A stretch of DNA of 64,000 nucleotides from a virus. A program made the translations under genes and the position numbers. Below the pieces are notes generated by a model, which was not told where the DNA came from, did not search any database, and saw only the letters and a list, made by a program, of their open reading frames with translations. Shown in pieces: positions 1 through 64,000 of this stretch (positions within the stretch are counted from its first letter, which is position 1; each line of letters opens with the position of its first letter). The stretch is from the IMG/VR virus record IMGVR_UViG_3300048929_000741, positions 1 through 64,000 of that record; one strand, 5' to 3'.

Positions 1-1067
1 TTAAAATTTGCATGGTATTTTATTTATCTCAATAAGAAGCTCTTCTGTATTTTTATGCGTATATACTCCCTTAGTAATATCTGTTACTGAATGACCCACA
101 ATGAGCTTTAGGCAAAGATCATTAATTTGATATTTATCAGCGAGAGTAATAAAAGTATGGCGGGTATCGTGAGGTATATGATTCAATTTCAATCGTTTGG
201 CAGCGGGCTTCCAGTAGTTTGTTAAAAAATTTGTATATGATAAAGCTTTCCCGCTCATGTTTGTCAGCAAATACCTATTACCCTGGTTATAATATCTCTT
301 AAAGAAAGGCAGAACTGCATCATGAATAGGAACGGTCCGGTTAGTACCCGCCTCTGTTTTCATACCACCTATTATATATTTCTCTTGTAGATAAACATTT
401 TTTCTTTCAATGGATATAAATTCACTGGCTCTTAGGCCGGTATAAATCATCATAAGAATTACATCGACAAAGGGTTCTTCTTTATTATTCCAAAGCATTT
501 TTAATTCGTCTTCAGTGAATGGTATGTGCATTATTTCTTCTGTTTTCGTATATTCCCAAGTCACAAGTTCCGCATAATTCTTTTCACAATATTCATTTTT
601 AATCCCATATTCGAACATTTGAGAAATCACTGTTTTTGCCATTGCGACAGTGGAATCTGATTTCTCTTTAAGGGTATCAGCTATCTCTTGAATATCTTTG
701 GTACGAATTGTTGCAAACTTTCTCTGATGAAGAGGTTCAAAACGTCTATAAGCGATTCCATAGTTTCGTATGGTAGCTGCAGATGGTGATTTTATTAAAT
801 TTGTTTTAAATTTCAGCCAATCATCATACAACTCAGTAAAAGTTGGCATATCAGAAAATGACTGATGTTCTAATACGACCTTTCCCGCATTGTAATCAGC
901 CAGGTAAGCATAAGCTTTTTTCTGATTTTCAAAATACTCTAAATATTTGTATGTTTGAATATAGCCTTTTTCAGTTTTCTTACGGCCACTATTATGCGTA
1001 CTGCATAGGGTTTTCTCCGTTTCCCAGACAACTTAATAACAGATCCATATCCATTTGGTAGTTTCAT
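1..1067 (-). pseudogene. int: Phage tyrosine integrase, frameshifted near 990
   Basis: 1..849 has GLRASE, HDTRHT, GHS and the catalytic Y. RBS AAGGAAGG plus ATG at 1067 gives the typical N-terminus MKLPNGYGSVIKLSGKRRKPYAVR, which is out of frame with the catalytic ORF (218-nt offset). Confidence 0.85.
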
Positions 1068-1191
1068 AAAATCCTTCCTTTCTTAAAAAAGAGTACAAAA
1101 ATAGCACCATACCGGTTTACAGGTTAGTGCCAGGGTGATACAATATCTTTGCAAGAATAGTATGTATCGGCACTGCCGGTATAATCTATGT

Positions 1192-1226
1192 AAAGCCGTT
1201 CGGTGTTGGTAGCACCGGGCGGTTTT
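1192..1226. terminator. GC-rich hairpin upstream of the integrase
   Basis: AAAGCCGTTCGGTG-TTGGTAG-CACCGGGCGGTTTT. Confidence 0.65.
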
Positions 1227-1235
1227 GTAATTTAA

Positions 1236-1763
1236 TTAATAGCATTTCGAACAGGGAGTTCTTCCGAGTGACTCAGCTTCTGATTGTGTCATATGAGATG
1301 GATTTTTCATATTACTGCAATTAGAATTAGAGTGGTATTTTGTTCCTGTTCTTGACACCCATACCAATTGTTCCTTATTATTTGAGGTGGTTTCCTTAGA
1401 CGCAGTTTGTGTTGGTTGAGCAGCCCCTGATTTACCAGAGCCCCCGCTTTTTGCGGTTGAAGTGTTCTGTGTAGTCTGTGTTTGAACAATGCCGGAAATA
1501 ATTAGTGCACCGTTCGAATTTACGGTTTTACCATCAGGTGTAGTCGTATTAGTAAGGCAGTAGCCTTTTTCATTGAAATAGTAACATTCTGAAACACCAT
1601 TTGCATCCCCGTCAATCCATTGCCAAGCATTAACTGGATATGTACCATCATCGTTCTGATACCACCATCCGTTGGAATCTGACTGCCATTGTCCAGCAAA
1701 AGAAGCGAAGCTCAGCATTAAAGACATCATAGCAGTTGCAATTAACAATTTAAACTTTTTCAT
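1236..1763 (-). CDS. Secreted cell-wall-binding repeat protein with C-terminal Cys/His metal-binding domain (lysogeny moron)
   Basis: Signal peptide, GQWQSDSNGWWYQNDDGTYP repeats, C-terminal TGTKYH...C...PCSKC. Confidence 0.75.
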   Translation of the reverse strand: MKKFKLLIATAMMSLMLSFASFAGQWQSDSNGWWYQNDDGTYPVNAWQWIDGDANGVSECYYFNEKGYCLTNTTTPDGKTVNSNGALIISGIVQTQTTQNTSTAKSGGSGKSGAAQPTQTASKETTSNNKEQLVWVSRTGTKYHSNSNCSNMKNPSHMTQSEAESLGRTPCSKCY

Positions 1764-1991
1764 CCCATTCCCTCTTTTCTTTAGATTTTTATTAAAAAGC
1801 CTACAGGCTATTTTAATTCTATTTTGAAATCAAAATCAGGATCCCCATGAGTAATAGTTAAATATTGTTTTAATAAATATTTTGCATCTTTATCTGAAAG
1901 CTTATCTATCAGTTCATTCCACTTATTTTATCTTTTTCACGGATAATTACAGCGGCACTTCTTGTCGAAATCATATTTATATCCTATTATA

Positions 1992-2648
1992 TCAAAACAC
2001 TGGTCCGTGTAAATGATAATACTCCGAACACTTAAATATATATTCTTCCCCTACAATAAAACGGCGAACATTTAGAAAGTCAGATACGTTATTATAATAA
2101 TCTGATTCTTTTTCAATTGAAATATTGGTTGTTGCATGAATGCATGGGAAAAACCAATCGCGTATATTTTTATGTAAGTTTTTATGTTCCCACAAGGGAA
2201 ATGTCTTATAGTCTGCCAATATTCGGTTTGCTGCCATGCATGATACATCAAAAGTCTCACAAATATTTTTTACCGAATCAAGATGTAAATACCAAATGAT
2301 GGATCTGGGAGCCAAGATATTACTAGCAAACAGATCCGCTTCTTTTTCGTTACCAGAAGACTCCCCTTCATGATTAAGAACAATATGGCCAACTTCATGC
2401 ATCAGCGAAAACCGTTGGCGTTCTGTATGAAGGAATTTATCATTGTAAAAAATCACTCCCTGAAGAGTGAAAGCATCGTTACTAACTTGTAGGCACTTCC
2501 TGATCTTTGCTTCTGGTAGATCCGAGTATTTATATAATGGTATACCAAGGTCTGTAATAATTTTAATACAGTCAATTGGGAAAGTTTTTACATCACATTT
2601 CTTAAATACTTCTAATGTTTTCTCAATTATTCTGATTTGCTCCAACAA
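1992..2648 (-). CDS. ImmA/IrrE family metallopeptidase
   Basis: RQRFSLMHEVGH (HExxH), EKEADLFASNILAP; next to the repressor. Confidence 0.9.
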   Translation of the reverse strand: MLEQIRIIEKTLEVFKKCDVKTFPIDCIKIITDLGIPLYKYSDLPEAKIRKCLQVSNDAFTLQGVIFYNDKFLHTERQRFSLMHEVGHIVLNHEGESSGNEKEADLFASNILAPRSIIWYLHLDSVKNICETFDVSCMAANRILADYKTFPLWEHKNLHKNIRDWFFPCIHATTNISIEKESDYYNNVSDFLNVRRFIVGEEYIFKCSEYYHLHGPVF

Positions 2649-2657
2649 AATTTCTCC

Positions 2658-2984
2658 TTAGTCATCGGACAGAAGAGTTCTTATAATGTCCTGTTTTTGT
2701 TCGAGCGTGAGTTTCTTTCCATTTCTGGCAATTAGACTTTGAATGTCTTCATAGGTTGGTTCGTAAATATTTCCGGATTCACCTCTTGCCATCTCATCTA
2801 ACCCCTCAACCGTAATACCCAATTCTTTGCAGATCGATATCACAATATTAACACTTGCACCGCCGACACCTCTTTTTAAAATAGAGTACAGTGTGCTTTC
2901 TGATATTCCACATTTCTCAGCAAAAGCTCTTTTACTGAGCCCGGTATCATTAATCAATTTTTCTAATATTCTAGCTTTTTCCAT
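2658..2984 (-). CDS. XRE-family phage repressor (CI/ImmR-like)
   Basis: HTH SKRAFAEKCGISESTLYSIL; divergent from the cro-like gene. Confidence 0.88.
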   Translation of the reverse strand: MEKARILEKLINDTGLSKRAFAEKCGISESTLYSILKRGVGGASVNIVISICKELGITVEGLDEMARGESGNIYEPTYEDIQSLIARNGKKLTLEQKQDIIRTLLSDD

Positions 2985-3011
2985 TTTTTCACCTCACTTA
3001 GTACAACAATA

Positions 3012-3165
3012 GTATACGCGCAATTACGCGAAAAGTAAAGTGAAATATTCGTGAATACGCACATATTATTACGTAACATAATATTCATGCAATTGCGCGA
3101 ATAAACATCTTGACAATGCGTGCAATTGAGCGTATTATATAAGCAAGGTTAGCGCAGTTGCGCAG
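3012..3165. promoter_or_regulatory. Genetic switch: rightward promoter with about four repressor operators
   Basis: TTGACA(3110)-17-TATTAT(3133); imperfect GCGCAATTGCGC palindromes near 3016, 3085, 3118 (in the spacer) and 3151. Confidence 0.8.
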
Positions 3166-3183
3166 ATGATTGGAGGTGAGAAT

Positions 3184-3399
3184 ATGTATAAAAACCTTCT
3201 GTTTGCAATGAATGAGAGAAAAATAACGTTCACTCAAATATCTGAACTGCTTCAATGTCAGTTAAGGACAGTTTCAGAAAGATGTAAAGGAGTGTCAAAA
3301 ACAGAATTTACTGTTAGTGAGGCTCTATTGATGAAGAAAGTGTTTTTCCCTGAATACGACTTCAATTGGTTGTTTGATAAAGAGAAGTTGTCAGCATAA
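3184..3399 (+). CDS. Cro-like HTH regulator
   Basis: RBS GGAGGTG; MYKNL...ITFTQISELL...FFPEYDFNWLF. Confidence 0.8.
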   Translation: MYKNLLFAMNERKITFTQISELLQCQLRTVSERCKGVSKTEFTVSEALLMKKVFFPEYDFNWLFDKEKLSA

Positions 3400-3404
3400 T
3401 AAAA

Positions 3405-3455
3405 GAACACACGTTCGAATAGTTATAATATATCACTGTATCAGGAACGTGTCAA
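3405..3455 (-). promoter_or_regulatory. LexA (Cheo) box plus leftward promoter antisense to cro
   Basis: GAAC-ACAC-GTTC at 3405-3416; minus-strand TTGACA(3455-3450)-17-TATATT with TGn extension. Confidence 0.65.
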
Positions 3456-3496
3456 TTAAAAAGGGGAAATTTGTCGAGAATGAGAGGAGAAGACTC

Positions 3497-3733
3497 ATGT
3501 CAGCATTGGATAAAGTCTCTACTGCGCAAGCAGCAAGAGAACTAAAAACAACAATACTCAATATTCAGGAAAGTCTTATTCAGGGGCAGATGCCTATTGG
3601 CTATGCCCAGAAAAGAAGAAACAGTTCCAGATATAACTTCGTAATATATCGTGGTCTTCTGGATTCATATATAGAAAAAATTGAATCCGGTGAGCTGTTT
3701 GACTTTTCCCGTGGGGAGGAGGTGAAAGAGTAA
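3497..3733 (+). CDS. Small DNA-binding/excisionase-like phage protein
   Basis: RBS GAGGAG; VSTAQAARELK...PIGYA...YNFVIYR pattern. Confidence 0.55.
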   Translation: MSALDKVSTAQAARELKTTILNIQESLIQGQMPIGYAQKRRNSSRYNFVIYRGLLDSYIEKIESGELFDFSRGEEVKE

Positions 3734-3883
3734 TGAGAACTTTATCAGTAGCAGAGCAAAAGGATGTTAACTTGATCCCGGTTTTGGAAATTGATAGGCA
3801 GGTTGTGTCAGGTAATTGGTATCCGGTGTGTATTAATGATGGTCGGATCATTGGATCAGAAGATGAAAAGTGAGGTGCTCAAG

Positions 3884-4069
3884 TTGGACAAGCGGAAAGC
3901 AGCTGAGATCATTTTACAGGCTATTGATGATCACGGCCCAGTCCAAGTTAACTGGAATATGGAAGATCATTGGATTAGTGCCATTCTAAGAGGCCTTACC
4001 ATGATAGACTTGGCTGAACAAACAGAGACCTCAGGAGCTGCAACTCCCAGGGAATCAAAAAGATACTAA
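3884..4069 (+). CDS. Hypothetical phage protein
   Basis: RBS GAGGTG plus TTG start within track ORF 3791..4069. Confidence 0.5.
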   Translation: MDKRKAAEIILQAIDDHGPVQVNWNMEDHWISAILRGLTMIDLAEQTETSGAATPRESKRY

Positions 4070-4115
4070 ATAATTTTACAATACCAGTATAAGGGATTCG
4101 CAGGAGGAAATCAAG

Positions 4116-4382
4116 ATGGAAGAATTATTAAATGCTATTTTAATGGCATCTTTAACTGAATCAGAAAAGGCTAAGATTGAACAGCCAGTATTTGTTTCTG
4201 TAAAGAAAGATCCAGGGTTGAACGGTAAAGTTACGACTGAAATATATGGTCCATCAACTAGCGTTATTACTTGTTGTGTTATTTTACTTTTTAAAGTGGT
4301 GAAGTCAATATCGCCAGAGTGTAAGGCAATACAGAAAGAAATCCTTGAAACGATTTATACAATGGCAGCTGATAATTTGTAG
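4116..4382 (+). CDS. Hypothetical phage protein
   Basis: RBS GGAGG; co-oriented in the early operon. Confidence 0.6.
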   Translation: MEELLNAILMASLTESEKAKIEQPVFVSVKKDPGLNGKVTTEIYGPSTSVITCCVILLFKVVKSISPECKAIQKEILETIYTMAADNL

Positions 4383-4405
4383 CTTAAATAGGAGGAGAAA
4401 GCGCT

Positions 4406-5029
4406 ATGGATACATTACAGAACAATACAGTTACTTTAATCGGAGAAATTGTTTCCGGTTTTACTTTTAACCATGAGGTATTTGGCGAAGGATTTTATTC
4501 AGTAGATTTGGCTGTTACTCGGCTCAGCCAGCAGGTGGACGTAATTCCTCTGATAATTTCAGAACGTCTCATCGATGTCAAAGGAAATTACGAAGGTTGT
4601 ACCATAGAAGCGATTGGTCAGTTCCGTTCCTATAATCATCATGAGGGAACAAAGAACCGCCTTATACTTTCTGCCTTTGTCCATGAGATACGTTTTATGG
4701 AGGAATTTACCGATTATACCAAAACCAACCTGATTTCGCTAAATGGATACCTGTGCAAACCGCCTGTGTATAGAAAGACTCCTCGTGGGCGTGAAATTGC
4801 AGACTTACTTCTCGCAGTGAATCGCCCTTACGGGAAATCGGATTATATTCCATGCATTGTATGGGGGAGAAACGCAAGATATGCTTCAGAGCTTTCTGTC
4901 GGCTGTAGGATGGAAATATTTGGAAGAATCCAGAGCAGAGATTATGAAAAGAGGGTATCAGAGACAGAAATTGACTGTCGTAGGGCTTATGAGGTTTCTG
5001 TTTCTAAGTTGGAGGTATATGACAAATGA
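4406..5029 (+). CDS. ssb: Single-stranded DNA-binding protein, double OB-fold clostridial type
   Basis: LNGYLCKPPVYRKTPRGREIADLLLAVNRPYGKSDYIPCIVWG. Confidence 0.85.
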   Translation: MDTLQNNTVTLIGEIVSGFTFNHEVFGEGFYSVDLAVTRLSQQVDVIPLIISERLIDVKGNYEGCTIEAIGQFRSYNHHEGTKNRLILSAFVHEIRFMEEFTDYTKTNLISLNGYLCKPPVYRKTPRGREIADLLLAVNRPYGKSDYIPCIVWGRNARYASELSVGCRMEIFGRIQSRDYEKRVSETEIDCRRAYEVSVSKLEVYDK

Positions 5030-5496
5030 TTAAAGACAGAGCAAAAGATGTGTTAATAAATATGGGAATGCCGGCTTCTGTCATCGGTATTGATTACATA
5101 GCTGAAATCATGGAATTATTTGAAACAGGATTTCATGATATTAAAATCATGGCTCTATATGAAAAGATCGGTAAAAAACACAGCACAACCAGTACTGGTG
5201 TTGAAAGAGCCATACGTCATGCTTTTAGAATAGTTGTTACGAAGGGTAACCGTTCAATGATAGAAAAATATTTATCTATTGATAATACCACAAATTCTAA
5301 TCTGTTACACCTACTCTACTATCGACTGAAACAGGAAGAGGAATGTTGTGTTGAGCCGGCAGGATCTGAGTCTAAAGTGGATTTAAGTAAACGGGATCCA
5401 TACAAAGATCTTGAAAAGGATATGATTCAGGCTATTCAAAAATTTATTAAGAATTTAAGGGAGGAAAATGCAAATGCATGTAGTAAAGTTGGTTAG
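5026..5496 (+). CDS. Spo0A C-terminal effector domain protein without a receiver domain
   Basis: ALYEKIGKKHSTTSTGVERAIRHAF matches the Spo0A HTH (LYPxIAKKYNTTASRVERAIRHA). Confidence 0.8.
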   Translation: MIKDRAKDVLINMGMPASVIGIDYIAEIMELFETGFHDIKIMALYEKIGKKHSTTSTGVERAIRHAFRIVVTKGNRSMIEKYLSIDNTTNSNLLHLLYYRLKQEEECCVEPAGSESKVDLSKRDPYKDLEKDMIQAIQKFIKNLREENANACSKVG

Positions 5497-7477
5497 TGCT
5501 CACTGTGAGAATTTCAAAGGTTTTAAAAACTTTGACGTACAGTTTGGGGACAAGATTACTCATATTAAAGGTGCAAATGGCTTGGGTAAATCCACCACTG
5601 CAGAATTGCTTATGTGGGTGCTTCATGGAGTAGGTAATGACTTGACCAGCAACCCTAAGGTGCGCCGGGAAGTCAATAAGGTTCCTGTGGCTGATGTTCC
5701 GGTGGTGGGTGAAATCACAATGATGGTTGATGGGAAAGAAATTATTGCAAAAAAGATCCAGAAGCGGACAACTAAAAAAGATAGTAGTTACTCTGACGAT
5801 AATACATATTCCATCAATGGCGTGGAGAAAAATCTTAAAGACTTTATTGCTTATTTTGAATTTGATTTTGATGATTTACTTATGTGTATGAACATCGGGG
5901 CGTTTCTGGCGAAGAAGCCTAAGGATATGAGAGATTTTCTTTTTAAGCTGCCGCAGGATATTACCATAAATGATATTGTCGCAAAGTATCCGGAATTTAC
6001 GGAATTGGTGCCGTTACTAGAAAAGTATGACGTTGAAGAGATTTTTTCCATGAATAAAGCGAGTGTGCTGAAACTGAATAAAGAAATTGCTGGTTATCCT
6101 GGTCGGATCGATGAAGTCAATCGTCAGATCGTGGAAGATGTCGATACGGCTGAACTGGAATTACAGAAAAACGAGTTGCAGCGCCAGATTGCAGGCATTG
6201 AGAAGCAGGAAGAAGATTCTCTTGCACAGTCAAAGCAGTTTGATTCCATGTCCAAAGATATTATGGACCTGCAATTCAAACGTTCCGGTATTGAACAGGC
6301 TGCCAATGCAGTTCTGATTGAGCATAGGAAAGAGATACAAAAACGAATTGATGAAGCAGAACTTCAGTTTCGACAGGCTATGAATAATTCTTCCATGGCA
6401 GAAATGGATAAGCAAAGATTACTGGAAGCTATAGACCGGAAAAAAGAACATAAAACCAGTTTGTTGGAAGAATACACTAATACATCACAGAGAGTCTTTC
6501 CTCAGTATGTGGCGCTTCCTAAATTTGTATCAGATAGTTTTGTTTGCCCAACCTGCGGACAGGAATTACCAGAAGCTGTGAAGATTCAAAAACAAGAGCA
6601 GTATGAAATAAATAGCCAGAAGCACCGTGAGAAATATGAGAACGAGAAGAAAGAGTGGGAAAAGCAAAGATCGGATCTGCTGGTCACAATATCTGAAAAG
6701 GGACGTACATTAAAAGCTGAAATTGAACAGCTAGAGATAAAAGAACTTCCTGAAATTGAGAATCGTATAAAGTCTTCCAACGAGCTGAAAGTTGTAGCTA
6801 ATGGTGCAAAGAATAAGGCTATGGAAGAGTTAAATTCACTTCCAAATAAGGTTGATTTATCGGACAACCAGGAATATGAATCCCTTTGCCAAGAGATTCT
6901 CAAAAAGGAAGAAGCTCTAAGATCTGTGAATACTGGCGCTGATTATCGAGCAACCCTCCGGTCGCAAAAATCCGAGTTGCAGGCTGAATTGGATTCTGTT
7001 AAAGAGAAGATTTCCAGAACGGTTAAGAATGTAGAACTGGAAGAGAGATTAACCTTTTTACGAAATGAACAGCTGCAGAAAGAACAGTCAAAAGCAGGCT
7101 GTGAGAAAATTCTTGATTTGCTGGATCAGCTCGATCAGAGAAAGAATGAACTTTTGGTTGATTCAATCAACAGCTATTTTGGCGGCAGGGTAACATGGGA
7201 TTTGTTTGCGTTTGCCAAGAATGGTGGATATAAAAAAGATTACTGCGTTCCCAGAATTGACGGATACGAGATTCACGATAACACGGCGAACCATGGTAGA
7301 AAAATTGAAGCCATGATGATTATCGCTTTGACTATTCAGAAGATCGTAGGCATTCAGTGTCCGGTCATACTTGATGATGGGGAAAGCCTTGACCCGTGGA
7401 GGTTGCCAGTATGTGAGAGCCAGTTGATTATTATGAGCAGAGCAGATAACAAAGAGTTAATAGTTGAGGTTGCATAA
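5468..7477 (+). CDS. Rad50/SMC-like AAA ATPase (phage recombination)
   Basis: ENFKG, Walker A GANGLGKST, coiled coil, CPTC hook, Walker B VILDDGES. Confidence 0.88.
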   Translation: MQMHVVKLVSAHCENFKGFKNFDVQFGDKITHIKGANGLGKSTTAELLMWVLHGVGNDLTSNPKVRREVNKVPVADVPVVGEITMMVDGKEIIAKKIQKRTTKKDSSYSDDNTYSINGVEKNLKDFIAYFEFDFDDLLMCMNIGAFLAKKPKDMRDFLFKLPQDITINDIVAKYPEFTELVPLLEKYDVEEIFSMNKASVLKLNKEIAGYPGRIDEVNRQIVEDVDTAELELQKNELQRQIAGIEKQEEDSLAQSKQFDSMSKDIMDLQFKRSGIEQAANAVLIEHRKEIQKRIDEAELQFRQAMNNSSMAEMDKQRLLEAIDRKKEHKTSLLEEYTNTSQRVFPQYVALPKFVSDSFVCPTCGQELPEAVKIQKQEQYEINSQKHREKYENEKKEWEKQRSDLLVTISEKGRTLKAEIEQLEIKELPEIENRIKSSNELKVVANGAKNKAMEELNSLPNKVDLSDNQEYESLCQEILKKEEALRSVNTGADYRATLRSQKSELQAELDSVKEKISRTVKNVELEERLTFLRNEQLQKEQSKAGCEKILDLLDQLDQRKNELLVDSINSYFGGRVTWDLFAFAKNGGYKKDYCVPRIDGYEIHDNTANHGRKIEAMMIIALTIQKIVGIQCPVILDDGESLDPWRLPVCESQLIIMSRADNKELIVEVA

Positions 7478-7622
7478 TGGACGCTGATAGCCTTGTGCGC
7501 ATTACGGAGTTCATACATGCATTGAAAATATTTATTACAGCAGGTAAACGTCTAAAAGATGAAGATATAAAATATTTGAAACAAATAGTAAAAATAATGG
7601 AAAAGGAAATGGAGGGGAGTTA

Positions 7623-7871
7623 ATGCAGATTATAAAAGTGCAGTTTTTAAAGGGAGAAGTCCCAAGTGGTAAAGCATATACATATTTTTCAGATGAAGTG
7701 GTAACTGTCGGGGATTTGGTTCAGATAAACTCTTCTGCAAAGGGAATTGTTGCCGAAGTTGATATATCAGAAAGCGAGATTAAAGCTTTTCGGGATAAAG
7801 TTAAGGCGATTGCTGGAAAAGTTGTTGAAGTGTCACAAGAAAAAAACGATGAAAAGAAAGGGGATAAATAA
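7623..7871 (+). CDS. Hypothetical phage protein
   Basis: Coupled ORF with RBS GGAGG. Confidence 0.6.
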   Translation: MQIIKVQFLKGEVPSGKAYTYFSDEVVTVGDLVQINSSAKGIVAEVDISESEIKAFRDKVKAIAGKVVEVSQEKNDEKKGDK

Positions 7872-7873
7872 TC

Positions 7874-8797
7874 ATGGCAAAACAGGAAGTAGTGGCGACC
7901 GGAAAACAGCAGGCAGCTTTGGTAGTAAATAATGCTTTCATTGACGGCTTAAATGCACAGTTGAAACAGAAGCAGGAATATGGGCTTACATTCCCGGCAG
8001 ATTACAATCCTACAAATGCTTTAATGGGGGCATATCTGATTTTAAAAGAGACCAAGGACAGAAATGGTAAATATGTTTTAGAAACATGTTCACAGGCCAG
8101 TATTGCCAATTCGCTTATGGACATGGTGACAATGGGATTGTCAATGCAGAAGCGGCAGTGTTATCCGATAGCCTATGGCGGAAAGTTGCAGTGTCAGGTT
8201 TCCTATCATGGTCACAAAGCCATGGCACATAGATACGGGGCTAAAGATATTAATGCAGAGGTCATTTACGAAGGCGACACATTCAAATATCACATTGAAA
8301 ATGGTCGAAAGATTCTTGATGAACACACACAAGATTTTGAGAATATCGACCTGACTAAGATCAAAGGTGCTTATTGTATAGTTGTCTTTGATGGCGGCAG
8401 TACATACATGGAAGTAATGAATATTAATCAGATTAAAACAGCATGGAAAAAGGGATATGGATACAAAGAGAATAGTGGCACTCATGCGGAATTTACTGAC
8501 ATGATGGCAAAGAAGACAGTGATTTCCAGAGCCTGCAAGCAGATTGTTCAGCAGTATGGTGATGTATTTGCTATCGAAGCAGTTGACAAGGCAGAAGATA
8601 TTGATTCGGCAGACGTTGTTGCAGAGGACGTAGCCTACGATGTTCAAAGTTATGCCAATGCGCAGGAATTTCCAATGCCAGAGGATCCAGAGCCGATTGA
8701 TCAGGAAGAAGTACCTGCAGGTGATGAAGTTCCAAAACAGCAGGCAGAAGCCGAGCCAGAGCCAAAACCACAGCCACAGAAGCCTGATTGGGCATAA
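7874..8797 (+). CDS. recT: RecT-family single-strand annealing recombinase
   Basis: QCYPIAYGGKLQCQVSYHG, MMAKKTVISRACK, acidic tail. Confidence 0.9.
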   Translation: MAKQEVVATGKQQAALVVNNAFIDGLNAQLKQKQEYGLTFPADYNPTNALMGAYLILKETKDRNGKYVLETCSQASIANSLMDMVTMGLSMQKRQCYPIAYGGKLQCQVSYHGHKAMAHRYGAKDINAEVIYEGDTFKYHIENGRKILDEHTQDFENIDLTKIKGAYCIVVFDGGSTYMEVMNINQIKTAWKKGYGYKENSGTHAEFTDMMAKKTVISRACKQIVQQYGDVFAIEAVDKAEDIDSADVVAEDVAYDVQSYANAQEFPMPEDPEPIDQEEVPAGDEVPKQQAEAEPEPKPQPQKPDWA

Positions 8798-8806
8798 GGA
8801 GCATTA

Positions 8807-9106
8807 ATGACAGATAAGGAAAAGCTTGAGCATATCGCAAATATTTACGGCTTAGATAAACAGCTTCCCATTCTGGCAGAGGAATGTTGTGAGTTGGGAC
8901 AGGCGGCTCTTAAATTGACTAGATATCCATTTGACCCCGCCTGCAAAACCCATCTATATGAAGAACTGGCAGATGTAAAAATCATGGTTGACCAAATTAC
9001 TCACTTGATGGGACCGGATAAAATCCAGCCTTATATAACTGCAAAACTGAATCGACAGATTGAAAGGATTAAGGGAACATTAAACCCAAATGAAAAGGTC
9101 GATTGA
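8807..9106 (+). CDS. MazG-like nucleotide pyrophosphohydrolase
   Basis: LAEECCEL...LYEELADV motifs. Confidence 0.7.
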   Translation: MTDKEKLEHIANIYGLDKQLPILAEECCELGQAALKLTRYPFDPACKTHLYEELADVKIMVDQITHLMGPDKIQPYITAKLNRQIERIKGTLNPNEKVD

Positions 9107-9107
9107 T

Positions 9108-9839
9108 ATGGTATTAAAAGTAATCGGCAGTTCCAGTAAAGGAAACGGATATGCACTAATAGCAGATAATGAAATCCTACTTCTGGAATGTGGTTGCCCG
9201 TTCAAAGAAATTAAAAGAGCCATTGACTGGCAAATTCTAAAGATAAAAGGTTGTTTGCTCACACATGGGCATTCAGATCACTCTAAATATACTAAAGATT
9301 TTCTAAAAGCCGGAATCCCGGTACATACCAACGATGAAACAAAACAAACGGTGGGAGAAATTCCCGGAGCACAGTTATACGGAGTACCAGAGTTTAAAGC
9401 GATACGGATAGGAGGATTTAAAGTTATTCCTTTCCATGTTCCGCATAATGGAACACCAAACTATGGTTATCTGATTGAACATAAGGAAATGGGAAGATTG
9501 CTGTTCGTCACAGATTATGAGTACATACCATACAATTTTCAGAAACAGCCGATTCAACACTTCCTGATTGAAGCAAATTACCAGGAGCAGTTCATTGACC
9601 GGGATTTACCGAACTATGAACATAAACTTCTGGGGCATGCATCTCTGGAAACCTGTATCGGAGCCATTAAAGCGAACAATTCACCGAACCTTAGGAATGT
9701 GATAATGTGCCATCTGGGAGCCGGTTCTAGTTCGAGTAAGTATTTTATTAACGAAATGCAGAAAGTGACTGGCAGAAGTATTAACGTGGATTGCGCAGTG
9801 CCAGGGCTTACAGTGGAACTGAATAAAAGTCCATTTTGA
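9108..9839 (+). CDS. MBL-fold metallo-hydrolase (phage nuclease)
   Basis: GSSSKGN, THGHSDH, FVTD, IEANY. Confidence 0.88.
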   Translation: MVLKVIGSSSKGNGYALIADNEILLLECGCPFKEIKRAIDWQILKIKGCLLTHGHSDHSKYTKDFLKAGIPVHTNDETKQTVGEIPGAQLYGVPEFKAIRIGGFKVIPFHVPHNGTPNYGYLIEHKEMGRLLFVTDYEYIPYNFQKQPIQHFLIEANYQEQFIDRDLPNYEHKLLGHASLETCIGAIKANNSPNLRNVIMCHLGAGSSSSKYFINEMQKVTGRSINVDCAVPGLTVELNKSPF

Positions 9840-9852
9840 TGAAAGGAGTTTT

Positions 9853-10419
9853 ATGAAAGACGTAGCAAGAGTAATTGTTACATATAACTGCCCTCGCAAT
9901 TGCCCGAATTGCTGTAATGAGTATATCGGAAATGTACCGGCGGTTAATTTTGAGGATTTATTGAAATATAAAGAACTGGTTATTACCGGTGGAGAACCTA
10001 TGGAAATTGCCCCAAGAGTGGTGGAAATGATTCACAGACTTCAAGCAAATGAATACACTGGGAAGTTATGGCTTTATACATCTTGCCTTAAAGCAACTAA
10101 ATGGGCGGATAGAGCAGTTTTGCAAGCGGTGAATGGAATTACATATACCTTACATCACAAGCCATCACAGAAAGATTTAAGTGATGTATGTAAGTTAAAT
10201 AAATACCTATTGGAGAACCTTGATAATCGGGCGCATGACCGTTCTGACCGTCTGCTGATCGATAGTAGGTGTTATACAGAAGAGGTTCTGAAAATTATTG
10301 GTTTATATGATACTGGTACAAAGCATTGGTCGAGCATTAAAACACTGGAATGGAAAGATGATGAATGCCCGATTCCAGATAATGAGGAGTTGGTCTATTA
10401 CGATTTGGAAAGAGAATAA
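9853..10419 (+). CDS. Short radical SAM protein
   Basis: CPRNCPNC (CxxxCxxC) and ITGGEP. Confidence 0.8.
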   Translation: MKDVARVIVTYNCPRNCPNCCNEYIGNVPAVNFEDLLKYKELVITGGEPMEIAPRVVEMIHRLQANEYTGKLWLYTSCLKATKWADRAVLQAVNGITYTLHHKPSQKDLSDVCKLNKYLLENLDNRAHDRSDRLLIDSRCYTEEVLKIIGLYDTGTKHWSSIKTLEWKDDECPIPDNEELVYYDLERE

Positions 10420-11017
10420 AACAATCCCCAAATATTCAAAAGCTGAAAATACGATTGAAATATTACGTTCTATGAATCCTGTGGAGCGCCGTGAATGTTT
10501 AATTTCTAATAACATAAGGTTGGCTATTTCAGTAGCGCAGAAGTTCAGCTATGAAGAAGACTATGAATCTGTAGCAATGATTGGATTGATTAAGGCAGCT
10601 GACACTTTTGATATAGAAAAAGGCATTAACTTCGCTACATATGCTACAAGGGTAATTCACAATGATATTTTGATGTACATTCGTAGAATTAAAAAATACT
10701 CAAAAGTTGTATCTTTTGAAACCATTATCCCTGGTACTGATGAAACTCCTTTAACCATTGGCGATACTTTAAGCTACGACGATGACAAAATAAACGAGCT
10801 CGAAAAAGCAGAAGGAATAAAGGCACTTTATGATGCTATACATTCTCTTCCGGATAGGGAATGTAAAATCATCTGCTTGCTATACGGCATAGGAGAGGCA
10901 AGGCGTTATAAGCAACATGAGGTTGCTGAACGATTCGGAATTTCTCAATCATATGTAAGCCGTGTAGAAAAAAGAATACTTAAAAAGATGAAAACAATGT
11001 TGAAAAATTACAGATAG
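10298..11017 (+). CDS. Sigma-70 family factor, sporulation SigE/SigK-like; true start probably near 10472
   Basis: IGLIKAADTF...FATYATRVIHNDILMYIRR; QHEVAERFGISQSYVSRVEKRIL. Confidence 0.85.
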   Translation: MVYMILVQSIGRALKHWNGKMMNARFQIMRSWSITIWKENKTIPKYSKAENTIEILRSMNPVERRECLISNNIRLAISVAQKFSYEEDYESVAMIGLIKAADTFDIEKGINFATYATRVIHNDILMYIRRIKKYSKVVSFETIIPGTDETPLTIGDTLSYDDDKINELEKAEGIKALYDAIHSLPDRECKIICLLYGIGEARRYKQHEVAERFGISQSYVSRVEKRILKKMKTMLKNYR

Positions 11018-11109
11018 ATGGGACCGCAAAGTCCCTAAACTATAATACGTTTTTTACCCGGGTTGAAATATATGTAACTTGTCAATTAGTGCCTATGGAG
11101 GAAAATATC

Positions 11110-11544
11110 ATGGCAGAAGTAAATTTAAAAGAGTTCGCAGGCGGCGCCCTGCAGGAGAAGTTTGATGCAGCTATGGGAAAGGTTCTGGAGAATATGCAGG
11201 ATCCAAATACCCCGTGGAAAAATAAGAGGGCTATCACCGTTAAGGTCACCTTGCAGCAGAATGAGGACCGTGACGATGCCGAGGTCGATGTTTCCGTTGA
11301 AACTAAAACGGCTCCGGTTGCTCCAATTGCTACCAGAATGGCAATCGGTAAGGATCTTAAAACTGGTGAAACATTTGCTCAGGAATATGGAAAGCAACTT
11401 CGCGGACAGATGTCCTTGAAAGACTACCAGACACCGCAGGGAGATTTAAAGGTTGATGGTAAAACCGTTGATACAGAAACCGGAGAAATCAAAGAAGAAT
11501 CAGATGGCAAAGTAGTTGATTTGAGAGCAGCCAAACAGGCTTAA
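11110..11544 (+). CDS. Conserved phage protein
   Basis: RBS; LKEFAGGALQEKF...NMQDPNT motif. Confidence 0.7.
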   Translation: MAEVNLKEFAGGALQEKFDAAMGKVLENMQDPNTPWKNKRAITVKVTLQQNEDRDDAEVDVSVETKTAPVAPIATRMAIGKDLKTGETFAQEYGKQLRGQMSLKDYQTPQGDLKVDGKTVDTETGEIKEESDGKVVDLRAAKQA

Positions 11545-11558
11545 GGAGGATTTGAATT

Positions 11559-12281
11559 ATGGATATGACAAGAGACGCATTACAGTATGTAGTTGGATTA
11601 AAAGAAGCAATGCTCCTGGAGATCAATGGAGATACATATACCGATAAGGAAATTTACAGAGTAGATAATGATCTCCGGGCAGCGGCAATTGATATGTATA
11701 CGCTTACAGGCCTTATCGACTATGCGAAAGCATTTACCGGTGAAATGTCTGAACAGATGCTGGTACAGGTGGTTTCCCCTACGGAAGTTAAGTTGATTTC
11801 CTGCCTTGATACAGATCGGAAGCGTGAATGTCTTGTAAATGTAAAGGCTATGATTCCAGAATTCAGCTATGGCAGGTACATTGACCATGAAAGTTTTATC
11901 ATCGCTTTACAGTCAAAATTTATCAGTAATGATGACAGAGCTTTATTACTTAGATTTGCCGGCACTGTAAAAGATGAATCCGTGGCTCAGTATGGGGATG
12001 ATGGAGTAACCCAGACGGCTACGATTAAGACAGGAATTACTTCTGTTGACAAAGCAATCGTTCCTAACCCGGTGAATCTGCGCCCGTTCCGTACCTTTGT
12101 TGAAGTAGAGCAGCCTGAAAGTGCATTTGTATTCCGTATGAAGCAGAGCGAAGGGCGCGGAGTGGAGTGTGCCATCTTTGAAGCTGATGGTGGTGCTTGG
12201 AAGAATGAAGCCATGAGAAACATTAAAAACTATCTTGGATTTGCCCTGGAAGAATTACCGGGATTTACAGTGATTTCATAA
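11559..12281 (+). CDS. Conserved phage protein
   Basis: DDGVTQ, PNPVNLRPFRTFVEVEQPES, FEADGGAWK. Confidence 0.75.
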   Translation: MDMTRDALQYVVGLKEAMLLEINGDTYTDKEIYRVDNDLRAAAIDMYTLTGLIDYAKAFTGEMSEQMLVQVVSPTEVKLISCLDTDRKRECLVNVKAMIPEFSYGRYIDHESFIIALQSKFISNDDRALLLRFAGTVKDESVAQYGDDGVTQTATIKTGITSVDKAIVPNPVNLRPFRTFVEVEQPESAFVFRMKQSEGRGVECAIFEADGGAWKNEAMRNIKNYLGFALEELPGFTVIS

Positions 12282-12335
12282 CAACATATACCCGCCGGTT
12301 CAGTAATGGACCGGCGGAGAAAGAAGGACATAAGT

Positions 12336-12782
12336 ATGAATCGTGTGATTTTATGCGGGAGATTAACCCGTGATCCAGAAGTGAGATATTCCCAGGGTGA
12401 AAAAGCTATGGCCATAGCAAGATATACACTGGCGATAGATCGTAAAAAACGAAGAGCTCAGGATAATAATGAGCAGACAGCAGATTTTATTAACTGTATA
12501 TCCTTTGACAAAGGTGGAGAGTTTGTAGAAAAGTATTTCCGACAGGGCATGAGAGTGCTTGTTTCTGGCAGAATTCAAACCGGAAGCTATACAAATAAGG
12601 ACGGTGTAAAAGTCTATACGACAGATGTTGTTGTTGAAGAACAGGAATTTGCTGATGGTAAAAATGCTTCTTCTGGCGGCGGAAGTCAGCCGGCAAATGC
12701 TCAGGGTACTTCTGGTGCTATTGGTAATGATTTTGTTAATATCCCAGATGGAGTTGAGGATGAAGGGTTGCCCTTTAATTAA
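12336..12782 (+). CDS. ssb: Single-stranded DNA-binding protein
   Basis: MNRVILCGRLTRDPE; acidic tail ending DEGLPFN. Confidence 0.93.
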   Translation: MNRVILCGRLTRDPEVRYSQGEKAMAIARYTLAIDRKKRRAQDNNEQTADFINCISFDKGGEFVEKYFRQGMRVLVSGRIQTGSYTNKDGVKVYTTDVVVEEQEFADGKNASSGGGSQPANAQGTSGAIGNDFVNIPDGVEDEGLPFN

Positions 12783-12788
12783 TAGGAG

Positions 12789-13193
12789 GTGCCGCATGTG
12801 AAGAAGAAAAATGAACCGAAGCCATCTGAAGTGATAAAGGATTTTCTTGATTACTTAGTGACCTGCCAAAAAGAATATCAGGCAGCATGTACAGAAATGT
12901 TTGCAGAAGATAAAAAAGTACAAGATTTTCTTCATGCGATTGAATTTGAGAATAACTGCAAGGAGCGTAATAAAATCACCACGCGCTGGCATATCAGCCG
13001 GAACAGGCGTAGAGCTGCGAAAGATAGATCCCTGGAGTTTAAACGAGTTGCAGAATTTTATTCTGATAAATCTAATAAGCCCTTTATTGATAAATTGCGC
13101 AGCATGGTTAAAGATCAGAAAAAGGAAGAGGAATGGCTTGAAAGTGAGCGTGTCTATAAGCAGAGAGTGGGTGAAATAAATGATACTGCTTGA
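12789..13193 (+). CDS. Hypothetical phage protein
   Basis: RBS GGAGG; QDFLHAIE...RRAAKD. Confidence 0.65.
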   Translation: MPHVKKKNEPKPSEVIKDFLDYLVTCQKEYQAACTEMFAEDKKVQDFLHAIEFENNCKERNKITTRWHISRNRRRAAKDRSLEFKRVAEFYSDKSNKPFIDKLRSMVKDQKKEEEWLESERVYKQRVGEINDTA

Positions 13194-13935
13194 AGATACC
13201 AGACAACAGGAAAAGAAACATGAGGTAAAACATCAATATTTCCGGTCAGTAGGTATTCATTGGAACCGTACTTGTTTATATTGCGGAGATTATACTCTCC
13301 CAGCAGATCAAAGTATTTGTATTGATACTAAAAAAGATATAGCCGAGCTTATAGGGGATATCCAGGTTAAGCAAATGCCTAAAAAAGAAGTGAAAGATAA
13401 AGTATATGAAATCTGTAAAAATGAGCGCATTTCATTTGATCTTGCTGATGATATATATCATGCGATATGTGACGATGATGAAGATCGATTTGCAGAAAAA
13501 GATATAAATGAAGTTTGCTACAAACATGCTTTATCTGAAAGCATAATGGCTTCATTTCAGGCGCTTTATGTCAAACGACACGGATTCTTTCACCGAGGAC
13601 TTAAACGGGCGCAGAATAGCGGAATACGGCTTTACATACTGGTGGAGAACGGGGACGGGGTAACTTGCATAGATGATTTGTCCCATTGGCACAATCCCAG
13701 GCTTGACACTATGATAAACAGCAATCAGATGATCGGCTTCTGGGGAAATGGAAAGCCACGGTATAAAAAAGTCTCGAAATATCCCTATGCAGCAACCGGA
13801 GAATGGCTGGCAAAGGCCTGCCTGACGATGGAAGAGAAATACGGGTGCAAGTTTCTTTTCTGCAGGCCGGATGAATCTGGATCAAAGATCTTGAAACTGT
13901 TAGGAGTGAATGATTATGCAGAAAAAACCTCCTAG
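13180..13935 (+). CDS. ERCC4-like nuclease (putative resolvase)
   Basis: EDTRQQ, GDY, IDTKKDIAEL, LYILVE. Confidence 0.7.
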   Translation: MILLEDTRQQEKKHEVKHQYFRSVGIHWNRTCLYCGDYTLPADQSICIDTKKDIAELIGDIQVKQMPKKEVKDKVYEICKNERISFDLADDIYHAICDDDEDRFAEKDINEVCYKHALSESIMASFQALYVKRHGFFHRGLKRAQNSGIRLYILVENGDGVTCIDDLSHWHNPRLDTMINSNQMIGFWGNGKPRYKKVSKYPYAATGEWLAKACLTMEEKYGCKFLFCRPDESGSKILKLLGVNDYAEKTS

Positions 13936-14389
13936 ATGCTGCTATCCTGATTGCTTCAATTGCCCATATGCCGATTGTAGAAATGACCAATTGGAAGCAG
14001 AGGATTATTCAGAATCCAATACCCGAGATTATGAGCATTACGAAGCCTGGAATGATGAGAAGTTACATAGGAATGCCGGAAAGGATTATCACATTGGCCG
14101 TCAAACGGAGGCCAAGCGTGGTGTTAGACCTTACGTTGATCGACATGAATATAATCAATCTTATTACAAGCGACGTCGGGAAGAAATTCTGGATAAAATA
14201 AAGGTTAATTATGATACGAATAAAAATACGGAAAGATGCCGGAAATATGTAACGACTCATTATGAACAAACGAAGCAGTATCAAAGTGATTATTACAGTA
14301 GAAATGCTGAAAAGAAACGGGAATATGCGCGTTTAAAATATCATCAAAAGAAAGCTCAAAAGGAAGTAGTTATTGACGGGAGGGTGTAA
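13910..14389 (+). CDS. Hypothetical basic protein with N-terminal Cys cluster
   Basis: CCYPDCFNCPYADC. Confidence 0.6.
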   Translation: MIMQKKPPRCCYPDCFNCPYADCRNDQLEAEDYSESNTRDYEHYEAWNDEKLHRNAGKDYHIGRQTEAKRGVRPYVDRHEYNQSYYKRRREEILDKIKVNYDTNKNTERCRKYVTTHYEQTKQYQSDYYSRNAEKKREYARLKYHQKKAQKEVVIDGRV

Positions 14390-14391
14390 AT

Positions 14392-15156
14392 ATGACACAT
14401 AGTTTTGATTCAGAAATAGCAGGGGAATATGGAATTTTAGAAGCCGTTCTCCTCAACCATATTTATTATTGGATTGAAAAGAATCGTGCAAATGAACAAA
14501 ACTTTTATGACGGTAATTACTGGACTTATAACAGTACAAGAGCATTTAATGAACTATTCCCTTATGTGTCTGAGCGACAAATTAAAAATGCCCTGAAGCA
14601 TTTACGTGAAGAGGAGATTATCATTACCGGAAATTACAATGAAAATGCCTATGATCGTACTTTGTGGTATGCATTGTCTGAAAAAGGATTATCCATTGTG
14701 CAAAAACGTCCAATGGAAGAGACAAAAGCGTCCAATGGAAAGGGCGATAATGTTCGACCTATACCAGATATAAAACCAGATAATAAACCAAATATAGAAC
14801 CAGATAATAATACAGTATCTAACGATACTGTTCGTAGCACTGACGTGCAACGCGTAGTTGAGGCTTGGAACTCTTTACCGGCAGTAAAGCACATAGCAAG
14901 ATTGGTGCCGGAATCTCAAAGGCATGAATGGCTAAAAGTTCGGATAAGAGATTACGGGATTGATGATGTTCTAAATGCCATTGATAATATTCGCTATAGC
15001 CCTTTTCTTCTTGGGCAAAGCAAAGGAGGCTGGACCGTAACTTTTGACTGGTTTGTAAGACCAAATAATTTTCCTAAAGTCCTTGATGGTAATTATCTTG
15101 AGAATAAGCCGGAAGAACCACAGCCTACGGATAGCGGAGGAGAGATATGGCAGTAG
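14392..15156 (+). CDS. Phage replication initiator (wHTH)
   Basis: HSFDSEIAGEYG...NFYDGNYWTYNS...DRTLWY; C-terminal TFDWFVRPNNFPKVLDGNY. Confidence 0.8.
   Translation: MTHSFDSEIAGEYGILEAVLLNHIYYWIEKNRANEQNFYDGNYWTYNSTRAFNELFPYVSERQIKNALKHLREEEIIITGNYNENAYDRTLWYALSEKGLSIVQKRPMEETKASNGKGDNVRPIPDIKPDNKPNIEPDNNTVSNDTVRSTDVQRVVEAWNSLPAVKHIARLVPESQRHEWLKVRIRDYGIDDVLNAIDNIRYSPFLLGQSKGGWTVTFDWFVRPNNFPKVLDGNYLENKPEEPQPTDSGGEIWQ
14762..14810 (+). repeat. Iteron-like repeats (putative phage origin) inside the initiator gene
   Basis: Four 12-bp-period ACCAGATA-like units. Confidence 0.6.
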
Positions 15157-15578
15157 CGGATAACGAATCAGATAAAATCATAATTTACACTGATGGTTCA
15201 GCTCTTAATAATGGTTCTCCTGATTCTGGCTGTGGTTGGGCAGCCAAATTAATCTACAATGGGAAATACCGCCTTAAGAGTGGTGGATGTCGTGGGAAAA
15301 CTAATAACCAGATGGAAATGTTAGCAGTTTTGAATGCTTTGAAGTCCATAACAGATCGAGATATTCCTGTAGTTCTTTACTCAGACAGTAAGTATGTCAT
15401 TGAAACATTAAACGGAAATTACCGTATGAACAAAAACATAGAACTGTGGAATGAGTTGATACCTGTTTATAAGAGTTTCGCTGATATCAAATCAATCTGG
15501 ATACGAGGTCATAACGGTGAATCCCACAACGAGGAAGTTGACAGAGCTGCAGTGGAGGAATCAAAGAAATGGCAGTAG
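15147..15578 (+). CDS. rnhA: Ribonuclease HI
   Basis: IYTDGS, TNNQMEM, YSDSKY, WIRGHNG...NEEVD. Confidence 0.92.
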   Translation: MAVADNESDKIIIYTDGSALNNGSPDSGCGWAAKLIYNGKYRLKSGGCRGKTNNQMEMLAVLNALKSITDRDIPVVLYSDSKYVIETLNGNYRMNKNIELWNELIPVYKSFADIKSIWIRGHNGESHNEEVDRAAVEESKKWQ

Positions 15579-17608
15579 GACAGAAATTATTTGATCCTGA
15601 TGAAATCCGCAAAACAATAAATGTCATCAAGCCTGATGGTGAACTGTTTGAGGTTCGATGCCTGGAAGCAAATGGTCGGAAAGTTTACAGTGGATATTTT
15701 AAATCTCCGGAATCCTTGATTGACCAGCTGTGCCGGCTAAATTCTACTGATAGCAATATTTACATAACCCTGGGCAAGGTGAAGGAAGAATGCTATTCCC
15801 GGGAGCAGCGAGAAAAGTTTGTTATGAATGCAAAGAATACGACTAATGATAATGACATTGTGGGATATAAATGGCTTTTCATAGATGTGGATCCACAAAG
15901 GCCGGCCGGCGTTTCCAGTTCTGAAGAACAGCTACAGAAAGCAAAAGAACGTGGCAATCGGATTTATGTATTCATGAAGAATCTTGGATTTAATGATCCG
16001 GTAACGGCATTGAGCGGTAACGGTATCCATCTACTATATCGGATACAGATTGCTAATAACGATGATAACAAGAAGCTGGTCAAAGCTTGCTTGACCGCGC
16101 TGGATATGTTCTTCAGTGATGATGAATTAAAGATTGATACCACCAATTTCAATCCCTCTCGGATTTGTAAGTTATATGGGACCATGGCTCGAAAAGGCAG
16201 CAATACGGAACAGAATCCTCATAGGCTCAGCCATTTGCTTTCAGAGGGCAGCAGGGAGCCAACGGATAGAATTTATCTGGAAAAGTTAGTTGCTATGATA
16301 CCTGAAAAAGAGGAGAAACCGCAGAAATATAACAACTATAATCCAAAAGAATTCGATCTGGAAGATTGGCTGCAACGGTATAATATCCGGTACAGAAAAG
16401 GCAGCTATAGTGACGGGATTAAATACATTCTGGACGAATGTCCTTTTGACAGCAATCACAAAGGCAAAGATGCCTGTATCTTTCAGACTCGGTCAGGCGC
16501 CATAGGATTTCACTGTTTCCATAATTCCTGCTCAGACAAAACATGGCAGGACGTTAGAAAGCTATTTGAGCCTGACGCCTATGAAAAGCGGCAACAGGAG
16601 TATGAGCGGAAGATATATTCCCGGCAGCCGGTTCAGCAGCGACCAATTCAAAGTATAGTTCCAGTCCAAGGGAACCCGGTATTCTTTACTGCGAGGAACA
16701 TACTGGATCTCATGGTTCCTGAGGAGCGTTTTGTAAAAAGTGGTATTGCTGATATTGACAAGAAACTGAGGGGGCTAAAAAAGGGATATGTAACTGTTAT
16801 GTCTGGCTTAAGAGCTTCCGGAAAGTCAAGTGTTATTTCCGAAATGACATTGGATGCAGTAGAATCCGGAAATAATGTGGGAATCTTTTCAGGGGAATTG
16901 GCTCCAAAGAATTTCATGAGATGGATGGATCTGCAGGCAGCCGGTAGAGGATATACGGAGCCTACACAGTTCGAGGGATATTACAATGTATCACGGAAAT
17001 ATAAAGAGCAGATCGCGGATTGGCTGGGGCAACATTTCTTCCTGTATAACAACGATTACGGCAATGATTACCGGGCGGTGGCAGAACAGTTTGAAAAAGC
17101 TATCGTGGAAAAGAAACTGGACTTGCTGATTTTGGATAACTTGATGGCGTTCAATATCCTTTGCCTATCGGATAACAAATTTGAAGCACAGACAGCATTT
17201 ATTCTGGATATGCAGCGGATTGCTAAAAAACACAATGCCCATGTGCTATTTATAGCGCACCCCAGAAAAGCAATGGGATTTCTTCGACTTGATGATATTT
17301 CTGGTACCGCAGATCTAGGGAATGCAGTTGATAATGCCCTAATAGTTCACAGGGTTAACAATGACTTTAAAAGACTTGGTAAGCAGATGTTTGGCTGGAA
17401 TGATAACAACCCCTTGTTTGAATCCACCAACGTTATTGAAATCGCAAAGGATCGTGATGGCGGAACAATGGATTATTTCGTTCCCCTGCATTACGAACCA
17501 GAAACTAAGCGGTTGAAAAATTCCCCTGCTGAAAACAAAATCTATGGCTGGAATAAATCAGATGATGGATTCCTGAATGTGGAGCAGGGAGAAATACCTT
17601 TTGATTAA
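15569..17608 (+). CDS. Primase-helicase fusion (AEP-like primase, Zn finger, DnaB-like helicase)
   Basis: FIDVD, SGNGIH, CPF...CFHNSC, Walker A GLRASGKS, LLILDNL, AHPRK. Confidence 0.85.
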   Translation: MAVGQKLFDPDEIRKTINVIKPDGELFEVRCLEANGRKVYSGYFKSPESLIDQLCRLNSTDSNIYITLGKVKEECYSREQREKFVMNAKNTTNDNDIVGYKWLFIDVDPQRPAGVSSSEEQLQKAKERGNRIYVFMKNLGFNDPVTALSGNGIHLLYRIQIANNDDNKKLVKACLTALDMFFSDDELKIDTTNFNPSRICKLYGTMARKGSNTEQNPHRLSHLLSEGSREPTDRIYLEKLVAMIPEKEEKPQKYNNYNPKEFDLEDWLQRYNIRYRKGSYSDGIKYILDECPFDSNHKGKDACIFQTRSGAIGFHCFHNSCSDKTWQDVRKLFEPDAYEKRQQEYERKIYSRQPVQQRPIQSIVPVQGNPVFFTARNILDLMVPEERFVKSGIADIDKKLRGLKKGYVTVMSGLRASGKSSVISEMTLDAVESGNNVGIFSGELAPKNFMRWMDLQAAGRGYTEPTQFEGYYNVSRKYKEQIADWLGQHFFLYNNDYGNDYRAVAEQFEKAIVEKKLDLLILDNLMAFNILCLSDNKFEAQTAFILDMQRIAKKHNAHVLFIAHPRKAMGFLRLDDISGTADLGNAVDNALIVHRVNNDFKRLGKQMFGWNDNNPLFESTNVIEIAKDRDGGTMDYFVPLHYEPETKRLKNSPAENKIYGWNKSDDGFLNVEQGEIPFD

Positions 17609-17623
17609 GAGGAGGTAGGTATT

Positions 17624-17944
17624 ATGACATTAAGCGCACCAAAGCCAACACGGGAGGAACGTGCGGCTATGACTAAAGATGAATTGCTAAGAACGGTTTG
17701 GCTACTCGATGATGTGCTTGAATCTTTAAGGTGGATACCGACTAAGGAAAGACTGCCTAAATATGACGGAGAGTATGAAGTAACAGTAAGAACCATACCA
17801 GGCTTTAAAGGGGTTGCCCCCGGAGTTGTTCAGAATATAAGAATGGTTTATGTTTCTGGGAAATGGAAAAGTCAATGGTTTCAGGAAGTTCCCTATTATC
17901 AGGTATTGGCATGGCGTGAAGTTGCAGAGCCGTTTAAAGGGTGA
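17624..17944 (+). CDS. DUF551-like phage protein
   Basis: WIPTKERLP...VLAWREV. Confidence 0.65.
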   Translation: MTLSAPKPTREERAAMTKDELLRTVWLLDDVLESLRWIPTKERLPKYDGEYEVTVRTIPGFKGVAPGVVQNIRMVYVSGKWKSQWFQEVPYYQVLAWREVAEPFKG

Positions 17945-17974
17945 TACATAACCTGCTTAGGCAGAAAGGAAAAC

Positions 17975-18400
17975 ATGAATACATATTTGATTACTTTAAC
18001 AGGATATGATAGACCGGTAACTGCTTACGGTGAAACATCGGGAAAGGCTAAGTATGATTCCTATTTAGAAATGGGGGACTTGTTTGATGGGTTTGCTGAG
18101 TTTTTGCGATTTGTAAAAAGCATAAAGCTGATCCATAAATTTAGACCATGCGATTTGTTTGGTGATATTGAACAGTTCGAGAGAATGAAAAAATGCCGTG
18201 ATATCCCATTCGCCTTTATGGGAATGAAGGTGATTTTAAAATCCAGAAGCAGGGGAGAGATTAAAGGGACCATTGTAGGATCCAATGACAGTATGAATCT
18301 GGATATTTGTTTTGATGGGACCTGCCACAAAGAGAATTGTCACCCGCATTACGAATTGATCTATTTGGATAATAGCGGAAATGTCATAGCTGAATTTTAA
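17975..18400 (+). CDS. Hypothetical phage protein
   Basis: RBS GAAAGGA. Confidence 0.65.
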   Translation: MNTYLITLTGYDRPVTAYGETSGKAKYDSYLEMGDLFDGFAEFLRFVKSIKLIHKFRPCDLFGDIEQFERMKKCRDIPFAFMGMKVILKSRSRGEIKGTIVGSNDSMNLDICFDGTCHKENCHPHYELIYLDNSGNVIAEF

Positions 18401-18436
18401 ACTGAACCATAATAAAACAGAAAGGATAGGAGAAAC

Positions 18437-18697
18437 ATGACAGAATATTTAGCAGAAAGAACCCTTGCAAACATGAGATTCGGCTTGTCTGTAAAGAGGC
18501 CTGGATTTGCATTTAGTGAGAAAATGGCCCTTGAAATGGGGGTGAAGGCATTAGAAAAACAGATTCAGGCGCAGCCAGTAAATGACGGAGCATTCGGTAA
18601 GTGCCCGGATTGTGGATATGAATTCAATTCGGAACTTTTATCAGAGTATGATTTGAAATTCTGCATTAATTGTGGGAAGAAGATTGGTAACTCTTAA
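18437..18697 (+). CDS. Zinc-ribbon phage protein
   Basis: ALEKQI, CPDCG, FCINCG. Confidence 0.7.
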   Translation: MTEYLAERTLANMRFGLSVKRPGFAFSEKMALEMGVKALEKQIQAQPVNDGAFGKCPDCGYEFNSELLSEYDLKFCINCGKKIGNS

Positions 18698-18720
18698 CCT
18701 GTTTTTGAGGAGATGAAGGC

Positions 18721-19173
18721 TTGAAGAAAATATTAGATGCATGTTGTGGCAGCCGAATGTTTTATTTTGATCGGAATGATCCTGATGTGATATATGCGGA
18801 TAACCGAGAACTTGAAACAACTCTGTGCGATGGTCGGAAACTTTTAATAAAGCCAGATGTTCAAATGGATTTTAGAAATATGCCATACAAGGATAATTCT
18901 TTTAAGGTAGTGGTATTTGATCCTCCTCACTTGGAACATGCAGGCACCGGCTCATGGTTAGGGTTGAAGTACGGGATACTTCCAAAGGATTGGCCAGAAT
19001 ATTTAAAAGCAGGATTTAACGAATGCATAAGGGTATTAGAACCGGATGGACTATTAGTCTTTAAATGGAATGAAGATCAAATACCGTTGGTCAAGGTGTT
19101 GGAAATTTTTGATAGAAAGCCACTCTTGGGGGATCAGAGAGGGAAAACAAGGTGGTTGGTGTTTATCAAGTAA
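18721..19173 (+). CDS. SAM-dependent methyltransferase (phage type)
   Basis: ILDACCGSRMF, VVFDPPH. Confidence 0.85.
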   Translation: MKKILDACCGSRMFYFDRNDPDVIYADNRELETTLCDGRKLLIKPDVQMDFRNMPYKDNSFKVVVFDPPHLEHAGTGSWLGLKYGILPKDWPEYLKAGFNECIRVLEPDGLLVFKWNEDQIPLVKVLEIFDRKPLLGDQRGKTRWLVFIK

Positions 19174-19206
19174 ACCCGAATTTGACGGATTACTGTACTT
19201 TGATAA

Positions 19207-20110
19207 CTTAATATTGATAGTTGGTAGAAATTTCTGTATTATATAAGTTAGATACGGAATTTATATAGGAGAATGTGAAATGAATGACATGATTGATTTT
19301 TTAAATGATGATAGAAATCCTAGTATGTATGGCATTTTGACTGGTATATGTAAAGGTGAGCATTGGTCTTTAAATGAAGATTTCCTGATCTTAGACGTAG
19401 CATACTCTTATTGTGTCGGTGGTTGTGGCGTGGTTGGTAGGATTCCATTTGAGAAAACGAAACAAGCAAGAGTATTTTTTGAAAGAATTTTTTCTTCACT
19501 TAAGGAAAAGAATATATGTGAATTTGAATTTTCATCAGAGGACAATGCGTTATGTGCAAAGATACTGGATATTTTTTCTGATAAAGAACTATATTCAGAG
19601 GAAGAATATTCATATCGGAAAGCAGATAAGTGCGTAGATAATGCTGTTATGCCATCTTATACATTTTTAGAAGTAAATAGAAGTTTTATGAAAATGATAG
19701 ATATATATATAAATGCTGATATGTTGCTTGAACGCTTGAATAACTCATGGTATTGCCAAGAAGATTTTTTTAGATATAGTAAGTGTTTTGTAGCAATACA
19801 AGGAAAGGAAATTGTTGGCATTATATTTGGTTCTGCAAGATTTTTAAATATTATTGATGTTGATATTGAAGTGTTAAAAGAACATAGAGGAAAAGGGATT
19901 GCTACAACGCTGACTTCTTATTTTGTAGATGCTTGTATTAGTAATGGGTGGATAGTACAATGGGATTGCGTTGAATCCAATATTAAATCTAGAGCAGTCG
20001 CTGAAAAATGTGGATTTCAGTTGTTCAAAAAGAGACCATATTACTGGTTTACTTTATAAAATTAAATTTATATGTGTATTATTAAAAAATTACTAACTAT
20101 CAGTATTAAG
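19207..20110. repeat. Inverted-repeat pair bracketing the GNAT moron
   Basis: CTTAATATTGATAGTTGGTA (19207-19226) vs TACTAACTATCAGTATTAAG (20091-20110), 18/20 complementary. Confidence 0.8.
19280..20059 (+). CDS. GNAT acetyltransferase (moron)
   Basis: EHRGKGIATTL, WDCVESNIKSRAVAEKCGF; AT-rich, own promoter and terminator. Confidence 0.85.
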   Translation: MNDMIDFLNDDRNPSMYGILTGICKGEHWSLNEDFLILDVAYSYCVGGCGVVGRIPFEKTKQARVFFERIFSSLKEKNICEFEFSSEDNALCAKILDIFSDKELYSEEEYSYRKADKCVDNAVMPSYTFLEVNRSFMKMIDIYINADMLLERLNNSWYCQEDFFRYSKCFVAIQGKEIVGIIFGSARFLNIIDVDIEVLKEHRGKGIATTLTSYFVDACISNGWIVQWDCVESNIKSRAVAEKCGFQLFKKRPYYWFTL

Positions 20111-20209
20111 CTGGTAGTTTTTTTGTTGTAGTAAATCCAGAAAACTGAAATTTAGCAGCCAACTGCTAAGCGTTGGAGAAAAGAGAAGATCGAGCCGGAG
20201 GTGATTTAA

Positions 20210-21151
20210 TTGGGGACAGGTAGAAGCTGGGCTCCTGCGGAAGAATCCTACTTGGAGGAAAAATGGGGGACCATATCAATTAAGGGTATTGCAAAGAATT
20301 TAAACCGATCAGAGAATGCTATTGTTGTGCGGAGTCAGAGAATGGGTTTAGGAGCCTTTCTTGACGCTGGGGATTATATTACTTGGAACCAGCTCCAGAT
20401 TGCACTTGGAATGGGCTTATCAGGTAGTGGATACAAAATGATTTCGTGGGTAAAGAACAGAGACTTTCCTATACATACTAAACTGATCAGAAGCAAATCG
20501 TTCAAAATAGTATTTTTAAATGAGTTCTGGGTGTGGGCGGAAAAGAATCAGACGTTTCTTGATTTCTCTCGATTCGAGCCTTTGACGTTGGGGGAAGAAC
20601 CTGCGTGGGTACAAGGGAAACGCAGACATGATTGTGAAAACCGGAGACGGATTAAAAATATACCATGGTCTACCTCAGAGGATAATAAATTAATCAGACT
20701 GGTTAAGAAGCAGCAATACGGAGTTCTGGAATTATCAAATCTGATGGGGCGCACTGAAGGAGCAATACAACGCCGACTAATAGATCTTAAGATTAAGGAT
20801 CGCCCTGTAAAAGCGGATAATACAGTCAGATGGACAGACGGCGAATTCAAATTACTTGGTGAGATGATTGTAGCAGGAAAGAAGTACGAGATGATGGCGG
20901 CAGTTCTTGGTAAGTCAACAAAAGCCATTCGCGGACGGGTATATCAGATGTATTTAACAGAGAATCTGGACAAGGCCAGGGCTATGATAGGACAAGGACC
21001 TTGGGGTGCTGGTCGCCCAGAACGCAGGATTAAGCATTACCTGCATATGGATGAAAATGAGCGTAGGCAGACCAAAGAATTAATAGCAAGATTAGCGGTA
21101 GCTCTCCAAGCAGCACCTTTTAGCACAAAAAGAAGGGAGAATAAAATTTGA
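20210..21151 (+). CDS. Phage DNA-binding protein with repeated Myb-like HTH units
   Basis: Three W-x-x-x-E/D...IA..L.RS/T..AI repeats. Confidence 0.65.
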   Translation: MGTGRSWAPAEESYLEEKWGTISIKGIAKNLNRSENAIVVRSQRMGLGAFLDAGDYITWNQLQIALGMGLSGSGYKMISWVKNRDFPIHTKLIRSKSFKIVFLNEFWVWAEKNQTFLDFSRFEPLTLGEEPAWVQGKRRHDCENRRRIKNIPWSTSEDNKLIRLVKKQQYGVLELSNLMGRTEGAIQRRLIDLKIKDRPVKADNTVRWTDGEFKLLGEMIVAGKKYEMMAAVLGKSTKAIRGRVYQMYLTENLDKARAMIGQGPWGAGRPERRIKHYLHMDENERRQTKELIARLAVALQAAPFSTKRRENKI

Positions 21152-21419
21152 AGAATTGGGTTAAATGGGTAAGCGTAGGTGTCGCAATCTCCGTAGGAAT
21201 TTTTATTACGAAGAACCCTAATTGCTTATGGGCGTTTTTCATTCCGGTTTTCTGTGAATAACGAAGGTACATTGGCTATGAAATATAACTTACATATGCT
21301 TTTACGAAAGATTGTAATGCGATGGACCGGGAAGAACTGCGGGACCTGTAAGCATTATGATGGGAGATTTGGTGATGATACTTGTTTCCTCTGTGAACAA
21401 AGCGTAAAGGCGGTGGAAT

Positions 21420-21770
21420 ATGAACAAAGGTAGAAAGTATACGATTTATGCCGTAGATTTTGATGGGACTTTATGCGAAAGTGTTTGGCCTGGAATTGGT
21501 AGCCCAAATACTGTACTGATTAATCATTTGATAAGAAGGCGGAGAGAGGGTAATAAAATAATCCTCTGGACATGTCGGTGTGAGAAGCGTCTGGAAGCGG
21601 CTGTTTCATGGTGCAGGTCTCATGGTCTGGAATTTGACGCTGTGAATGAGAATTTATCTGAAATGTTGGAGTTCTATGGAAATGATTCAAGGAAGATATT
21701 TGCTGATGTTTACATAGATGATAAGGCAAAGATTAAAGCACGGTATTGCATTCCATTCAAGGCGGTATAA
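21420..21770 (+). CDS. HAD-like phosphatase
   Basis: AVDFDGTL, ILWTCR, ADVYIDDK. Confidence 0.8.
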   Translation: MNKGRKYTIYAVDFDGTLCESVWPGIGSPNTVLINHLIRRRREGNKIILWTCRCEKRLEAAVSWCRSHGLEFDAVNENLSEMLEFYGNDSRKIFADVYIDDKAKIKARYCIPFKAV

Positions 21771-22184
21771 ATGATGGAAGAAAATCTGCTTAGAAAATAC
21801 TGGTCCACTTATACGGACGCTTGGAAACTTATGAAAAATCGTCACATGGTTGAACCGGAGCATGTGGCACAGATGATAAAAAAGCATGAGAATCCTGTCA
21901 TGAACCGGGTGTTTTGTCTGGTTGTCTGGCAGGAAATAAAAAGAATTAAATCCGGCGGCGTTCCTCTTCAGGACAAGCAGTACGAAGAATGTCTTACCGG
22001 AGCCTGGAAACTTTTCAAACAGTACATCTAACCAAATGATTCAGATGAATACTGGAATGGCCTTGTTGATATGATCAGGGCCATGTCCAAGCAATATGAC
22101 AATTGTAGTTTTATAAGTAATCTCCTGATCCATGTAACACTGGAAGAACTTGAACGGATTTGGAGAGCGGGAAAACAAAAATAA
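21771..22184 (+). pseudogene. Phage hypothetical gene with in-frame TAA at 22029
   Basis: The frame continues for 50 codons (PNDSDEYW...RAGKQK) after the stop. Confidence 0.65.
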
Positions 22185-22236
22185 TGAAAGGAGCCGTTCC
22201 CCGGCCGGGAGAGTGTACACGGAACCTTTTTGAAAG

Positions 22237-23979
22237 ATGAGAGACTTAATTATTGATTGCTTTGCCGGTGGAGGAGGGGCGAGTGTTGGAATTGAGATGG
22301 CATTAGGACGACATGTAGACATTGCAATTAACCACAATCCTCAGGCTATCCGGATGCATAAAACGAATCACCCAGACACACTGCATCTGACAGAGGATAT
22401 CTTCAAGGTTGACCTGCAGAAGTATGTAAAAGGTCGCCACGTAGCTTTGATGTGGGCCAGTCCTGATTGTACCAGCCATAGTAAAGCAAAGGGTGGAAAG
22501 CCACGAGAGAAAGGGCTAAGAATTCTTCCCTGGGCAGTATATAAACATGCGAAAACTATTTTGCCCGATGTTATTTTAATGGAGAATGTTGAAGAGATCC
22601 AGCAGTGGGGACCGTTGGATAAAGAGGGGTATCCCATAAAGGAACGCAAAGGAGAAGACTACCAGAAGTTTGTAAGAGCAATGAAATCGCTTGGTTATGT
22701 GTTTGATAGCCGGGAACTGGTAGCAGCTGATTATGGAGCTCCTACCACAAGAAAAAGATGGTATGCAATCTTCCGGAGAGATGGGAAACCGATTGTTTGG
22801 CCGGAACCAACTCATAATAAAAACGGAAATGATGGATTTAAAAAATGGGAACCTATCTGGAAGTATCTGGATTTGACAGATTTAGGAAAATCTATCTTTG
22901 GTAGAAAAAAGCCACTGGCAGACAAGACAATGAACCGGATTGCCAGAGGACTTGATAAGTTTTTATTTAACTGTCCAGAACCATTTATAGTCCAAGTCAA
23001 CCATGGGGGCGATCACTTCCGAGGTCAGAATATTCATGAGCCTATGCCCACCATAACACAGAAACATGGATTTGGAACTGTAACGCCTTATATTGTCCCA
23101 ATAGGATACGGGGAACGGGAAGGGCAGCTCCCACGGATAAACAGTGCAGAAGATCCGGTTAGCACGATTGTTGCCAGTGGAAACAAGCATTATTTATGTT
23201 CTCCATATATCATGCAGCTGGGACAAACAGGATTTTGCGCAGATAGGAATAGATCCCTTGAAGATCCAATGAGTACAGTGGTTACGAAGAATGAACATTG
23301 TTATATTAGTCCTCTTTTGATTCAGTATCATTCCCAAACTTCTAAGTCAGAGGTGAGAGGGCAATCGGTCGATGAACCGATAATGACGATTGACACCAGT
23401 AACCGCTATGGACTGGTGGCGGCTTTCCTCACGAAGTTTTATAAGACGGGAGTGGGACAGCCTTTATGGGAACCGATACACACAATCACAACCAGTCCGG
23501 GACATTTTGGACATGTAAGCATTCTTGCGATTAGCAAGGAAGAACTGCTAAAGAATGGTGTTGATGAAGAAACGGCGCAGAAATGTACTTGGGTGAGTCA
23601 GTTTATCATTAAGTACTATGGTGGTGATGTAACTGGAGTAAGCCTAGAAGAACCGTTACATACGATCGTGACAAAGGATAGATTCGCCCTGGTTACGGTT
23701 CTTGGAAACGAGTATGTGATTTTGGATATCTTTCTCCGAATGCTAAAAGCTGAACCGGAATTAAAACTGGGACAGGGATTTCCGGAAGATTACATCATAG
23801 ATCATGATTATGAAGGAAAGAAATATGCAGCATCAGAACAAGTGGCCCGTATTGGAAACAGTGTTGTTCCCATTGTGGCTGAAGCATTGGTTACGGCTAA
23901 TTGCCCGCATCTAAAAATTGGAGAGCGAATGCCGAATTTGAAAATTGATGACAGCCAGGCACAGCTTAGATTTGCTTAA
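22237..23979 (+). CDS. C5 cytosine DNA methyltransferase (long phage type)
   Basis: DCFAGGGG, WASPDC, MENVEE, TTRKR, QVARIGNSV. Confidence 0.9.
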   Translation: MRDLIIDCFAGGGGASVGIEMALGRHVDIAINHNPQAIRMHKTNHPDTLHLTEDIFKVDLQKYVKGRHVALMWASPDCTSHSKAKGGKPREKGLRILPWAVYKHAKTILPDVILMENVEEIQQWGPLDKEGYPIKERKGEDYQKFVRAMKSLGYVFDSRELVAADYGAPTTRKRWYAIFRRDGKPIVWPEPTHNKNGNDGFKKWEPIWKYLDLTDLGKSIFGRKKPLADKTMNRIARGLDKFLFNCPEPFIVQVNHGGDHFRGQNIHEPMPTITQKHGFGTVTPYIVPIGYGEREGQLPRINSAEDPVSTIVASGNKHYLCSPYIMQLGQTGFCADRNRSLEDPMSTVVTKNEHCYISPLLIQYHSQTSKSEVRGQSVDEPIMTIDTSNRYGLVAAFLTKFYKTGVGQPLWEPIHTITTSPGHFGHVSILAISKEELLKNGVDEETAQKCTWVSQFIIKYYGGDVTGVSLEEPLHTIVTKDRFALVTVLGNEYVILDIFLRMLKAEPELKLGQGFPEDYIIDHDYEGKKYAASEQVARIGNSVVPIVAEALVTANCPHLKIGERMPNLKIDDSQAQLRFA

Positions 23980-24000
23980 TTTATTGTTCTTTGATAATTG

Positions 24001-24638
24001 AATATTGATAGTTGATGAAGTATAATAAATTTATTACAATTGATGGAGGGGTAGCATGAAAGACGAGATGAAGAGAGTTATCGAAGAAGATATACAAAAG
24101 GCAACAGAAATATTAAGAGATAATAAAGAAGATGAATGTGAGACTTTTTATCAAAGCCTTATATCGAAATATTCTCCATACATAAAAGGATTTGGAGATA
24201 ACTTATTTTACATAAGTATGTATGATGATTTTTCTACTACAATGGATAATATTCAAATTTTGCGTGATAAATTAGTTTTATTTAAAGCTGGAGGTTTTAT
24301 GGATTTTAGTGAAAGTCAAAAAAATTCATCACCCTTAATTACAATTACAAATGAAAATAAAAATGAAAACGCAAATTCTGTAAACATTACTATTTCTTTT
24401 AACGAAGTTCGAAAAAGCATAGAAAATATGTCGGCACTTACAGATTTTGAAATAGAAGAAATTCTGTTAAAAATAAATAATCTTGAAGAAATTGTAAATT
24501 CTAAAGACAGAAAATCTAAAAAATGGGAAAATGCAAAAGGTATAATCAATTGGATTGCAGATAAAGGTGTAGATGTTGGAATTGCATTATTACCGTTACT
24601 ATTGCAAATAAAATAATATTCAGCCAGCTATCAATATT
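24001..24638. repeat. Inverted-repeat pair bracketing moron 24056..24616
   Basis: AATATTGATAGTTG (24001-24014) vs CAGCTATCAATATT (24625-24638), 13/14 complementary. Confidence 0.75.
24056..24616 (+). CDS. Hypothetical moron protein
   Basis: AT-rich; TTGAAT-17-TATAAT promoter, RBS, downstream terminator. Confidence 0.75.
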   Translation: MKDEMKRVIEEDIQKATEILRDNKEDECETFYQSLISKYSPYIKGFGDNLFYISMYDDFSTTMDNIQILRDKLVLFKAGGFMDFSESQKNSSPLITITNENKNENANSVNITISFNEVRKSIENMSALTDFEIEEILLKINNLEEIVNSKDRKSKKWENAKGIINWIADKGVDVGIALLPLLLQIK

Positions 24639-24899
24639 TGATGGCTGGTTTTTTATTGCAAAAAATGAAAGGAGGCTGGATCTCCTGCGGGGCAAAGTCA
24701 TGACGGTTCCTTTCAAAAGAAACCATTTATTAAATACACGAGAGAAACAGGGAGAGTTCCGTTCATTGGAACAACACAATACGAGGGATTTGTGAGAGCT
24801 CGCCTTTATTCACACACAGGCTGTAATGTGTATGATGGAAAGACGATTAAAAGCCAACCCATCATTATTATAGTCAAATATAATTTATTGGAGGATATA

Positions 24900-25358
24900 A
24901 TGGAGGAAATTAAACGACTGGTGAAACAATTTCGAGATGCAATAGATAAAGCGAGAGATGCAGGGGAATTTGATAAGGACTTTTCATTTTACAAATTTCC
25001 ATGTGGGTGCTGCGGTGATGCCAGTGAGTTATTAGCTCAATTTTTATTGGAAAACGGTATTACAACATTTTATGTATGGGGTATGTATTCCAGTAGTCTG
25101 TCTGAAAGTCCTCAATCTCATGCGTGGCTATTGGATCATAATCATACTATTATAGACATCACTGGTGATCAGTTTAGAGATAATCCTATTTATCTGAATT
25201 ATTATAAATCAGTCTATGTTGGAGACGAAGATGATTTTCATAGATTATTTAGAGTTAATCCAAGAAATATTAAAAAAAATATTGGCATAGGTTCATTGGC
25301 GAGCCACTGCCAACCGAGGTTATATAATTTGTATGATAAGATCATTAAACATAGTTAG
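24900..25358 (+). CDS. Hypothetical protein with transglutaminase/papain-like Cys-His-Asp motifs
   Basis: FPCGCCGDASELL, SHAWL, IIDITGDQF; RBS GGAGG. Confidence 0.55.
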   Translation: MEEIKRLVKQFRDAIDKARDAGEFDKDFSFYKFPCGCCGDASELLAQFLLENGITTFYVWGMYSSSLSESPQSHAWLLDHNHTIIDITGDQFRDNPIYLNYYKSVYVGDEDDFHRLFRVNPRNIKKNIGIGSLASHCQPRLYNLYDKIIKHS

Positions 25359-25555
25359 AATTATAAATTGATACAAGCCGGGGCATAGACCCCGGTAAAA
25401 AAATAGCATAAAAAGAACATACATTCGATTTAACGGAAATAAACAAGCGGCAGAGTCACCGACCAAAGATCTTCTACCGCTTCACGCTTAAGGATATTAT
25501 AAAAGAAAATGTCTCCTTAAGCAACTGAAATTTAACGAAAAGGAGATTACATATT

Positions 25556-26593
25556 ATGAATGGACAAACCATAAAAGCACAGGTAATTAATAATATCATT
25601 GTTGCCATGGCGGAGCATGTGACTAAGGACGTTTTAGAAATTCTTCACCAGACGATAATAAAGGAATTTGTCAATGTCAATATGGAGGAAATAACCACTC
25701 TTCCAGTAGAGTACCAGAATGACACGGATCAGAAGAATAAGTATATCGTTCAACTTTTTATAGTGAAGAAGAAAATCAAAGATAATACTAAGCAAGCATA
25801 CCTTAGTTCAGTTAAACGCCTGATTACCTTAATTGATAAACCACTGGACAGGATAGAGGAATCCGATATCAGCTATTACCTTTCATGGTATGAGAAGCGG
25901 AATATTAATGTCGGCGGCAAGAAGAATCAGGCCATTACCGTAAATAATGAAAGGCGTTTCCTATCAGCGTTCTTCACATGGATGCGAAAGGAGAAATTGA
26001 TTGGAGAAAATCCGGTTGAAGCAACGGATCCGCTCAAAGCTATTAAAAAACCAATTGATTATTTTAGGCCAGAGGAAATGACAAAAATGAAAGACGCCTG
26101 TAAGAGTTTCCGGGAACGTGCCTTAATAGAGGTGCTGCGCAGCACTGGTGCCAGAGTAGGGGAGTTGGTAGAGATAACCCTTGACCAGATAGACTGGAAT
26201 ACCGGGGATATCATGATCCTGGGTGAGAAGAGCGACAAATATCGTCCGATATTCTTAGATGATGATGCCAGGTATTATTACCGGAAGTATATGGAGTCCC
26301 GGAACGATGATAGCCCCTTTATGTTCCCTCAGTGTAAGGCACCACATGATCAGATGACGACTTCCGGAATCAGGAGCATACTTAAAACTATTGGAAAGCG
26401 CGCCATGGTGAAAAGTAGGGTGTATCCCCATAAGATCCGTAAAACGCTCGGAATGACACTTAAAAACAAAGGTGTGGATATTGGAACAATACAGGAAATC
26501 ATGGGACATGGAAGTCCTTCTGTGACTGCGGCATACTATGCTCAATCGACTCCTGACACTTTGAGAAACATAAGAGAGAGGTGCATAGCCTAA
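25556..26593 (+). CDS. XerD-like tyrosine recombinase
   Basis: N-terminal SAM-like domain, STGARVGEL, YPHKIRKT, MGH...YY. Confidence 0.9.
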   Translation: MNGQTIKAQVINNIIVAMAEHVTKDVLEILHQTIIKEFVNVNMEEITTLPVEYQNDTDQKNKYIVQLFIVKKKIKDNTKQAYLSSVKRLITLIDKPLDRIEESDISYYLSWYEKRNINVGGKKNQAITVNNERRFLSAFFTWMRKEKLIGENPVEATDPLKAIKKPIDYFRPEEMTKMKDACKSFRERALIEVLRSTGARVGELVEITLDQIDWNTGDIMILGEKSDKYRPIFLDDDARYYYRKYMESRNDDSPFMFPQCKAPHDQMTTSGIRSILKTIGKRAMVKSRVYPHKIRKTLGMTLKNKGVDIGTIQEIMGHGSPSVTAAYYAQSTPDTLRNIRERCIA

Positions 26594-26955
26594 TGGAAAA
26601 TAAGACGAGAACTCAACTGAAAAACTTGGCTGCAATAAATGCTGCTATTGCTGAAGCTGATGAAGAAATTCAGATATTACAGAAAGAAGCGTCTACACAT
26701 GGGTTTGAAGTAGAATATGTTTCTGCCTTGAATGAATTAAAACAAAAAATTATATATTATCGCTATCAAAAAGTAAAGATATGTTTGGAAGTGTATGATC
26801 AGATAGAGACCCTGGAAAATGAGCAGGAAAAGCGATTATTGAAATATAGGTATATAAGGGGTTACCGCTGGGAGGTTATTGCAGAAAAAATGGGATATAG
26901 TATCAGACAGATTTTTAATATACATAAAGTTGCATTATATGGATTAAAACCATAG
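26593..26955 (+). CDS. RinA/ArpU-like transcriptional regulator
   Basis: LLKYRYIRGYRWEVIAEKMGYSIRQI (sigma4-like HTH). Confidence 0.75.
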   Translation: MENKTRTQLKNLAAINAAIAEADEEIQILQKEASTHGFEVEYVSALNELKQKIIYYRYQKVKICLEVYDQIETLENEQEKRLLKYRYIRGYRWEVIAEKMGYSIRQIFNIHKVALYGLKP

Positions 26956-27052
26956 AGTTCTTAAAGAAAAGAAAGCCTCAGAAAAAAAAGACAACATTAA
27001 TTCGTGGGGCTTTCTATTAATGCAATGTTCTATCTGATGCCTATATAGCTTT

Positions 27053-28135
27053 TTAAGTAGTATCTCTTAAACCAGTATATTCACCAATTTCATCCACCGT
27101 AGGGTGAAGAATAATATCTTGCAATTCTAATTTTTTTACAGATAATCCTTTAAAGAAAGATTGGTTTTTATATTTTAATAAAATTTCGTAATCATCATTA
27201 CTTATATCTGTTTCCCCGTGCATGGAAGTGTTTCGGAATTGATACAAATCATCTAAGGCCTCATGTAACTTAAATGGCAAATAATCGATATTGATGCCTC
27301 TTTTTCTCACGTAGTTTTTCATGTCGTACCATTTTAAATGCTTTGATTGTGTGTTTGGTAAATTAGACAATTGTATAATGGCATTAACCTCACGTTCAAT
27401 TATAGCAAGATACTGCTTCATGAGTAAACTTGGCGCTATAGTGAATCGCTCATCTTTAATATAATATTCCTCTTCAATTACGTCAGCGGATACTAGATCT
27501 AATATTGAAGATTTTTCAAGACCAGGATACTGCGTAAGATACAGCATATATAAATCGTTAATCTTATTTATTCCATGCCAATCTACAATTATGACTTTTG
27601 GTTTGTTTTTAGATGATAAAAGTGAGATTTCTGTTACTGTATCATAAATATCTACGGTAATATCGATCTCAGAAACGAAATTGTTTATTCCTCTAGAAAT
27701 TATACAATATGTAGTTATAATAAATGCATTCATAGCTGTATAACAGCAGGATATAAAATCGTCTTTCATGAGATATTCATGATATATGTGTTGCATCAGT
27801 TCATGTAAAATAATACGTTCACTTGGTGACAAAGGCTCTTTATTTTCACATTGGTTTAGCTTTAGGGGGTCTATGTATGTTAAAAAATTAATGTATTCAT
27901 TATGCGATAAGCTTGTGCGTAACAATGTTTGAGTATGTATAATAATCAGCCTATCATTTTTATGTGGCCTTTTTAATAATCCAGCTAGTTGTTCCATTAC
28001 GGATAATACGAAGTAACGTTCCCCATTAAAAGGATTAGATTTACCTATAATTTTATCTGTATAGTCAATAAACATGTTATAAGTATTTTGTTCTATTTCG
28101 TGTGTACTTATTAAAGTATTTTTGGAATTATTCAT
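27053..28135 (-). CDS. Hypothetical moron with a C-terminal HEPN-like motif
   Basis: AT-rich, antisense to the operon; FRNTSMHG (RxxxxH). Confidence 0.55.
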   Translation of the reverse strand: MNNSKNTLISTHEIEQNTYNMFIDYTDKIIGKSNPFNGERYFVLSVMEQLAGLLKRPHKNDRLIIIHTQTLLRTSLSHNEYINFLTYIDPLKLNQCENKEPLSPSERIILHELMQHIYHEYLMKDDFISCCYTAMNAFIITTYCIISRGINNFVSEIDITVDIYDTVTEISLLSSKNKPKVIIVDWHGINKINDLYMLYLTQYPGLEKSSILDLVSADVIEEEYYIKDERFTIAPSLLMKQYLAIIEREVNAIIQLSNLPNTQSKHLKWYDMKNYVRKRGINIDYLPFKLHEALDDLYQFRNTSMHGETDISNDDYEILLKYKNQSFFKGLSVKKLELQDIILHPTVDEIGEYTGLRDTT

Positions 28136-28420
28136 GTTTATATCCTTTCTTACTCAATTATTATTAATACAATAATTTAATATTAAGCACTAATTTTTAT
28201 ATTCACTTTTATTTTCTTAGTGATTTTCTTATCTTTAAAAACTCTAATAAGTAAAAAAGTTTTATATAAAGTATATGCTTTATAAATAAATAAGTAAAGA
28301 AAAATTATGTAATAATTGTACATAGAATTGCAGTAATAGATAGTGATATGCTTGTCTACGATATCAAATTAAAAGGAGATAAAGCTGTCCGGATGAAAGC
28401 TGCAGTTGCTTTTTTAAAGA

Positions 28421-29449
28421 ATGAATTTTACGTTTTTAGATTTTTTTTCTGGCATAGGTGGATTTAGAAAAGGTATGGAACTTGCCGGCCATAAATGTGT
28501 TGGTTTTTGTGAATGGGATAAGTATGCTGTAATGAGTTATACATCAATGCATTTAATATCCAGAGAGCAAAATGAATACCTTCTTCAACTTCCATTGCGA
28601 GAAAGGCAAAAAGAGATTTTAAAGGAGAATTATAGAAATGGGGAATGGTACGCAAATGACATCAGAAATATTGCAGCCAGAGAATTGCCCAGAGCAGATG
28701 TATGGTGTTTCGGATTCCCATGCCAAGACATTTCCATTGCCGGGAAGAGACTTGGATTTGCTGGGAAACGTTCAAGTCTGTTTTTCACAGTTACAGGACT
28801 TATTAGAGACCTGCCGGAAGAAAATAAACCCTCAATCCTATTTATTGAGAACGTTAAAAACTTACTTAGTGTTAATAGAGGGCTCGATTTTGCCAAACTT
28901 CTCATTGAATTGGACGAAGTCGGCTATGATGCAGAATGGCAAGTTCTCAATACCAAAGATTTTGGAATCCCACAAAGTAGAGAAAGGGTGTTTATTGTTG
29001 GATTTCTTAGAGGAAGAACCAGAAGAAAAGTATTACCTATCAGAGGAACAGGCAGCAAAAATAATCTTTCATTAAAGATCAAGAAACATAGAGAAGGTTT
29101 TTTAATCAGGGATGCAAATGAAAAAGGTTACACTCGAGCTGAGGTAGGAGATGGTATAAAATTAGATTTCCCCAATAGTACGACTAAGCATGGTCGAGTT
29201 GGGAAAGGAAAGGTTCATACATTAACAACCGCATGTAATCAAGGTGTTGTTTGTATGAAAGATAAGGTCCCTAAGATTCGCAAGCTTACCCCGAGAGAAT
29301 GTTTTCGTCTGCAGGGATGGAAAGACAAATATTTTGAACAGGCAGCTATGGTTAATAGCGATAATCAGCTTTATAAGCAGGCGGGTAATGGAGTAACTGT
29401 GAATGTAATTCAGGAAATAGCAAGTAAGTTTCATCTTTTAGATTCATAA
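28421..29449 (+). CDS. dcm: C5 cytosine DNA methyltransferase
   Basis: FSGIGG, GFPCQ, IENV, QSRER, RKLTPRECFRLQG, QAGNGV. Confidence 0.92.
   Translation: MNFTFLDFFSGIGGFRKGMELAGHKCVGFCEWDKYAVMSYTSMHLISREQNEYLLQLPLRERQKEILKENYRNGEWYANDIRNIAARELPRADVWCFGFPCQDISIAGKRLGFAGKRSSLFFTVTGLIRDLPEENKPSILFIENVKNLLSVNRGLDFAKLLIELDEVGYDAEWQVLNTKDFGIPQSRERVFIVGFLRGRTRRKVLPIRGTGSKNNLSLKIKKHREGFLIRDANEKGYTRAEVGDGIKLDFPNSTTKHGRVGKGKVHTLTTACNQGVVCMKDKVPKIRKLTPRECFRLQGWKDKYFEQAAMVNSDNQLYKQAGNGVTVNVIQEIASKFHLLDS
28638..29075 (+). CDS. Putative overlapping alternative-frame polypeptide within the C5 MTase
   Basis: 145-codon open +1 frame with WTKSAMMQNG and LLDFLEEEPEEKYYLS. Confidence 0.55.
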   Translation: MGNGTQMTSEILQPENCPEQMYGVSDSHAKTFPLPGRDLDLLGNVQVCFSQLQDLLETCRKKINPQSYLLRTLKTYLVLIEGSILPNFSLNWTKSAMMQNGKFSIPKILESHKVEKGCLLLDFLEEEPEEKYYLSEEQAAKIIFH

Positions 29450-29491
29450 AATTTGTTCTATTGAGATTCTCCATAAAAAGGAGGTTTTGTT

Positions 29492-30247
29492 ATGAATAGT
29501 TTTATTAGTTGGATTGGTGGAAAGAAATTGTTACGAAAGCAGATCATGGAGCAGTTTCCGGATCAGGGTTCATACAGCCGGTATATTGAGGTGTTCGGCG
29601 GAGCCGGCTGGGTATTATTCTCAAAAGATAAACATGCATCATTGGAAGTCTTCAACGATGTTAACGGCGAATTGATTAATCTTTACCGGGTGGTAAAATA
29701 TCACCCGGAACCACTACAGAAAGAATTAGAATGGTTGCTTATGTCCCGGGAACAGTTCTTTGATGAATTAAACAGGAATACCAGAGGAATGACCGACATA
29801 CAACGAGCCGCCCGGTTCTTTTGCCTGATCAGGGAGAGTTTTGGAACAGACTGCAAATCGTTTGGAGTAAGTTCAAGGGATATAAATAAGGCGGTTGATT
29901 ATTTAAAAGAGGTATCAGGAAGATTAAATCGGGTGGTAATTGAGAATCAAGACTTTGAGCGACTGATAAAGACATATGACAGGCCCGATGCACTGTTTTA
30001 CCTGGACCCTCCTTACTTCGAAGCGGAGAAGTATTATCCAGATCGATTCAATCCGGAAGACCATGAACGGCTGCGGGAGTGCTTGGGTAGTATTAAAGGG
30101 AAATTCATTTTATCTTATAACGATTGTCACCAAATCAGGGATCTTTATAAGGGATATACCATTATTGAGATTGACAGAATGGATAATCTTGTTAATAAGA
30201 ACATGAGTAGACGGTATAAGGAATTGATTATTAAAAGCCATCCATGA
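29492..30247 (+). CDS. Dam-like (D12 class) adenine DNA methyltransferase
   Basis: WIGGK, EVFGGAG, FYLDPPY, ILSYND. Confidence 0.9.
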   Translation: MNSFISWIGGKKLLRKQIMEQFPDQGSYSRYIEVFGGAGWVLFSKDKHASLEVFNDVNGELINLYRVVKYHPEPLQKELEWLLMSREQFFDELNRNTRGMTDIQRAARFFCLIRESFGTDCKSFGVSSRDINKAVDYLKEVSGRLNRVVIENQDFERLIKTYDRPDALFYLDPPYFEAEKYYPDRFNPEDHERLRECLGSIKGKFILSYNDCHQIRDLYKGYTIIEIDRMDNLVNKNMSRRYKELIIKSHP

Positions 30248-30314
30248 TATATTTGAGTTTCTTTTTATACTTTAATGTTGTAAAATAAAGTAAAGAATTG
30301 AAAGGAAAATACAA

Positions 30315-30863
30315 ATGAAAAATGGAAACCACTTTACCGGAAATAATAATGGAAATGCAATCGCTAATGAGAATTGCACAGTTTATATAGAGGATAAAAA
30401 CTCTAATGCTGTACCCTATGAAGAATTGTGTAAGGCTGTTAGGATTAAAAAGACCGATCAATTTTTTAAAAGGGAATGGATTACTATAGCTGCAGAAGTT
30501 TTAACCATTATTACAGGTATGGCTGCAATTTTTAATTTTAACTTCAAAATCGAGTGGAAAATAGTTATATTAATCTTTTTATTTTATTTGTTTTTATGGG
30601 CTCGTTCTCAATATAGAATGTTAGATCAAATAAAATCTAAAAAGTCATTCAATTTTGATGAGACTGCCATTATTGAGCGCCAAGGATATATTTATTCTAT
30701 CTATCCAAAGAAGTGCCCTAAATGTGGTGAAAAAGCAGGTGGAATGCTAAAGTTTGTGAGGCAAACAGATGATAAATGGATTCTTCAATGTAATGTTCAG
30801 CCTCAACATACATTTGAGTATGATCATACAGAGGTTGTTTTTAAAGTTGATGATAATTCTTAA
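30315..30863 (+). CDS. Two-TM membrane protein with C-terminal Zn ribbon (moron)
   Basis: Two hydrophobic helices; CPKCG...C...H. Confidence 0.6.
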   Translation: MKNGNHFTGNNNGNAIANENCTVYIEDKNSNAVPYEELCKAVRIKKTDQFFKREWITIAAEVLTIITGMAAIFNFNFKIEWKIVILIFLFYLFLWARSQYRMLDQIKSKKSFNFDETAIIERQGYIYSIYPKKCPKCGEKAGGMLKFVRQTDDKWILQCNVQPQHTFEYDHTEVVFKVDDNS

Positions 30864-30924
30864 TAATAAAATGAAAAAAATGCATATCCAAATTAAAAAG
30901 TAAGGAAATGTTTGGGGGGATAAT

Positions 30925-31637
30925 ATGAGTAACAATGATGATGATGATGATGATCGTCTGAATTTATTTGATTTTATGGGTTTTCCGGACCGTCAAAAGC
31001 GAGATGAAGCACTGCAAATTTGTGATATCAATAAAATTTGTTTATTGCAAGTAGAAGATGTTAATTTACGTTTTTTTGATACTTTTTAGAACAATATAGT
31101 GTATGGTGCTATCATATTAATAATTTTAGAAGCCATTTATGGACGCATTTTTTATTAATGTATTATCAATATTCCCAGAATCCATTAGATATTATTGATT
31201 TACACAGATTGCAATCGCCTGAAGCTGCACACAAAACGTTTTTTGATACTTTTGCAGAAGATGTAGCACTTTATTCAATTTCTTATTTCGATAAACATTT
31301 AGAAATGTTCAATGACTTATACGATTTAAAAAAATTACCTGGGAAGAAAGGCAATCTAAATCGATATGAAATAATTAAAGAGATGAAAAAAGTTGAAGTA
31401 CTTAAAGAACTTGCTTATGAATATCAGCATATAGTACAATCAGATGCATTCTACCAAATTTTAAATATACGGAAATTTTTTGTTCACAATAAATCATTGT
31501 CCTACTATGGGATGGAAGTCACAAAAATCGGACCTGGCATATACGCAAGTGGCAATAGTGATGGAATCTCTACAGAATTAGTATATAAATCAGTCTGTGA
31601 ACTGCTAAGAGTTATGAGCGATTGTGCGAACATGTAA
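30925..31637 (+). pseudogene. Disrupted HEPN-domain gene (Cthe_2314-like)
   Basis: RBS plus ATG at 30925 stops at about 31090; downstream ORF 31158..31637 has IRKFFVHNKS (RxxxxH). Confidence 0.5.
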
Positions 31638-31858
31638 ACGCTTTTATTAATGCGAGGGTGGAAGCGTCAAAGCAAAGATACGGAATATAATGTTTATGAT
31701 TCAAGGACTGACGGTTGTTGGCACTTTTTTGGTATAATAAGATTTGAATTCTTTGGGTATTCCTATTGACATTGATAAATAAAAAAATATATATTACCAA
31801 TAGATATCTAATATTAAACTCTATAATTTATATTGGAATAATACTGGGGGAGATAAGG

Positions 31859-32407
31859 TTGATTGACTTCAACGAGATGAGCAAAAGAGAATATGATGAA
31901 CTTGGCTTCTTATATGAGCAAAGATATGGACCATATAAGCCATTTAAAGAGTGGATAATTGTAGACGATGACATCAATCCTTACATAAGGCAGCTTATGG
32001 ATATTACTTTTGAGAACGAAGTGGAAAAAATCAAAATAGACACTGTAGAAAAATTCTTGTTCAACAAAATATCTAGAGAAGAATCGCGCAAAATTTTGTC
32101 GTTACTCCTGAAGAATAAAATTATATCCGAACAAGGGAATTTGCTTATGAGCAATAAAGAATATGCAGAATTCACTCATAAATTCTTAGATGAAATAAAG
32201 CGAAAAGAAAAATTGGTAGAACAAGAACGTGAAGTAAAGGAGGCAAAAGAAGCAAAAGAATTTAATATGCAGCTATTTGCTTTTTACTTAATATTGCTAG
32301 CTATTTCAATACCTTTGTGCGCTTTAACATTTAGGATTTTTGGTTTTGCTTTAATGATTCCGGCATTTGTAATGACCATTGCATTGGTGTATAAATTTAC
32401 AAGGTGA
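31859..32407 (+). CDS. Hypothetical membrane protein (two C-terminal TMs)
   Basis: RBS GGGGAG plus TTG; hydrophobic C-terminus. Confidence 0.6.
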   Translation: MIDFNEMSKREYDELGFLYEQRYGPYKPFKEWIIVDDDINPYIRQLMDITFENEVEKIKIDTVEKFLFNKISREESRKILSLLLKNKIISEQGNLLMSNKEYAEFTHKFLDEIKRKEKLVEQEREVKEAKEAKEFNMQLFAFYLILLAISIPLCALTFRIFGFALMIPAFVMTIALVYKFTR

Positions 32408-32469
32408 TTAATAAAATTTGCTTTCCTCCTGGTCATTAAAAGTTTGTTAATAATTGTCGTTTATAAACA

Positions 32470-32548
32470 AAAGAAAAGCCCTGCATCATTTGCAAGGCTG
32501 AACCTCTCCGACATGCCGATTGGGGGCAGCTATGTCGGTAGCTGTTAT
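32470..32548 (-). ncRNA. Candidate sRNA A
   Basis: Minus-strand TTGACA(32581)-17-TATTTG, CCGACAT/ATGTCGG hairpin with a CCCCC loop, then terminator; no ORF. Confidence 0.5.
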
Positions 32549-32619
32549 AATACAAATAGCACAAATAAAATTTCTTGTCAAGGGTTGATTTGAAATTTAT
32601 TTTATGCTAATCTGAAAAA

Positions 32620-32736
32620 GCCGAGGGGGCTCTACAAGAAATACTCAAGGGTATATCTTCCGGACATTGAGAATTTATCATGGTGATTAAATCAGGCAGG
32701 CAGAAGAGCAGATAAAGCTTTGAAGCCTGCTTTTTG
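32620..32736 (+). ncRNA. Candidate sRNA B
   Basis: TTGATT(32585)-17-TAATCT; ends in GCAGGC...GCCTGC-TTTTT. Confidence 0.4.
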
Positions 32737-32919
32737 TATTCAAAAATATGCATTTTTAAGCCCTATATATTATAAAATATATATAGACATATTAGTTTAT
32801 TAATAATATACTCTTAGGCTTTCTGTATCCCCTGAGGTAAGTATAATAACTATATAGGGGGATATAAAAAACTTTATACCAGATATTGACAGAATATTAA
32901 ATATCTGCTAGAGTGTAAA

Positions 32920-33062
32920 TAATTAAATATTAAAGCGTGTATATGCTAGCCTGGTTGGTCTTGACCATATACTACGTCCCCGTAATAGGCGGGAAAGAAC
33001 CAATGACTTCCAGTCCTTGTGTTGTACGGTATTCACTCCGTATAGCGCAGGGACTTTTTATT
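32920..33062 (+). ncRNA. Candidate sRNA C
   Basis: TTGACA(32886)-17-TAGAGT; hairpins; long terminator AGTCC...GGACT-TTTT. Confidence 0.5.
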
Positions 33063-33493
33063 TGCCCGTAAATCGATTTGACATTGACAGGTGAGAAAAT
33101 GTCCACGAAAGACATTTAAAACGGCGCACGGGGCAAAATTAAGCGTTAAAATGGGTTTTAAATCTATTAGTCATAGCACAGATAGAACAGAAACAGATAG
33201 AATCTAAAATCAAGGAGTTGATAACATGCAGGGAATAAGTGATAAGTGTGGCCGGGAAAGCTGCAGGTTTCAGGACACTGGGAAATGTACGAATACGGAG
33301 CAGCGGGATGAATGTCTGAAACTGCTGAATCAAATCATTCCTGATCCAGAAGACCGGATAACTTTGGCATTATCAGATCAGGTAGTTAAAGATTAATAAA
33401 TCTGTGGTATTTACCCAGATAAATAATATATAAAGCTTTTATATGTATCTGTATGATACCTGTATAAGACACAGAAAGGAGATATAAAACATT

Positions 33494-34126
33494 ATGTCAG
33501 ATAATATTAATTACACTACTGTAGCTGATACTGATGGGAATACAGTAGATGTCTTTGAAAATGAGATATCTCTATATCTCCAAGAATACATAGATGAACG
33601 TGGTATATCTGATATGCGTAAAGAACCACAGAGTCGTTGGAACGCTGCTCTTATATATATAAATAAAGCTTTATTTGGTGTTAATAAAGATAAATTAATT
33701 ATAGATAGCAGAGTAAGTAATGCTTATAATATAGACCTTATTAGTAGTATATGTGATGTTTATATAACTCTCTGTTATGAATATGACAAGGAGATTAGTA
33801 TTATAGGTTTCTCTAAGTTAACAGGTATTAATCAAGATACTTTCTATTCTTGGGGCAATAATGAGACGCAAGTCGGTTCTGGTGCCTCCGAGATATACAA
33901 AAAACTTAATTCCGAAAGAGAAGAAAGTTTGAGCAACAAATTGATTTCTGGCGGTTCCAATCCCATGAAAATACTCCCGGCACTCAACCGACATTACGGG
34001 TGGAACATGGGACAGCCAAGAGGAGCGGACGGCGCGGCGCGCATATCAGTGAGTCGTGAGGAGATAGAAGCTAGGGCTCACACAGTGGATCTGCTGCCGG
34101 AATCGGCTGACGAATTACCTGATTAA
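33494..34126 (+). CDS. Probable terminase small subunit
   Basis: ISIIGFSKLTGINQDTFYSW HTH, LNRHYGW; upstream of TerL. Confidence 0.65.
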   Translation: MSDNINYTTVADTDGNTVDVFENEISLYLQEYIDERGISDMRKEPQSRWNAALIYINKALFGVNKDKLIIDSRVSNAYNIDLISSICDVYITLCYEYDKEISIIGFSKLTGINQDTFYSWGNNETQVGSGASEIYKKLNSEREESLSNKLISGGSNPMKILPALNRHYGWNMGQPRGADGAARISVSREEIEARAHTVDLLPESADELPD

Positions 34127-34164
34127 GGGCATAAGAAAAGCCCCGGCGATTGCCAGGGCAGTGA

Positions 34165-34743
34165 TTAAATCAAGAATAGATTTTTTTGAATAGCTTCTTC
34201 AATTTGCTTCGGTTGAATGCCAATGTATCGCTGAGTAACAGCAGCACTTGAGTGTTGCAGGAGTTGCCGAACAAGCTCAATATTGTATCCATTGTCATTG
34301 TAAAGGTTGGTCGCGTAGAATTTGCGGAAGCTGTGGGAACCAATATTATCAAGGCTTAGAGCCTCGCAGACCAGTTTTAAATGCTTTTGAATGGCTCTTT
34401 CGCTGATATCAAACAGTTTCGCACGACTGGATATGTTATTATCAAGCGCATATTGCAAGATGTAATTATACAGCTCGACCGGCACAGTAAAGTTTCTTTC
34501 CTTTTTGGTTTTCCCCTCTGTGATATTAAGGCGATACCGTTCGCCATCTTTGATAATGTCACATGCGTGGAGCTGCAGCACATCACCAATACGTAAGCCC
34601 AGGTTGGCTTCCAGTACTAAGGCAGTAGCGATCCGGTTGTTCGGCTTACAGGCGGTACCGTCCTTGGCTATGAACCCAGATCGGATAGTGTCAATGATAA
34701 GCTGATATGATTCGCGGGTTAGTGTCACGGTTTTTTTATTCAT
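34165..34743 (-). CDS. Small catalytic-domain-only tyrosine recombinase
   Basis: LGLRIGD, EGKTKK, GSHSFRK, LQHSS...RYIG; RBS AAGGAGG. Confidence 0.88.
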   Translation of the reverse strand: MNKKTVTLTRESYQLIIDTIRSGFIAKDGTACKPNNRIATALVLEANLGLRIGDVLQLHACDIIKDGERYRLNITEGKTKKERNFTVPVELYNYILQYALDNNISSRAKLFDISERAIQKHLKLVCEALSLDNIGSHSFRKFYATNLYNDNGYNIELVRQLLQHSSAAVTQRYIGIQPKQIEEAIQKNLFLI

Positions 34744-35017
34744 TCTATACTCCTCCTTGAAAGTTCGTAAAATACTTCTGAAAAGTTCGTATAATCTATT
34801 AACACCATCATACCACACGATAAAACCATTGTAAATACGTAATAGTTCGTTTGCTAACCATTTTACGAACTCAGAAACACCAATAGAAAAAGTACCCGGG
34901 ACGGGGTCTATAGGAAAGCTGTTTTCGGCCTTGTTATGTACGGAAAGTCCGAAAAATTCAAAAAGGGCTTTTCGTCAAAGATAAGAATTTGATCAAGAAA
35001 GTAAAGGGGTAAATATC

Positions 35018-35476
35018 GTGATAGACCTTACAGGAAAGTTTATAACCACTACGACAAATGAAGAAAGTGAAAGATTGCTTAGAATGGCATCTGCACGAGG
35101 ATATAGAACAGATATTGGATTGAAAGTGTTGGTCAACAAAAGACTTTTCCATTTTTCTGAGTTTCCTAAATGGATAACTACACCGGCTTATTTTCATATA
35201 CCGGATAATGCTTATACATACCAGGAATTATTCGGAGAAGAAGATGAGGAAATGAGCAGAATATTATCTGATTCATTACGATTCTGCCGGGCGCATGGAT
35301 ATAGCCTTTTCAGGATTTACGTAGATGATGAGACCATGTCATTCAAGGGGAAAGCGATAGCCAAAGGAGATTCAGGAGATCGTAAAGAGATTGAAAAGAG
35401 TATTGGTAAGCCAATTAAACTTTCAAAGGCTGACATTGAACTGCTTGTAGGATGTCCTGTGGAGATCGTTTCTTAG
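35018..35476 (+). CDS. Hypothetical phage protein
   Basis: C-terminal LSKADIELLVGCPVEIV. Confidence 0.6.
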   Translation: MIDLTGKFITTTTNEESERLLRMASARGYRTDIGLKVLVNKRLFHFSEFPKWITTPAYFHIPDNAYTYQELFGEEDEEMSRILSDSLRFCRAHGYSLFRIYVDDETMSFKGKAIAKGDSGDRKEIEKSIGKPIKLSKADIELLVGCPVEIVS

Positions 35477-35537
35477 AAAAGTAATTCTCAAAAATTTTAA
35501 AATTTATAAAAAGGCCTTTCCTCAGGAGGATACATTA

Positions 35538-35984
35538 ATGTTTAATCGAAAACTATTGTTTGCCAAAAGGCATAGAGGAACTTTCCTGTTTGCATTTGTG
35601 AACTTCAAAACTCAGGAATGTTATGAATGGTATATTCAGTTCTCTTTAAAGAACCCCTGGTGGATCCCTAAATATGATCCATATTACCTGAATGGGAAGT
35701 GGCCGTTAGCCGGTTGGTTGTTTTTCTATTTTGGCAGACATACCAGAGGAGCAATCATTCCATGTATGGAACGCGAGATTCCCGAAGGCAAGAAGCCCAT
35801 TATTGATAAAACTGGTAAGAAGTATATGATTTACAATCTTCCTGATGAAGAACTGGCCAGAAATTTCCGGAGGACGATTCTCCGGTATAACTGCAATGTA
35901 GAGATTGAAAAAGATGGGGATACGGTGACAGTTGTGAATCGTGTTCAGTCCAGAAGATGGATTTCAAATTTTCTTAAAAAATAA
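35538..35984 (+). CDS. Hypothetical phage protein
   Basis: RBS AGGAGG. Confidence 0.6.
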   Translation: MFNRKLLFAKRHRGTFLFAFVNFKTQECYEWYIQFSLKNPWWIPKYDPYYLNGKWPLAGWLFFYFGRHTRGAIIPCMEREIPEGKKPIIDKTGKKYMIYNLPDEELARNFRRTILRYNCNVEIEKDGDTVTVVNRVQSRRWISNFLKK

Positions 35985-36000
35985 AAAAGGGTTGTATGCT

Positions 36001-36186
36001 ATGAAGAAAAAACTGTACATGGCAGTAGAGACCGATGAATATGAGCTGCCGCTTTATGTGGCAGATACTTCAAGAGAACTGGCTGACTGGTCTGGATTAA
36101 GTATTGGATATATATTGAGTGCTATATCACACGGCTATTCCGGAAAGAAAGCTGGAATGAAGTTTCTGAGAATTGAAGTTGAATAG
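36001..36186 (+). CDS. Small HTH-like phage protein
   Basis: YMAVETDEYELPLYVADTSRELA. Confidence 0.6.
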   Translation: MKKKLYMAVETDEYELPLYVADTSRELADWSGLSIGYILSAISHGYSGKKAGMKFLRIEVE

Positions 36187-36225
36187 GAGAAATTAATTAT
36201 AACTAAACCAATAGGCAAGCGCCCA

Positions 36226-37206
36226 TTAGTTTAGCCGAATATTACATTTAGTCGTATAATCATTTATTTCAAGATATGCATAAAAAGAAGAACCCGCTTT
36301 ATTTATTTGATATCTTTGGTATGCACTACCTGTAACCTTATTTAAGTCAACAATGTTTAATGATAATAATAACGGGCAAATATTTTTCCTTACAAAATCG
36401 ATTTCTGGTAATGATTTATTATTGGCCGTTTTAATACTAATTAACCCCGTACATAACTTTCCAAAAAAAGCAATAAATATATCTAAAAAAGACGCATTAA
36501 TATTTCCATCTGTAGTGGGTAGATCATAATATTTACTATTCATTAAATTGATGAGTTCTGGATAAGGTATTCCGTTTATTGATTGAGTAGTATTCTTGTT
36601 TATTTTTAGTTTTTCGTTTTCTTTAACTAATTTCAGGTTTTCTGCAGCTAACGTAGTGTTATTTTTTAAGAGTTTAGTTAATTCTTGATTACCAGTATCT
36701 TTAATCCAACCGGATAATTTGTATGTGCTTTGAAATTCACTTAGAGTTGTGAGAACAGCAATTTTAATATCCTTACAATCTTCTACTGGACGAATTACTT
36801 TACTCATGACATATTTTTTAAATGATTGATACTTCCCAGGCTCAATTTGCTCTATTGTGTTAGATAAGCCTAAAATTGCAGCTTTTTCTGTCAGCCAACT
36901 TTCTTTTATTAGAACTGCAAATACAGGGATTTTCTTCTTGATAGCATAGCGGTATTCGAGTTCAGTATAACTTAAACCAGAATTTATTTCTATGGAACCA
37001 TATCGTCCACCAAGAATTAACATATATACATCTGATTCATCAATCCATTTATATATTGTATTTAATTGTGACTGATTGCCAGCTTTGAATAATTCCATGC
37101 CTGCAGGAATATGACCAGCATCAAGGATCGCTTGTACGGCAGCCTGTCTTTCTTCTATCAGATCAGTATATGTTGAAGATACAAAAACCTGTAATTTTTT
37201 ATCCAT
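36226..37206 (-). CDS. DUF4062 domain protein (moron)
   Basis: QVFVSSTYTDLIEER, PAGMELF, GGRYGS, YTELEY. Confidence 0.88.
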   Translation of the reverse strand: MDKKLQVFVSSTYTDLIEERQAAVQAILDAGHIPAGMELFKAGNQSQLNTIYKWIDESDVYMLILGGRYGSIEINSGLSYTELEYRYAIKKKIPVFAVLIKESWLTEKAAILGLSNTIEQIEPGKYQSFKKYVMSKVIRPVEDCKDIKIAVLTTLSEFQSTYKLSGWIKDTGNQELTKLLKNNTTLAAENLKLVKENEKLKINKNTTQSINGIPYPELINLMNSKYYDLPTTDGNINASFLDIFIAFFGKLCTGLISIKTANNKSLPEIDFVRKNICPLLLSLNIVDLNKVTGSAYQRYQINKAGSSFYAYLEINDYTTKCNIRLN

Positions 37207-37320
37207 TTAATGCTACCCCCCTCTTTGTAAACTATAACAATTATACTTCATTATTAGGGATAAAGCAATTTTAAAAGAAGTATTTAGTCTATAAAAAATA
37301 AAATAATAGGAGGGTTATTT

Positions 37321-37572
37321 ATGTTTGATAAGACCATTAATAATTTTAGAGCCGGGAGGCTCCGAGAAGCTGCAACTATTATCAGTAATGAGTTTATGCA
37401 GAAAGGTGACTGGTACAATGCTTTAGTAGCCTCTATCCATGGATATTTACAGGAAACCGATGGCTCAATTCCTTATGATCAGATGGCGCTGGAATTAGCA
37501 AACAGGATAGTTGGTATAGAACCAGATCCTGTAGAAGATACAGAATGCGGTTCTGAAGACTATGAATTTTGA
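37321..37572 (+). CDS. Hypothetical phage protein
   Basis: RBS GGAGG. Confidence 0.6.
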   Translation: MFDKTINNFRAGRLREAATIISNEFMQKGDWYNALVASIHGYLQETDGSIPYDQMALELANRIVGIEPDPVEDTECGSEDYEF

Positions 37573-37584
37573 AAGGGGATATCC

Positions 37585-37977
37585 ATGGATAAAAAAGAAT
37601 TAGCCCATATAATTAATGGTCGGGAATATGGCTATGAGATCTTCAGAGACGTGCGTCGCGCTGCCATAGATGCCGGTCTGGTTATCGTAAGCGGTGCTTC
37701 TGATGACTTGATTGAGTTTGATGGAGCTATTTATGATGAAGGCGGTTGCTTTGATGGTAGAAAAGTATATTTTGACCGGAATGGCGTTTCGCAAGATGGT
37801 TCAGAACGGGCAAACTGTATTGAAGCCTTCTGGTGCGATAAAGCCGCATTAGATGAAAATGGTAATGTGATTCCATGGACATATAAAACGGATATCCCTC
37901 ATGAAACATTTATGATTTATGAAGACGGGGAGCCGTATTGTAAGGGTATCGTGTTTGATTTGTTAGATGTGAAGTAG
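37585..37977 (+). CDS. Conserved phage protein
   Basis: GASDDLIEFDGAI, WTYKTDIPHETF. Confidence 0.7.
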   Translation: MDKKELAHIINGREYGYEIFRDVRRAAIDAGLVIVSGASDDLIEFDGAIYDEGGCFDGRKVYFDRNGVSQDGSERANCIEAFWCDKAALDENGNVIPWTYKTDIPHETFMIYEDGEPYCKGIVFDLLDVK

Positions 37978-38156
37978 GAGGTAAGATTTTGGAAGTTTTG
38001 AAGTGGATTGTAACAGTTTGGAATGTATTTATGGCGGTATTTATCTGTTGGTTTTCCAGAGGAATGACTTGGAAAAGAGAAAAAGCAGCTATGATCGGAT
38101 TTGGATTGATGGCAATTATGTATGTTCTGGCCTTGGCGCCAATTTGGAGATAACTG

Positions 38157-38894
38157 ATGGACAAAACAAAGATTGATTGGTGTGATAGCAGCTGGAATCC
38201 GGTAACGGGTTGTCTACATAATTGCGAATATTGTTACGCAAGGAGTATTGCTAATCGTTTTGGCTTTCATACTAGCGAACCAGATATAAGTGAAAGAATC
38301 TTAGAAGAGGTTCCGATAAGTAGAGGTAAGAAAGTCCCATACCTATTTGATTTTCAGCCGACTTTACACAAATATCGCCTTGATGAGTACCTGTATAAAA
38401 AAGGCAGAAATATTTTTGTCTGTTCCATGGCTGATCTATTTGGCGAATGGGTTCCGGATTCTTGGATTAATGAGGTTATGAGTGGATGTCAAAATGCTCC
38501 TCAGCACAATTATCTATTTCTTACAAAGAATCCAGTTCGATATGCTAAATTGGCGGCTAAAGAACTTCTTCCAAAGAAGAATAATATGTGGTATGGATTT
38601 TCATGCACAAGGCCTGGATATACAGGGTGGTTTAACAAGCGGTTCAATACATTCGCAAGCATTGAGCCGATATTAGAACCGTTAGAAATTCCGGTAGTTG
38701 ATTGGGTGATTGTTGGAGCGGAGACGGGTAGGCGAAAAGATAAAGTCATTCCAAAGCGTGAATGGATTGAAGATATTGTTAGTCAGTGTGCAAAATCTGA
38801 CATTCCTGTATTCATGAAGTCCAGTCTATCAGAAATATGGGGACAGCCTTTAATTCAGGAATTTCCAGAGCAGTTAAGGAGGCCGGGAATATGA
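38157..38894 (+). CDS. DUF5131 (phage Gp37/Gp68) family protein
   Basis: IDWCDSSWNPVTGC...CEYCYA, IFVCSMADLF, WVIVGAETG. Confidence 0.88.
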   Translation: MDKTKIDWCDSSWNPVTGCLHNCEYCYARSIANRFGFHTSEPDISERILEEVPISRGKKVPYLFDFQPTLHKYRLDEYLYKKGRNIFVCSMADLFGEWVPDSWINEVMSGCQNAPQHNYLFLTKNPVRYAKLAAKELLPKKNNMWYGFSCTRPGYTGWFNKRFNTFASIEPILEPLEIPVVDWVIVGAETGRRKDKVIPKREWIEDIVSQCAKSDIPVFMKSSLSEIWGQPLIQEFPEQLRRPGI

Positions 38895-39196
38895 TTTGCT
38901 TCACAGAACAGCAGAAACAGGAAATAGTACATACAGGAATACTGGTAATCGAATTTAAGAGGTCAATATTGAGGGCCTGTGAAGTACTGAAAGACATGTT
39001 TATGTTTGTCAAAGATGTATTTCTTCAAATTGCAGACAAAATCTCCAAATGCGTGCAGGTGATTCGGAAAGAATATCGAGATGTGCCGCCAAAGAAAAAA
39101 TATAAGGTTATCAGCAAGCTGGACAAGTGCGGATTTACAGAAAAGGAAATAAACTTGATGGTAGGCGGTGTATACCACTGCCGGAATAATTGTTAG
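38891..39196 (+). CDS. Hypothetical phage protein
   Basis: Coupled ATGA overlap; C-terminal YHCRNNC. Confidence 0.55.
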   Translation: MICFTEQQKQEIVHTGILVIEFKRSILRACEVLKDMFMFVKDVFLQIADKISKCVQVIRKEYRDVPPKKKYKVISKLDKCGFTEKEINLMVGGVYHCRNNC

Positions 39197-39674
39197 AGAG
39201 GATGTAAGATAAATTGATTTTTACATATTTGGGAATTGTCCTGTTCTTCACGTTCGAATGGGTTAAATTCATAAAATTAGATTCACTGACTTTATCCGAA
39301 CGGCTTAGCGGTGCCTGGATAATAGACAGTTCGAGGCACCCAGTTTAGATGGTGTCTGTATCGAAGAAAAGTGCTGAATATAATGATTATACCGCTTAAA
39401 GCAGTTAGTAATTGTTACAGACGATGGCAACGCAGTAATGACGGTAAGTTGCTGAGAAGTCCGTTAGAGTGAAATATCCTCATGGCTGAATGCTAATTAA
39501 GGGCCGTCACTGGCCCGTGGGAATTTGCCCGGAAACGGGCATTGGCGTATTTACCTTTCGCCTCATAGCTGTTTGCTGTTAAGGCGGAGTGAATCCCCCG
39601 TGAGGTTTTTATCCTTATCTCCACTTAGTGGGATTTCCTGCATGAAGTCCTGTCGATGGGTGATGTATGGGATA

Positions 39675-39793
39675 GCAGGTATTAGTTTTATGATGGTTAA
39701 AACAGGCTGAAGCGTATGTAAAGACATGCAGGTTCAGGTTCACATACATACGTCAGGAAGCAAGACGTGCGGTTCGATTCCGCATATACCTGT
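39675..39793 (+). ncRNA. tRNA-like RNA with an expanded anticodon arm
   Basis: Acceptor GCAGGTAT/ATACCTGT, D-arm GTTTTA-TGATGGT-TAAAAC, T-arm TGCGG-TTCGATT-CCGCA; long CGTATGTA/TACATACG hairpin in place of the anticodon arm. Confidence 0.5.
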
Positions 39794-39799
39794 TGGAAA

Positions 39800-39970
39800 T
39801 AATCTGGCTTAGTCAGTCAGAAAATTTCAAGTAAGAGGTTGCAAACTCTTGCGTGATTGCGGTGGTGGTTCAAATCCACAATCCTGTTATATGAGTATGT
39901 GTGAGGCTAACATTGAAAGTTTGGCAGGTAAGGCGTAGGATAATCGCAGGTTCGACTCCTGCCACTGTAA
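39800..39970 (+). pseudogene. Two further degenerate tRNA-like units (one with a GCA, Cys-like loop)
   Basis: AAGAG-GTTGCAAA-CTCTT, T-arms GTGG-TTCAAAT-CCAC and GCAGG-TTCGACT-CCTGC; no clean cloverleaf. Confidence 0.4.
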
Positions 39971-39987
39971 TTTGCACATTGGAAATT

Positions 39988-41069
39988 GAATATTGATGGT
40001 TGGTGAGTTATAATGTACTCAAACACAAATGATGAGGGGGTTCTTATGGATAAGCGATATCAGGTATTTATAAGTTCTACATTTACCGATTTGAAAGAAG
40101 AAAGAAAGGCTATTATTGAAGGACTTTTAAATGCGAAGTATATACCTTCAGGGATGGAAATGTTCTCAGCTTCTAATGATGAGCAATTTAAGTACATAAA
40201 GAAAATTATTGATACTTGTGATTATTATGTTCTTATTGTGGGGGCAAGATATGGTTCGATTAATTCCACCACAGGTAAAAGTTTTACTGAACAGGAATAT
40301 GATTATGCTATTAAAAAGGGGATTCCAGTGTTAGCTTTTCTACATGATGATCCTTATAATCTTCCAGCTGAAAAACGAGAAGATGAAAAAAAAGAACTAT
40401 TAGAAAAATTTAGAAATAAGGTTTTAAATGCTGATCGGTTATGCAAGATGTGGCATTCGTCATCTGAGCTTACATCATTGGTTATAATAAGCCTTGTTGA
40501 AGAAGTAGCAGAAAATCCGCAGATGGGTTGGATAAGAGGTGATATTGCTGATACAACTGAATTGCTGTCTCAAATAAATATGTTAAGGAATAAAAATGAT
40601 GATTTAAAAAAAGAATATGATAACTTGAAAAAAGAATATGAGTTCTTAATAACTCCTGTAAATGATAATATTGCATCAGGAGATGATGTATTTGAAGTTA
40701 TTGGAGAAAAAGAAGCTTATTTGTATGATGATGATTCGTGGCTCGAGGAAACAAGAAAAGAATTTACTTGGAAGGAAATTTTTTCTGCAGTAGGTCCATA
40801 TTTGTTTGTACAACGAATATATGATGATTTCACATATTACTTGAGAGAATCATTAAATTCTGCGTATGATTTTAATTTTATAAAATTGAATGATAATTGC
40901 GTTCAAGTCATAAAAATTCAATTATGCGTTTTAGGTCTTATTGAGATAAATAATATGAAATTTAATGGAGCAGATGTAGAGGGAATTGTTATTACAGAAA
41001 GAGGTAAGACGTATTTATTAGAAATAAAAACAGTTAAGAAGTGACTTACACTACCAACCATCAATATTC
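39988..41069. repeat. Perfect 17-bp inverted-repeat pair bracketing the DUF4062 moron
   Basis: GAATATTGATGGTTGGT (39988-40004) vs ACCAACCATCAATATTC (41053-41069). Confidence 0.9.
40046..41044 (+). CDS. DUF4062 domain protein (moron)
   Basis: MDKRYQVFISSTFTDLKEER, GARYGS, FTEQEY. Confidence 0.88.
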   Translation: MDKRYQVFISSTFTDLKEERKAIIEGLLNAKYIPSGMEMFSASNDEQFKYIKKIIDTCDYYVLIVGARYGSINSTTGKSFTEQEYDYAIKKGIPVLAFLHDDPYNLPAEKREDEKKELLEKFRNKVLNADRLCKMWHSSSELTSLVIISLVEEVAENPQMGWIRGDIADTTELLSQINMLRNKNDDLKKEYDNLKKEYEFLITPVNDNIASGDDVFEVIGEKEAYLYDDDSWLEETRKEFTWKEIFSAVGPYLFVQRIYDDFTYYLRESLNSAYDFNFIKLNDNCVQVIKIQLCVLGLIEINNMKFNGADVEGIVITERGKTYLLEIKTVKK

Positions 41070-41089
41070 GGTGGTTGGTTTTTTGGCGA

Positions 41090-41653
41090 TTAAATAAGTT
41101 TATCACTTAGATTTCTAATGCTTCGATTAATTTGTTTTAATCCAGAGACTTCGTTTTTTATCTCTGGATCATTATGCAATGTATGATTTTTGAATGTTAA
41201 GTCAATTACATAATTTTCTGTATATGCTTTGCCACATGTTTCTTAACATATTTCTACCTCAAAAGAATCGAAGGTCAATTTTGATAGTTCAAAAGAAGAT
41301 TTAATATGTTGCTTAGGTGCTAAAAAGATATTTTTGAGTTGAGAAAAATTGAATTCTTTTAAATTTGGCTTACCTACACTTTCCCAACTTAACTCAGGGG
41401 AGAAATTAATATATTTTAATTTTGCAGGAGAATTACCAAAGTTTTTAAGTACTAAATATGACAATGCTTCTACGGCACTGTAGTCTAAATAAAAAACCAA
41501 TTGTCCTCTGTTTTGTTCAAAAAATTGATTTTGGATTTCTTTTAAGTTTTTATATGTATAGACTATGGCAATTATTGAACATATGGTGGCCGTGAAACTA
41601 AAAAGGATACCTATGGATTGCAAAAGCAAATCATAATGTTCGTATGGTGACAT
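41090..41653 (-). pseudogene. Single-TM moron gene with in-frame TAA at 41243-41245
   Basis: The frame continues for 50 codons (ETCGKAY...SDKLI) past the stop. Confidence 0.65.
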
Positions 41654-41731
41654 GATTTTTTCTCCTTTGTAAAGTATATATATGATTATAGCACAAGGTA
41701 TAATTTATTCAATAATAGAAGAGGTGATTTT

Positions 41732-41923
41732 ATGGATCTTGAAAAGGTAATGAATCCCCCTGAAGATGGGTTTGACGGGCAGGCAGATATAAAATTGGGC
41801 TGGATTATTTGCCCTTATTGCGCAAAAAAGCAATTCAAGGTTAATTCAGATACAAGGATTGAGAAAATGCCGCATAAGTGCAAGAATAGCAAGTGTCAAC
41901 GAGAGTTTATTGTAAATGTATAA
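41732..41923 (+). CDS. Zinc-ribbon (Com-like) protein
   Basis: CPYC...KCKNSKC directly before TerL. Confidence 0.65.
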   Translation: MDLEKVMNPPEDGFDGQADIKLGWIICPYCAKKQFKVNSDTRIEKMPHKCKNSKCQREFIVNV

Positions 41924-42006
41924 TTAAATTTAATCGTCTGATTTAAATATAGAGCCTTATGAGCCTTCAGACCTTTGTTAAACACAAGGGAAAGGAGGCT
42001 TTTTCT

Positions 42007-43722
42007 ATGGATTTCCATGGACACCGGGAAATAATCAAAAAATTAAAGCGGCAGATTGAAGCGCCGCCGTCTTACGACATTCTAAATATTCTACTATCAG
42101 AACTCCAATATACAATGCAAGATAATCCAGATCTGCCGGTTGAGGATAGGGACTTCATCATGGCCTATTCCGGGTTTATCAAAAAATGGGCTGTTACAAG
42201 ATTCGTTCAGACCATGGACACCAGATGGGATGATCTCTACTGGAAGACTTTACATTTTGAAGCTCCTTTCCTTTTTGAATCATTTTTGATTTATATGGAA
42301 AAAGATCGGAAGGCAGATAAACGGTTTTATCTCCCACGGCGCAACACGCTAAAAGTGGTTGCCGATGATCTTCAGGATCTAGAAGATAATAAACTTGACT
42401 TCTACGGTCTCTCAATGCCCTCTCGAGTCGGAAAGAGTACTATCTGTATTTTCTTCATGGCCTGGATTATTGGAAAGCGGCCAGACAGCCATAATGCCAT
42501 GGGCGGCCACTCCGGGAAGCTGGCAAAGGGTTTCTATGGTGAGGCCATAAATCTTATAAACACAAAGGAATATACCTTTGCGGAGATATTTCCAGATTCT
42601 AAGTTACAGAAGACAAGTGCAGAGGATTTTGAAATCAACCTGGGCGAGCCAGATCGCTTCGCCAGTCTTACATGTCGTGGTATTGATGGAACATGGACCG
42701 GAGCTGTTGATATATCTGCAGATGGCTATCTTTATGTAGATGACCTTATTCGTGACCGTGAGCATTCTTTGAACCCAATCCGTATGGAAAATACCTATCA
42801 AGAGTACCTAAACAAGATGGTTGACCGTAAAAATGATGGGGCCAGGGAACTAATGGTGGGGACCAGGTGGTCCATTTTAGATTGTTTGGGAAGAATCGAA
42901 AAAGAAAATTCTCATAACCCACGATATAGGTTTAGAAAAATACCAGCATTAAACGAAGATGATGAATCAAACTTTCAGTACGAAATAAAAGGATTTTCAA
43001 CAAAATATTATCGTGACATGAAGGATAGGCTAGACAAAAACGAATGGGAAGCAAAATACCAACAACGGCCATTTATTCGTGAAGGATTGTTGTTTCCAGA
43101 AGATGAACTTCGATTCTTTTATGGAATATTACCGGAGAGTGGGTTTATTCGTGTTGTGACGGCAGGTGATGTGGCATGGGGCGGCGGAGATAGTTTCTCC
43201 ATGCCTATTGGTTTTGAATATGAGAACGGTGATGTCTATATTGTAGACTGGGTATTTAACAAAGGGGTAAAAGAGATTACCATACCGATTGTTGAAGGAA
43301 AAATCGTAGGAAATAAAATTCAGCAGATAAATTTTGAAGCAAACAATGGTGGTGAGATGTACGCCAAATATGTGAATGATGATTTAATTCGTCAAGGATA
43401 TAAATGTTCTATAACATCAACTAAAGCCCCATCAACTATGGCAAAGCTGGCAAAAATTATTCAGTATTCTGGGGATATTAAGAGACGGTTTATTTTCCTG
43501 GCACCAAACTCCTTGATAAAAAGACATGCAGAGAATGATCTACCAGATATAAAGCGATATATGCGTACCAGGGAATACGATGATGCAATGGAAGAACTTA
43601 CGTTATTTGTTCAAATTGGCAAGAATGAGCATGATGACAGCCCGGACAGCTTGAGTCAGCTGGAAAGATTCTTAGAAGGTGGTTTTACTGCAGAAGTGAA
43701 ACCTATGAAACGACCATTTTAG
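42007..43722 (+). CDS. terL: Terminase large subunit
   Basis: SMPSRVGKST, LYVDD, GTRW, YQQRP, FEANNGG, EHDDSPDS. Confidence 0.92.
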   Translation: MDFHGHREIIKKLKRQIEAPPSYDILNILLSELQYTMQDNPDLPVEDRDFIMAYSGFIKKWAVTRFVQTMDTRWDDLYWKTLHFEAPFLFESFLIYMEKDRKADKRFYLPRRNTLKVVADDLQDLEDNKLDFYGLSMPSRVGKSTICIFFMAWIIGKRPDSHNAMGGHSGKLAKGFYGEAINLINTKEYTFAEIFPDSKLQKTSAEDFEINLGEPDRFASLTCRGIDGTWTGAVDISADGYLYVDDLIRDREHSLNPIRMENTYQEYLNKMVDRKNDGARELMVGTRWSILDCLGRIEKENSHNPRYRFRKIPALNEDDESNFQYEIKGFSTKYYRDMKDRLDKNEWEAKYQQRPFIREGLLFPEDELRFFYGILPESGFIRVVTAGDVAWGGGDSFSMPIGFEYENGDVYIVDWVFNKGVKEITIPIVEGKIVGNKIQQINFEANNGGEMYAKYVNDDLIRQGYKCSITSTKAPSTMAKLAKIIQYSGDIKRRFIFLAPNSLIKRHAENDLPDIKRYMRTREYDDAMEELTLFVQIGKNEHDDSPDSLSQLERFLEGGFTAEVKPMKRPF

Positions 43723-43733
43723 GAGGGAATAAA

Positions 43734-44483
43734 ATGTCACGATATTTGAAAAATCCGATAAAAGAAAATCGAAGACTTTGGAACATATATCATGGAATGA
43801 AAAAGAGATGCCTCTCTCCCAACTGTGATAGATATAAGGATTATGGTGGAAGAGGAATTACTATATGCCATGATTGGCTTTTAAGCTTTGATAATTTTGC
43901 GGATTGGGCAAAAGAAAACGGTTACTTTGAGGGTCTCACAATTGAAAGAAAAAACGTAGATGGAAATTATGACCCTGAAAATTGTAAGTGGATTACTTTG
44001 AAGCAACAGGCAAGAAATAAGAGAGAGACGATAAAGGTGAAATATCGGGGGAAAGAGAAACCTTTAATTGAATGGTGTGAAGAACTAGGTTTAGAATATG
44101 ATACCATGCACGACAGAATAATTAATCGAGGTTGGAATATAGATAAGGCATTTACAACACCCTCACAACAAGAAAATTCATTTCTAAGCCGGTGTAAGAC
44201 ACATGGTATGAATCCTGCAACAGTTCATGATAGGGTTTATAAGTTTGGCTGGCCCTTGGAAAAAGCGTTGTCTACTCCATGTTTGGGCAGAGGTGCAAAT
44301 TCAAAATCATATAATCCGGAGCAGTTTGGATATGCAAATTGCATAGTTTGTGGATCAAATTTTTTGCGTAACAGCGGTAAGCAGATATATTGCGGAGAAC
44401 GCTGCAGAAACATAACTAAGCGTACCAGCTTCAAAAGAACAGGTTTGATATATGACGGGCGAACAAGTAGGGGAATGAAATAA
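43734..44483 (+). CDS. HNH homing-endonuclease-like protein
   Basis: MKKRC...YGGRGITIC, LTIERKNVDGNYDPENCKW...QARNKR. Confidence 0.85.
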   Translation: MSRYLKNPIKENRRLWNIYHGMKKRCLSPNCDRYKDYGGRGITICHDWLLSFDNFADWAKENGYFEGLTIERKNVDGNYDPENCKWITLKQQARNKRETIKVKYRGKEKPLIEWCEELGLEYDTMHDRIINRGWNIDKAFTTPSQQENSFLSRCKTHGMNPATVHDRVYKFGWPLEKALSTPCLGRGANSKSYNPEQFGYANCIVCGSNFLRNSGKQIYCGERCRNITKRTSFKRTGLIYDGRTSRGMK

Positions 44484-44507
44484 ATCTATAGAATGGAGGA
44501 TTTGATT

Positions 44508-44945
44508 ATGAAATTAACGAGGGAATATTTGGCTACTTATACATACCTGGAATCTGAAATTAAGCGTCTCAGGCGCAGAATAAAATACTATGAAAATAAT
44601 CCATTGACTTCTGAATATGGAATTGTGAAAGGATCTCTGAAGCAGTTCCCATTTACAGAATGCCATTTTGTGGTTTCCGGTGCAAGTGTAAAATCAAATG
44701 AGGAAAGAGAAAAGATGGTACGGCAGCTCCTGATTGATTTAAAAGGAAATGAGCAGCTGTTTGAGGACATGAAACTTGAAATAGAATGTTTTCTTGAAAA
44801 GTTACCTGTAGAGGAAGTTGAAATAAAGCATATTCTGGCTATGAAATATATTGAAAGAATTTCTGAAAATGATATAGCAAATGAACTAGGATATGAGAGA
44901 AGGACTATTGGGAAAAAAATAGATAGATTTTTACCTAAACAATGA
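44508..44945 (+). CDS. RinA-like late transcriptional regulator
   Basis: C-terminal HTH DIANELGYERRTIGKKIDRFL. Confidence 0.7.
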   Translation: MKLTREYLATYTYLESEIKRLRRRIKYYENNPLTSEYGIVKGSLKQFPFTECHFVVSGASVKSNEEREKMVRQLLIDLKGNEQLFEDMKLEIECFLEKLPVEEVEIKHILAMKYIERISENDIANELGYERRTIGKKIDRFLPKQ

Positions 44946-45215
44946 AATATATGATGATTATGGTAAAGTATATTTGCTGCAAAATTGAAATATATGCTAG
45001 AAAATAGTCATTTTGGAAAAACAAAAAACGATTTAATTACTAGATTATCCTTTTGAATTATAAAAAGCGCTAAACCAAGACCAAGCGTTTGCTATTGCTT
45101 AAATTAGGTAGTAATATGACATTTAAGAGAAATGTGCGGGAAGTTTAGATATATATCAGATCTTTATCTTCAAGTCTTTTAATAAATATTGTATAGCCAC
45201 ACACAATTAGTTTTT

Positions 45216-45259
45216 AGATGCAGAGGGGAGAGATTAAATAATGTCTCCCCTCTGCATCT
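45216..45259. terminator. Strong hairpin terminator ending the rSAM-peptide operon
   Basis: AGATGCAGAGGGGAGA...TCTCCCCTCTGCATCT. Confidence 0.8.
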
Positions 45260-45275
45260 TCTTGTTTTAGAAAAT

Positions 45276-45470
45276 TTAAAGCACTGTAATTAAGTTACTG
45301 TTGCTCATCCTAGCATCAAGAATTATTTTGGAGTCGTCAAATTTACGTATCATTTCTTCATCTAATTCAACTCCATTTTCTTCTAAAAATCTCATGACGG
45401 AAGCTTTATATTTAAATCGTGCGACTTCGTCATTAATAAGTGTTTCTTTTAATTCATTAATATTTGCCAC
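45276..45470 (-). CDS. 64-aa putative RiPP precursor peptide
   Basis: Strong RBS AAAGGAGGTG plus GTG; directly after the radical SAM gene; charged leader-like body, tail SNSNLITVL. Confidence 0.6.
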   Translation of the reverse strand: MANINELKETLINDEVARFKYKASVMRFLEENGVELDEEMIRKFDDSKIILDARMSNSNLITVL

Positions 45471-45514
45471 GTTTAATCACCTCCTTTCTGCATTCACTAA
45501 TGGGTATGTTTTAT

Positions 45515-46540
45515 TTAACTAGAGAGATTATTCTCTAAATTATACATTTCTATCTTTTTCCACCAGTTATCTAAATCAGATGTTAGGTAATCGATTTCCA
45601 TTTTATTATAAATCTCATCAAGGCGTTTCATTAATGATTCGTTAGAATGAATAAAGGTGCATATTTGACAAATTGTATCAATTTCAGAAAAATTGATTAA
45701 TTCCTTAAACAGACTTTGATCTTCTTCTTTTATTAATTCGTATAGTTTTCCAAATCCAATGTCTTTAGCTATGCGTAAATGAAAACTAAAATAGAGATTA
45801 GATATTATTTTATTTATTTCATCTTTATATACGTTTCCGCAACTTAGTTTAGCATCTTTACTAAAACCACCAGCGCAACAAGGATATACTTCACCATCTG
45901 GATAAATTGATAAACTATAAAAAAAAGGCTGACCACATGTGCTCTTTTTCTTTACAATATAACTATATCTTTTTTTTTGGTGAAAGAATTCCGCAGCCCT
46001 ACCTGTGGGCATTACGAGATTGTTTCTTTCTATAACACTTTTATTAAGTTTTATTAAATCATCTAAAGTTTCATTTTCATTCCAGAAAGTTCCTGATACT
46101 TCAATTTTAATTCCATTTTTTTGTGCGTATTTAACAATTCTTAATATTGATTTTACCGATACGTACTTAGCATGTTCATAATCATAAGAGAGGCTTATTT
46201 CATCTATTCCTAGTAATTTTAGAATATTTAATACATATTCCACCTTATCATCTTCAGTGGCCCAGAAGCCAGAAGTTACAATTCTAAAAGGTTGTGTCAC
46301 ATTATTCTCTCGAATTATTTTAAGTGCTTTAATTATATCGTCAATATACAGAAATGGTTCACCACCAGTTATAACAAATCTTTCTACTTCTTGAAAATTA
46401 GAAAATTTAATAACAAGTTCAATCAAATTTTGGGTAGTAAACTCATTCTCTCCTATCACAGATTTAGGATTACCACAGAAATTGCATTTTAATGGGCATC
46501 TATATGTGTAGTTAAATCCAACTAAGATATGATTTTTCAT
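45515..46540 (-). CDS. Radical SAM/twitch protein, YydG (EpeE) peptide-epimerase-like
   Basis: RCPLKCNFC, TGGE, TSGFW, LSYDYEH, TGRA, DGEVYPCC, TICQIC. Confidence 0.75.
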   Translation of the reverse strand: MKNHILVGFNYTYRCPLKCNFCGNPKSVIGENEFTTQNLIELVIKFSNFQEVERFVITGGEPFLYIDDIIKALKIIRENNVTQPFRIVTSGFWATEDDKVEYVLNILKLLGIDEISLSYDYEHAKYVSVKSILRIVKYAQKNGIKIEVSGTFWNENETLDDLIKLNKSVIERNNLVMPTGRAAEFFHQKKRYSYIVKKKSTCGQPFFYSLSIYPDGEVYPCCAGGFSKDAKLSCGNVYKDEINKIISNLYFSFHLRIAKDIGFGKLYELIKEEDQSLFKELINFSEIDTICQICTFIHSNESLMKRLDEIYNKMEIDYLTSDLDNWWKKIEMYNLENNLSS

Positions 46541-46793
46541 TAAACCCTGTTCCTTTCAATTTGCTATGCTACAAGTCTTCAAATATAATATTAGGTAGAA
46601 TTATTATTATAATTCCCATTTGAAATTGTTATATACAATTTAAGTAACTATTAATTGTATATCGTTTTAATGATATGGTTTCAACATTCCCACATTTCCC
46701 ATATATAATATGGTAAAATGATATTATGGTATAGAATGAAAAGAAAGCGTTATCGTTTAGATGGCGCTTTTTTGTATGTCTGGAGGTGAGAGA

Positions 46794-47192
46794 TTGGCAT
46801 TTGAAAGCTGGCTATTAAAAATAAATGGAACAGTGTTTCCAAATGAATTAATTGCACTGGAATCATATAAGTGTACGCCGGATCAGATAATGGACATGGA
46901 TCCCTACCGAGATGGGAACGGAGAACTTCATCGTAATGCCTTACCCCATACCGCAACCTCCATGGAATTTTCCACCACATATTTGCGATTAATGGACGTA
47001 GATAGGCTGAATGTATTTGTCCCACACGGGAACAGAGTTAAATGTCAAATTGAATATTGGAATCCAAACACGTCCTCGTATAAATCGGGGGCGTTTTATA
47101 TTTCAGATATTCCCTATGAGATCGTGAACGTTGATGAGAAGAAAAAAGACATACTCTACAAGCCGATTAAGATAACAATAACTGAGTATTAA
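46794..47192 (+). CDS. Distal tail protein (DUF6711-like)
   Basis: DMDPYRDGNGELHR, YWNP, ITITEY; precedes the tail-tip gene. Confidence 0.7.
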   Translation: MAFESWLLKINGTVFPNELIALESYKCTPDQIMDMDPYRDGNGELHRNALPHTATSMEFSTTYLRLMDVDRLNVFVPHGNRVKCQIEYWNPNTSSYKSGAFYISDIPYEIVNVDEKKKDILYKPIKITITEY

Positions 47193-47204
47193 GGAGGTTG
47201 TGAA

Positions 47205-49181
47205 GTGCTGAATATTCCAGAAGAAATAAAAGAATTGTTTCGGGCAGATAACTTAAGTTCTGCTACTCAGCGACATATAAAATTGCGGTTCTTTGATGAA
47301 GGGATAAAGATGATTTATCCGGAAGATACCCTGTTCCCTAGCGACGATTTATTTCCGGTCGACCAGGAACCAGTATATGTCATTGATAATAGCCAGATAA
47401 TTTCTGAATCTATGACAATAACAGAGAGCTTATGCTCAAGCCAGAATTTAACCTTTGGCGAATGTTGTGCTTCCATGTTTGAAGTTACGGTTGCTGATGT
47501 ATTGATGGATCTGACCGGGAAAGAATTTATGGCCACTGTTGAGATCGGCGGCTATGAAATGGCATTGGGGATTTATAGAGTGGAAAGCTTTGTCCGGGAA
47601 CAAGCTGATAGGCGGCGCAAGAAGATAACGGCTTATGACCGTATGCTGAATTTTGATATTGATGTTGCTGACTGGTACCAAGGATTGACCTTCCCATTAA
47701 CATTGAAGCAGTTTAGAGATTCTCTCTGCAGCTATGTGGGTGTTACGCAGGTCATGGCAGAATTGCCCCTGGACAATATGCAGCTGACAAAAACTATTGA
47801 ACCTGAGCAGTTAGACGGACGTAAGGTTTTAATGGCTATCTGTGAGATAAATGGCTGTTTTGGAAACATTGATAAGACCGGCCGGCTTACATATAAGTTT
47901 CTTGGGACTTCCGGATTATTTCCATCGGAAACCTTATACCCTGATGATGAATTATTTCCAGCGGAAATGACTAATGCGGAAACATTGTCTTATTACAAGC
48001 AATCGGAAACGCATTATGAAGATTACGTGGTGAGTCCTATTGACAAAGTGCAGATCAGGCAGGAGGAAGGTGACGTTGGTGCTTCCTACGGTCCAGGAAG
48101 TAATTGCTATGTTATTCAGGGCAATTACCTGGTATATGGCAAATCGGGGCAGGAGCTTCTTACGATAGCAGCTACTTTGTATGGACAAATTTCAGGGAGA
48201 CTGTACAGGCCATGTCAAATCGTTGGCCCGGCGTTGCCCTGGGTGGAAGTTGGAGACGGTATTATCTGCTATACTACAGATGATGTGATTGAGACCTACT
48301 GTCTTGAGCGTACTTTAAAAGGCATACAGGGTATGACGGATACTTATGTTGCGAAAGGCAATGTTGAACAGGAACAAAGCTTTGGGCTTGGGGATCAGAT
48401 TATCCAGTTGGAGGGAAAGACAGCTGTCATTAAGAAATCTGTGGAAGAAGTCTCTATCCGGGTAACAGATTTGAAAGAAGAAACGGAAGCGCAGTTTAAG
48501 GTGACAGCCGAGCAGATCCTCCAGGAAGTGACCAGGGCGCAGCAGGCAGAAGCATCTTTAAAGATTAGAGCGGATGAAATTGACGCTACAGTGAAAGACT
48601 TTAAAGAGGATACAAACGCACAGTTTAAGATAACAGCTAATCAGATATTACAGAAGGTAAGCAAAGGTGAGGTTTCTTCACAGCTTTCAGTTGAAAGTGA
48701 TAAGGTGACGATATCCGGCAACAGGCTTATTGTAAACAGTACAAACTTTCAACTCGACGGTGACGGTAATGCTACTTTCAGCGGAAGAGTAGTTGGTGGA
48801 TCTATAAACATAGGAGCAAATTTGTTCGTGGCAAATAATTCGGTTGTGCGATTAGGAGACTATCAGGTAAGTGCTAATGGAACCGGGACTCTCATGTCTG
48901 CTAACGGGTATGTAAATATTACAGATATTGTTACAAGTGGACCGTCCGGAGAGCTGGCACGAATGACAATTGGAAGTGACCTTATGCGTGAAGCTATTGA
49001 ACTTAAAGGGACTGGTGATATTAAAACTGCAAGAATTTATTGTCGGCAGGATTATTATTTTGAAGGCGATGATTGGGCTGGATCGTGGGGAGTTTTGAGA
49101 ATGTTAAAACAGGTATATAACAGATTAGATGCAATAAGGTATTCAATTCAAAATATAGGAGGAAATGTTGACTGGGATTAG
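47205..49181 (+). CDS. Tail tip/baseplate hub protein
   Basis: ESLCS...FGEC, ITAYD, ICEINGCFG, coiled coil and beta-rich C-terminus. Confidence 0.8.
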   Translation: MLNIPEEIKELFRADNLSSATQRHIKLRFFDEGIKMIYPEDTLFPSDDLFPVDQEPVYVIDNSQIISESMTITESLCSSQNLTFGECCASMFEVTVADVLMDLTGKEFMATVEIGGYEMALGIYRVESFVREQADRRRKKITAYDRMLNFDIDVADWYQGLTFPLTLKQFRDSLCSYVGVTQVMAELPLDNMQLTKTIEPEQLDGRKVLMAICEINGCFGNIDKTGRLTYKFLGTSGLFPSETLYPDDELFPAEMTNAETLSYYKQSETHYEDYVVSPIDKVQIRQEEGDVGASYGPGSNCYVIQGNYLVYGKSGQELLTIAATLYGQISGRLYRPCQIVGPALPWVEVGDGIICYTTDDVIETYCLERTLKGIQGMTDTYVAKGNVEQEQSFGLGDQIIQLEGKTAVIKKSVEEVSIRVTDLKEETEAQFKVTAEQILQEVTRAQQAEASLKIRADEIDATVKDFKEDTNAQFKITANQILQKVSKGEVSSQLSVESDKVTISGNRLIVNSTNFQLDGDGNATFSGRVVGGSINIGANLFVANNSVVRLGDYQVSANGTGTLMSANGYVNITDIVTSGPSGELARMTIGSDLMREAIELKGTGDIKTARIYCRQDYYFEGDDWAGSWGVLRMLKQVYNRLDAIRYSIQNIGGNVDWD

Positions 49182-49254
49182 TATATTGGTACAAGCTATT
49201 TACACCACACACAAATAATGGTACTATTTACTTATAATTATTTGGAGGTGCGGA

Positions 49255-49671
49255 ATGAAAAAGATTGTAACCGTTTTACTAACTCTTTCAATAATGTTAA
49301 TTATGCCAAGTAGCGTGTTTGCACAAAATGCAGCATCTATTCCATGGACAGACAGTATTCGCGATATGCCATTCAGTTCAAGGACTGATAGCAATGGACA
49401 GGAGAGATGGGTATACTATAAGCAAGATGGAAGCCTTGCCCAGAGCCAATGGGTTCAAAACCACAAATATGACTGGTATTATTGTGACGAAGACGGATTT
49501 TTACTGAAAAGCACCTGGTTTCATGATCCGGCAGATGGTAAGTATTATTATCTTGGAGATGACTGGGCAATGATCCATGACACCACAACCCCAGACGGCT
49601 ATACTGTAGGATCAGATGGAGCCTGGGTAAAAGACGGACAGGTGGTAGTTGAAACAGTGACCAATAATTAA
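49255..49671 (+). CDS. Secreted cell-wall-binding repeat protein (moron in the tail region)
   Basis: Signal peptide; WYY/YYY repeats, TTTPDGYTVGSDGAW. Confidence 0.75.
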   Translation: MKKIVTVLLTLSIMLIMPSSVFAQNAASIPWTDSIRDMPFSSRTDSNGQERWVYYKQDGSLAQSQWVQNHKYDWYYCDEDGFLLKSTWFHDPADGKYYYLGDDWAMIHDTTTPDGYTVGSDGAWVKDGQVVVETVTNN

Positions 49672-49918
49672 ATAGTATTATTACTAGGAGTAGGGAAAAT
49701 TTCCTGCTCCTTTTGTTATACCAATTTCTAATATCTAACATTGCTATATATTGGTATGGTTTTGTATGGTGTTGTATCATTTGGTATATTTTCTTGGTTC
49801 TATAACTTAGTCTTATAATACACTTATAGTCTTGATTTTAGGCTGTTTACAAAGGTTTTTAGGAGTGATACGATATGTCTAACAAATATAAATTTTTAGA
49901 AGAATGAGGAGGATATAT

Positions 49919-50161
49919 ATGTACGAATACATATTTAAAGCAGGAAGTGAAGCAACTATTGACACATCTGCGTTTTGTAAGGACTTTAAAGAAATAAAAC
50001 ATGAAAATATTAATGTGGCCCCGAATTGTACCTGTATGCGTTCTACGTATCCAAATGGCTTTATTATGGATATGGAAGAATATGCAGATAAAATTGTATT
50101 AAAAACCAACCGTGAGTTAATTGATAATGGAAATGGAACTCTTAGTGTATCTGAAAAGTAA
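49919..50161 (+). CDS. Hypothetical protein
   Basis: RBS GAGGAGG. Confidence 0.6.
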   Translation: MYEYIFKAGSEATIDTSAFCKDFKEIKHENINVAPNCTCMRSTYPNGFIMDMEEYADKIVLKTNRELIDNGNGTLSVSEK

Positions 50162-50348
50162 TAAAACAACTATTGCGAAGGTAAGAGTATATTCCTGTTT
50201 TTAATTATGCTCTTACAAAGAAGGTACGTCAAATTTGACGCAGGGGTACTGCCTATGGGGCAGAGCCAGTATCTTTTAACCCTATTGTAAAATAAAAAGA
50301 TTGACGTTCGACATCAAACGTGATACTGTATATACAGGAGGTGAGAAT

Positions 50349-50540
50349 GTGACCGATGTAAGAGAGGTCTTTATCACGAGGGAAGTTGCTGATGAATTAA
50401 ATTTAACTCCGACATATCTGATTAAGTTAGCAAAAAGAATGGGGTTAAATGAAACGGAAATGCGAGAAGCAGGAAACCGAAATTATTTATTCAGTAAAGA
50501 GGCAGTAGAAAAACTCAAAAATCGTAGTAAAGTCTATTAA
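50349..50540 (+). CDS. Small HTH regulator
   Basis: ITREVADELNLTPTYL; RBS GGAGGTG; TTGACG promoter upstream. Confidence 0.7.
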   Translation: MTDVREVFITREVADELNLTPTYLIKLAKRMGLNETEMREAGNRNYLFSKEAVEKLKNRSKVY

Positions 50541-50689
50541 AAGCACCCGTCCTACCTACCAAGTAACAACGAGTGCTTATCTCGAGGAAAACCTCTATGA
50601 AATATATTATCATAGAGCGTTCTTCCTTTCAAGGCCAAATGGCCATGAGATGTGTTTAAATATGTTTTTTATTATCGGGAGGTATTAAT

Positions 50690-51550
50690 ATGTTGAGCGA
50701 AAGACAACTTACACCCGAAAAAGACCTTATTGGTAAAGATACGATTGAGATTTTTAAGAATGAAGTGATGTGTCTACAATGCCGTGCGTTGTTAAATCCG
50801 GACGGAAGCATTTCCATAAACGCTGAAGATACAGCAATTGGATTAGGGTGGACGCAAGAAAAAGGGAACAAAACCTATGTAAGATGGGAAACACTTAATG
50901 CATATTTAAAAGATTTTGGTTTTTCCCAAGAAGTTGGGAAGGAAGATTTTATTCCAGAGAGTCTGTTTTATATGTTGGGCTTTAAAGCTGGAAATGAACG
51001 GGCAATGAAGTTTCAACAGTGGCTGGCAATGGACGTTCTTCCCTCTATACGTAAAAACGGATTATATGCTACAGATCAAACGATCGATAAAATTCTATCT
51101 AACCCAGATTTTGGAATCCAGTTGCTTACTAATCTGAAAGTGGAAAGAGAAAAGAATAAATTTCTGACTGGACAGATTGAGAAACAGCAACAGGTCATTG
51201 AAGCCCAACAGCCAAAAGTTACGTATTATGATATGGTTTTGCAGTGTACTTCCTTGATTAAGACCACAGATATCGCAAAGGATTACGGGGAAAGTGCGCA
51301 ATGGCTTAACAAGTACTTACATGACAAGGAAATTATTTTCTGGCAGGGAAACCGTAAAAATGGTCGTTACTATTTGTATGCTGATTACGCCCCTATGGGG
51401 TATGCACAATCTCAAACTTACAGTTACCAAAATTCCAAAGGAATGTATGACTCAAAGACACATCTTTATTGGACACAGAAAGGCCGTTATTTTATCTATG
51501 AAACATTGAAAGCAGATGGCATTTTGCCGATTGTGGAAAGAGTTGCATAG
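50690..51550 (+). CDS. Phage antirepressor (Bro-N-like plus ANT/KilAC)
   Basis: FQQWLAMDVLPSIRKNGLY, QPKVTYYD, TDIAKDYG, WTQKGR. Confidence 0.9.
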   Translation: MLSERQLTPEKDLIGKDTIEIFKNEVMCLQCRALLNPDGSISINAEDTAIGLGWTQEKGNKTYVRWETLNAYLKDFGFSQEVGKEDFIPESLFYMLGFKAGNERAMKFQQWLAMDVLPSIRKNGLYATDQTIDKILSNPDFGIQLLTNLKVEREKNKFLTGQIEKQQQVIEAQQPKVTYYDMVLQCTSLIKTTDIAKDYGESAQWLNKYLHDKEIIFWQGNRKNGRYYLYADYAPMGYAQSQTYSYQNSKGMYDSKTHLYWTQKGRYFIYETLKADGILPIVERVA

Positions 51551-51599
51551 AAGATAATCTTACACTTACAAAAGATGAAACCGTAAAGGAGAATGTACC

Positions 51600-51779
51600 A
51601 TGAGTAAATACAGAATGATTGTTTTATATATATTGAGGAGTAACAGCATTAGAGAACTGGAAGATACGTTACATGATGATGCATATTTGAGTACTTTAAA
51701 TGATGGATTTAGAGAATTACTTATAGAAGATATAAAAAAGGTTATTATGGAAAAAGAGATGGAACAAATAACCGCATAA
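51600..51779 (+). CDS. 59-aa hypothetical protein
   Basis: RBS AAAGGAG; followed by a hairpin terminator. Confidence 0.5.
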   Translation: MSKYRMIVLYILRSNSIRELEDTLHDDAYLSTLNDGFRELLIEDIKKVIMEKEMEQITA

Positions 51780-51879
51780 CGATGCATAAGAGAGCGAGGA
51801 TTGATTTCCCCGCTCTTTTCTTCTGCTTTTAAATAAAGAAAAAATTGACAGGCTTTTGTAAATCTGTTATTGTATATAC

Positions 51880-52022
51880 AGCTAAAATTGAAAGAAGGTC
51901 GTATATAGCCACGTTAATATATACATATACAGGGAGTGTTGACATGTCCACCCCGGTGCTTGGTAGCTCTTGGAGCCGTGACCCGTTGTGAAACGTACAC
52001 AACAGGACATGTCTCTTTTTTT
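51880..52022 (+). ncRNA. Candidate sRNA/leader upstream of rha
   Basis: TTGACA(51845)-17-TATTGT; GACATGTCC...GGACATGTC-TCTTTTTTT enclosing a TTGGTAG motif. Confidence 0.45.
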
Positions 52023-52223
52023 GTTTAAAATTCCGGGATTTATTCCTGTGAATATATAGGGGTGAAACTCCTTTCCGGGCATGCTCCGGGAACGCCCCGA
52101 AATAATTTTACTGGCTCTGCGGAATGTAGAGTCGGAAGTGAAAATTTAGGAGGGTACGCTTAGATGGGCAGAGCCGAAATTTTTACTACAGGATAAATTA
52201 AGAAAACACAGACAATTACCACT

Positions 52224-52799
52224 TTGGAAATTGCGGAGATGATGGATGTTCCTCATGCAGATCTTTTAAAGAAATTAGAAGGTCGAAGAGATAGGAAGGG
52301 TTATATCCAAATTTTAGGTGAAGGACAAATGTCCGTTACCGATTATTTTATTAAATCTACATACGTCACAGGACAAAATAAGGAAATGCCTTGCTACCTT
52401 GCCACCAAAATGGGTTGTGATTTTCTGGCCAATAAATTTACCGGGGAAAAAGGAATCCTTTTCACAGCAAAATATGTGAAGAAATTCCATGAGATGGAAG
52501 CGGCTTTTACACCGAAACGCCCTCAAACATACATTGAGGCATTAGAAGAGCTTTTACAGTCAGAAAAGCAAAAAGAACAGCTTCGATTGGAATTGGATCG
52601 TAGCAAAGACTGGTATTCCATTAAACGGGTGGCCGCTCTAAATGGAGTTGACTGGAGAACCTTTGATTGGCGAAAGTTGAAGCGTACTGGTTTGGATATG
52701 GGATATGAAGTCAAAAAGATTTTCGATGCCAATTATGGCGAGGTCAATACATATCACCGGGAAGTATGGGAAGCAGTATATCCCGAATATGAAATTTAA
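52224..52799 (+). CDS. Rha family phage regulatory protein (start uncertain)
   Basis: GCDFLANKFTGEKGILFTAKYVKKFHEME, PQTYIEAL. Confidence 0.85.
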   Translation: MEIAEMMDVPHADLLKKLEGRRDRKGYIQILGEGQMSVTDYFIKSTYVTGQNKEMPCYLATKMGCDFLANKFTGEKGILFTAKYVKKFHEMEAAFTPKRPQTYIEALEELLQSEKQKEQLRLELDRSKDWYSIKRVAALNGVDWRTFDWRKLKRTGLDMGYEVKKIFDANYGEVNTYHREVWEAVYPEYEI

Positions 52800-52868
52800 T
52801 AAAGAAATGTATTTAGAAAGGACGTCTTTAACCGGGCGTTCTTTTTCTATGCCCGAAAGGAGGAGCTC

Positions 52869-53054
52869 ATGAAAAATATAATTGCATATACCGAGGATCA
52901 GGTAAAACAAATTGTTGGACTTTTAAACGGTGTGACCGTTGCTGGTATCCAGAATTCTAAGCAGATTGCTGCAGTTGCTCAGATTTTGGATTCAGGAACG
53001 CCGGGAGAAATAAAGGATCCGGTCAAAACAACAGAAGTGTGCCGCTCAAAATAA
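52869..53054 (+). CDS. Small tail-region protein
   Basis: RBS AAGGAGGAG. Confidence 0.6.
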   Translation: MKNIIAYTEDQVKQIVGLLNGVTVAGIQNSKQIAAVAQILDSGTPGEIKDPVKTTEVCRSK

Positions 53055-53088
53055 TGCTAGACCAGCAAAAGGAATGGGGTGAAGTTAA

Positions 53089-54207
53089 ATGGGATATCAA
53101 CCTTTTCATGTTCTAAGAAACTGGCTGAATTTACCTTCTCAAAAGACTCCTATTAATGCATTGAGTCTAAACTATATGGATAATGGCATTAAGGAATTGG
53201 ACAACAGAACTGTCCAGTTAGATGCAAATAAAGCAGAGAAATCATCACTAAATACTTTGGTTAAAGATGTAACGCTGGATACAAACACAGGAATACTTAC
53301 CGTTACTTTACAGAATGGTACCGTAAAAACATACGATCTGGACATTGAGAAAGTAGTTACTAACTTTGATATAAACGATCAAAATCAGCTTGTATTAACT
53401 CTGGCAGATGGAACACAGAAAGTGATTGATCTGACACGGTTCGTTTATTCCGTGGAAAGCACTGCCACGATTTCCATGACAATCACTGACCGGGTCATGA
53501 GGGCGGTTATTGTAGATGGATCTGTGACTATGGATAAACTTGAGGCAGCCATTCAGACAGAATTTAGACAGTATTTGCTTGACGCTCAGTCGGCCCGTGA
53601 TGCCGCACTCAATTATCAGAAGTTTGCAAAGCGGTATACTTTGGGTGACCCGGATTTTCCGGGAAGCGAGAATGATTGCGCGAAGTTTTATTATGAACAG
53701 GTAAAGGGGGATTCCGCTACCTCCAGCCAGAATGCTCAGCAGGCCGCAGACAGCGCAGCAGTATCAACCACACAGGCGGGAATCGCTACTACTAAGGCGG
53801 CAACGGCCACTGCAGCAGCAAATCAGACAGCGGCAGATGTTTTAACCACAACTCAGAAAGCAGCGGCAGCTGGCGCCAGCGAGCAGGTGGCAAGGGATAA
53901 GGCAGCGGAGGCAGTATCAAGCCAGACGGCAGCGGGGCAGAGCGCAACAGCGGCACAGGCCAGTGCATTAGAAGCTAAAAGCCTTACCCGTGGAGGAGTT
54001 GTCCCAGAAGACGCTGAGGACAATGCAAGATGGTACTGGCAGCAGGTGCAGGATCTAAAGAAGCAGATTGACCAAGCGGCTAAAATATCAATACCACAAT
54101 TTTATGTTGATATGAGTAAAATGCAACTTAAGAGCAATACGGCAGCAAAGGGTATTAGTTTTAGAATGGAAGCAGGTAAATTTATTGGAAAGGAGATCAT
54201 GCAATAA
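53089..54207 (+). CDS. Tail fibre/baseplate protein
   Basis: TPINALSLNYMDNGI, Ala-rich coiled coil, DNARWY. Confidence 0.75.
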   Translation: MGYQPFHVLRNWLNLPSQKTPINALSLNYMDNGIKELDNRTVQLDANKAEKSSLNTLVKDVTLDTNTGILTVTLQNGTVKTYDLDIEKVVTNFDINDQNQLVLTLADGTQKVIDLTRFVYSVESTATISMTITDRVMRAVIVDGSVTMDKLEAAIQTEFRQYLLDAQSARDAALNYQKFAKRYTLGDPDFPGSENDCAKFYYEQVKGDSATSSQNAQQAADSAAVSTTQAGIATTKAATATAAANQTAADVLTTTQKAAAAGASEQVARDKAAEAVSSQTAAGQSATAAQASALEAKSLTRGGVVPEDAEDNARWYWQQVQDLKKQIDQAAKISIPQFYVDMSKMQLKSNTAAKGISFRMEAGKFIGKEIMQ

Positions 54208-55169
54208 TGATTGAATCAGATGAAGTTATATATGGAACGATAGGAATGCTTCCTGATGGGGAGTTTGATCCTGATAAAAAGTATGAGCTGTTAAATTTAG
54301 TATCCTATGATGGTAGCAGTTATGTGGTACACACTGATCCGCCTAAGGGTACTCCGCCGACTGATTTAAACTACTGGCAAGTATCAGCACTGGGAACCAG
54401 CAAGGCCACGGCTGACAGCGTGGGTACAGTTAAGCCAGACGGCACAACAACGGAGGTAAGTACTGACGGCAGTCTGAGCGTAAAGACAGCCACGCAGAAC
54501 ACCCTGGGGCTGGTAAAGGGCAGTAATGGAATTACGGTAGGATCTGATGGGAGCATCGATATAAACACGCTCTTCACGCAAGCTACGGAGTTGGCCAACA
54601 TCATAGCAGGGGAAGCTATTGCTTCTGTATTTGGGAAAGTAGCTAAATCCATAGCTGTAACAATGGGATTGAATGAAAATGCCCTGCTTAAGAATATGCT
54701 GACCAACATGGATGCAAATGATCAGAATAAGGTCCCAACGTCAGCATTTGTGCATACCCTCTGGGCGCGGATCGGCATGGGTGAAGATCTGGATATCGGT
54801 GCGAATTTGACCGCAGTGGTTAAAGCGCTAAATAGCAATTTAAGTAACACATCAAGTGTAACTGTTACAGCCCCTAGCGGGTTTGGAGGCACGGTAAATG
54901 TGGAATTAATAAAAACTGGTAATCAAGTTGATTGCCGAATAACGGTAAATAACAGCGGTGATATTCCGTCAGTAACTGCAATCACTAATGTCATTACTGA
55001 AGCTTACCGCCCTAAAACACAAGTATTTATTGTGCTAAGAAAAAACAATTCAGACAGCACCGCAGCCGTTATGTATTCGAACACTATAAATGCAATTAGA
55101 TCAACCGATCAACCAATTTCCGCTGGGACTTGGTATGGCTTCGCACATTGGTCTACTGCAACTTACTAA
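54207..55169 (+). CDS. Tail fibre/receptor-binding protein with exchangeable C-terminus
   Basis: Y..LNLVSYDGSSYV, GTVKPDGTT, LGLVKG; LNSNL junction at 54828. Confidence 0.82.
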   Translation: MIESDEVIYGTIGMLPDGEFDPDKKYELLNLVSYDGSSYVVHTDPPKGTPPTDLNYWQVSALGTSKATADSVGTVKPDGTTTEVSTDGSLSVKTATQNTLGLVKGSNGITVGSDGSIDINTLFTQATELANIIAGEAIASVFGKVAKSIAVTMGLNENALLKNMLTNMDANDQNKVPTSAFVHTLWARIGMGEDLDIGANLTAVVKALNSNLSNTSSVTVTAPSGFGGTVNVELIKTGNQVDCRITVNNSGDIPSVTAITNVITEAYRPKTQVFIVLRKNNSDSTAAVMYSNTINAIRSTDQPISAGTWYGFAHWSTATY

Positions 55170-55569
55170 ATGATCATTTATTCAAGTGGAATAACTAAGT
55201 AATCTATGTAAGCGTATCTGTTGTCAGAACTAGCGTATATCGTTGTAGCCCAGTTACTACTTGATCCCACCGTGATGGTAAATTGTTTACCTGCATCGGC
55301 AATTTTTACCACCTGTGGAGTAAAAAGACGACGGACATCTGAGACTAAATCCACGAAAGCATAATGACAGTTATCAAAGAAAAACTCAACAGCTCCGTTT
55401 GTGTTTCTGGAAAATTCCATAGATCCTAATGCTACTACAATAGATTTTTGAGGTACAGTATAGCTCAACTCAGTTATTGGCTCCCAATTGGTATTATTAA
55501 ATATTTTGTTGGATTGTATTGTTTTCCTCACAGTATAAGCTGATTTTATCTTATTTAAATTGCTATTTA
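54829..55569. mobile_element. Invertible tail-fibre segment (shufflon)
   Basis: Perfect 15-bp IR TAAATAGCAATTTAA at 54829-54843 and 55555-55569; two convergent LNSNL-starting C-termini. Confidence 0.85.
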
Positions 55570-55570
55570 A
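55178..55570 (-). other. Silent alternative tail-fibre C-terminal cassette (about 130 aa)
   Basis: Open from LNSNLNKIKS to LVIPLE*; no RBS or start of its own. Confidence 0.8.
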
Positions 55571-55748
55571 CGTAGAACCGGAGCTGTCCGAAAAAACAGC
55601 AGAAAGGGAAATTATGATACAAATAATTGTAACATGTATAATAACAGCAATTATAACTTCTCTATTAACGACAAAAATATTAGCCACCTACTATTTTAAA
55701 ATAATAGATGGCTATGTAAGTAATATGGTTGAAATGTCAAAAGATTTA

Positions 55749-56525
55749 TTACGGACAACATATTTGAAGAAATGAAATACCTAAGGAGGTTAATTGAATA
55801 ACACGTTTTTCTAATTTTAAATTAGGATTAGGATGTATTGATGTATAATTATTTAAAAATTCTTCATATACATCATATGCATTTGGCTGTTCGAGATATT
55901 GATTATACAAACTTTCTATTAATCCAAGTCTGGTTAAAGAGGAAATGGATTGAGATGATTCTTGCATTTTAGTACAATCTGGATTCATTAAAAAAAGATT
56001 GGTAATTACATAACTATAAGTGGGCTTTTCGGACTTAATTAACTTAACATCGCAAACTGGTAGATATCTTTTGTCCTGTAACAATAATAAGTTTTGTGCG
56101 TCTAAAGTCGACATCGTTTTTAATAGTTCTCCAAATGAAGGGTGTACTAAATCACTTTTACGGTTATCAATAGAAGCAGAAATCAAATTAGAGAACATTT
56201 CTCTTAATTCGTCTTCTTCAACACAGTATTTTGAATTTTCTAATGCTGGCATAATCGTTTGGATTTTACCCTCAATACGATTTTCTTCTGGTATTTTAGC
56301 AATTTTATCTTCTAATGATTTTTTGAAGATTTCTAAATCAAGTGCATATTTGATTTTTCGCTTTTCTGCCATTTGAGAGATTCCACCGAAAACTAAGTAC
56401 CAGCAGTCGGCTAAAGTTTGTCCTGCATTTTTAGTTGGTAAATCCGTTAGGTTCTTAGCGGCATTATCAACCGAATCGGGAACTTCTACATTTAATAAAG
56501 AAAAATTATTTGTTGTTTCTGACAT
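55749..56525 (-). CDS. Abi-alpha/DUF4393-like protein
   Basis: LREMFSNLISASID...VHPSFGELLKTMSTLDA, LTRLGLI, LTSLGISFLQIC. Confidence 0.75.
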   Translation of the reverse strand: MSETTNNFSLLNVEVPDSVDNAAKNLTDLPTKNAGQTLADCWYLVFGGISQMAEKRKIKYALDLEIFKKSLEDKIAKIPEENRIEGKIQTIMPALENSKYCVEEDELREMFSNLISASIDNRKSDLVHPSFGELLKTMSTLDAQNLLLLQDKRYLPVCDVKLIKSEKPTYSYVITNLFLMNPDCTKMQESSQSISSLTRLGLIESLYNQYLEQPNAYDVYEEFLNNYTSIHPNPNLKLEKRVIQLTSLGISFLQICCP

Positions 56526-56699
56526 ATTAACACGACCTTTCAATTTGATAATAATATCTTATCAGATTGTGAAGAAATAACAATGATTTTGTAGGAAATG
56601 TTGTTATGAATTTTGCTATTTAACGAACTAAATAAACTTGTAAACCAGTCCCGTACCGGGTCTTATTTTTATGCCCAAGAGGCGGAAAGGAATTTAATC

Positions 56700-57125
56700 A
56701 TGAGTAATATTGAAAAAATAAAGTTTGGGGATCAGCCTTTTGATCTGGTTCCTAACGGGGTGAAACTGGAAGAAACCGGAGGAACAATAACCTTTCAGAA
56801 AGGACCGGCCTCCTTTGACAGCATCAAGGCGCTTTTAAAAGCCAATGGTGAAATCGCTCAGACAGGTTTGTCTGGCAATACTGTTTGGGTTCGTGAAGAT
56901 TTGGTATATGCAAAAAGATTAACAGAAGAGTCTGATTATGTGATCGGTAAGGATGAGGACGGAGTAACGGATATCAAGGCGGATGTAATGATTGCCTATT
57001 TTAAGACTCCTGATCTGAATGATCGGGTAGCAGCATTGGAAGCAGAGAATGCGGAAATTAAAAAGGATAATGAATCCTTAAAAACAACCGTTGGTACTTT
57101 AGTTTTATCAAGTCTGGAGGTGTAA
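56700..57125 (+). CDS. Tail-associated hypothetical protein (XkdW-like position)
   Basis: RBS; C-terminal coiled coil. Confidence 0.6.
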   Translation: MSNIEKIKFGDQPFDLVPNGVKLEETGGTITFQKGPASFDSIKALLKANGEIAQTGLSGNTVWVREDLVYAKRLTEESDYVIGKDEDGVTDIKADVMIAYFKTPDLNDRVAALEAENAEIKKDNESLKTTVGTLVLSSLEV

Positions 57126-57127
57126 GT

Positions 57128-57259
57128 ATGTTTGAAATGTTAATGTGGCTATATGATGGTGGCAAAGGTAAACTTACGGTCACTATGTTATCAAATGCAG
57201 TAATTAAGGGCTGGATCACTGATACAGAAAAGCAGGAGATATTGGCAACTAAAAAATAA
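57128..57259 (+). CDS. XkdX-like small protein
   Basis: AVIKGWITDTEKQEI; RBS GGAGGTG. Confidence 0.65.
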   Translation: MFEMLMWLYDGGKGKLTVTMLSNAVIKGWITDTEKQEILATKK

Positions 57260-57277
57260 TGAAACGGAGGTGCCGCC

Positions 57278-57592
57278 ATGACAGAAACGGAGGTTGCCGT
57301 TAAATTGGAAGCGCATGAGCATGAAATTAAATCATTAAAACATCGGATGGAAGATCAGGAGGCACAGAGTAAGACAATCCAGGAACTGGTTTTGTCAGTT
57401 AAAGAACTGGCTCTAAATATGCAGGCCATGTTAAAAGAGCAGGGAAGCCAAGGAGAAAGACTGGCAAAGCTTGAAGCTGCACCCGGAGAAGCGTGGAGTA
57501 GCATGAAACGTACAATCATTAATACAATAGTAGGGGCAGGAGCCGGAGCACTTGCTACCGGGATATTTTATATTATAGCTCAAAATTTATAA
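57278..57592 (+). CDS. Coiled-coil plus C-terminal TM lysis-region protein
   Basis: Position before the holin; C-terminal TM. Confidence 0.6.
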   Translation: MTETEVAVKLEAHEHEIKSLKHRMEDQEAQSKTIQELVLSVKELALNMQAMLKEQGSQGERLAKLEAAPGEAWSSMKRTIINTIVGAGAGALATGIFYIIAQNL

Positions 57593-57605
57593 GGAGGGAA
57601 AAGGA

Positions 57606-57806
57606 ATGAACAAAGAATATTTAGTAAAATGGGGTAAGGCTGCAGGAATCAGGGCAATTAAAACTATGGCACAAACCGCTATAGCCACAATAGGCACCAC
57701 AGCAGCAATGTCAGAAGTTAACTGGGTTATGGTAACTTCTACTGCTGGATTGGCAGGTATCATATCGGTTCTAACATCATTAGCCGGTTTACCTGAATTA
57801 AAATAG
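57606..57806 (+). CDS. Holin (r1t type)
   Basis: AAGIRAIKTMAQTA...SVLTSLAGLPE. Confidence 0.9.
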   Translation: MNKEYLVKWGKAAGIRAIKTMAQTAIATIGTTAAMSEVNWVMVTSTAGLAGIISVLTSLAGLPELK

Positions 57807-57894
57807 CTTGTTGCGACCGTCGCAACGGTTGTAATGTTACAATTTTTATGGACCTGGGACAATCCTGGGTCCTTTTTCGATTGGAGGAAAATAT

Positions 57895-58662
57895 ATGCAG
57901 ATCAATAAATTACTTACACCCTATAACTACAGCAATGGCGAATTGAACCGTATTAAATATATCGTAATTCATTATGTGGGAGCGCTGGGAGGAGCAGAGG
58001 CTAACTGTAGATACTATGCTTCACAGTATGTTGGTGCCAGTGCTCACTACTTTGTAGGCTTTTCCGGAGGAATCTGGCAGTCCGTTGAAGACAAAAATAT
58101 TGCATGGCATTGCGGAGCCAAAACCTATATCCATCCTGAATGTCGCAACAGCAACAGCATTGGCATTGAGCTGTGTGTCAGAAACAAAGGCAGCCAGTCC
58201 GATACCAGCCGGGACTGGTATTTTGAAGATGCAACAGTTCAGGCAGCCATTGAATTAACCAAAGATCTCATGGCGAAGTATAACGTACCTGCAGATCGTG
58301 TAATCCGGCATTATGATGTGACTGGGAAGATCTGTCCGAACCCTTATGTCTATAATCATACGCAGCACACATGGGAGGATTTTAAGGCAGCACTGGTGAA
58401 AATACCAACTGAATATACTAAGGGCTGGAACCATGATAAAAATGGCTGGTGGTATGCTGATACGAAAATTACTTACCATAAATTTTGTTGGCAGATAATC
58501 AATGGCCATAAGTACTATTTTAATCCGGACGGATACGCTGTTACCGGTTGGCAGGAGATAGATGGTAAATGGTATTACTTTGAGCCCAGAGCCGGCCATA
58601 ACCTGGAGTGTGCGCTGTATGTATCAGATCAGGAAGGAGCGCAGCGTATTGGTGAGTTTTGA
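57895..58662 (+). CDS. Endolysin: N-acetylmuramoyl-L-alanine amidase with cell-wall-binding repeats
   Basis: YIVIHY, SAHYFV, AWHCG, SIGIE, RHYDVTGKICP; GW...WYYF repeats. Confidence 0.92.
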   Translation: MQINKLLTPYNYSNGELNRIKYIVIHYVGALGGAEANCRYYASQYVGASAHYFVGFSGGIWQSVEDKNIAWHCGAKTYIHPECRNSNSIGIELCVRNKGSQSDTSRDWYFEDATVQAAIELTKDLMAKYNVPADRVIRHYDVTGKICPNPYVYNHTQHTWEDFKAALVKIPTEYTKGWNHDKNGWWYADTKITYHKFCWQIINGHKYYFNPDGYAVTGWQEIDGKWYYFEPRAGHNLECALYVSDQEGAQRIGEF

Positions 58663-58905
58663 GATTAGTGAAATAGTGCTATATTTGTTTGGCAAGGTTA
58701 CCAATTGCCCAGGTTGATATAAGATGATAATATGAATGCATTCTAAAACATAAATCAAATGCTGAAATCCCAGAATACTATAATCGATTATATTAAAAAT
58801 TTACAAGTCATATGTTACATTCTAATGGCTTTCTTTTCTGCACTTATTTATTGCTTAGAATGATAATACAACAATTACAAAAGATAAATTTTGGAGGTAT
58901 ATTGT

Positions 58906-60501
58906 ATGAAAAAGAGAGCATTGCTAAGATTGGCAACGAGTATTTGTTTTATGTTTTGTATAATGGTTTTAGGGCAATTCACTACTATGGCTGATGAGGT
59001 TGAACCTACATGGATAACATTAACTTCAATGTCTACTGGTAGATCTGACTTTCAAATGGAAGTAATAAATGGTAAAATTTATGCTATGGGTGGGATTGAT
59101 AATGGTGTTATTAATAATTCAACAGAGGTATATGATCCAAGTACAAATCAATGGGAACCATTAGCTTCGATGTCAACAGCCAGGTATTCATTTCAAACAG
59201 AAGTAATAGATGGAAAAATTTATGCTATTGGTGGAGTGATTAAAAATAGTTCAAGAACTAATTCAATAGAGGTTTATGACCCGGCTACTAATAAATGGAC
59301 AACATTAGCTTCAATGTCTACAGGTAGGTCTGATTTCCAAACGGAAGTAATTAATGGCAAAATATATGCTATTGGTGGAACTACCAATAATAATGCTACC
59401 AATTCAACAGAGGTATATGATCCAATTACAAATCATTGGACGACACTAGCTTCTATGTCAATATCTAAGTGTAGATTTCAAACAGAAGTAATAGATGGAA
59501 AAATATATGTTATCGGTGGTTCTGATTTGAATAAAAATAAAACAACAGAAGTATATAATCCATCTACTAATCAATGGACAACACTAGCTTCTATGTCTAT
59601 ATGTAGGCAGAACTTTCAAACAGTAGTAATAGATGGAAAGATATATGCTATGGGAGGACAAGGGCTAAATATTGATGGAGGATTTTTTGTATCAACAGAG
59701 GTATATGATCCAGCAATCAATCAATGGACAACATTGGCTTCTATGTCTACTAGCAGGACAATGTTTCAAACAGAAGTAATAAATGGGAAAATATATGCTA
59801 TAGGGGGTTGCGATGCCACTACTCACAAAAATTCAACAGAGACATATGATCCATCTACTAATCAATGGACAACATTAGTTTCAATGTCTAAAGATAGGCA
59901 AAGATTTCAAACAAAAGTAATTGATAGAAAAATTTATGCTGTTGGTGGTGATAGTAATTCCTCTGTGGAAGTATATACAATTCCAGAAACACTATCAAAC
60001 CTTAAAGCTATTGGCGGAGATTCCAGAGTAGACTTAACCTGGAATCCTGTAACCGATGCAACAAGCTACACCGTTAAGCGCTTCACGACTGCAGGAGGCC
60101 CATATACAACAATAGCGACAGGTATAACAGGAACTACCTATACAGACACGGGCGTTACTAATGGTACTACATACTATTACGTTGTAACTGCAATCGTAAA
60201 TGGGAGTGAAAGTTGGAGTTCTAACGAAGCCTCAGCAACTCCACAAGCTTCCACTAATCCAAATCAGCCAACCGGAAACAAGGCTCTTCTTGTGATCTCA
60301 ATGGTTACTGGCGAACGTAAAGAATATGAAATGACCACTGATAAAATTAACGATTTCATTGCATGGTATAACAGCAAGGCAGCTTCCAGCCCAACCTATG
60401 TTATTGAAAAGGAGTATAACAAAGCTTCGTTTACAGCTCGAAAAGATTATATTTCTTACGAACAGATTTCAAACTTTGAGGTGAATGAATATAACAATTA
60501 A
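58906..60501 (+). CDS. Secreted Kelch-repeat plus fibronectin-III protein
   Basis: Signal peptide; seven GKIYAIGG-type repeats of about 47 aa; Fn3 (LTWNPV...YYYVVTA). Confidence 0.88.
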   Translation: MKKRALLRLATSICFMFCIMVLGQFTTMADEVEPTWITLTSMSTGRSDFQMEVINGKIYAMGGIDNGVINNSTEVYDPSTNQWEPLASMSTARYSFQTEVIDGKIYAIGGVIKNSSRTNSIEVYDPATNKWTTLASMSTGRSDFQTEVINGKIYAIGGTTNNNATNSTEVYDPITNHWTTLASMSISKCRFQTEVIDGKIYVIGGSDLNKNKTTEVYNPSTNQWTTLASMSICRQNFQTVVIDGKIYAMGGQGLNIDGGFFVSTEVYDPAINQWTTLASMSTSRTMFQTEVINGKIYAIGGCDATTHKNSTETYDPSTNQWTTLVSMSKDRQRFQTKVIDRKIYAVGGDSNSSVEVYTIPETLSNLKAIGGDSRVDLTWNPVTDATSYTVKRFTTAGGPYTTIATGITGTTYTDTGVTNGTTYYYVVTAIVNGSESWSSNEASATPQASTNPNQPTGNKALLVISMVTGERKEYEMTTDKINDFIAWYNSKAASSPTYVIEKEYNKASFTARKDYISYEQISNFEVNEYNN

Positions 60502-60614
60502 TGAAGACTAAATACAGGCGGGTATCTGGTATACGAACCCGCCCTTAAAAATACTTTCCATATTTGATCCATCGTGGTATTATAGTAATGTAGAGTGGCA
60601 GAAAGGATAGCCAT

Positions 60615-60797
60615 ATGAATATAAATGATAATACACTTAAAGCAATCAATGTAATTCCTTATAATGGAAAATCAATAAATCTTAATGATCTGTGCATGTC
60701 CTACACAAATTTCCAACCAAATCAAGTGTTAGAAGCAGCAGTACATGGAGATATGATAGTTATAACAACAGCTATAAAAAACAATCTAACTAGTTAA
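60615..60797 (+). CDS. Hypothetical protein
   Basis: RBS GAAAGG; own promoter-like TGGTATTAT. Confidence 0.5.
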   Translation: MNINDNTLKAINVIPYNGKSINLNDLCMSYTNFQPNQVLEAAVHGDMIVITTAIKNNLTS

Positions 60798-61172
60798 AAT
60801 TTTAAATGTCGCTCTACTCCCGTTGAAATAAGCCTATAAGTATTACTGTATTCGCTGTTTGCATAACGCTGAAGCTGCATTAATCACTTTCTGGTTCCTA
60901 CGGTAAAAGGAAAGGTCCTGCTGCCGTTAATGGAACTCAGTTCCGCTATACAGTTATAGCAAAATCCTCCGGTTTTGTAGTTGGCAAACCTACAATCGAA
61001 TGACATAGGAGATTTTTTGCTTGATGCTGATGCTATTTGGAAATACACCTGCATAGCAGAAGGTTTATTTTCTCTATTCTATAATTTAGAATCCCGGACA
61101 TTCTATAAATACCTTCATAGAATCTCCGGGATTTTGTAAACTTTTAGGACAAAAATTAAGCTTTAGATTAAA

Positions 61173-61883
61173 TTAAAAGTTATCATAATAAGATAATCCA
61201 AAATTACTTATGTTATAATTCTTTCCATGAACAATGCCAACACCATATCTAATAGCTTCTCTTCTTTCCTGACCGTCAGCACTTATTACATAAGTATGTA
61301 TTGCCGTTAAAATATCTGGATCACCAGCCCAAGCCGATCCTTTTGCTAATTTATAGCCGGCAATAGATGATAGCATATCAGACTTAGAAACGCTAAATGA
61401 CCATTCGTGTACAGACTGATCAAAGAGATATGCCAATCCCTGTGTGGTTGTGATTCCAAAATCACTTGCATAATTTAATGCATGATTAAAATAATCTTCT
61501 GCATGACTGATTTGAAGAGAAATACAGTAGGAATTTTTGCCTAATGCTTCAAAACATGCCTGCCAATCAGAAACTAATGCCCCTTTTGGTGTAGAAATAC
61601 TATCCCCCCAAGCTACCTGTTTAGAGGTTGAAATTTTTAACATATCTTTTACAGATTTAGCTTTAGTTGCACCGAAAATGCTTGTAAAATCTGTATTATG
61701 TGATGCAATAAATTCTTTAAGTAACGGCTGTAGTGTTTCTTGTCCTAAATTATACTGGATAATACCAAATGACATACCTTGACCATCAGCATTTCCAGTA
61801 ACATTTGAGTATCCGTTATTGCCTTCAAAAAATCCTGTATTTGATAATAATTTTTTCTTAAGACTTAAAGTAATGCTCTTCAT
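61173..61883 (-). CDS. Lysozyme-like glycoside hydrolase
   Basis: FE...GNADGQGMSFGIIQYNLGQ; LAYLFDQSVH; RBS GGAGG. Confidence 0.6.
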   Translation of the reverse strand: MKSITLSLKKKLLSNTGFFEGNNGYSNVTGNADGQGMSFGIIQYNLGQETLQPLLKEFIASHNTDFTSIFGATKAKSVKDMLKISTSKQVAWGDSISTPKGALVSDWQACFEALGKNSYCISLQISHAEDYFNHALNYASDFGITTTQGLAYLFDQSVHEWSFSVSKSDMLSSIAGYKLAKGSAWAGDPDILTAIHTYVISADGQERREAIRYGVGIVHGKNYNISNFGLSYYDNF

Positions 61884-62093
61884 ATATTAATCCTCCATAT
61901 TTTTATTGTAATTAAAAATTTATCATGAGGGGAATTACAAGATGGAAATAACATTCCCTATTATTCCATGCTTGTCTCACTGGAATTTTTGATTACACTA
62001 TATAAAAATAAATTTTTTTATTTTTAGCAACTAAATTTATATTATTTTATATTTATTTAAAAAGTATCATAACTTAAAAGGTTATGGTACTCT

Positions 62094-62350
62094 CAGACTG
62101 TAGACAAAATCCCGGGCTACCGCCCGGGATTTTTCTTTGAAAAGTTTCTAAAAGTTGAGTATAATAAGGACTTGAAGGCATTTTTCTGATATAATAGGAG
62201 TATCAAAATAAGGCGGTGATTCTACCTACTTATGATGACTCAAAATGCTAATAAGAAAAGAGAACAGATTAGTTTATGTGTATGGATGATATGGTTACTC
62301 AGAATCATCTTCTTAGAATCATTGATAATGCAATTGATCGGAACTTTATA
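62094..62350 (+). mobile_element. IS1182-like left-end remnant
   Basis: End CAGACTGTAGACAAA; broken N-terminus MMTQNANKKREQI / MDDMVTQNHLLRIIDNAID from 62232. Confidence 0.65.
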
Positions 62351-62392
62351 ATTGGAATAGGATATTGAACTTCAATGAGTATACGGTAACGT

Positions 62393-62524
62393 CTAAACTT
62401 TACAATCTATTGCCAGCTTATCATCTCTTATGCCTTTGAAAACAGGCTGCCTAAAGCTATCCTTTTCATTTAGACCGGTCTCAAGAAAAGTTAAGCATTC
62501 ATTTTTTTCACAATTATTTAGCAT
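62393..62524 (-). pseudogene. 43-aa deletion chimera ending in an ATP-dependent DNA ligase C-terminal motif
   Basis: RBS AAGGAG; MLNNCEKNE...FRQPVFKGIRDDK. Confidence 0.45.
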
Positions 62525-62610
62525 TTGTTTGACTCCTTAACAAAATATAGTAAAATTTGTCTTTCTGTAGTATATCATATTCTCTATCAAAAAAACAAAC
62601 ATTTGTTCGA

Positions 62611-62905
62611 AAATAGCAATTTAGCACTAAAAGCAAATGCCAGCGATTTGGAGAGCAAAGCCGGACTCGGAACAAATAGTTATGATGGTGTACAGTCCAT
62701 TATATATCCTTCCGGTATAGGCAATACATCATATACAAATGCCCAGGTTTTATCACGCGCACCATATTCGCAGAACCCAGGTGTACGCGCGATGTATGGA
62801 TTTGAAAATGTTGGAAGTAACGCAGGCGCATTATATTTAGATACTGATGGACGACTTAAATGGATAGCCCATGATGGTAATACAAAAGTAATTGATTGGA
62901 CATAA
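62611..62905 (+). other. Orphan tail-fibre C-terminal cassette
   Basis: Starts at AAATAGCAATTTA (NSNL), open to VIDWT*. Confidence 0.75.
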
Positions 62906-62945
62906 ATACGCCCGTATCAAACAAAGGATTCTCTAATACAAATGA

Positions 62946-63230
62946 TCATTTTAATGAAATATTAACTCGAACATATCCGTAGTTTCCGGGCGCAGAACTA
63001 AACAATGAAGGATCATTGGTATAAATGCTAAAACTGTTGGGGCTCATGTGAATTTGCCACTTACTGTAGTCAACATCGTTATCTTGTACGTTAACTCCAG
63101 TAATGGTTACATTATACCTGGAACTATGAGGAAGCGATATTCCAGATGAAGAAGCATATCCACTGCTTCCACCTCCAAAAATAATAGGATATTCTATGTC
63201 AGTTCCAATAATATTTAAATTGCTATTTAA
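62946..63230 (-). other. Orphan tail-fibre C-terminal cassette (94 aa, not in the ORF track)
   Basis: Starts at the 15-bp site 63215-63229; reads LNSNLNIIGT...VRVNISLK*. Confidence 0.78.
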
Positions 63231-63334
63231 TTTAGAGGAAAAATAGATAAAAATAAATGTTAAAATCTATTAAATTATTGTAAATTTTACTTCTTTTTAT
63301 TATAATATAGTTAAAAAGACTAGGAGTAATAAAT

Positions 63335-64000
63335 ATGTATAATCCTTTTTTATTATTTAATTTAAACTTACCTGGCGAACTTAAAAACATACCACAAAAA
63401 GAAGTAATCGAGGCTAAAAGAAAAGTTAACTCTCTTCTAAAAGATAGTAAAGCCCAAGCTAAATTAGGTAAGTGCTACTATTGCAATAATGATTATAATA
63501 GTTTTTGCAATTCTCATACAATACCTCAATTTTGCTTGAAGAATATAGCGATAGATGGAAAAATATATTGCATGAATACAATAATAGAGTTACCTGTTAT
63601 AAAAGATGAAAAAGGTATAAATGAAGCTGGGGTCTTTCATCTGATTTGTCGTGACTGTGATAGCAAAATTTTTAAAGATTATGAGAATCCGGAGAATTAC
63701 AATGATGTTCCTACAATAAAAATGCTTGCACAAATTGATATGAAAAACAACCTAAAAAACATTAGTAAGAGATTGATGGAAATAGAATTATACAAACTAA
63801 TGGGGGAAAGATTATCGGTATCGAATGATTATGTAAGTTATAGAAATGAAATTAATGAAATGGATTTAAAAGAATATCATGAAGCCTACTTGAACGCGAA
63901 GAAAGTAGATCTAAAACCCACAAATGGTGAATATTTTATTGGCTTTTATGAAGTACTTCCATATTTAGTCCCAGTGGCTTTTCAAGGCACCATTGCATTA
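63335..64000 (+). CDS. Partial HNH-like Zn-binding protein (runs off the window)
   Basis: RBS AGGAG; CYYC, NSHTIP, CRDCDSKIFKDYE. Confidence 0.6.
   Translation, partial: MYNPFLLFNLNLPGELKNIPQKEVIEAKRKVNSLLKDSKAQAKLGKCYYCNNDYNSFCNSHTIPQFCLKNIAIDGKIYCMNTIIELPVIKDEKGINEAGVFHLICRDCDSKIFKDYENPENYNDVPTIKMLAQIDMKNNLKNISKRLMEIELYKLMGERLSVSNDYVSYRNEINEMDLKEYHEAYLNAKKVDLKPTNGEYFIGFYEVLPYLVPVAFQGTIAL

Follow-up and report, generated by a model that had tools for sequence, protein, structure and literature searches.

The 64,000-nt stretch of phage DNA analyzed here (the window, from a 78-kb IMG/VR record) carries a shufflon at positions 54207 to 63229, a tail fiber switch that offers four alternative tips. 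We consider it likely that this locus works as a multiple-inversion switch of the C terminus of a fiber or receptor-binding protein and that the enzyme responsible is the XerD-like tyrosine recombinase encoded 28 kb away at 25556 to 26593. This reading draws on the anatomy and conservation of the locus, on the co-occurrence of the recombinase family with the sites, and on modules that are inverted or exchanged between related phages.

The fiber gene follows Dit-like (46761), Tal-like (47205), and fiber-like (53089) genes, and its PHROG tail and virion matches are weak. Its constant part shows 72 to 88% protein identity across 26 related loci and ends at s1, a 14-nt site that lies inside the open reading frame (Table 1). 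The original prediction had listed the site string TAAATTGCTATTTA at 55556 and 63216 and its reverse complement at 54829, as well as GATC-core cassette ends at 55167 and 62940, and all of these are present; s3, at 62610, is a fourth site absent from that list. Sites s1 to s4 frame two modules with four in-frame C-terminal cassettes, of which A2 and B2 are in frame with s1 once inverted and B1 becomes usable once the segment from s3 to s4 is flipped. In each module the palindrome AAATGATCATTT (P) parts two tail-to-tail cassettes, and 7 kb of lysis and accessory genes lie between the modules. The degenerate site s2' is followed by no in-frame open reading frame.

Table 1. Features of the window that bear on the fiber shufflon, the recombinases, and the cargo genes
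Feature	Coordinates	Strand	Basis
GNAT gene unit (promoter, gene, terminator) with P-like motif 19171-19184 and site-like motif 20141-20154	19171..20154	+	
XerD-like tyrosine recombinase, 345 aa, without arm-binding domain	25556..26593	+	Pfam Phage_integrase and SAM-like N-terminal domain
Small tyrosine recombinase, 217 aa	34165..34818	-	
Tail fiber-like gene, full ORF	54207..55169	+	ORF list
Constant N-terminal part of fiber gene	54207..54828	+	Downstream of Dit-like, Tal-like, and fiber-like genes
Site s1, TAAATAGCAATTTA, 14 nt, coding LNSNL within the fiber ORF	54829..54842	+	
Cassette A1, C terminus expressed in this assembly	54843..55169	+	Translation in frame with s1
Palindrome P, TAAATGATCATTTA, between convergent cassettes A1 and A2, containing both stop codons	55167..55180	.	
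Cassette A2, silent	55178..55555	-	Minus-strand frame continuous with site s2
Site s2, inverted copy of s1	55556..55569	-	Inverted repeat I3
Cargo between direct site copies: small membrane ORF and Abi_alpha gene 55749-56543	55573..56603	-	Direct repeat D4
Degenerate site s2', retaining TTGCTATTTAACG, cassette-side arm lost	56604..56625	-	
Site s3, AAAATAGCAATTTA, one mismatch, oriented as s1	62610..62623	+	
Cassette B1, silent	62624..62905	+	Translation
Palindrome P of the distal module, AAATGATCATTT	62940..62951	.	
Cassette B2, silent, stop is TGA within P	62946..63215	-	Translation
Site s4, inverted copy of s1	63216..63229	-	Inverted repeat I7

We propose that a tyrosine recombinase would exchange strands within the 14-nt LNSNL-coding site and so fuse any of A1, A2, B1, and B2 in frame to the constant N terminus, with the palindrome, whose arms are the same as those of the site, acting as a boundary for single-cassette exchange. 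The XerD-like enzyme would act from 28 kb away and may still do so in this prophage. The lysis and accessory genes between the modules would be passengers, and the direct site copies around the Abi gene would mark cargo in a former cassette position.

Both elements are far more frequent than expected, the exact 14-mer occurring three times against 0.00 expected and the palindrome giving four strand-counts against 0.06. Among 24 related loci that reach s1, 21 keep all 14 bases unchanged, as does the fiber gene of a further locus (L058). That s1 is unchanged although the constant region is only 72 to 88% identical in protein points to constraint at the DNA level. The silent inverted copies are also kept in relatives, with a variable cassette-side arm and a well-conserved other side, and in one locus (L038) both partner sites share a single core change, AGCA to AGCG. 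The palindrome is central in 19 of 33 distinct modules at up to one mismatch and in 26 of 33 at up to two. These observations support a single family of sites that organizes the fiber cassettes and whose cores fall into two conserved classes (AGCA/TGCT and the GATC palindrome). In relatives, the bases that follow genuine sites do not conserve the trailing RCG that had been included in the motif, and a search of the phage collection with positions 47000 to 57000 returned no near matches.

The protein encoded at 25556 to 26593 retains all of the catalytic residues (R, K, HxxR, H, and Y). It scores 114 bits against the XerD model (cutoff, 330) and 106 against XerC (cutoff, 335), below both equivalog cutoffs; it matches XerC and XerD in fold class and in the arrangement of its domains without being an orthologue of either. 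Homologues of 84 to 98% identity are present in every sufficiently sequenced relative of the window's large-phage type, one of them (in G007) broken by stop codons. More distant homologues also co-occur with the sites: the 13-mer site is found in all 13 phage records that encode a 60 to 66% homologue, with a plus/minus pair in 12, and this set includes phages with a different-looking fiber protein and gene order, although the records are probably close kin, so that 13 of 13 represents few independent lineages. The site is also present in four of the six records with 83 to 85% homologues. In a clade at 53% identity the 13-mer is missing (0 of 8 records), and 9 of 16 records instead carry inverted pairs of TAAATAGCAA with other following bases. 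A reversed pattern used as a control gave two single matches in 27 records. Overall, over 25 phage records combine a member of the family with inverted site copies, and different recombinase clades go with different versions of the site. We therefore retain the predicted link between the site family and this XerD-like protein for the fiber sites, but not for the copies at early-gene junctions, which are not enriched. The enzyme is the best candidate invertase and would most likely catalyze the exchange, judging from these sequence comparisons.

A second recombinase, at 34165 to 34818, had been named alongside it as one to assay on the sites. It is present in two relatives (G002 and G010), and of the six type I relatives searched with it, three (G001, G007, and G009) lack it, as does G004, which is only 30% complete. 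All four of the relatives without it retain modules, and we rejected it as the invertase because of this inconsistent presence. The phage integrase was likewise rejected, as the integrases of site-bearing phages are either serine enzymes or share, for the most part, 22 to 28% identity. A search for inverted repeats near the two recombinase genes gave nothing convincing. Serine recombinases (PF00239) are absent from the 78-kb record, in a search that was positive in 12 of 14 control genomes.

It is nevertheless conceivable that the shufflon is real and served by a different enzyme, such as a host recombinase acting in trans or an unrecognized phage protein, with the product of 25556 to 26593 employed otherwise, for example in dimer resolution. 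About ten relatives of approximately 40 kb (G005, G047, G050, G051, both prophages of the closed genome G008, and the genomes or metagenome-assembled genomes G006, G052, and G054 to G056) carry the same fiber gene and perfect s1 and s2 sites with no homologue of the candidate, and their tyrosine recombinases are integrases only, mostly 22 to 28% identical to one another. Either the enzyme is dispensable for retention of the sites or another factor acts on them. Among cultured strains, Lacrimispora xylanisolvens DSM 3808, in which G001 resides, has both the recombinase and several sites, and L. sinapis JR3 lacks the recombinase but has two fiber modules. Moreover, 12 related viral loci contain no recombinase within 10 kb of the fiber gene, and copies of the site are found in host loci that are not part of the fiber prophages, in G006 and, beside an RHS gene, in G008; the adjoining 351-aa gene has no family match in either genome. 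Against this, the recombinase family and the site accompany each other in no fewer than three phage lineages, and each recombinase clade has its own version of the site, which would be hard to explain if the two were unrelated, and the gene set common to all site-bearing phages yielded no conserved candidate. We consider a different enzyme unlikely.

The original prediction extended the site family to early-gene junctions and described an integron-like platform in which one recombinase, using arm-matched sites with core-specific channels, would both capture gene cassettes at those junctions and switch the fiber. Every early-region string it named exists: the copy at 19171 provides the stop codon of the open reading frame at 18721 to 19173, the copies at 19171 and 20141 bracket a GNAT open reading frame (19280 to 20059), and the copy at 25521 sits directly before the ribosome-binding site of the recombinase gene. 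As a genome-wide site set, however, the junction copies did not hold up. Across the 53 kb of the early and middle region (1 to 53000) the arm motif TAAAY-N4-ATTTR occurs twice against 1.5 expected, 28 times against 27.4 with one mismatch, and 241 times against 255.5 with two. The weaker copies at 18398 and 18695 are half-sites with one arm each, and in the copy at 25521 conservation is lowest at the right arm and the ACG, within an upstream region that is otherwise 91% conserved among 11 relatives. The 12-mer shared by 20141 and 25521, AACTGAAATTTA, occurs twice against 1.6 expected, so that of the proposed core classes the TGAA channel is indistinguishable from chance, while the other two are conserved. 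The copies at 18398, 18695, and 25521 would then be chance or unrelated sequence.

The motifs at 19171 and 20141 would have a different history, as degraded versions of P and the site carried along with a mobile gene unit. The flanks of the GNAT unit align column for column with a genuine P and site around a homologous, hydrolase-like unit in L039, which lies inside the shufflon of that phage exactly between the two elements, and in G001 TAAATTAGGATTTGACG follows the terminator of that genome's own unit at the equivalent position. Two of the three units of GNAT type in the window, however, have no flanking motif, and the 60 to 70 nt of promoter and terminator sequence that such units share would suffice for their homologous recombination; the motifs may merely be inherited along with this sequence. 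Seven one-mismatch arm matches are clustered between 19171 and 20141.

Cargo genes do lie in slots bounded by genuine sites. The predicted tie between the Abi insertion and the site family is supported, as the Abi_alpha gene (Pfam Abi_alpha, E = 2.6e-42) lies between the two copies of a 13-nt direct repeat, one in s2' and the other at positions 55560 to 55572. Abi genes lie between direct site repeats in three phages (the window, L009, and L030), the alleles of the latter two being ∼25% identical to that of the window, and other nonfiber genes in such slots are an Acyl_transf_3 gene in L011 and the hydrolase-like gene in L039. Silent cassette modules of relatives also occupy the slots of the window's DUF4062 gene (36226 to 37206) and radical SAM gene (45515 to 46540), but in the window these slots hold no site remnants. 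The recombinase itself scores far below the cutoffs of the integron integrase models (52.3 bits for TIGR02249, cutoff 265; 33.2 for NF011946, cutoff 435), and no site lies within 3 kb of its gene. An integron-like platform is in our view distinctly unlikely. Gene-cassette capture survives as a narrower lead, suggested by the nonfiber genes in site-bounded slots of relatives and not by the early junctions; the GNAT flanks are positionally homologous to one such pair.

Comparisons between related phages capture the shuffling of modules. Between G026 and G027, a whole 488-nt module is 98.7% identical yet inverted against a flank of 90% identity. Between G021 and G037, with flanks 99.9 to 100% identical, one cassette (∼95%) is expressed in one phage and silent and inverted in the other, and its homology stops inside P. 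The cassette expressed in L006 and L007 is silent in L034 and L041, and the distal-module cassette of L035 is the expressed cassette of L043. Two different prophages in one metagenome-assembled genome (G009) are 100% identical across a module that starts at the first base of s1 and extends two bases beyond s2, with flanks only 62 to 74% identical. Modules are dispersed over about 35 kb in relatives, and no assembled relative of the window's type departs from collinearity, so large inversions between distant modules, if they occur, are rare or short-lived.

Both orientations are thus seen between related phages, while no inversion junction was seen for this phage itself. Contigs of three root metagenomes aligned to positions 53800 to 63500 contain no strand-change joint at any site; in two metagenomes they run unbranched from the constant region into A1 and straight through s3 and s4. 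The 741-nt unit from s1 to s2 forms a separate contig in two metagenomes, at twice the depth of its flanks, and one of its loose ends joins A1 in frame to a different fiber gene. This break pattern would fit a second context for the module rather than inversion of this phage, and both the predicted inverted junction and the parental junction are absent from the metagenome and viral collections searched. A fossil system, in which the repeats persist only through the conserved LNSNL peptide and cassettes move between phages by homologous recombination, would accord with this lack of population heterogeneity and with a mosaic around s1 in the two G008 prophages that homologous recombination could produce, but is very improbable given that the synonymous positions of the site are invariant, that noncoding silent copies and P are conserved, that partner sites changed together in L038, that modules are inverted between near-identical phages, and that identity breaks exactly at 14-nt sites, too short for RecA-type exchange.

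A broader role for the preferred recombinase-site pair is possible but doubtful. As a general cassette-exchange platform beyond fiber switching, it would let units with the site at one end and the palindrome at the other (fiber tips and Abi, acyltransferase, hydrolase-like, and GNAT genes) swap between slots tens of kilobases apart and between coresident prophages. Such swaps may also account for the unusual gene order of this phage group, whose block from the distal tail gene to the lysis genes has modules at its borders.

Fiber tips set phage host range. If the proposed switch is correct, spare tips are stored at several places in the genome and traded between prophages at 14-nt borders, a compact and portable means of host range change in gut and soil Lachnospiraceae. 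If cargo genes use the same borders, this would provide a concrete mechanism for the movement of accessory and defense genes in phages. For recombination assays, the conserved short site together with the variants found in particular clades forms a ready set of substrates.

Among known systems, the shufflon is of the Rin/R64 type and is not an integron. The Gin, Cin, Min, and Pin systems of phages Mu, P1, p15B, and e14 similarly switch tail fiber C termini by inversion, with multiple segments for Min, but use serine recombinases and 26-bp sites with an enhancer. Like the recombinase proposed here, Mpi and Tsr of Bacteroides and RecV of C. difficile act on sites remote from their own genes; those systems belong to the host and mostly flip promoters, whereas here the candidate enzyme is phage borne and the sites lie within coding sequence. 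Integrons share a tyrosine recombinase, gene-sized units, and short inverted-arm sites with variable centers, and in some relatives of the window accessory genes are flanked by direct site copies. The sites here, however, are 14 nt with no long structured attC, neither attI nor an array adjoins the recombinase gene, and each cargo unit has a promoter and a terminator of its own instead of belonging to a one-way, single-promoter array; with integrase scores so far under the cutoffs, the integron-like label does not fit.

The R64/IncI shufflon (Rci, sfx, and pilV) is closer, as a multiple-inversion tyrosine recombinase system whose segments have two convergent C-terminal ends. In the R64 sfx sites the core and one arm are conserved, and here too conservation is uneven, with the cassette-side arm the more variable in silent copies. 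R64 differs in varying a plasmid pilus adhesin rather than a phage fiber, in having rci adjacent, and in its longer sites (19 bp with a 7-bp core), and we know of no conserved palindrome reported between its convergent ends. The Rin shufflon of Bifidobacterium prophages is phage borne and varies the C terminus of a receptor-binding protein by inversion at 11-bp sites, one preceding each variable cassette (Mavrich et al. 2018, PMC6109161). Its recombinase, like the candidate here, is a XerD-like tyrosine enzyme that lacks an arm-binding domain. The site sequences of the two systems are unrelated, and rin adjoins a single cassette cluster, whereas here the candidate recombinase gene is 10 to 30 kb off, a conserved palindrome splits tail-to-tail cassette pairs, and the modules are 7 kb apart. 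The proposed switch would therefore extend Rin-type phage shufflons in three ways, with an enzyme encoded at a distance, modules scattered along the genome, and a palindrome as a second kind of boundary.

The fibre shufflon of this prophage, together with the palindrome that divides its cassettes, is real and conserved. The shufflon strings named in the original prediction are present at their coordinates and lie far above chance expectation: the exact 14-mer site occurs 3 times versus 0.00 expected, and the 12-nt palindrome accounts for 4 strand-counts versus 0.06 expected. We found a fourth site beyond that list, with one mismatch (s3 in the table). Every site translates to LNSNL (ENSNL for s3), and translation resolves four cassettes of ∼90 to 125 codons, each in frame with its own site. 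The first palindrome holds the stop codons of both A1 and A2, while the stop of B2 is the TGA of the second.

Coordinates of the main features of the prophage
Feature	Position	Strand	Remark
Tyrosine integrase	left edge of window		
Early genes			include several DNA methyltransferases and the GNAT gene
Promoter-plus-terminator frames	19210-20125, 24001-24650, 39989-41075		
Tyrosine recombinase, 345 aa	25556-26593		
Tyrosine recombinase, 217 aa	34165-34818	minus	
Large terminase	41959		
Distal-tail gene	46761		
Tail-tip gene	47205		
Fibre-like genes, two	53089 and 54207		
Site s1	54829		
Cassette A1	54843-55169		expressed in this assembly
First palindrome	55167-55180		
Cassette A2	55178-55555	minus	silent
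Site s2	55556		
Degenerate copy of s2	56604-56625		
Abi_alpha gene, lysis genes, Kelch-repeat gene			after fibre-like genes
Site s3	62610		
Cassette B1	62624-62905		silent
Second palindrome	62940		
Cassette B2	62946-63215	minus	silent
Site s4	63216		
Portal, capsid, tape-measure genes	beyond 64 kb of record		

The constant region is also encoded at 12 viral and 14 genomic loci, nearly all of which keep its terminal 14-mer without a single change; in relatives, inverted site copies lie 250 to 1,600 nt downstream. Of 33 distinct modules, 19 have the palindrome at their centre when at most one mismatch is tolerated; those in which even a two-mismatch version is absent are for the most part short and probably contain a single cassette each. 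We note that a conserved stretch of ∼40 nt (GTAGAACCGGAGCTGTCCG..., window 55570-55615) follows many inverted sites in relatives and runs into a small hydrophobic open reading frame, with up to three repeats in one related locus (L009). The same site also occurs in host loci outside fibre prophages (L059 7600-8100 in genome G008 and L062 4650-5020 in G006), where it lies inside a small gene coding ...ELNSNL; a neighbouring gene specifies a conserved protein of 351 aa that matches no known family, and in G008 an RHS-repeat gene also lies alongside.

Related prophages occur in Lacrimispora, Hungatella, and other Lachnospiraceae genomes and have two backbones, the large type of the window itself (terminase, distal tail, fibre, lysis, distal module, portal) and an ordinary ∼40-kb siphovirus type (tape measure, distal tail, fibre, lysis). 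The unusual terminase-first order, with portal, capsid, and tape measure following lysis (window 41959-63300; related locus L005, 3335-17398), is shared with G003 and G010, and in relatives the distal-tail-to-lysis block is flanked by shufflon modules. Head and tail genes that a separate earlier prediction had considered missing lie beyond 64 kb in the provirus record, which spans 78,350 bases, the window covering 1-64000. The interval from the lysis genes to the distal module includes a gene for a Kelch-repeat protein of six to seven blades (58891-60501), and the Kelch genes of relatives vary in position within this interval.

Several comparisons point to use of the sites. Cassettes expressed in one phage have silent-inverted homologues in another, a cassette from the distal module of one genome takes the expressed position elsewhere, and the two partner sites of locus L038 share an identical core change. 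Two different prophages in the MAG G009 share a 100% identical module between flanks of only 62 to 74% identity, the shared identity running from the first base of s1 to two bases past s2. Among phages with a 60 to 66% homologue of the 345-aa recombinase, the complete modules of G026 and G027 are 98.7% identical and face opposite ways with respect to the fibre gene. The flanks of G021 and G037 are 99.9 to 100% identical, and the two phages share one ∼95% identical cassette that is expressed in one and silent-inverted in the other, with homology stopping inside the palindrome and partner cassettes that are unrelated. These breaks show that the site and the palindrome both serve as borders. Among metagenome contigs, window bases 54829-55569 stand as a contig of their own with twice the depth of the flanks, and at a loose contig end cassette A1 is fused, in frame, to another fibre gene. 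Since the window's constant region continues into A1 without branching, these contigs show a second module context, not inversion of this phage.

The record encodes three tyrosine recombinases and no serine recombinase, which excludes a serine-invertase system, and none of 12 related viral loci has a recombinase within 10 kb of the fibre gene. The integrases differ freely among site-bearing phages, and the 217-aa enzyme was not found in G001, G007, or G009, all of which keep modules, nor in the 30%-complete G004; both were rejected as the invertase. The 345-aa enzyme has an XerD-type two-domain layout with all catalytic residues, although it did not test as a true XerC/XerD orthologue. Homologues of 84 to 98% identity are present in every large-type relative with enough sequence (the G007 copy is broken by stop codons), and relatives occur on 80 viral contigs.

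We examined site co-occurrence in three identity groups of this enzyme. A 13-mer derived from the site was found in 4 of 6 records of the 83 to 85% group, the two without it being fragments, and in 13 of 13 records of the 60 to 66% group, 12 with a plus/minus pair; in G020, the one annotated record of that group, the pair lies within a fibre gene and the phage gene order is different. The 53% group lacked the 13-mer (0 of 8 records); in 9 of 16 records, TAAATAGCAA with GG or other bases after it is present as inverted pairs at a fibre-like gene. The reversed patterns used as controls produced two isolated matches in 27 records across the three groups and one in the 16 records of the 53% group. 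Enzyme family and site therefore travel together, the cassette side of the site changing with the enzyme clade, although records within each group are probably close kin, which leaves perhaps three independent lineages behind the co-occurrence. The originally predicted link to a XerD-like recombinase draws its main support from this pattern; against the link stand perfect sites in ∼40-kb relatives without the enzyme. Assignment to the 345-aa enzyme is well supported, but not universal.

No member of the 345-aa family was found anywhere in these ∼40-kb relatives (G005, G047, G050, and G051, both prophages of the closed genome G008, and those in G006, G052, and G054 to G056), despite their perfect sites; each has only one unrelated integrase. 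Such prophages may depend on an enzyme from another prophage (G009 and G010 hold both phage types), another enzyme may act on their sites, or their switches may be idle.

Genes other than fibre cassettes also occupy cassette positions. The Abi gene lies between s2 and a degenerate direct copy retaining 13 nt, and G001 and G006 have Abi_alpha genes (∼25% identical to the window's) in the same place between direct site copies. A silent cassette is replaced by an acyltransferase in L011, while the space between palindrome and inverted site in L039 is taken exactly by a self-contained unit (promoter, hydrolase-like gene, terminator). Large-type relatives have additional silent modules, each ∼600 nt long and built as site, cassette, palindrome, cassette, inverted site, in two other slots; these slots lie at the exact positions of the window's DUF4062 gene 36226-37206 and radical SAM gene 45515-46540, where the window retains no site remnants. 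In G007, G009, and G010 the former slot is filled by a silent fibre module; the window has a second DUF4062 gene on the opposite strand (40013-41044).

The original prediction extended the site family to early-region gene junctions, which proved mostly attributable to chance. In bases 1-53000 the arm motif is not enriched (2 matches versus 1.5 expected, 28 versus 27.4 at one mismatch, and 241 versus 255.5 at two, from simulations keeping local composition). The proposed site at 25521 is not conserved; what never varies in the upstream region that contains it is another element, a 9-nt inverted repeat. This repeat (GCTTAAGGA ... TCCTTAAGC, window 25485-25525) lies shortly before the recombinase gene, is the same in 11 of 11 aligned relatives, and may serve the recombinase as an operator or regulatory hairpin.

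What stands of that network is the GNAT gene, a self-contained unit with the same promoter and terminator as the L039 unit and apparently carrying decayed site relatives. Its flanking motifs align column for column with the L039 palindrome and site, other copies of the unit have weaker versions at matching offsets, and the unit of G001 is followed by a strict match that includes the trailing ACG; 19171 is also the diverged counterpart of TAAACTGAAATTTA, which trails the same methyltransferase gene in G008b. From the alignment and motif versions, 19171 and 20141 probably share ancestry with genuine shufflon elements. Homologous exchange via shared flanks of 60 to 70 nt is a simpler route for movement of such units than site recombination. 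One promoter-plus-terminator frame with complementary ends is common to three unrelated genes (GNAT, a 186-aa open reading frame, and DUF4062) and has many copies in relatives.

Tests for an integron were negative, and the integron-like label of the original prediction is not supported. Among described systems, the closest is the Rin shufflon of Bifidobacterium prophages, in which an armless XerD-like invertase adjoins a single cassette cluster; the same paper noted a second locus without an adjacent invertase and described supply of an invertase in trans as unreported for phages (PMC6109161). The system described here works in the same way as known shufflons such as Rin, but unlike Rin its recombinase gene is remote, its cassettes are paired and split by a conserved palindrome, its modules are spread across the genome, and cargo genes stand in cassette positions.

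Follow-up and report, generated by a model that had tools for sequence, protein, structure and literature searches.

Why should unrelated accessory genes of one phage be headed by a promoter sequence that is complementary to their own terminators? The window analysed here, a 64,000-nucleotide stretch of a Lachnospiraceae prophage (positions 1 to 64,000 of IMG/VR record IMGVR_UViG_3300048929_000741), holds three such genes, encoding a GNAT acetyltransferase, a protein without family and a DUF4062 protein, in cassettes called W1, W2 and W3 (Table 1). At each, the box GAATATTGATRGTTGG lies inside the -35 and spacer of a predicted sigma-A-type promoter, and an intrinsic terminator after the gene carries the reverse complement of that box as its 5' arm and loop. 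In the left module (~45 nt), TTGAYAA, the box (source of the -35 and spacer) and a TATAAT-type -10 are combined; the terminator makes up the right module (~35-45 nt). In a motif search of the window, AATATTGATRGTTG was found exactly at 19210, 24001 and 39989, all on the plus strand, and its reverse complement at 41055 (no mismatch), 24625 (one) and 20094 (two); with up to two mismatches there were 11 matches against 2.69 expected, a count reached by no shuffle.

Table 1. Features of the three cassettes, in coordinates of the 64,000-nt window.
Feature	Position	Strand	Basis
W1 promoter module	19193..19242	+	motif search, consensus scan
W1 box CTTAATATTGATAGTTGGTAG	19207-19227	+	predicted promoter
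W1 promoter TTGATA-17-TATTAT (19214-19242)	-35 19214-19219; -10 19237-19242	+	predicted promoter
W1 cargo, GNAT acetyltransferase, 259 aa	19280..20059	+	Pfam PF12746, 9e-20
W1 terminator module	20090..20126	+	reverse-complement box 20090-20110
W1 hairpin AACTATCAG / CTGGTAGTT, then T-run	20095-20119	+	terminator scan
W2 promoter module	23984..24026	+	motif search, consensus scan
W2 box GAATATTGATAGTTG	24000-24014	+	predicted promoter
W2 promoter TTGAAT-17-TATAAT (23998-24026)	-35 23998-24003; -10 24021-24026	+	predicted promoter
W2 cargo, 186-aa protein without family, 26% GC	24056..24616	+	
W2 terminator module	24622..24656	+	motif search, terminator scan
W2 reverse-complement box CAGCTATCAATATT	24625-24638	+	
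W2 hairpin, then T-run	24622-24650	+	
W3 promoter module	39972..40014	+	motif search, direct reading
W3 box GAATATTGATGGTTGGT	39988-40004	+	predicted promoter
W3 promoter TTGAAT-17-TATAAT (39986-40014)	-35 39986-39991; -10 40009-40014	+	predicted promoter
W3 cargo, DUF4062 protein, 332 aa, 30% GC	40046..41044	+	Pfam PF13271, 1e-29
W3 terminator module	41053..41085	+	motif search, direct reading
W3 5' arm ACCAACCATC	41053-41062	+	
W3 loop AATATTC	41063-41069	+	
W3 3' arm GGTGGTTGGT, then T-run	41070-41079	+	

The frame common to the three genes had been proposed in a first-pass annotation, and its details held when checked. Read directly from the sequence, the box of W1 pairs with its downstream partner at 18 of 20 positions by Watson-Crick rules, both exceptions being G.U, that of W2 at 13 of 14 (the exception is U.G) and that of W3 (39988-40004 with 41053-41069) at 17 of 17; the reported A/G variant changes at both ends, being GATAG/CTATC in W1 and W2 and GATGG/CCATC in W3. 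The W1 and W2 promoters both appear in the consensus scan and their terminators in the list of the terminator scan, while both elements of W3 were read directly. Pfam upheld the GNAT and DUF4062 assignments; the W2 protein had no match in Pfam or PADLOC, and the W1 GNAT none in PADLOC. The box always lies 5' of the predicted -10 and would therefore be absent from the cassette's own mRNA, as had been claimed. No box was found at a second DUF4062 moron of the window, which runs in the opposite direction (36226-37206).

The same frame is present in more than 120 distinct cassettes of IMG/VR phages and Lachnospiraceae prophages, across at least 12 host genera of that family. Among 90 promoter-type viral loci, the reverse-complement 13-mer lies 275-1117 nt downstream of the box in 81 and upstream in 3; most of the apparent exceptions are loci cut by a contig end, or their partner differs by a variant box or an indel of 1 nt in the loop, and the terminator partner is clearly missing only at L070, L137 and L157. 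About 20 other phage loci carry promoter modules of the same subfamily as that of W1 ('W1-type'). The cargo is diverse (39 unrelated clusters among 87 cassettes) and AT-rich, with a GC content of 26-31% against 39-43% in the flanks (for the GNAT gene, 31% against about 40-42%), and many of the genes are defence-like, their families including AbiJ_NTD4, KAP NTPase/PDC-S20, DUF2971/PDC-S31, NYN and GIY-YIG. The frame is thus common in temperate Lachnospiraceae phages, and the three genes are morons in a standard, exchangeable housing.

Morons of temperate phages were reportedly described by Juhala, Hendrix and colleagues in the HK97/HK022 comparisons. Like those, the present cassettes are single accessory genes of atypical base composition that have a promoter and an intrinsic terminator of their own, lie between genes that in relatives adjoin or enclose something else, and are presumably expressed from the prophage. 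Classical morons, however, have individual, unrelated promoters and terminators, whereas in the present case a single standardised frame with complementary ends is common to dozens of unrelated genes. A closer relative is the promoter-early stem-loop (PeSL) cassette of T4-type phages (Arbiol et al. 2010, PMC2839356; Comeau et al. 2014, PMC4122927), in which variable ORFans of hyperplastic regions lie between conserved promoter and terminator motifs that mark exchange points for unrelated genes between related phages. The PeSL differs in being a composite unit, stem-loop then promoter, located between ORFs of virulent T4-like myoviruses of Gram-negative hosts, whereas the present promoter and terminator stand at opposite ends of the gene in temperate Lachnospiraceae phages; moreover, complementarity of promoter to terminator is not described for PeSLs. 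The earlier statement that no described system resembles this one was too strong for the frame, since PeSLs are a described relative, but it stands for the complementarity, of which we found no description in the literature as far as searched.

Exchange of cargo is evident from comparison with related phages. At syntenic sites one gene takes the place of another exactly from module to module: W1 and L413, W2 and L273 (whose homologous promoter module lies at 1701-1768), and W3 and five loci with a syntenic promoter (L068, L080, L208, L212 and L238) share flanks and both modules and differ in cargo. Four cargo families were found between the same flanks, one family occurs in at least eight flank contexts, and that of W3 recurs in L103 within an A-type frame. 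Exchange may proceed as in PeSL cassettes, through homologous recombination inside the pair of conserved modules; the prophage encodes a RecT-type annealing protein (7874-8797). The mobile cassette that had been offered as an alternative is partly apt, in another sense: the cargo is swapped and the frame stays fixed.

Could the modules be nothing other than homology arms for such shuffling, their complementarity a legacy without a role in RNA? The ends might have arisen, for example, from a palindromic composite of terminator and promoter, with frequent recombination keeping them uniform. In addition to the exact exchanges, this would suit the tandem cassettes at L130 and L226, a scar at L176 in which box and T-run are fused, the product that recombination of the box with the terminator 3' arm should leave, the L014 terminator, which is a perfect palindrome of the box, the near-invariance of the box, and root metagenome assembly graphs that branch at the modules. 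Yet the box agrees best with the complement of the 5' arm and loop; the 3' arm is a poorer match, systematically reading GGT in place of GAT and shifted by 1 nt, so that direct-repeat conversion does not explain the agreement. We consider this account unlikely, also in view of the covariation described below.

The orientation of the cargo bears on the notion that the inverted copies are crossover sites at which an invertase flips the gene. A promoter-proximal segment is indeed bracketed by inverted repeats, and a tyrosine recombinase gene is nearby; however, the cargo lies on the strand of the frame in 117 of 125 cassettes, constant relative to the outer parts of the modules, and the remaining 8 are short cassettes with a slightly longer ORF by chance on the opposite strand. 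Reversed cargo followed the promoter box in none of 117 matches, no strand-changing joint was seen in four metagenome runs, and an inverted gene would be left without a terminator. Inversion is disfavoured to the point of being hardly credible.

Whether the two ends are held complementary was assessed from 116 unique left/right combinations, which include related frames that are not independent samples. Core pairs are 94% Watson-Crick, and two-sided compensating changes, with two alleles each, occur at positions 12 (65 G-C, 50 A-U), 16 (99 G-C, 10 A-U) and 2 (79 G-C, 10 U-A). Where the two ends do not match at positions 12 and 16, the combination is G.U in seven cases and A.C in none; the overall G.U:A.C ratio of 55:18, which includes non-polymorphic positions, equals the prediction from search ascertainment alone. 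At least seven cargo families are present in both A-type and G-type frames, both ends always changing jointly. Crossovers within 45-nt modules between the two types, which coexist in this phage, should give mismatched ends, yet only two A/G mismatches (one in the strict set) were found in more than 120 cassettes, both G.U. The terminator 5' arm retains the T that pairs with the box A, although its own 3' arm mostly has G, and the box complement TATCAATATT is conserved even in an alternative hairpin (CTACCAAC/GTTGGTAG) that places it in the loop, a further point against a recombinational legacy. These comparisons indicate that the complementarity itself is constrained, box and terminator box being nearly always paired and changing jointly, and the end-to-end covariation first seen in three genes extends well beyond the window.

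Conservation of this kind might also reflect recognition of the DNA, the box being the site of a regulator at promoter and terminator (repression, looping or roadblock) or of a recombinase or transposase. A 16-nt sequence strongly conserved across genera, with identical inverted copies at both ends, four tandem TTGAnnn heptads in the promoter module, cassettes that act as mobile units and the tyrosine recombinase gene (25556-26593) in the same variable region would all fit. Against this, no target-site duplication was seen and no neighbouring gene was common to the loci inspected; the copies are not element ends, because conservation runs past both, into TTGAYAA on the left and the 3' arm, T-run and ~10 nt on the right. 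The terminator DNA is consistently an imperfect palindrome, poor for a dimer, and where sites are polymorphic the mismatches show strand asymmetry (G.U, not A.C). We rate this reading as quite unlikely, below the recombinational one.

At the RNA level, the box can pair with the 5' arm, the loop and the first part of the 3' arm over 16-22 nt, including a G.U extension, at a mean of -27 kcal/mol compared with -14 kcal/mol for the hairpin. The duplex is the more stable in 106 of 106 cassettes, and the sense version exceeds its antisense counterpart in stability in 79, with the reverse in 26. Minimum free energy (MFE) folding predicted that the long-range helix replaces the terminator hairpin in read-through RNA in 101 of the 121 cassettes scored and that promoter-initiated RNA keeps the hairpin in 110. 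The fold switch that had been proposed is predicted for W1 (hairpin -10.9, duplex -26.2 kcal/mol; 20091-20107 paired with 19226-19210) and W3 (-14.5 and -30.7 kcal/mol; 41053-41067 with 40004-39990), but not for W2 (-17.8 and -22.3 kcal/mol), whose full-length MFE structure keeps the hairpin, forcing the long-range helix costing +2.8 kcal/mol. A search of RNA sequencing runs found none that contains this DNA.

We favour, with a probability of roughly 45%, a PeSL-like swappable moron frame whose complementary ends act as a promoter-gated antiterminator, an RNA switch suggested by covariation and predicted folds. A transcript from the cassette's own promoter would lack the box, so the terminator would fold and transcription stop, insulating the phage genes further downstream in the lysogen. 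A transcript from upstream would carry the box, which would pair across the terminator, preclude the hairpin and let transcription continue past the cassette. The topology would be that of a classical attenuator (regions 2, 3 and 4) in which an entire gene separates region 2 from region 3 and the internal promoter decides whether the RNA includes region 2.

Several points weigh against such a switch. The box is nearly invariant across genera, which a sequence-specific reader or recent recombinational spread would explain at least as well as a constraint on pairing alone; a local hairpin with a 7-nt loop should be kinetically much favoured over a partner 0.3-1.4 kb away with translating ribosomes between; and the prediction for W2 favours the hairpin. 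In many phages, read-through is achieved by protein antiterminators. Flanking genes are co-oriented in 82% of cases upstream and 77% downstream, and insertion into lytic operons, as first supposed, does not hold as a general rule, because about 20% of cassettes, W3 on its downstream side among them, have an oppositely oriented neighbour; there a bypass would have no obvious purpose. The pairing, covariation and folding evidence would apply equally to a processing stalk, in which the helix in polycistronic RNA, 16-22 bp if G.U pairs reaching into the 3' arm are included, is an RNase III site that excises the cargo or separates messages, as with the stems flanking 16S and 23S rRNA; such long-range flanking stems are established for rRNA operons. 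The present evidence is the same for cleavage and antitermination, but 16 bp is short for RNase III, and since the terminator hairpin is inevitably lost once the helix forms, read-through follows anyway. We regard a processing stalk as improbable.

The proposed antiterminator has partial parallels. In attenuators with alternative antiterminator and terminator helices (the trp leader, T-box and riboswitches), an upstream segment likewise competes with the terminator 3' arm for the 5' arm, the more 5' helix precluding the terminator; here, however, the competing segments lie 0.3-1.4 kb apart with a translated gene between, and the initiating promoter would decide instead of a ligand, tRNA or ribosome. 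In the lambda tI/sib retroregulation of int, RNA from an internal promoter also stops at a terminator that RNA from an upstream phage promoter passes, but there N-modified polymerase effects the bypass and RNase III decay follows, whereas RNA-RNA pairing in cis is proposed here. Integron cassettes are similarly small, exchangeable single-gene units that end in an imperfect palindrome (attC) part of which is complementary to the cassette start; they are usually promoterless, need IntI, attI and Pc, and have the attC architecture R''/L''-L'/R', whereas here the palindrome is a U-run terminator and each cassette has a predicted promoter of its own. If the promoter-gated reading is true, upstream phage transcripts would ignore the cassette's own terminator.

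The 14-mer AATATTGATRGTTG, hereafter the box, occurs as three exact forward-strand copies in the window, each inside a sigma-A-like promoter with a start codon 45-70 nt further downstream. Its reverse complement, the terminator box, starts 6-31 nt past the stop codon of the same genes and provides both 5' arm and loop of a hairpin that is followed by a T-run. Matches to the 14-mer at up to two mismatches number 11 in the window against 2.7 expected, a count reached in no shuffle, and all mismatches between paired copies read as G.U in forward-strand RNA. The three cassettes, W1 to W3, carry a GNAT acetyltransferase gene, a gene of no recognized family and a DUF4062 gene, respectively. A first-pass annotation had described an upstream element with a downstream reverse complement at these genes, and the motif search confirmed the pairing; the sigma-A-type promoters and intrinsic terminators were recovered as consensus predictions, and the A/G variant said to covary between the ends is A in W1 and W2 and G in W3, with both ends matched in each. 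In W3, as in most of the promoter loci described below, the left module can be parsed into four heptads in tandem (TTGAYAA, TTGAATA, TTGATRG and TTGGnnn).

Features of the window that are discussed in the text
Feature	Position	Strand	Basis or remark
SbcC, RecT and DnaB-type replication genes	5-18 kb		
Methylases and integrase	variable middle region		
W1 box	19210	+	exact copy
W1 predicted promoter, TTGATA-17-TATTAT	19214-19242	+	consensus scan
W1 cargo, GNAT acetyltransferase	19280-20059		
W1 terminator box	20094	-	2 mismatches
C5 cytosine DNA methyltransferase	22237-23979		
W2 predicted promoter, TTGAAT-17-TATAAT	23998-24026	+	consensus scan
W2 box	24001	+	exact copy
W2 cargo, no family	24056-24616		
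W2 terminator box	24625	-	1 mismatch
Gene downstream of W2	24701-25358		
Tyrosine integrase	25556-26593		
C5 cytosine DNA methyltransferase	28421-29449		
Second DUF4062 gene	36226-37206	-	
ORF-free stretch	39200-39985		about 0.8 kb
W3 left module, four heptads	39977-40004		
W3 predicted promoter, TTGAAT-17-TATAAT	39986-40014	+	read from sequence
W3 box	39989	+	exact copy
W3 cargo, DUF4062 protein	40046-41044		
W3 terminator box	41055	-	exact
Large terminase	41959		

An exact-pattern scan of IMG/VR with TTGAATATTGATRGTTG returned at least 116 loci, and 90 of the 117 matches listed share one promoter design, in the order TTGAYAA, TTGAAT, ATTGATRGTTGG, a few bases and a TATAAT-type -10, often with TGn. 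The reverse-complement 13-mer lies 275-1117 nt downstream in 81 of the 90 promoter loci listed, mostly as an exact copy, and upstream in 3. The exceptions are mostly explained by contig-end cuts, loop-part indels of 1 nt or variant boxes; only L070, L137 and L157 are clearly partnerless among the matches listed. The converse scan, starting from the terminator box, led to terminators whose upstream partners are slightly variant boxes (A-to-G changes, a 1-nt deletion, or CTTAAT for TTGAAT), and a third scan added about 20 members of the subfamily of W1. When one genome per species was scanned, true cassettes were almost confined to Lachnospiraceae, in genera that include Lacrimispora, Hungatella, Mediterraneibacter, Lachnoclostridium, Dorea, Blautia, Enterocloster and Tyzzerella. 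Among syntenic relatives, those closest to the window prophage come from Lacrimispora, Hungatella and 'Clostridium sp. E02'.

The frame, meaning the left promoter module and right terminator module around one gene, encloses diverse cargo: 39 unrelated cargo clusters are represented among 87 cassettes of the matches listed. The virus and genome scans together gave 125 distinct cassettes, which measure a median of 602 nt (range 247-1389) between promoter box and terminator box and whose cargo is about 92% coding. Many products are predicted membrane proteins, and others belong to AbiJ_NTD4, KAP NTPase (PADLOC candidate PDC-S20), DUF2971 (PDC-S31), NYN, GIY-YIG, HATPase and DUF5677; judged from these predicted families, the repertoire is as expected for prophage defence or exclusion morons. 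PADLOC found no defence family in the three window cargos. Up to four cargo families were seen within one same flank pair, a single cargo family in at least eight flank contexts, and upstream and downstream flank families are recombined with each other as well. In W1 and L413, in W2 and L273, and in W3 and five loci (L068, L080, L208, L212 and L238), the same flanks and both modules enclose a different gene, with the homology of relatives ending at the promoter module and resuming at the terminator box. Such alignments show the frame, and the swapping of cargo at syntenic sites, to be real. W1 to W3 are morons by all three classical criteria, as each has its own predicted promoter and factor-independent terminator around a single gene, is replaced between syntenic relatives, and has cargo of atypical composition (26-31% GC, against 39-43% in neighbouring genes).

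Exchange of cargo would proceed by homologous recombination inside the modules of about 45 nt, and a RecT is encoded by the window prophage. Over 21.5-41.4 kb, breaks and branches in the contigs of four root-metagenome runs fall at the promoter and terminator modules, and no strand-change joint was found in these runs. Joints from 40005 to 41047 and from 40019 back to 24623 were considered as excisions and are better read as other cassettes of the same frame. The expectation of covarying ends and of empty sites was borne out in its first part, by paired changes at three box positions; a clean empty site with homologous flanks on both sides was not found for W1 or W2 among the relatives compared. 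One locus (L308) is without the cassette but has an unrelated upstream gene.

Several variant arrangements were also observed. Tandem cassettes occur in L130 and L226, with about 90-100 nt from the start of the terminator box to the start of the next promoter box. L176 (minus strand, near 1590-1607) holds a cargo-less scar in which the left module through the box is joined to the T-run, with the usual flank after it, a structure expected of recombination between the box and the terminator 3' arm and compatible with PeSL-like excision of mini-circles. In L058 and L107 the promoter module is intact to GGAATGG and is followed by a degenerate terminator-like CTGTCAGTATTCGAATGTTGGG, with no -10 and no gene, and may represent a collapsed cassette. 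L340 (minus strand, near a contig end) has a box hairpin without a T-run, then a promoter-like TATACT, and may be a composite terminator/promoter unit. The terminator of L014 is a perfect palindrome of the box.

Complementarity between the two ends was assessed over 16 core pairs in 116 distinct left/right combinations that passed a strict filter; 94% of these pairs are Watson-Crick. Two-sided compensating changes occur at three box positions: position 12, the A/G site of the first-pass annotation (G-C 65, A-U 50, G.U 1, A.C 0), position 16 (G-C 99, A-U 10, G.U 6, A.C 0) and position 2 (G-C 79, U-A 10). At the transition-type sites 12 and 16, where the searches fixed neither side, the mismatches are thus 7 G.U and 0 A.C, which fits pairing in forward-strand RNA rather than DNA identity, an asymmetry that is suggestive only because the frames are related to one another. 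Overall, G.U to A.C stands at 55:18, no more than search ascertainment predicts, since search patterns that fixed one side would by themselves give about 70% G.U among transitions; in the pair count over all core positions, three window rows are one base off register and contribute about three extra 'other' counts per column. A-type frames (GATAG/CTATC) and G-type frames (GATGG/CCATC) have at least seven cargo families in common, and the ends change together every time. The window phage itself has both types, A in W1 and W2 and G in W3, each matched internally.

It could be argued that the frame serves recombination alone and that its complementarity has no role in RNA. This would account for the shuffling; it leaves unexplained the near-absence of hybrid A/G frames, and also the behaviour of the terminator 5' arm, which retains a T opposite the A of the box (CCATC) when its own 3' arm usually reads GGTGG, so that the 5' arm tracks the box and not its hairpin partner. 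In the alternative hairpin CTACCAAC ... GTTGGTAG, the segment TATCAATATT lies in the loop and is still conserved; as the terminator has no need of it there, its conservation counts for complementarity as something beyond a by-product. In W1, where the -35 is TTGATA, the first hexamer is freed and reads CTTAAT, and the terminator has TATTAAG for TATTCGG, restoring three Watson-Crick pairs. Against this stands the near-invariance of the box across many genera, for which recognition by a DNA-binding protein or a recombinase would account. However, no target duplications were seen, conservation runs on past each repeat, and as a DNA palindrome the terminator is consistently imperfect. Selection on complementarity appears, from these comparisons, to be well supported.

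Such complementarity has predicted consequences for folding. The box-terminator duplex has a mean of -26.7 kcal/mol and the terminator hairpin a mean of -13.9 kcal/mol, and the duplex is the more stable in 106 of 106 cassettes; the sense duplex exceeds the antisense duplex in 79, with the reverse in 26. For read-through RNAs, the folded segment began 60 nt before the box and ended at the U-run. The earlier proposal that the upstream copy pairs with and breaks the terminator held in the predicted minimum free energy structures of W1, W3 and 101 of the 121 cassettes scored, where the long-range helix displaces the hairpin, and failed in W2, where the hairpin wins by 2.8 kcal/mol. RNA from the predicted transcription start retains the hairpin in 110 of 121.

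The topology would be that of an attenuator, with the terminator 5' arm (region 3) contested by the box (region 2) and the 3' arm (region 4). Because the internal promoter comes after region 2, the choice of promoter sets whether this region is present in the RNA; the antiterminator strand would sit just 5' of the internal start, with an entire gene between it and the terminator. One and the same terminator would then halt cargo RNA expressed from the prophage, yet be invisible to lytic read-through RNA, and defence or other cargo could be plugged into operons without polarity. In rRNA processing stalks, long-range flanking helices span 1.5-3 kb, and hence the distance across a cassette is not prohibitive in principle. 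Cargo lies on the frame strand in 117 of 125 cassettes, neighbours are co-oriented in about 80%, the downstream neighbour of W3 is on the opposite strand, and a DUF4062 moron paralogous to the W3 cargo and of opposite orientation has no box; these orientation data are only moderately supportive of the switch. Processing of the long-range helix by RNase III would be a variant of the RNA reading. The best single reading is plausibly that of the frame as a promoter-gated terminator, a cis-acting RNA device, to which we assign a probability slightly below one half.

Compared with known systems, the cassettes resemble attenuators in having two exclusive helices that share the terminator 5' arm, the upstream helix equalling or exceeding the other in stability, W2 excepted by its minimum free energy fold. 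The PeSLs of T4-type phages support modular shuffling at conserved regulatory motifs (PMC2839356, PMC4122927). Likewise, the window-type frame mediates gene exchange at such motifs, with conserved promoter and terminator motifs at gene-replacement breakpoints in variable regions. Unlike PeSLs, it has no composite unit of stem-loop then early promoter between ORFs, its modules being at opposite ends of the gene, and it belongs to another phage and host world. Complementarity between promoter and terminator is part of neither the moron nor the PeSL description, and the motif strings were not found in this sense in the literature searched, coverage of which was incomplete. An inverton was rejected on the fixed orientation (117 of 125) and the absence of reversed junctions among the matches listed, and there were no strand-change joints in the four root-metagenome runs. 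A transposon with terminal inverted repeats or a MITE was rejected on the lack of any target-site duplication seen and on conserved, non-inverted sequence beyond both repeats. An integron cassette, in which a promoterless ORF with attC lies beside intI/attI/Pc, was rejected as well, each cassette here having its own predicted promoter and a 3' palindrome that is a U-run terminator.

The window belongs to a 78-kb IMG/VR provirus, and DNA nearly identical to it is present in root metagenomes; no phage of the INPHARED collection matched the 17-27 kb segment by megablast. The recombinase near the cassettes belongs to the phage-integrase family and has no cassette array beside it. A tyrosine integrase gene lies centrally in the variable region, with the replication module on one side and the packaging module on the other, and not at a prophage end, a placement kept in the relative L273, and two C5 cytosine DNA methyltransferase genes share this region with the cassettes. 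The gene downstream of W2 is without about 540 nt found in the syntenic L273 (2350-3060), past the first ~20 codons, so that the window copy either has an internal deletion or represents a shorter form; the conserved N-terminal motif of its product recurs in 65 viral loci. A second, opposite-facing DUF4062 gene, with 39% identity to the W3 cargo over the first ~200 residues, has an ordinary promoter-like TATAAT site and a box at neither end. Directly upstream of the W3 promoter, the ORF-free stretch contains three segments resembling the T-arm/acceptor 3' halves of tRNAs (GGTTCGATTCC, GGTTCAAATCC and GGTTCGACTCC), and ARAGORN and Rfam found no tRNA in it. In a root-metagenome contig, GGGTTCGAATCCCAG precedes the same promoter as that of W3.

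Even without the switch, a search with the two 16-nt boxes gives access to a large and varied set of cargo genes from prophages of gut, rumen and root Lachnospiraceae, many of which are candidates for defence or exclusion, and the frame pinpoints the exact points of cargo exchange in these phages. The switch, if real, would amount to a new and very simple route to a terminator that depends on where transcription originates, and the frame would be a natural "insulated expression cassette", standardised by evolution and reused for more than 100 genes, as well as a compact Firmicutes part for synthetic biology. It would also explain how terminator-bounded morons are carried within essential operons of temperate phages.
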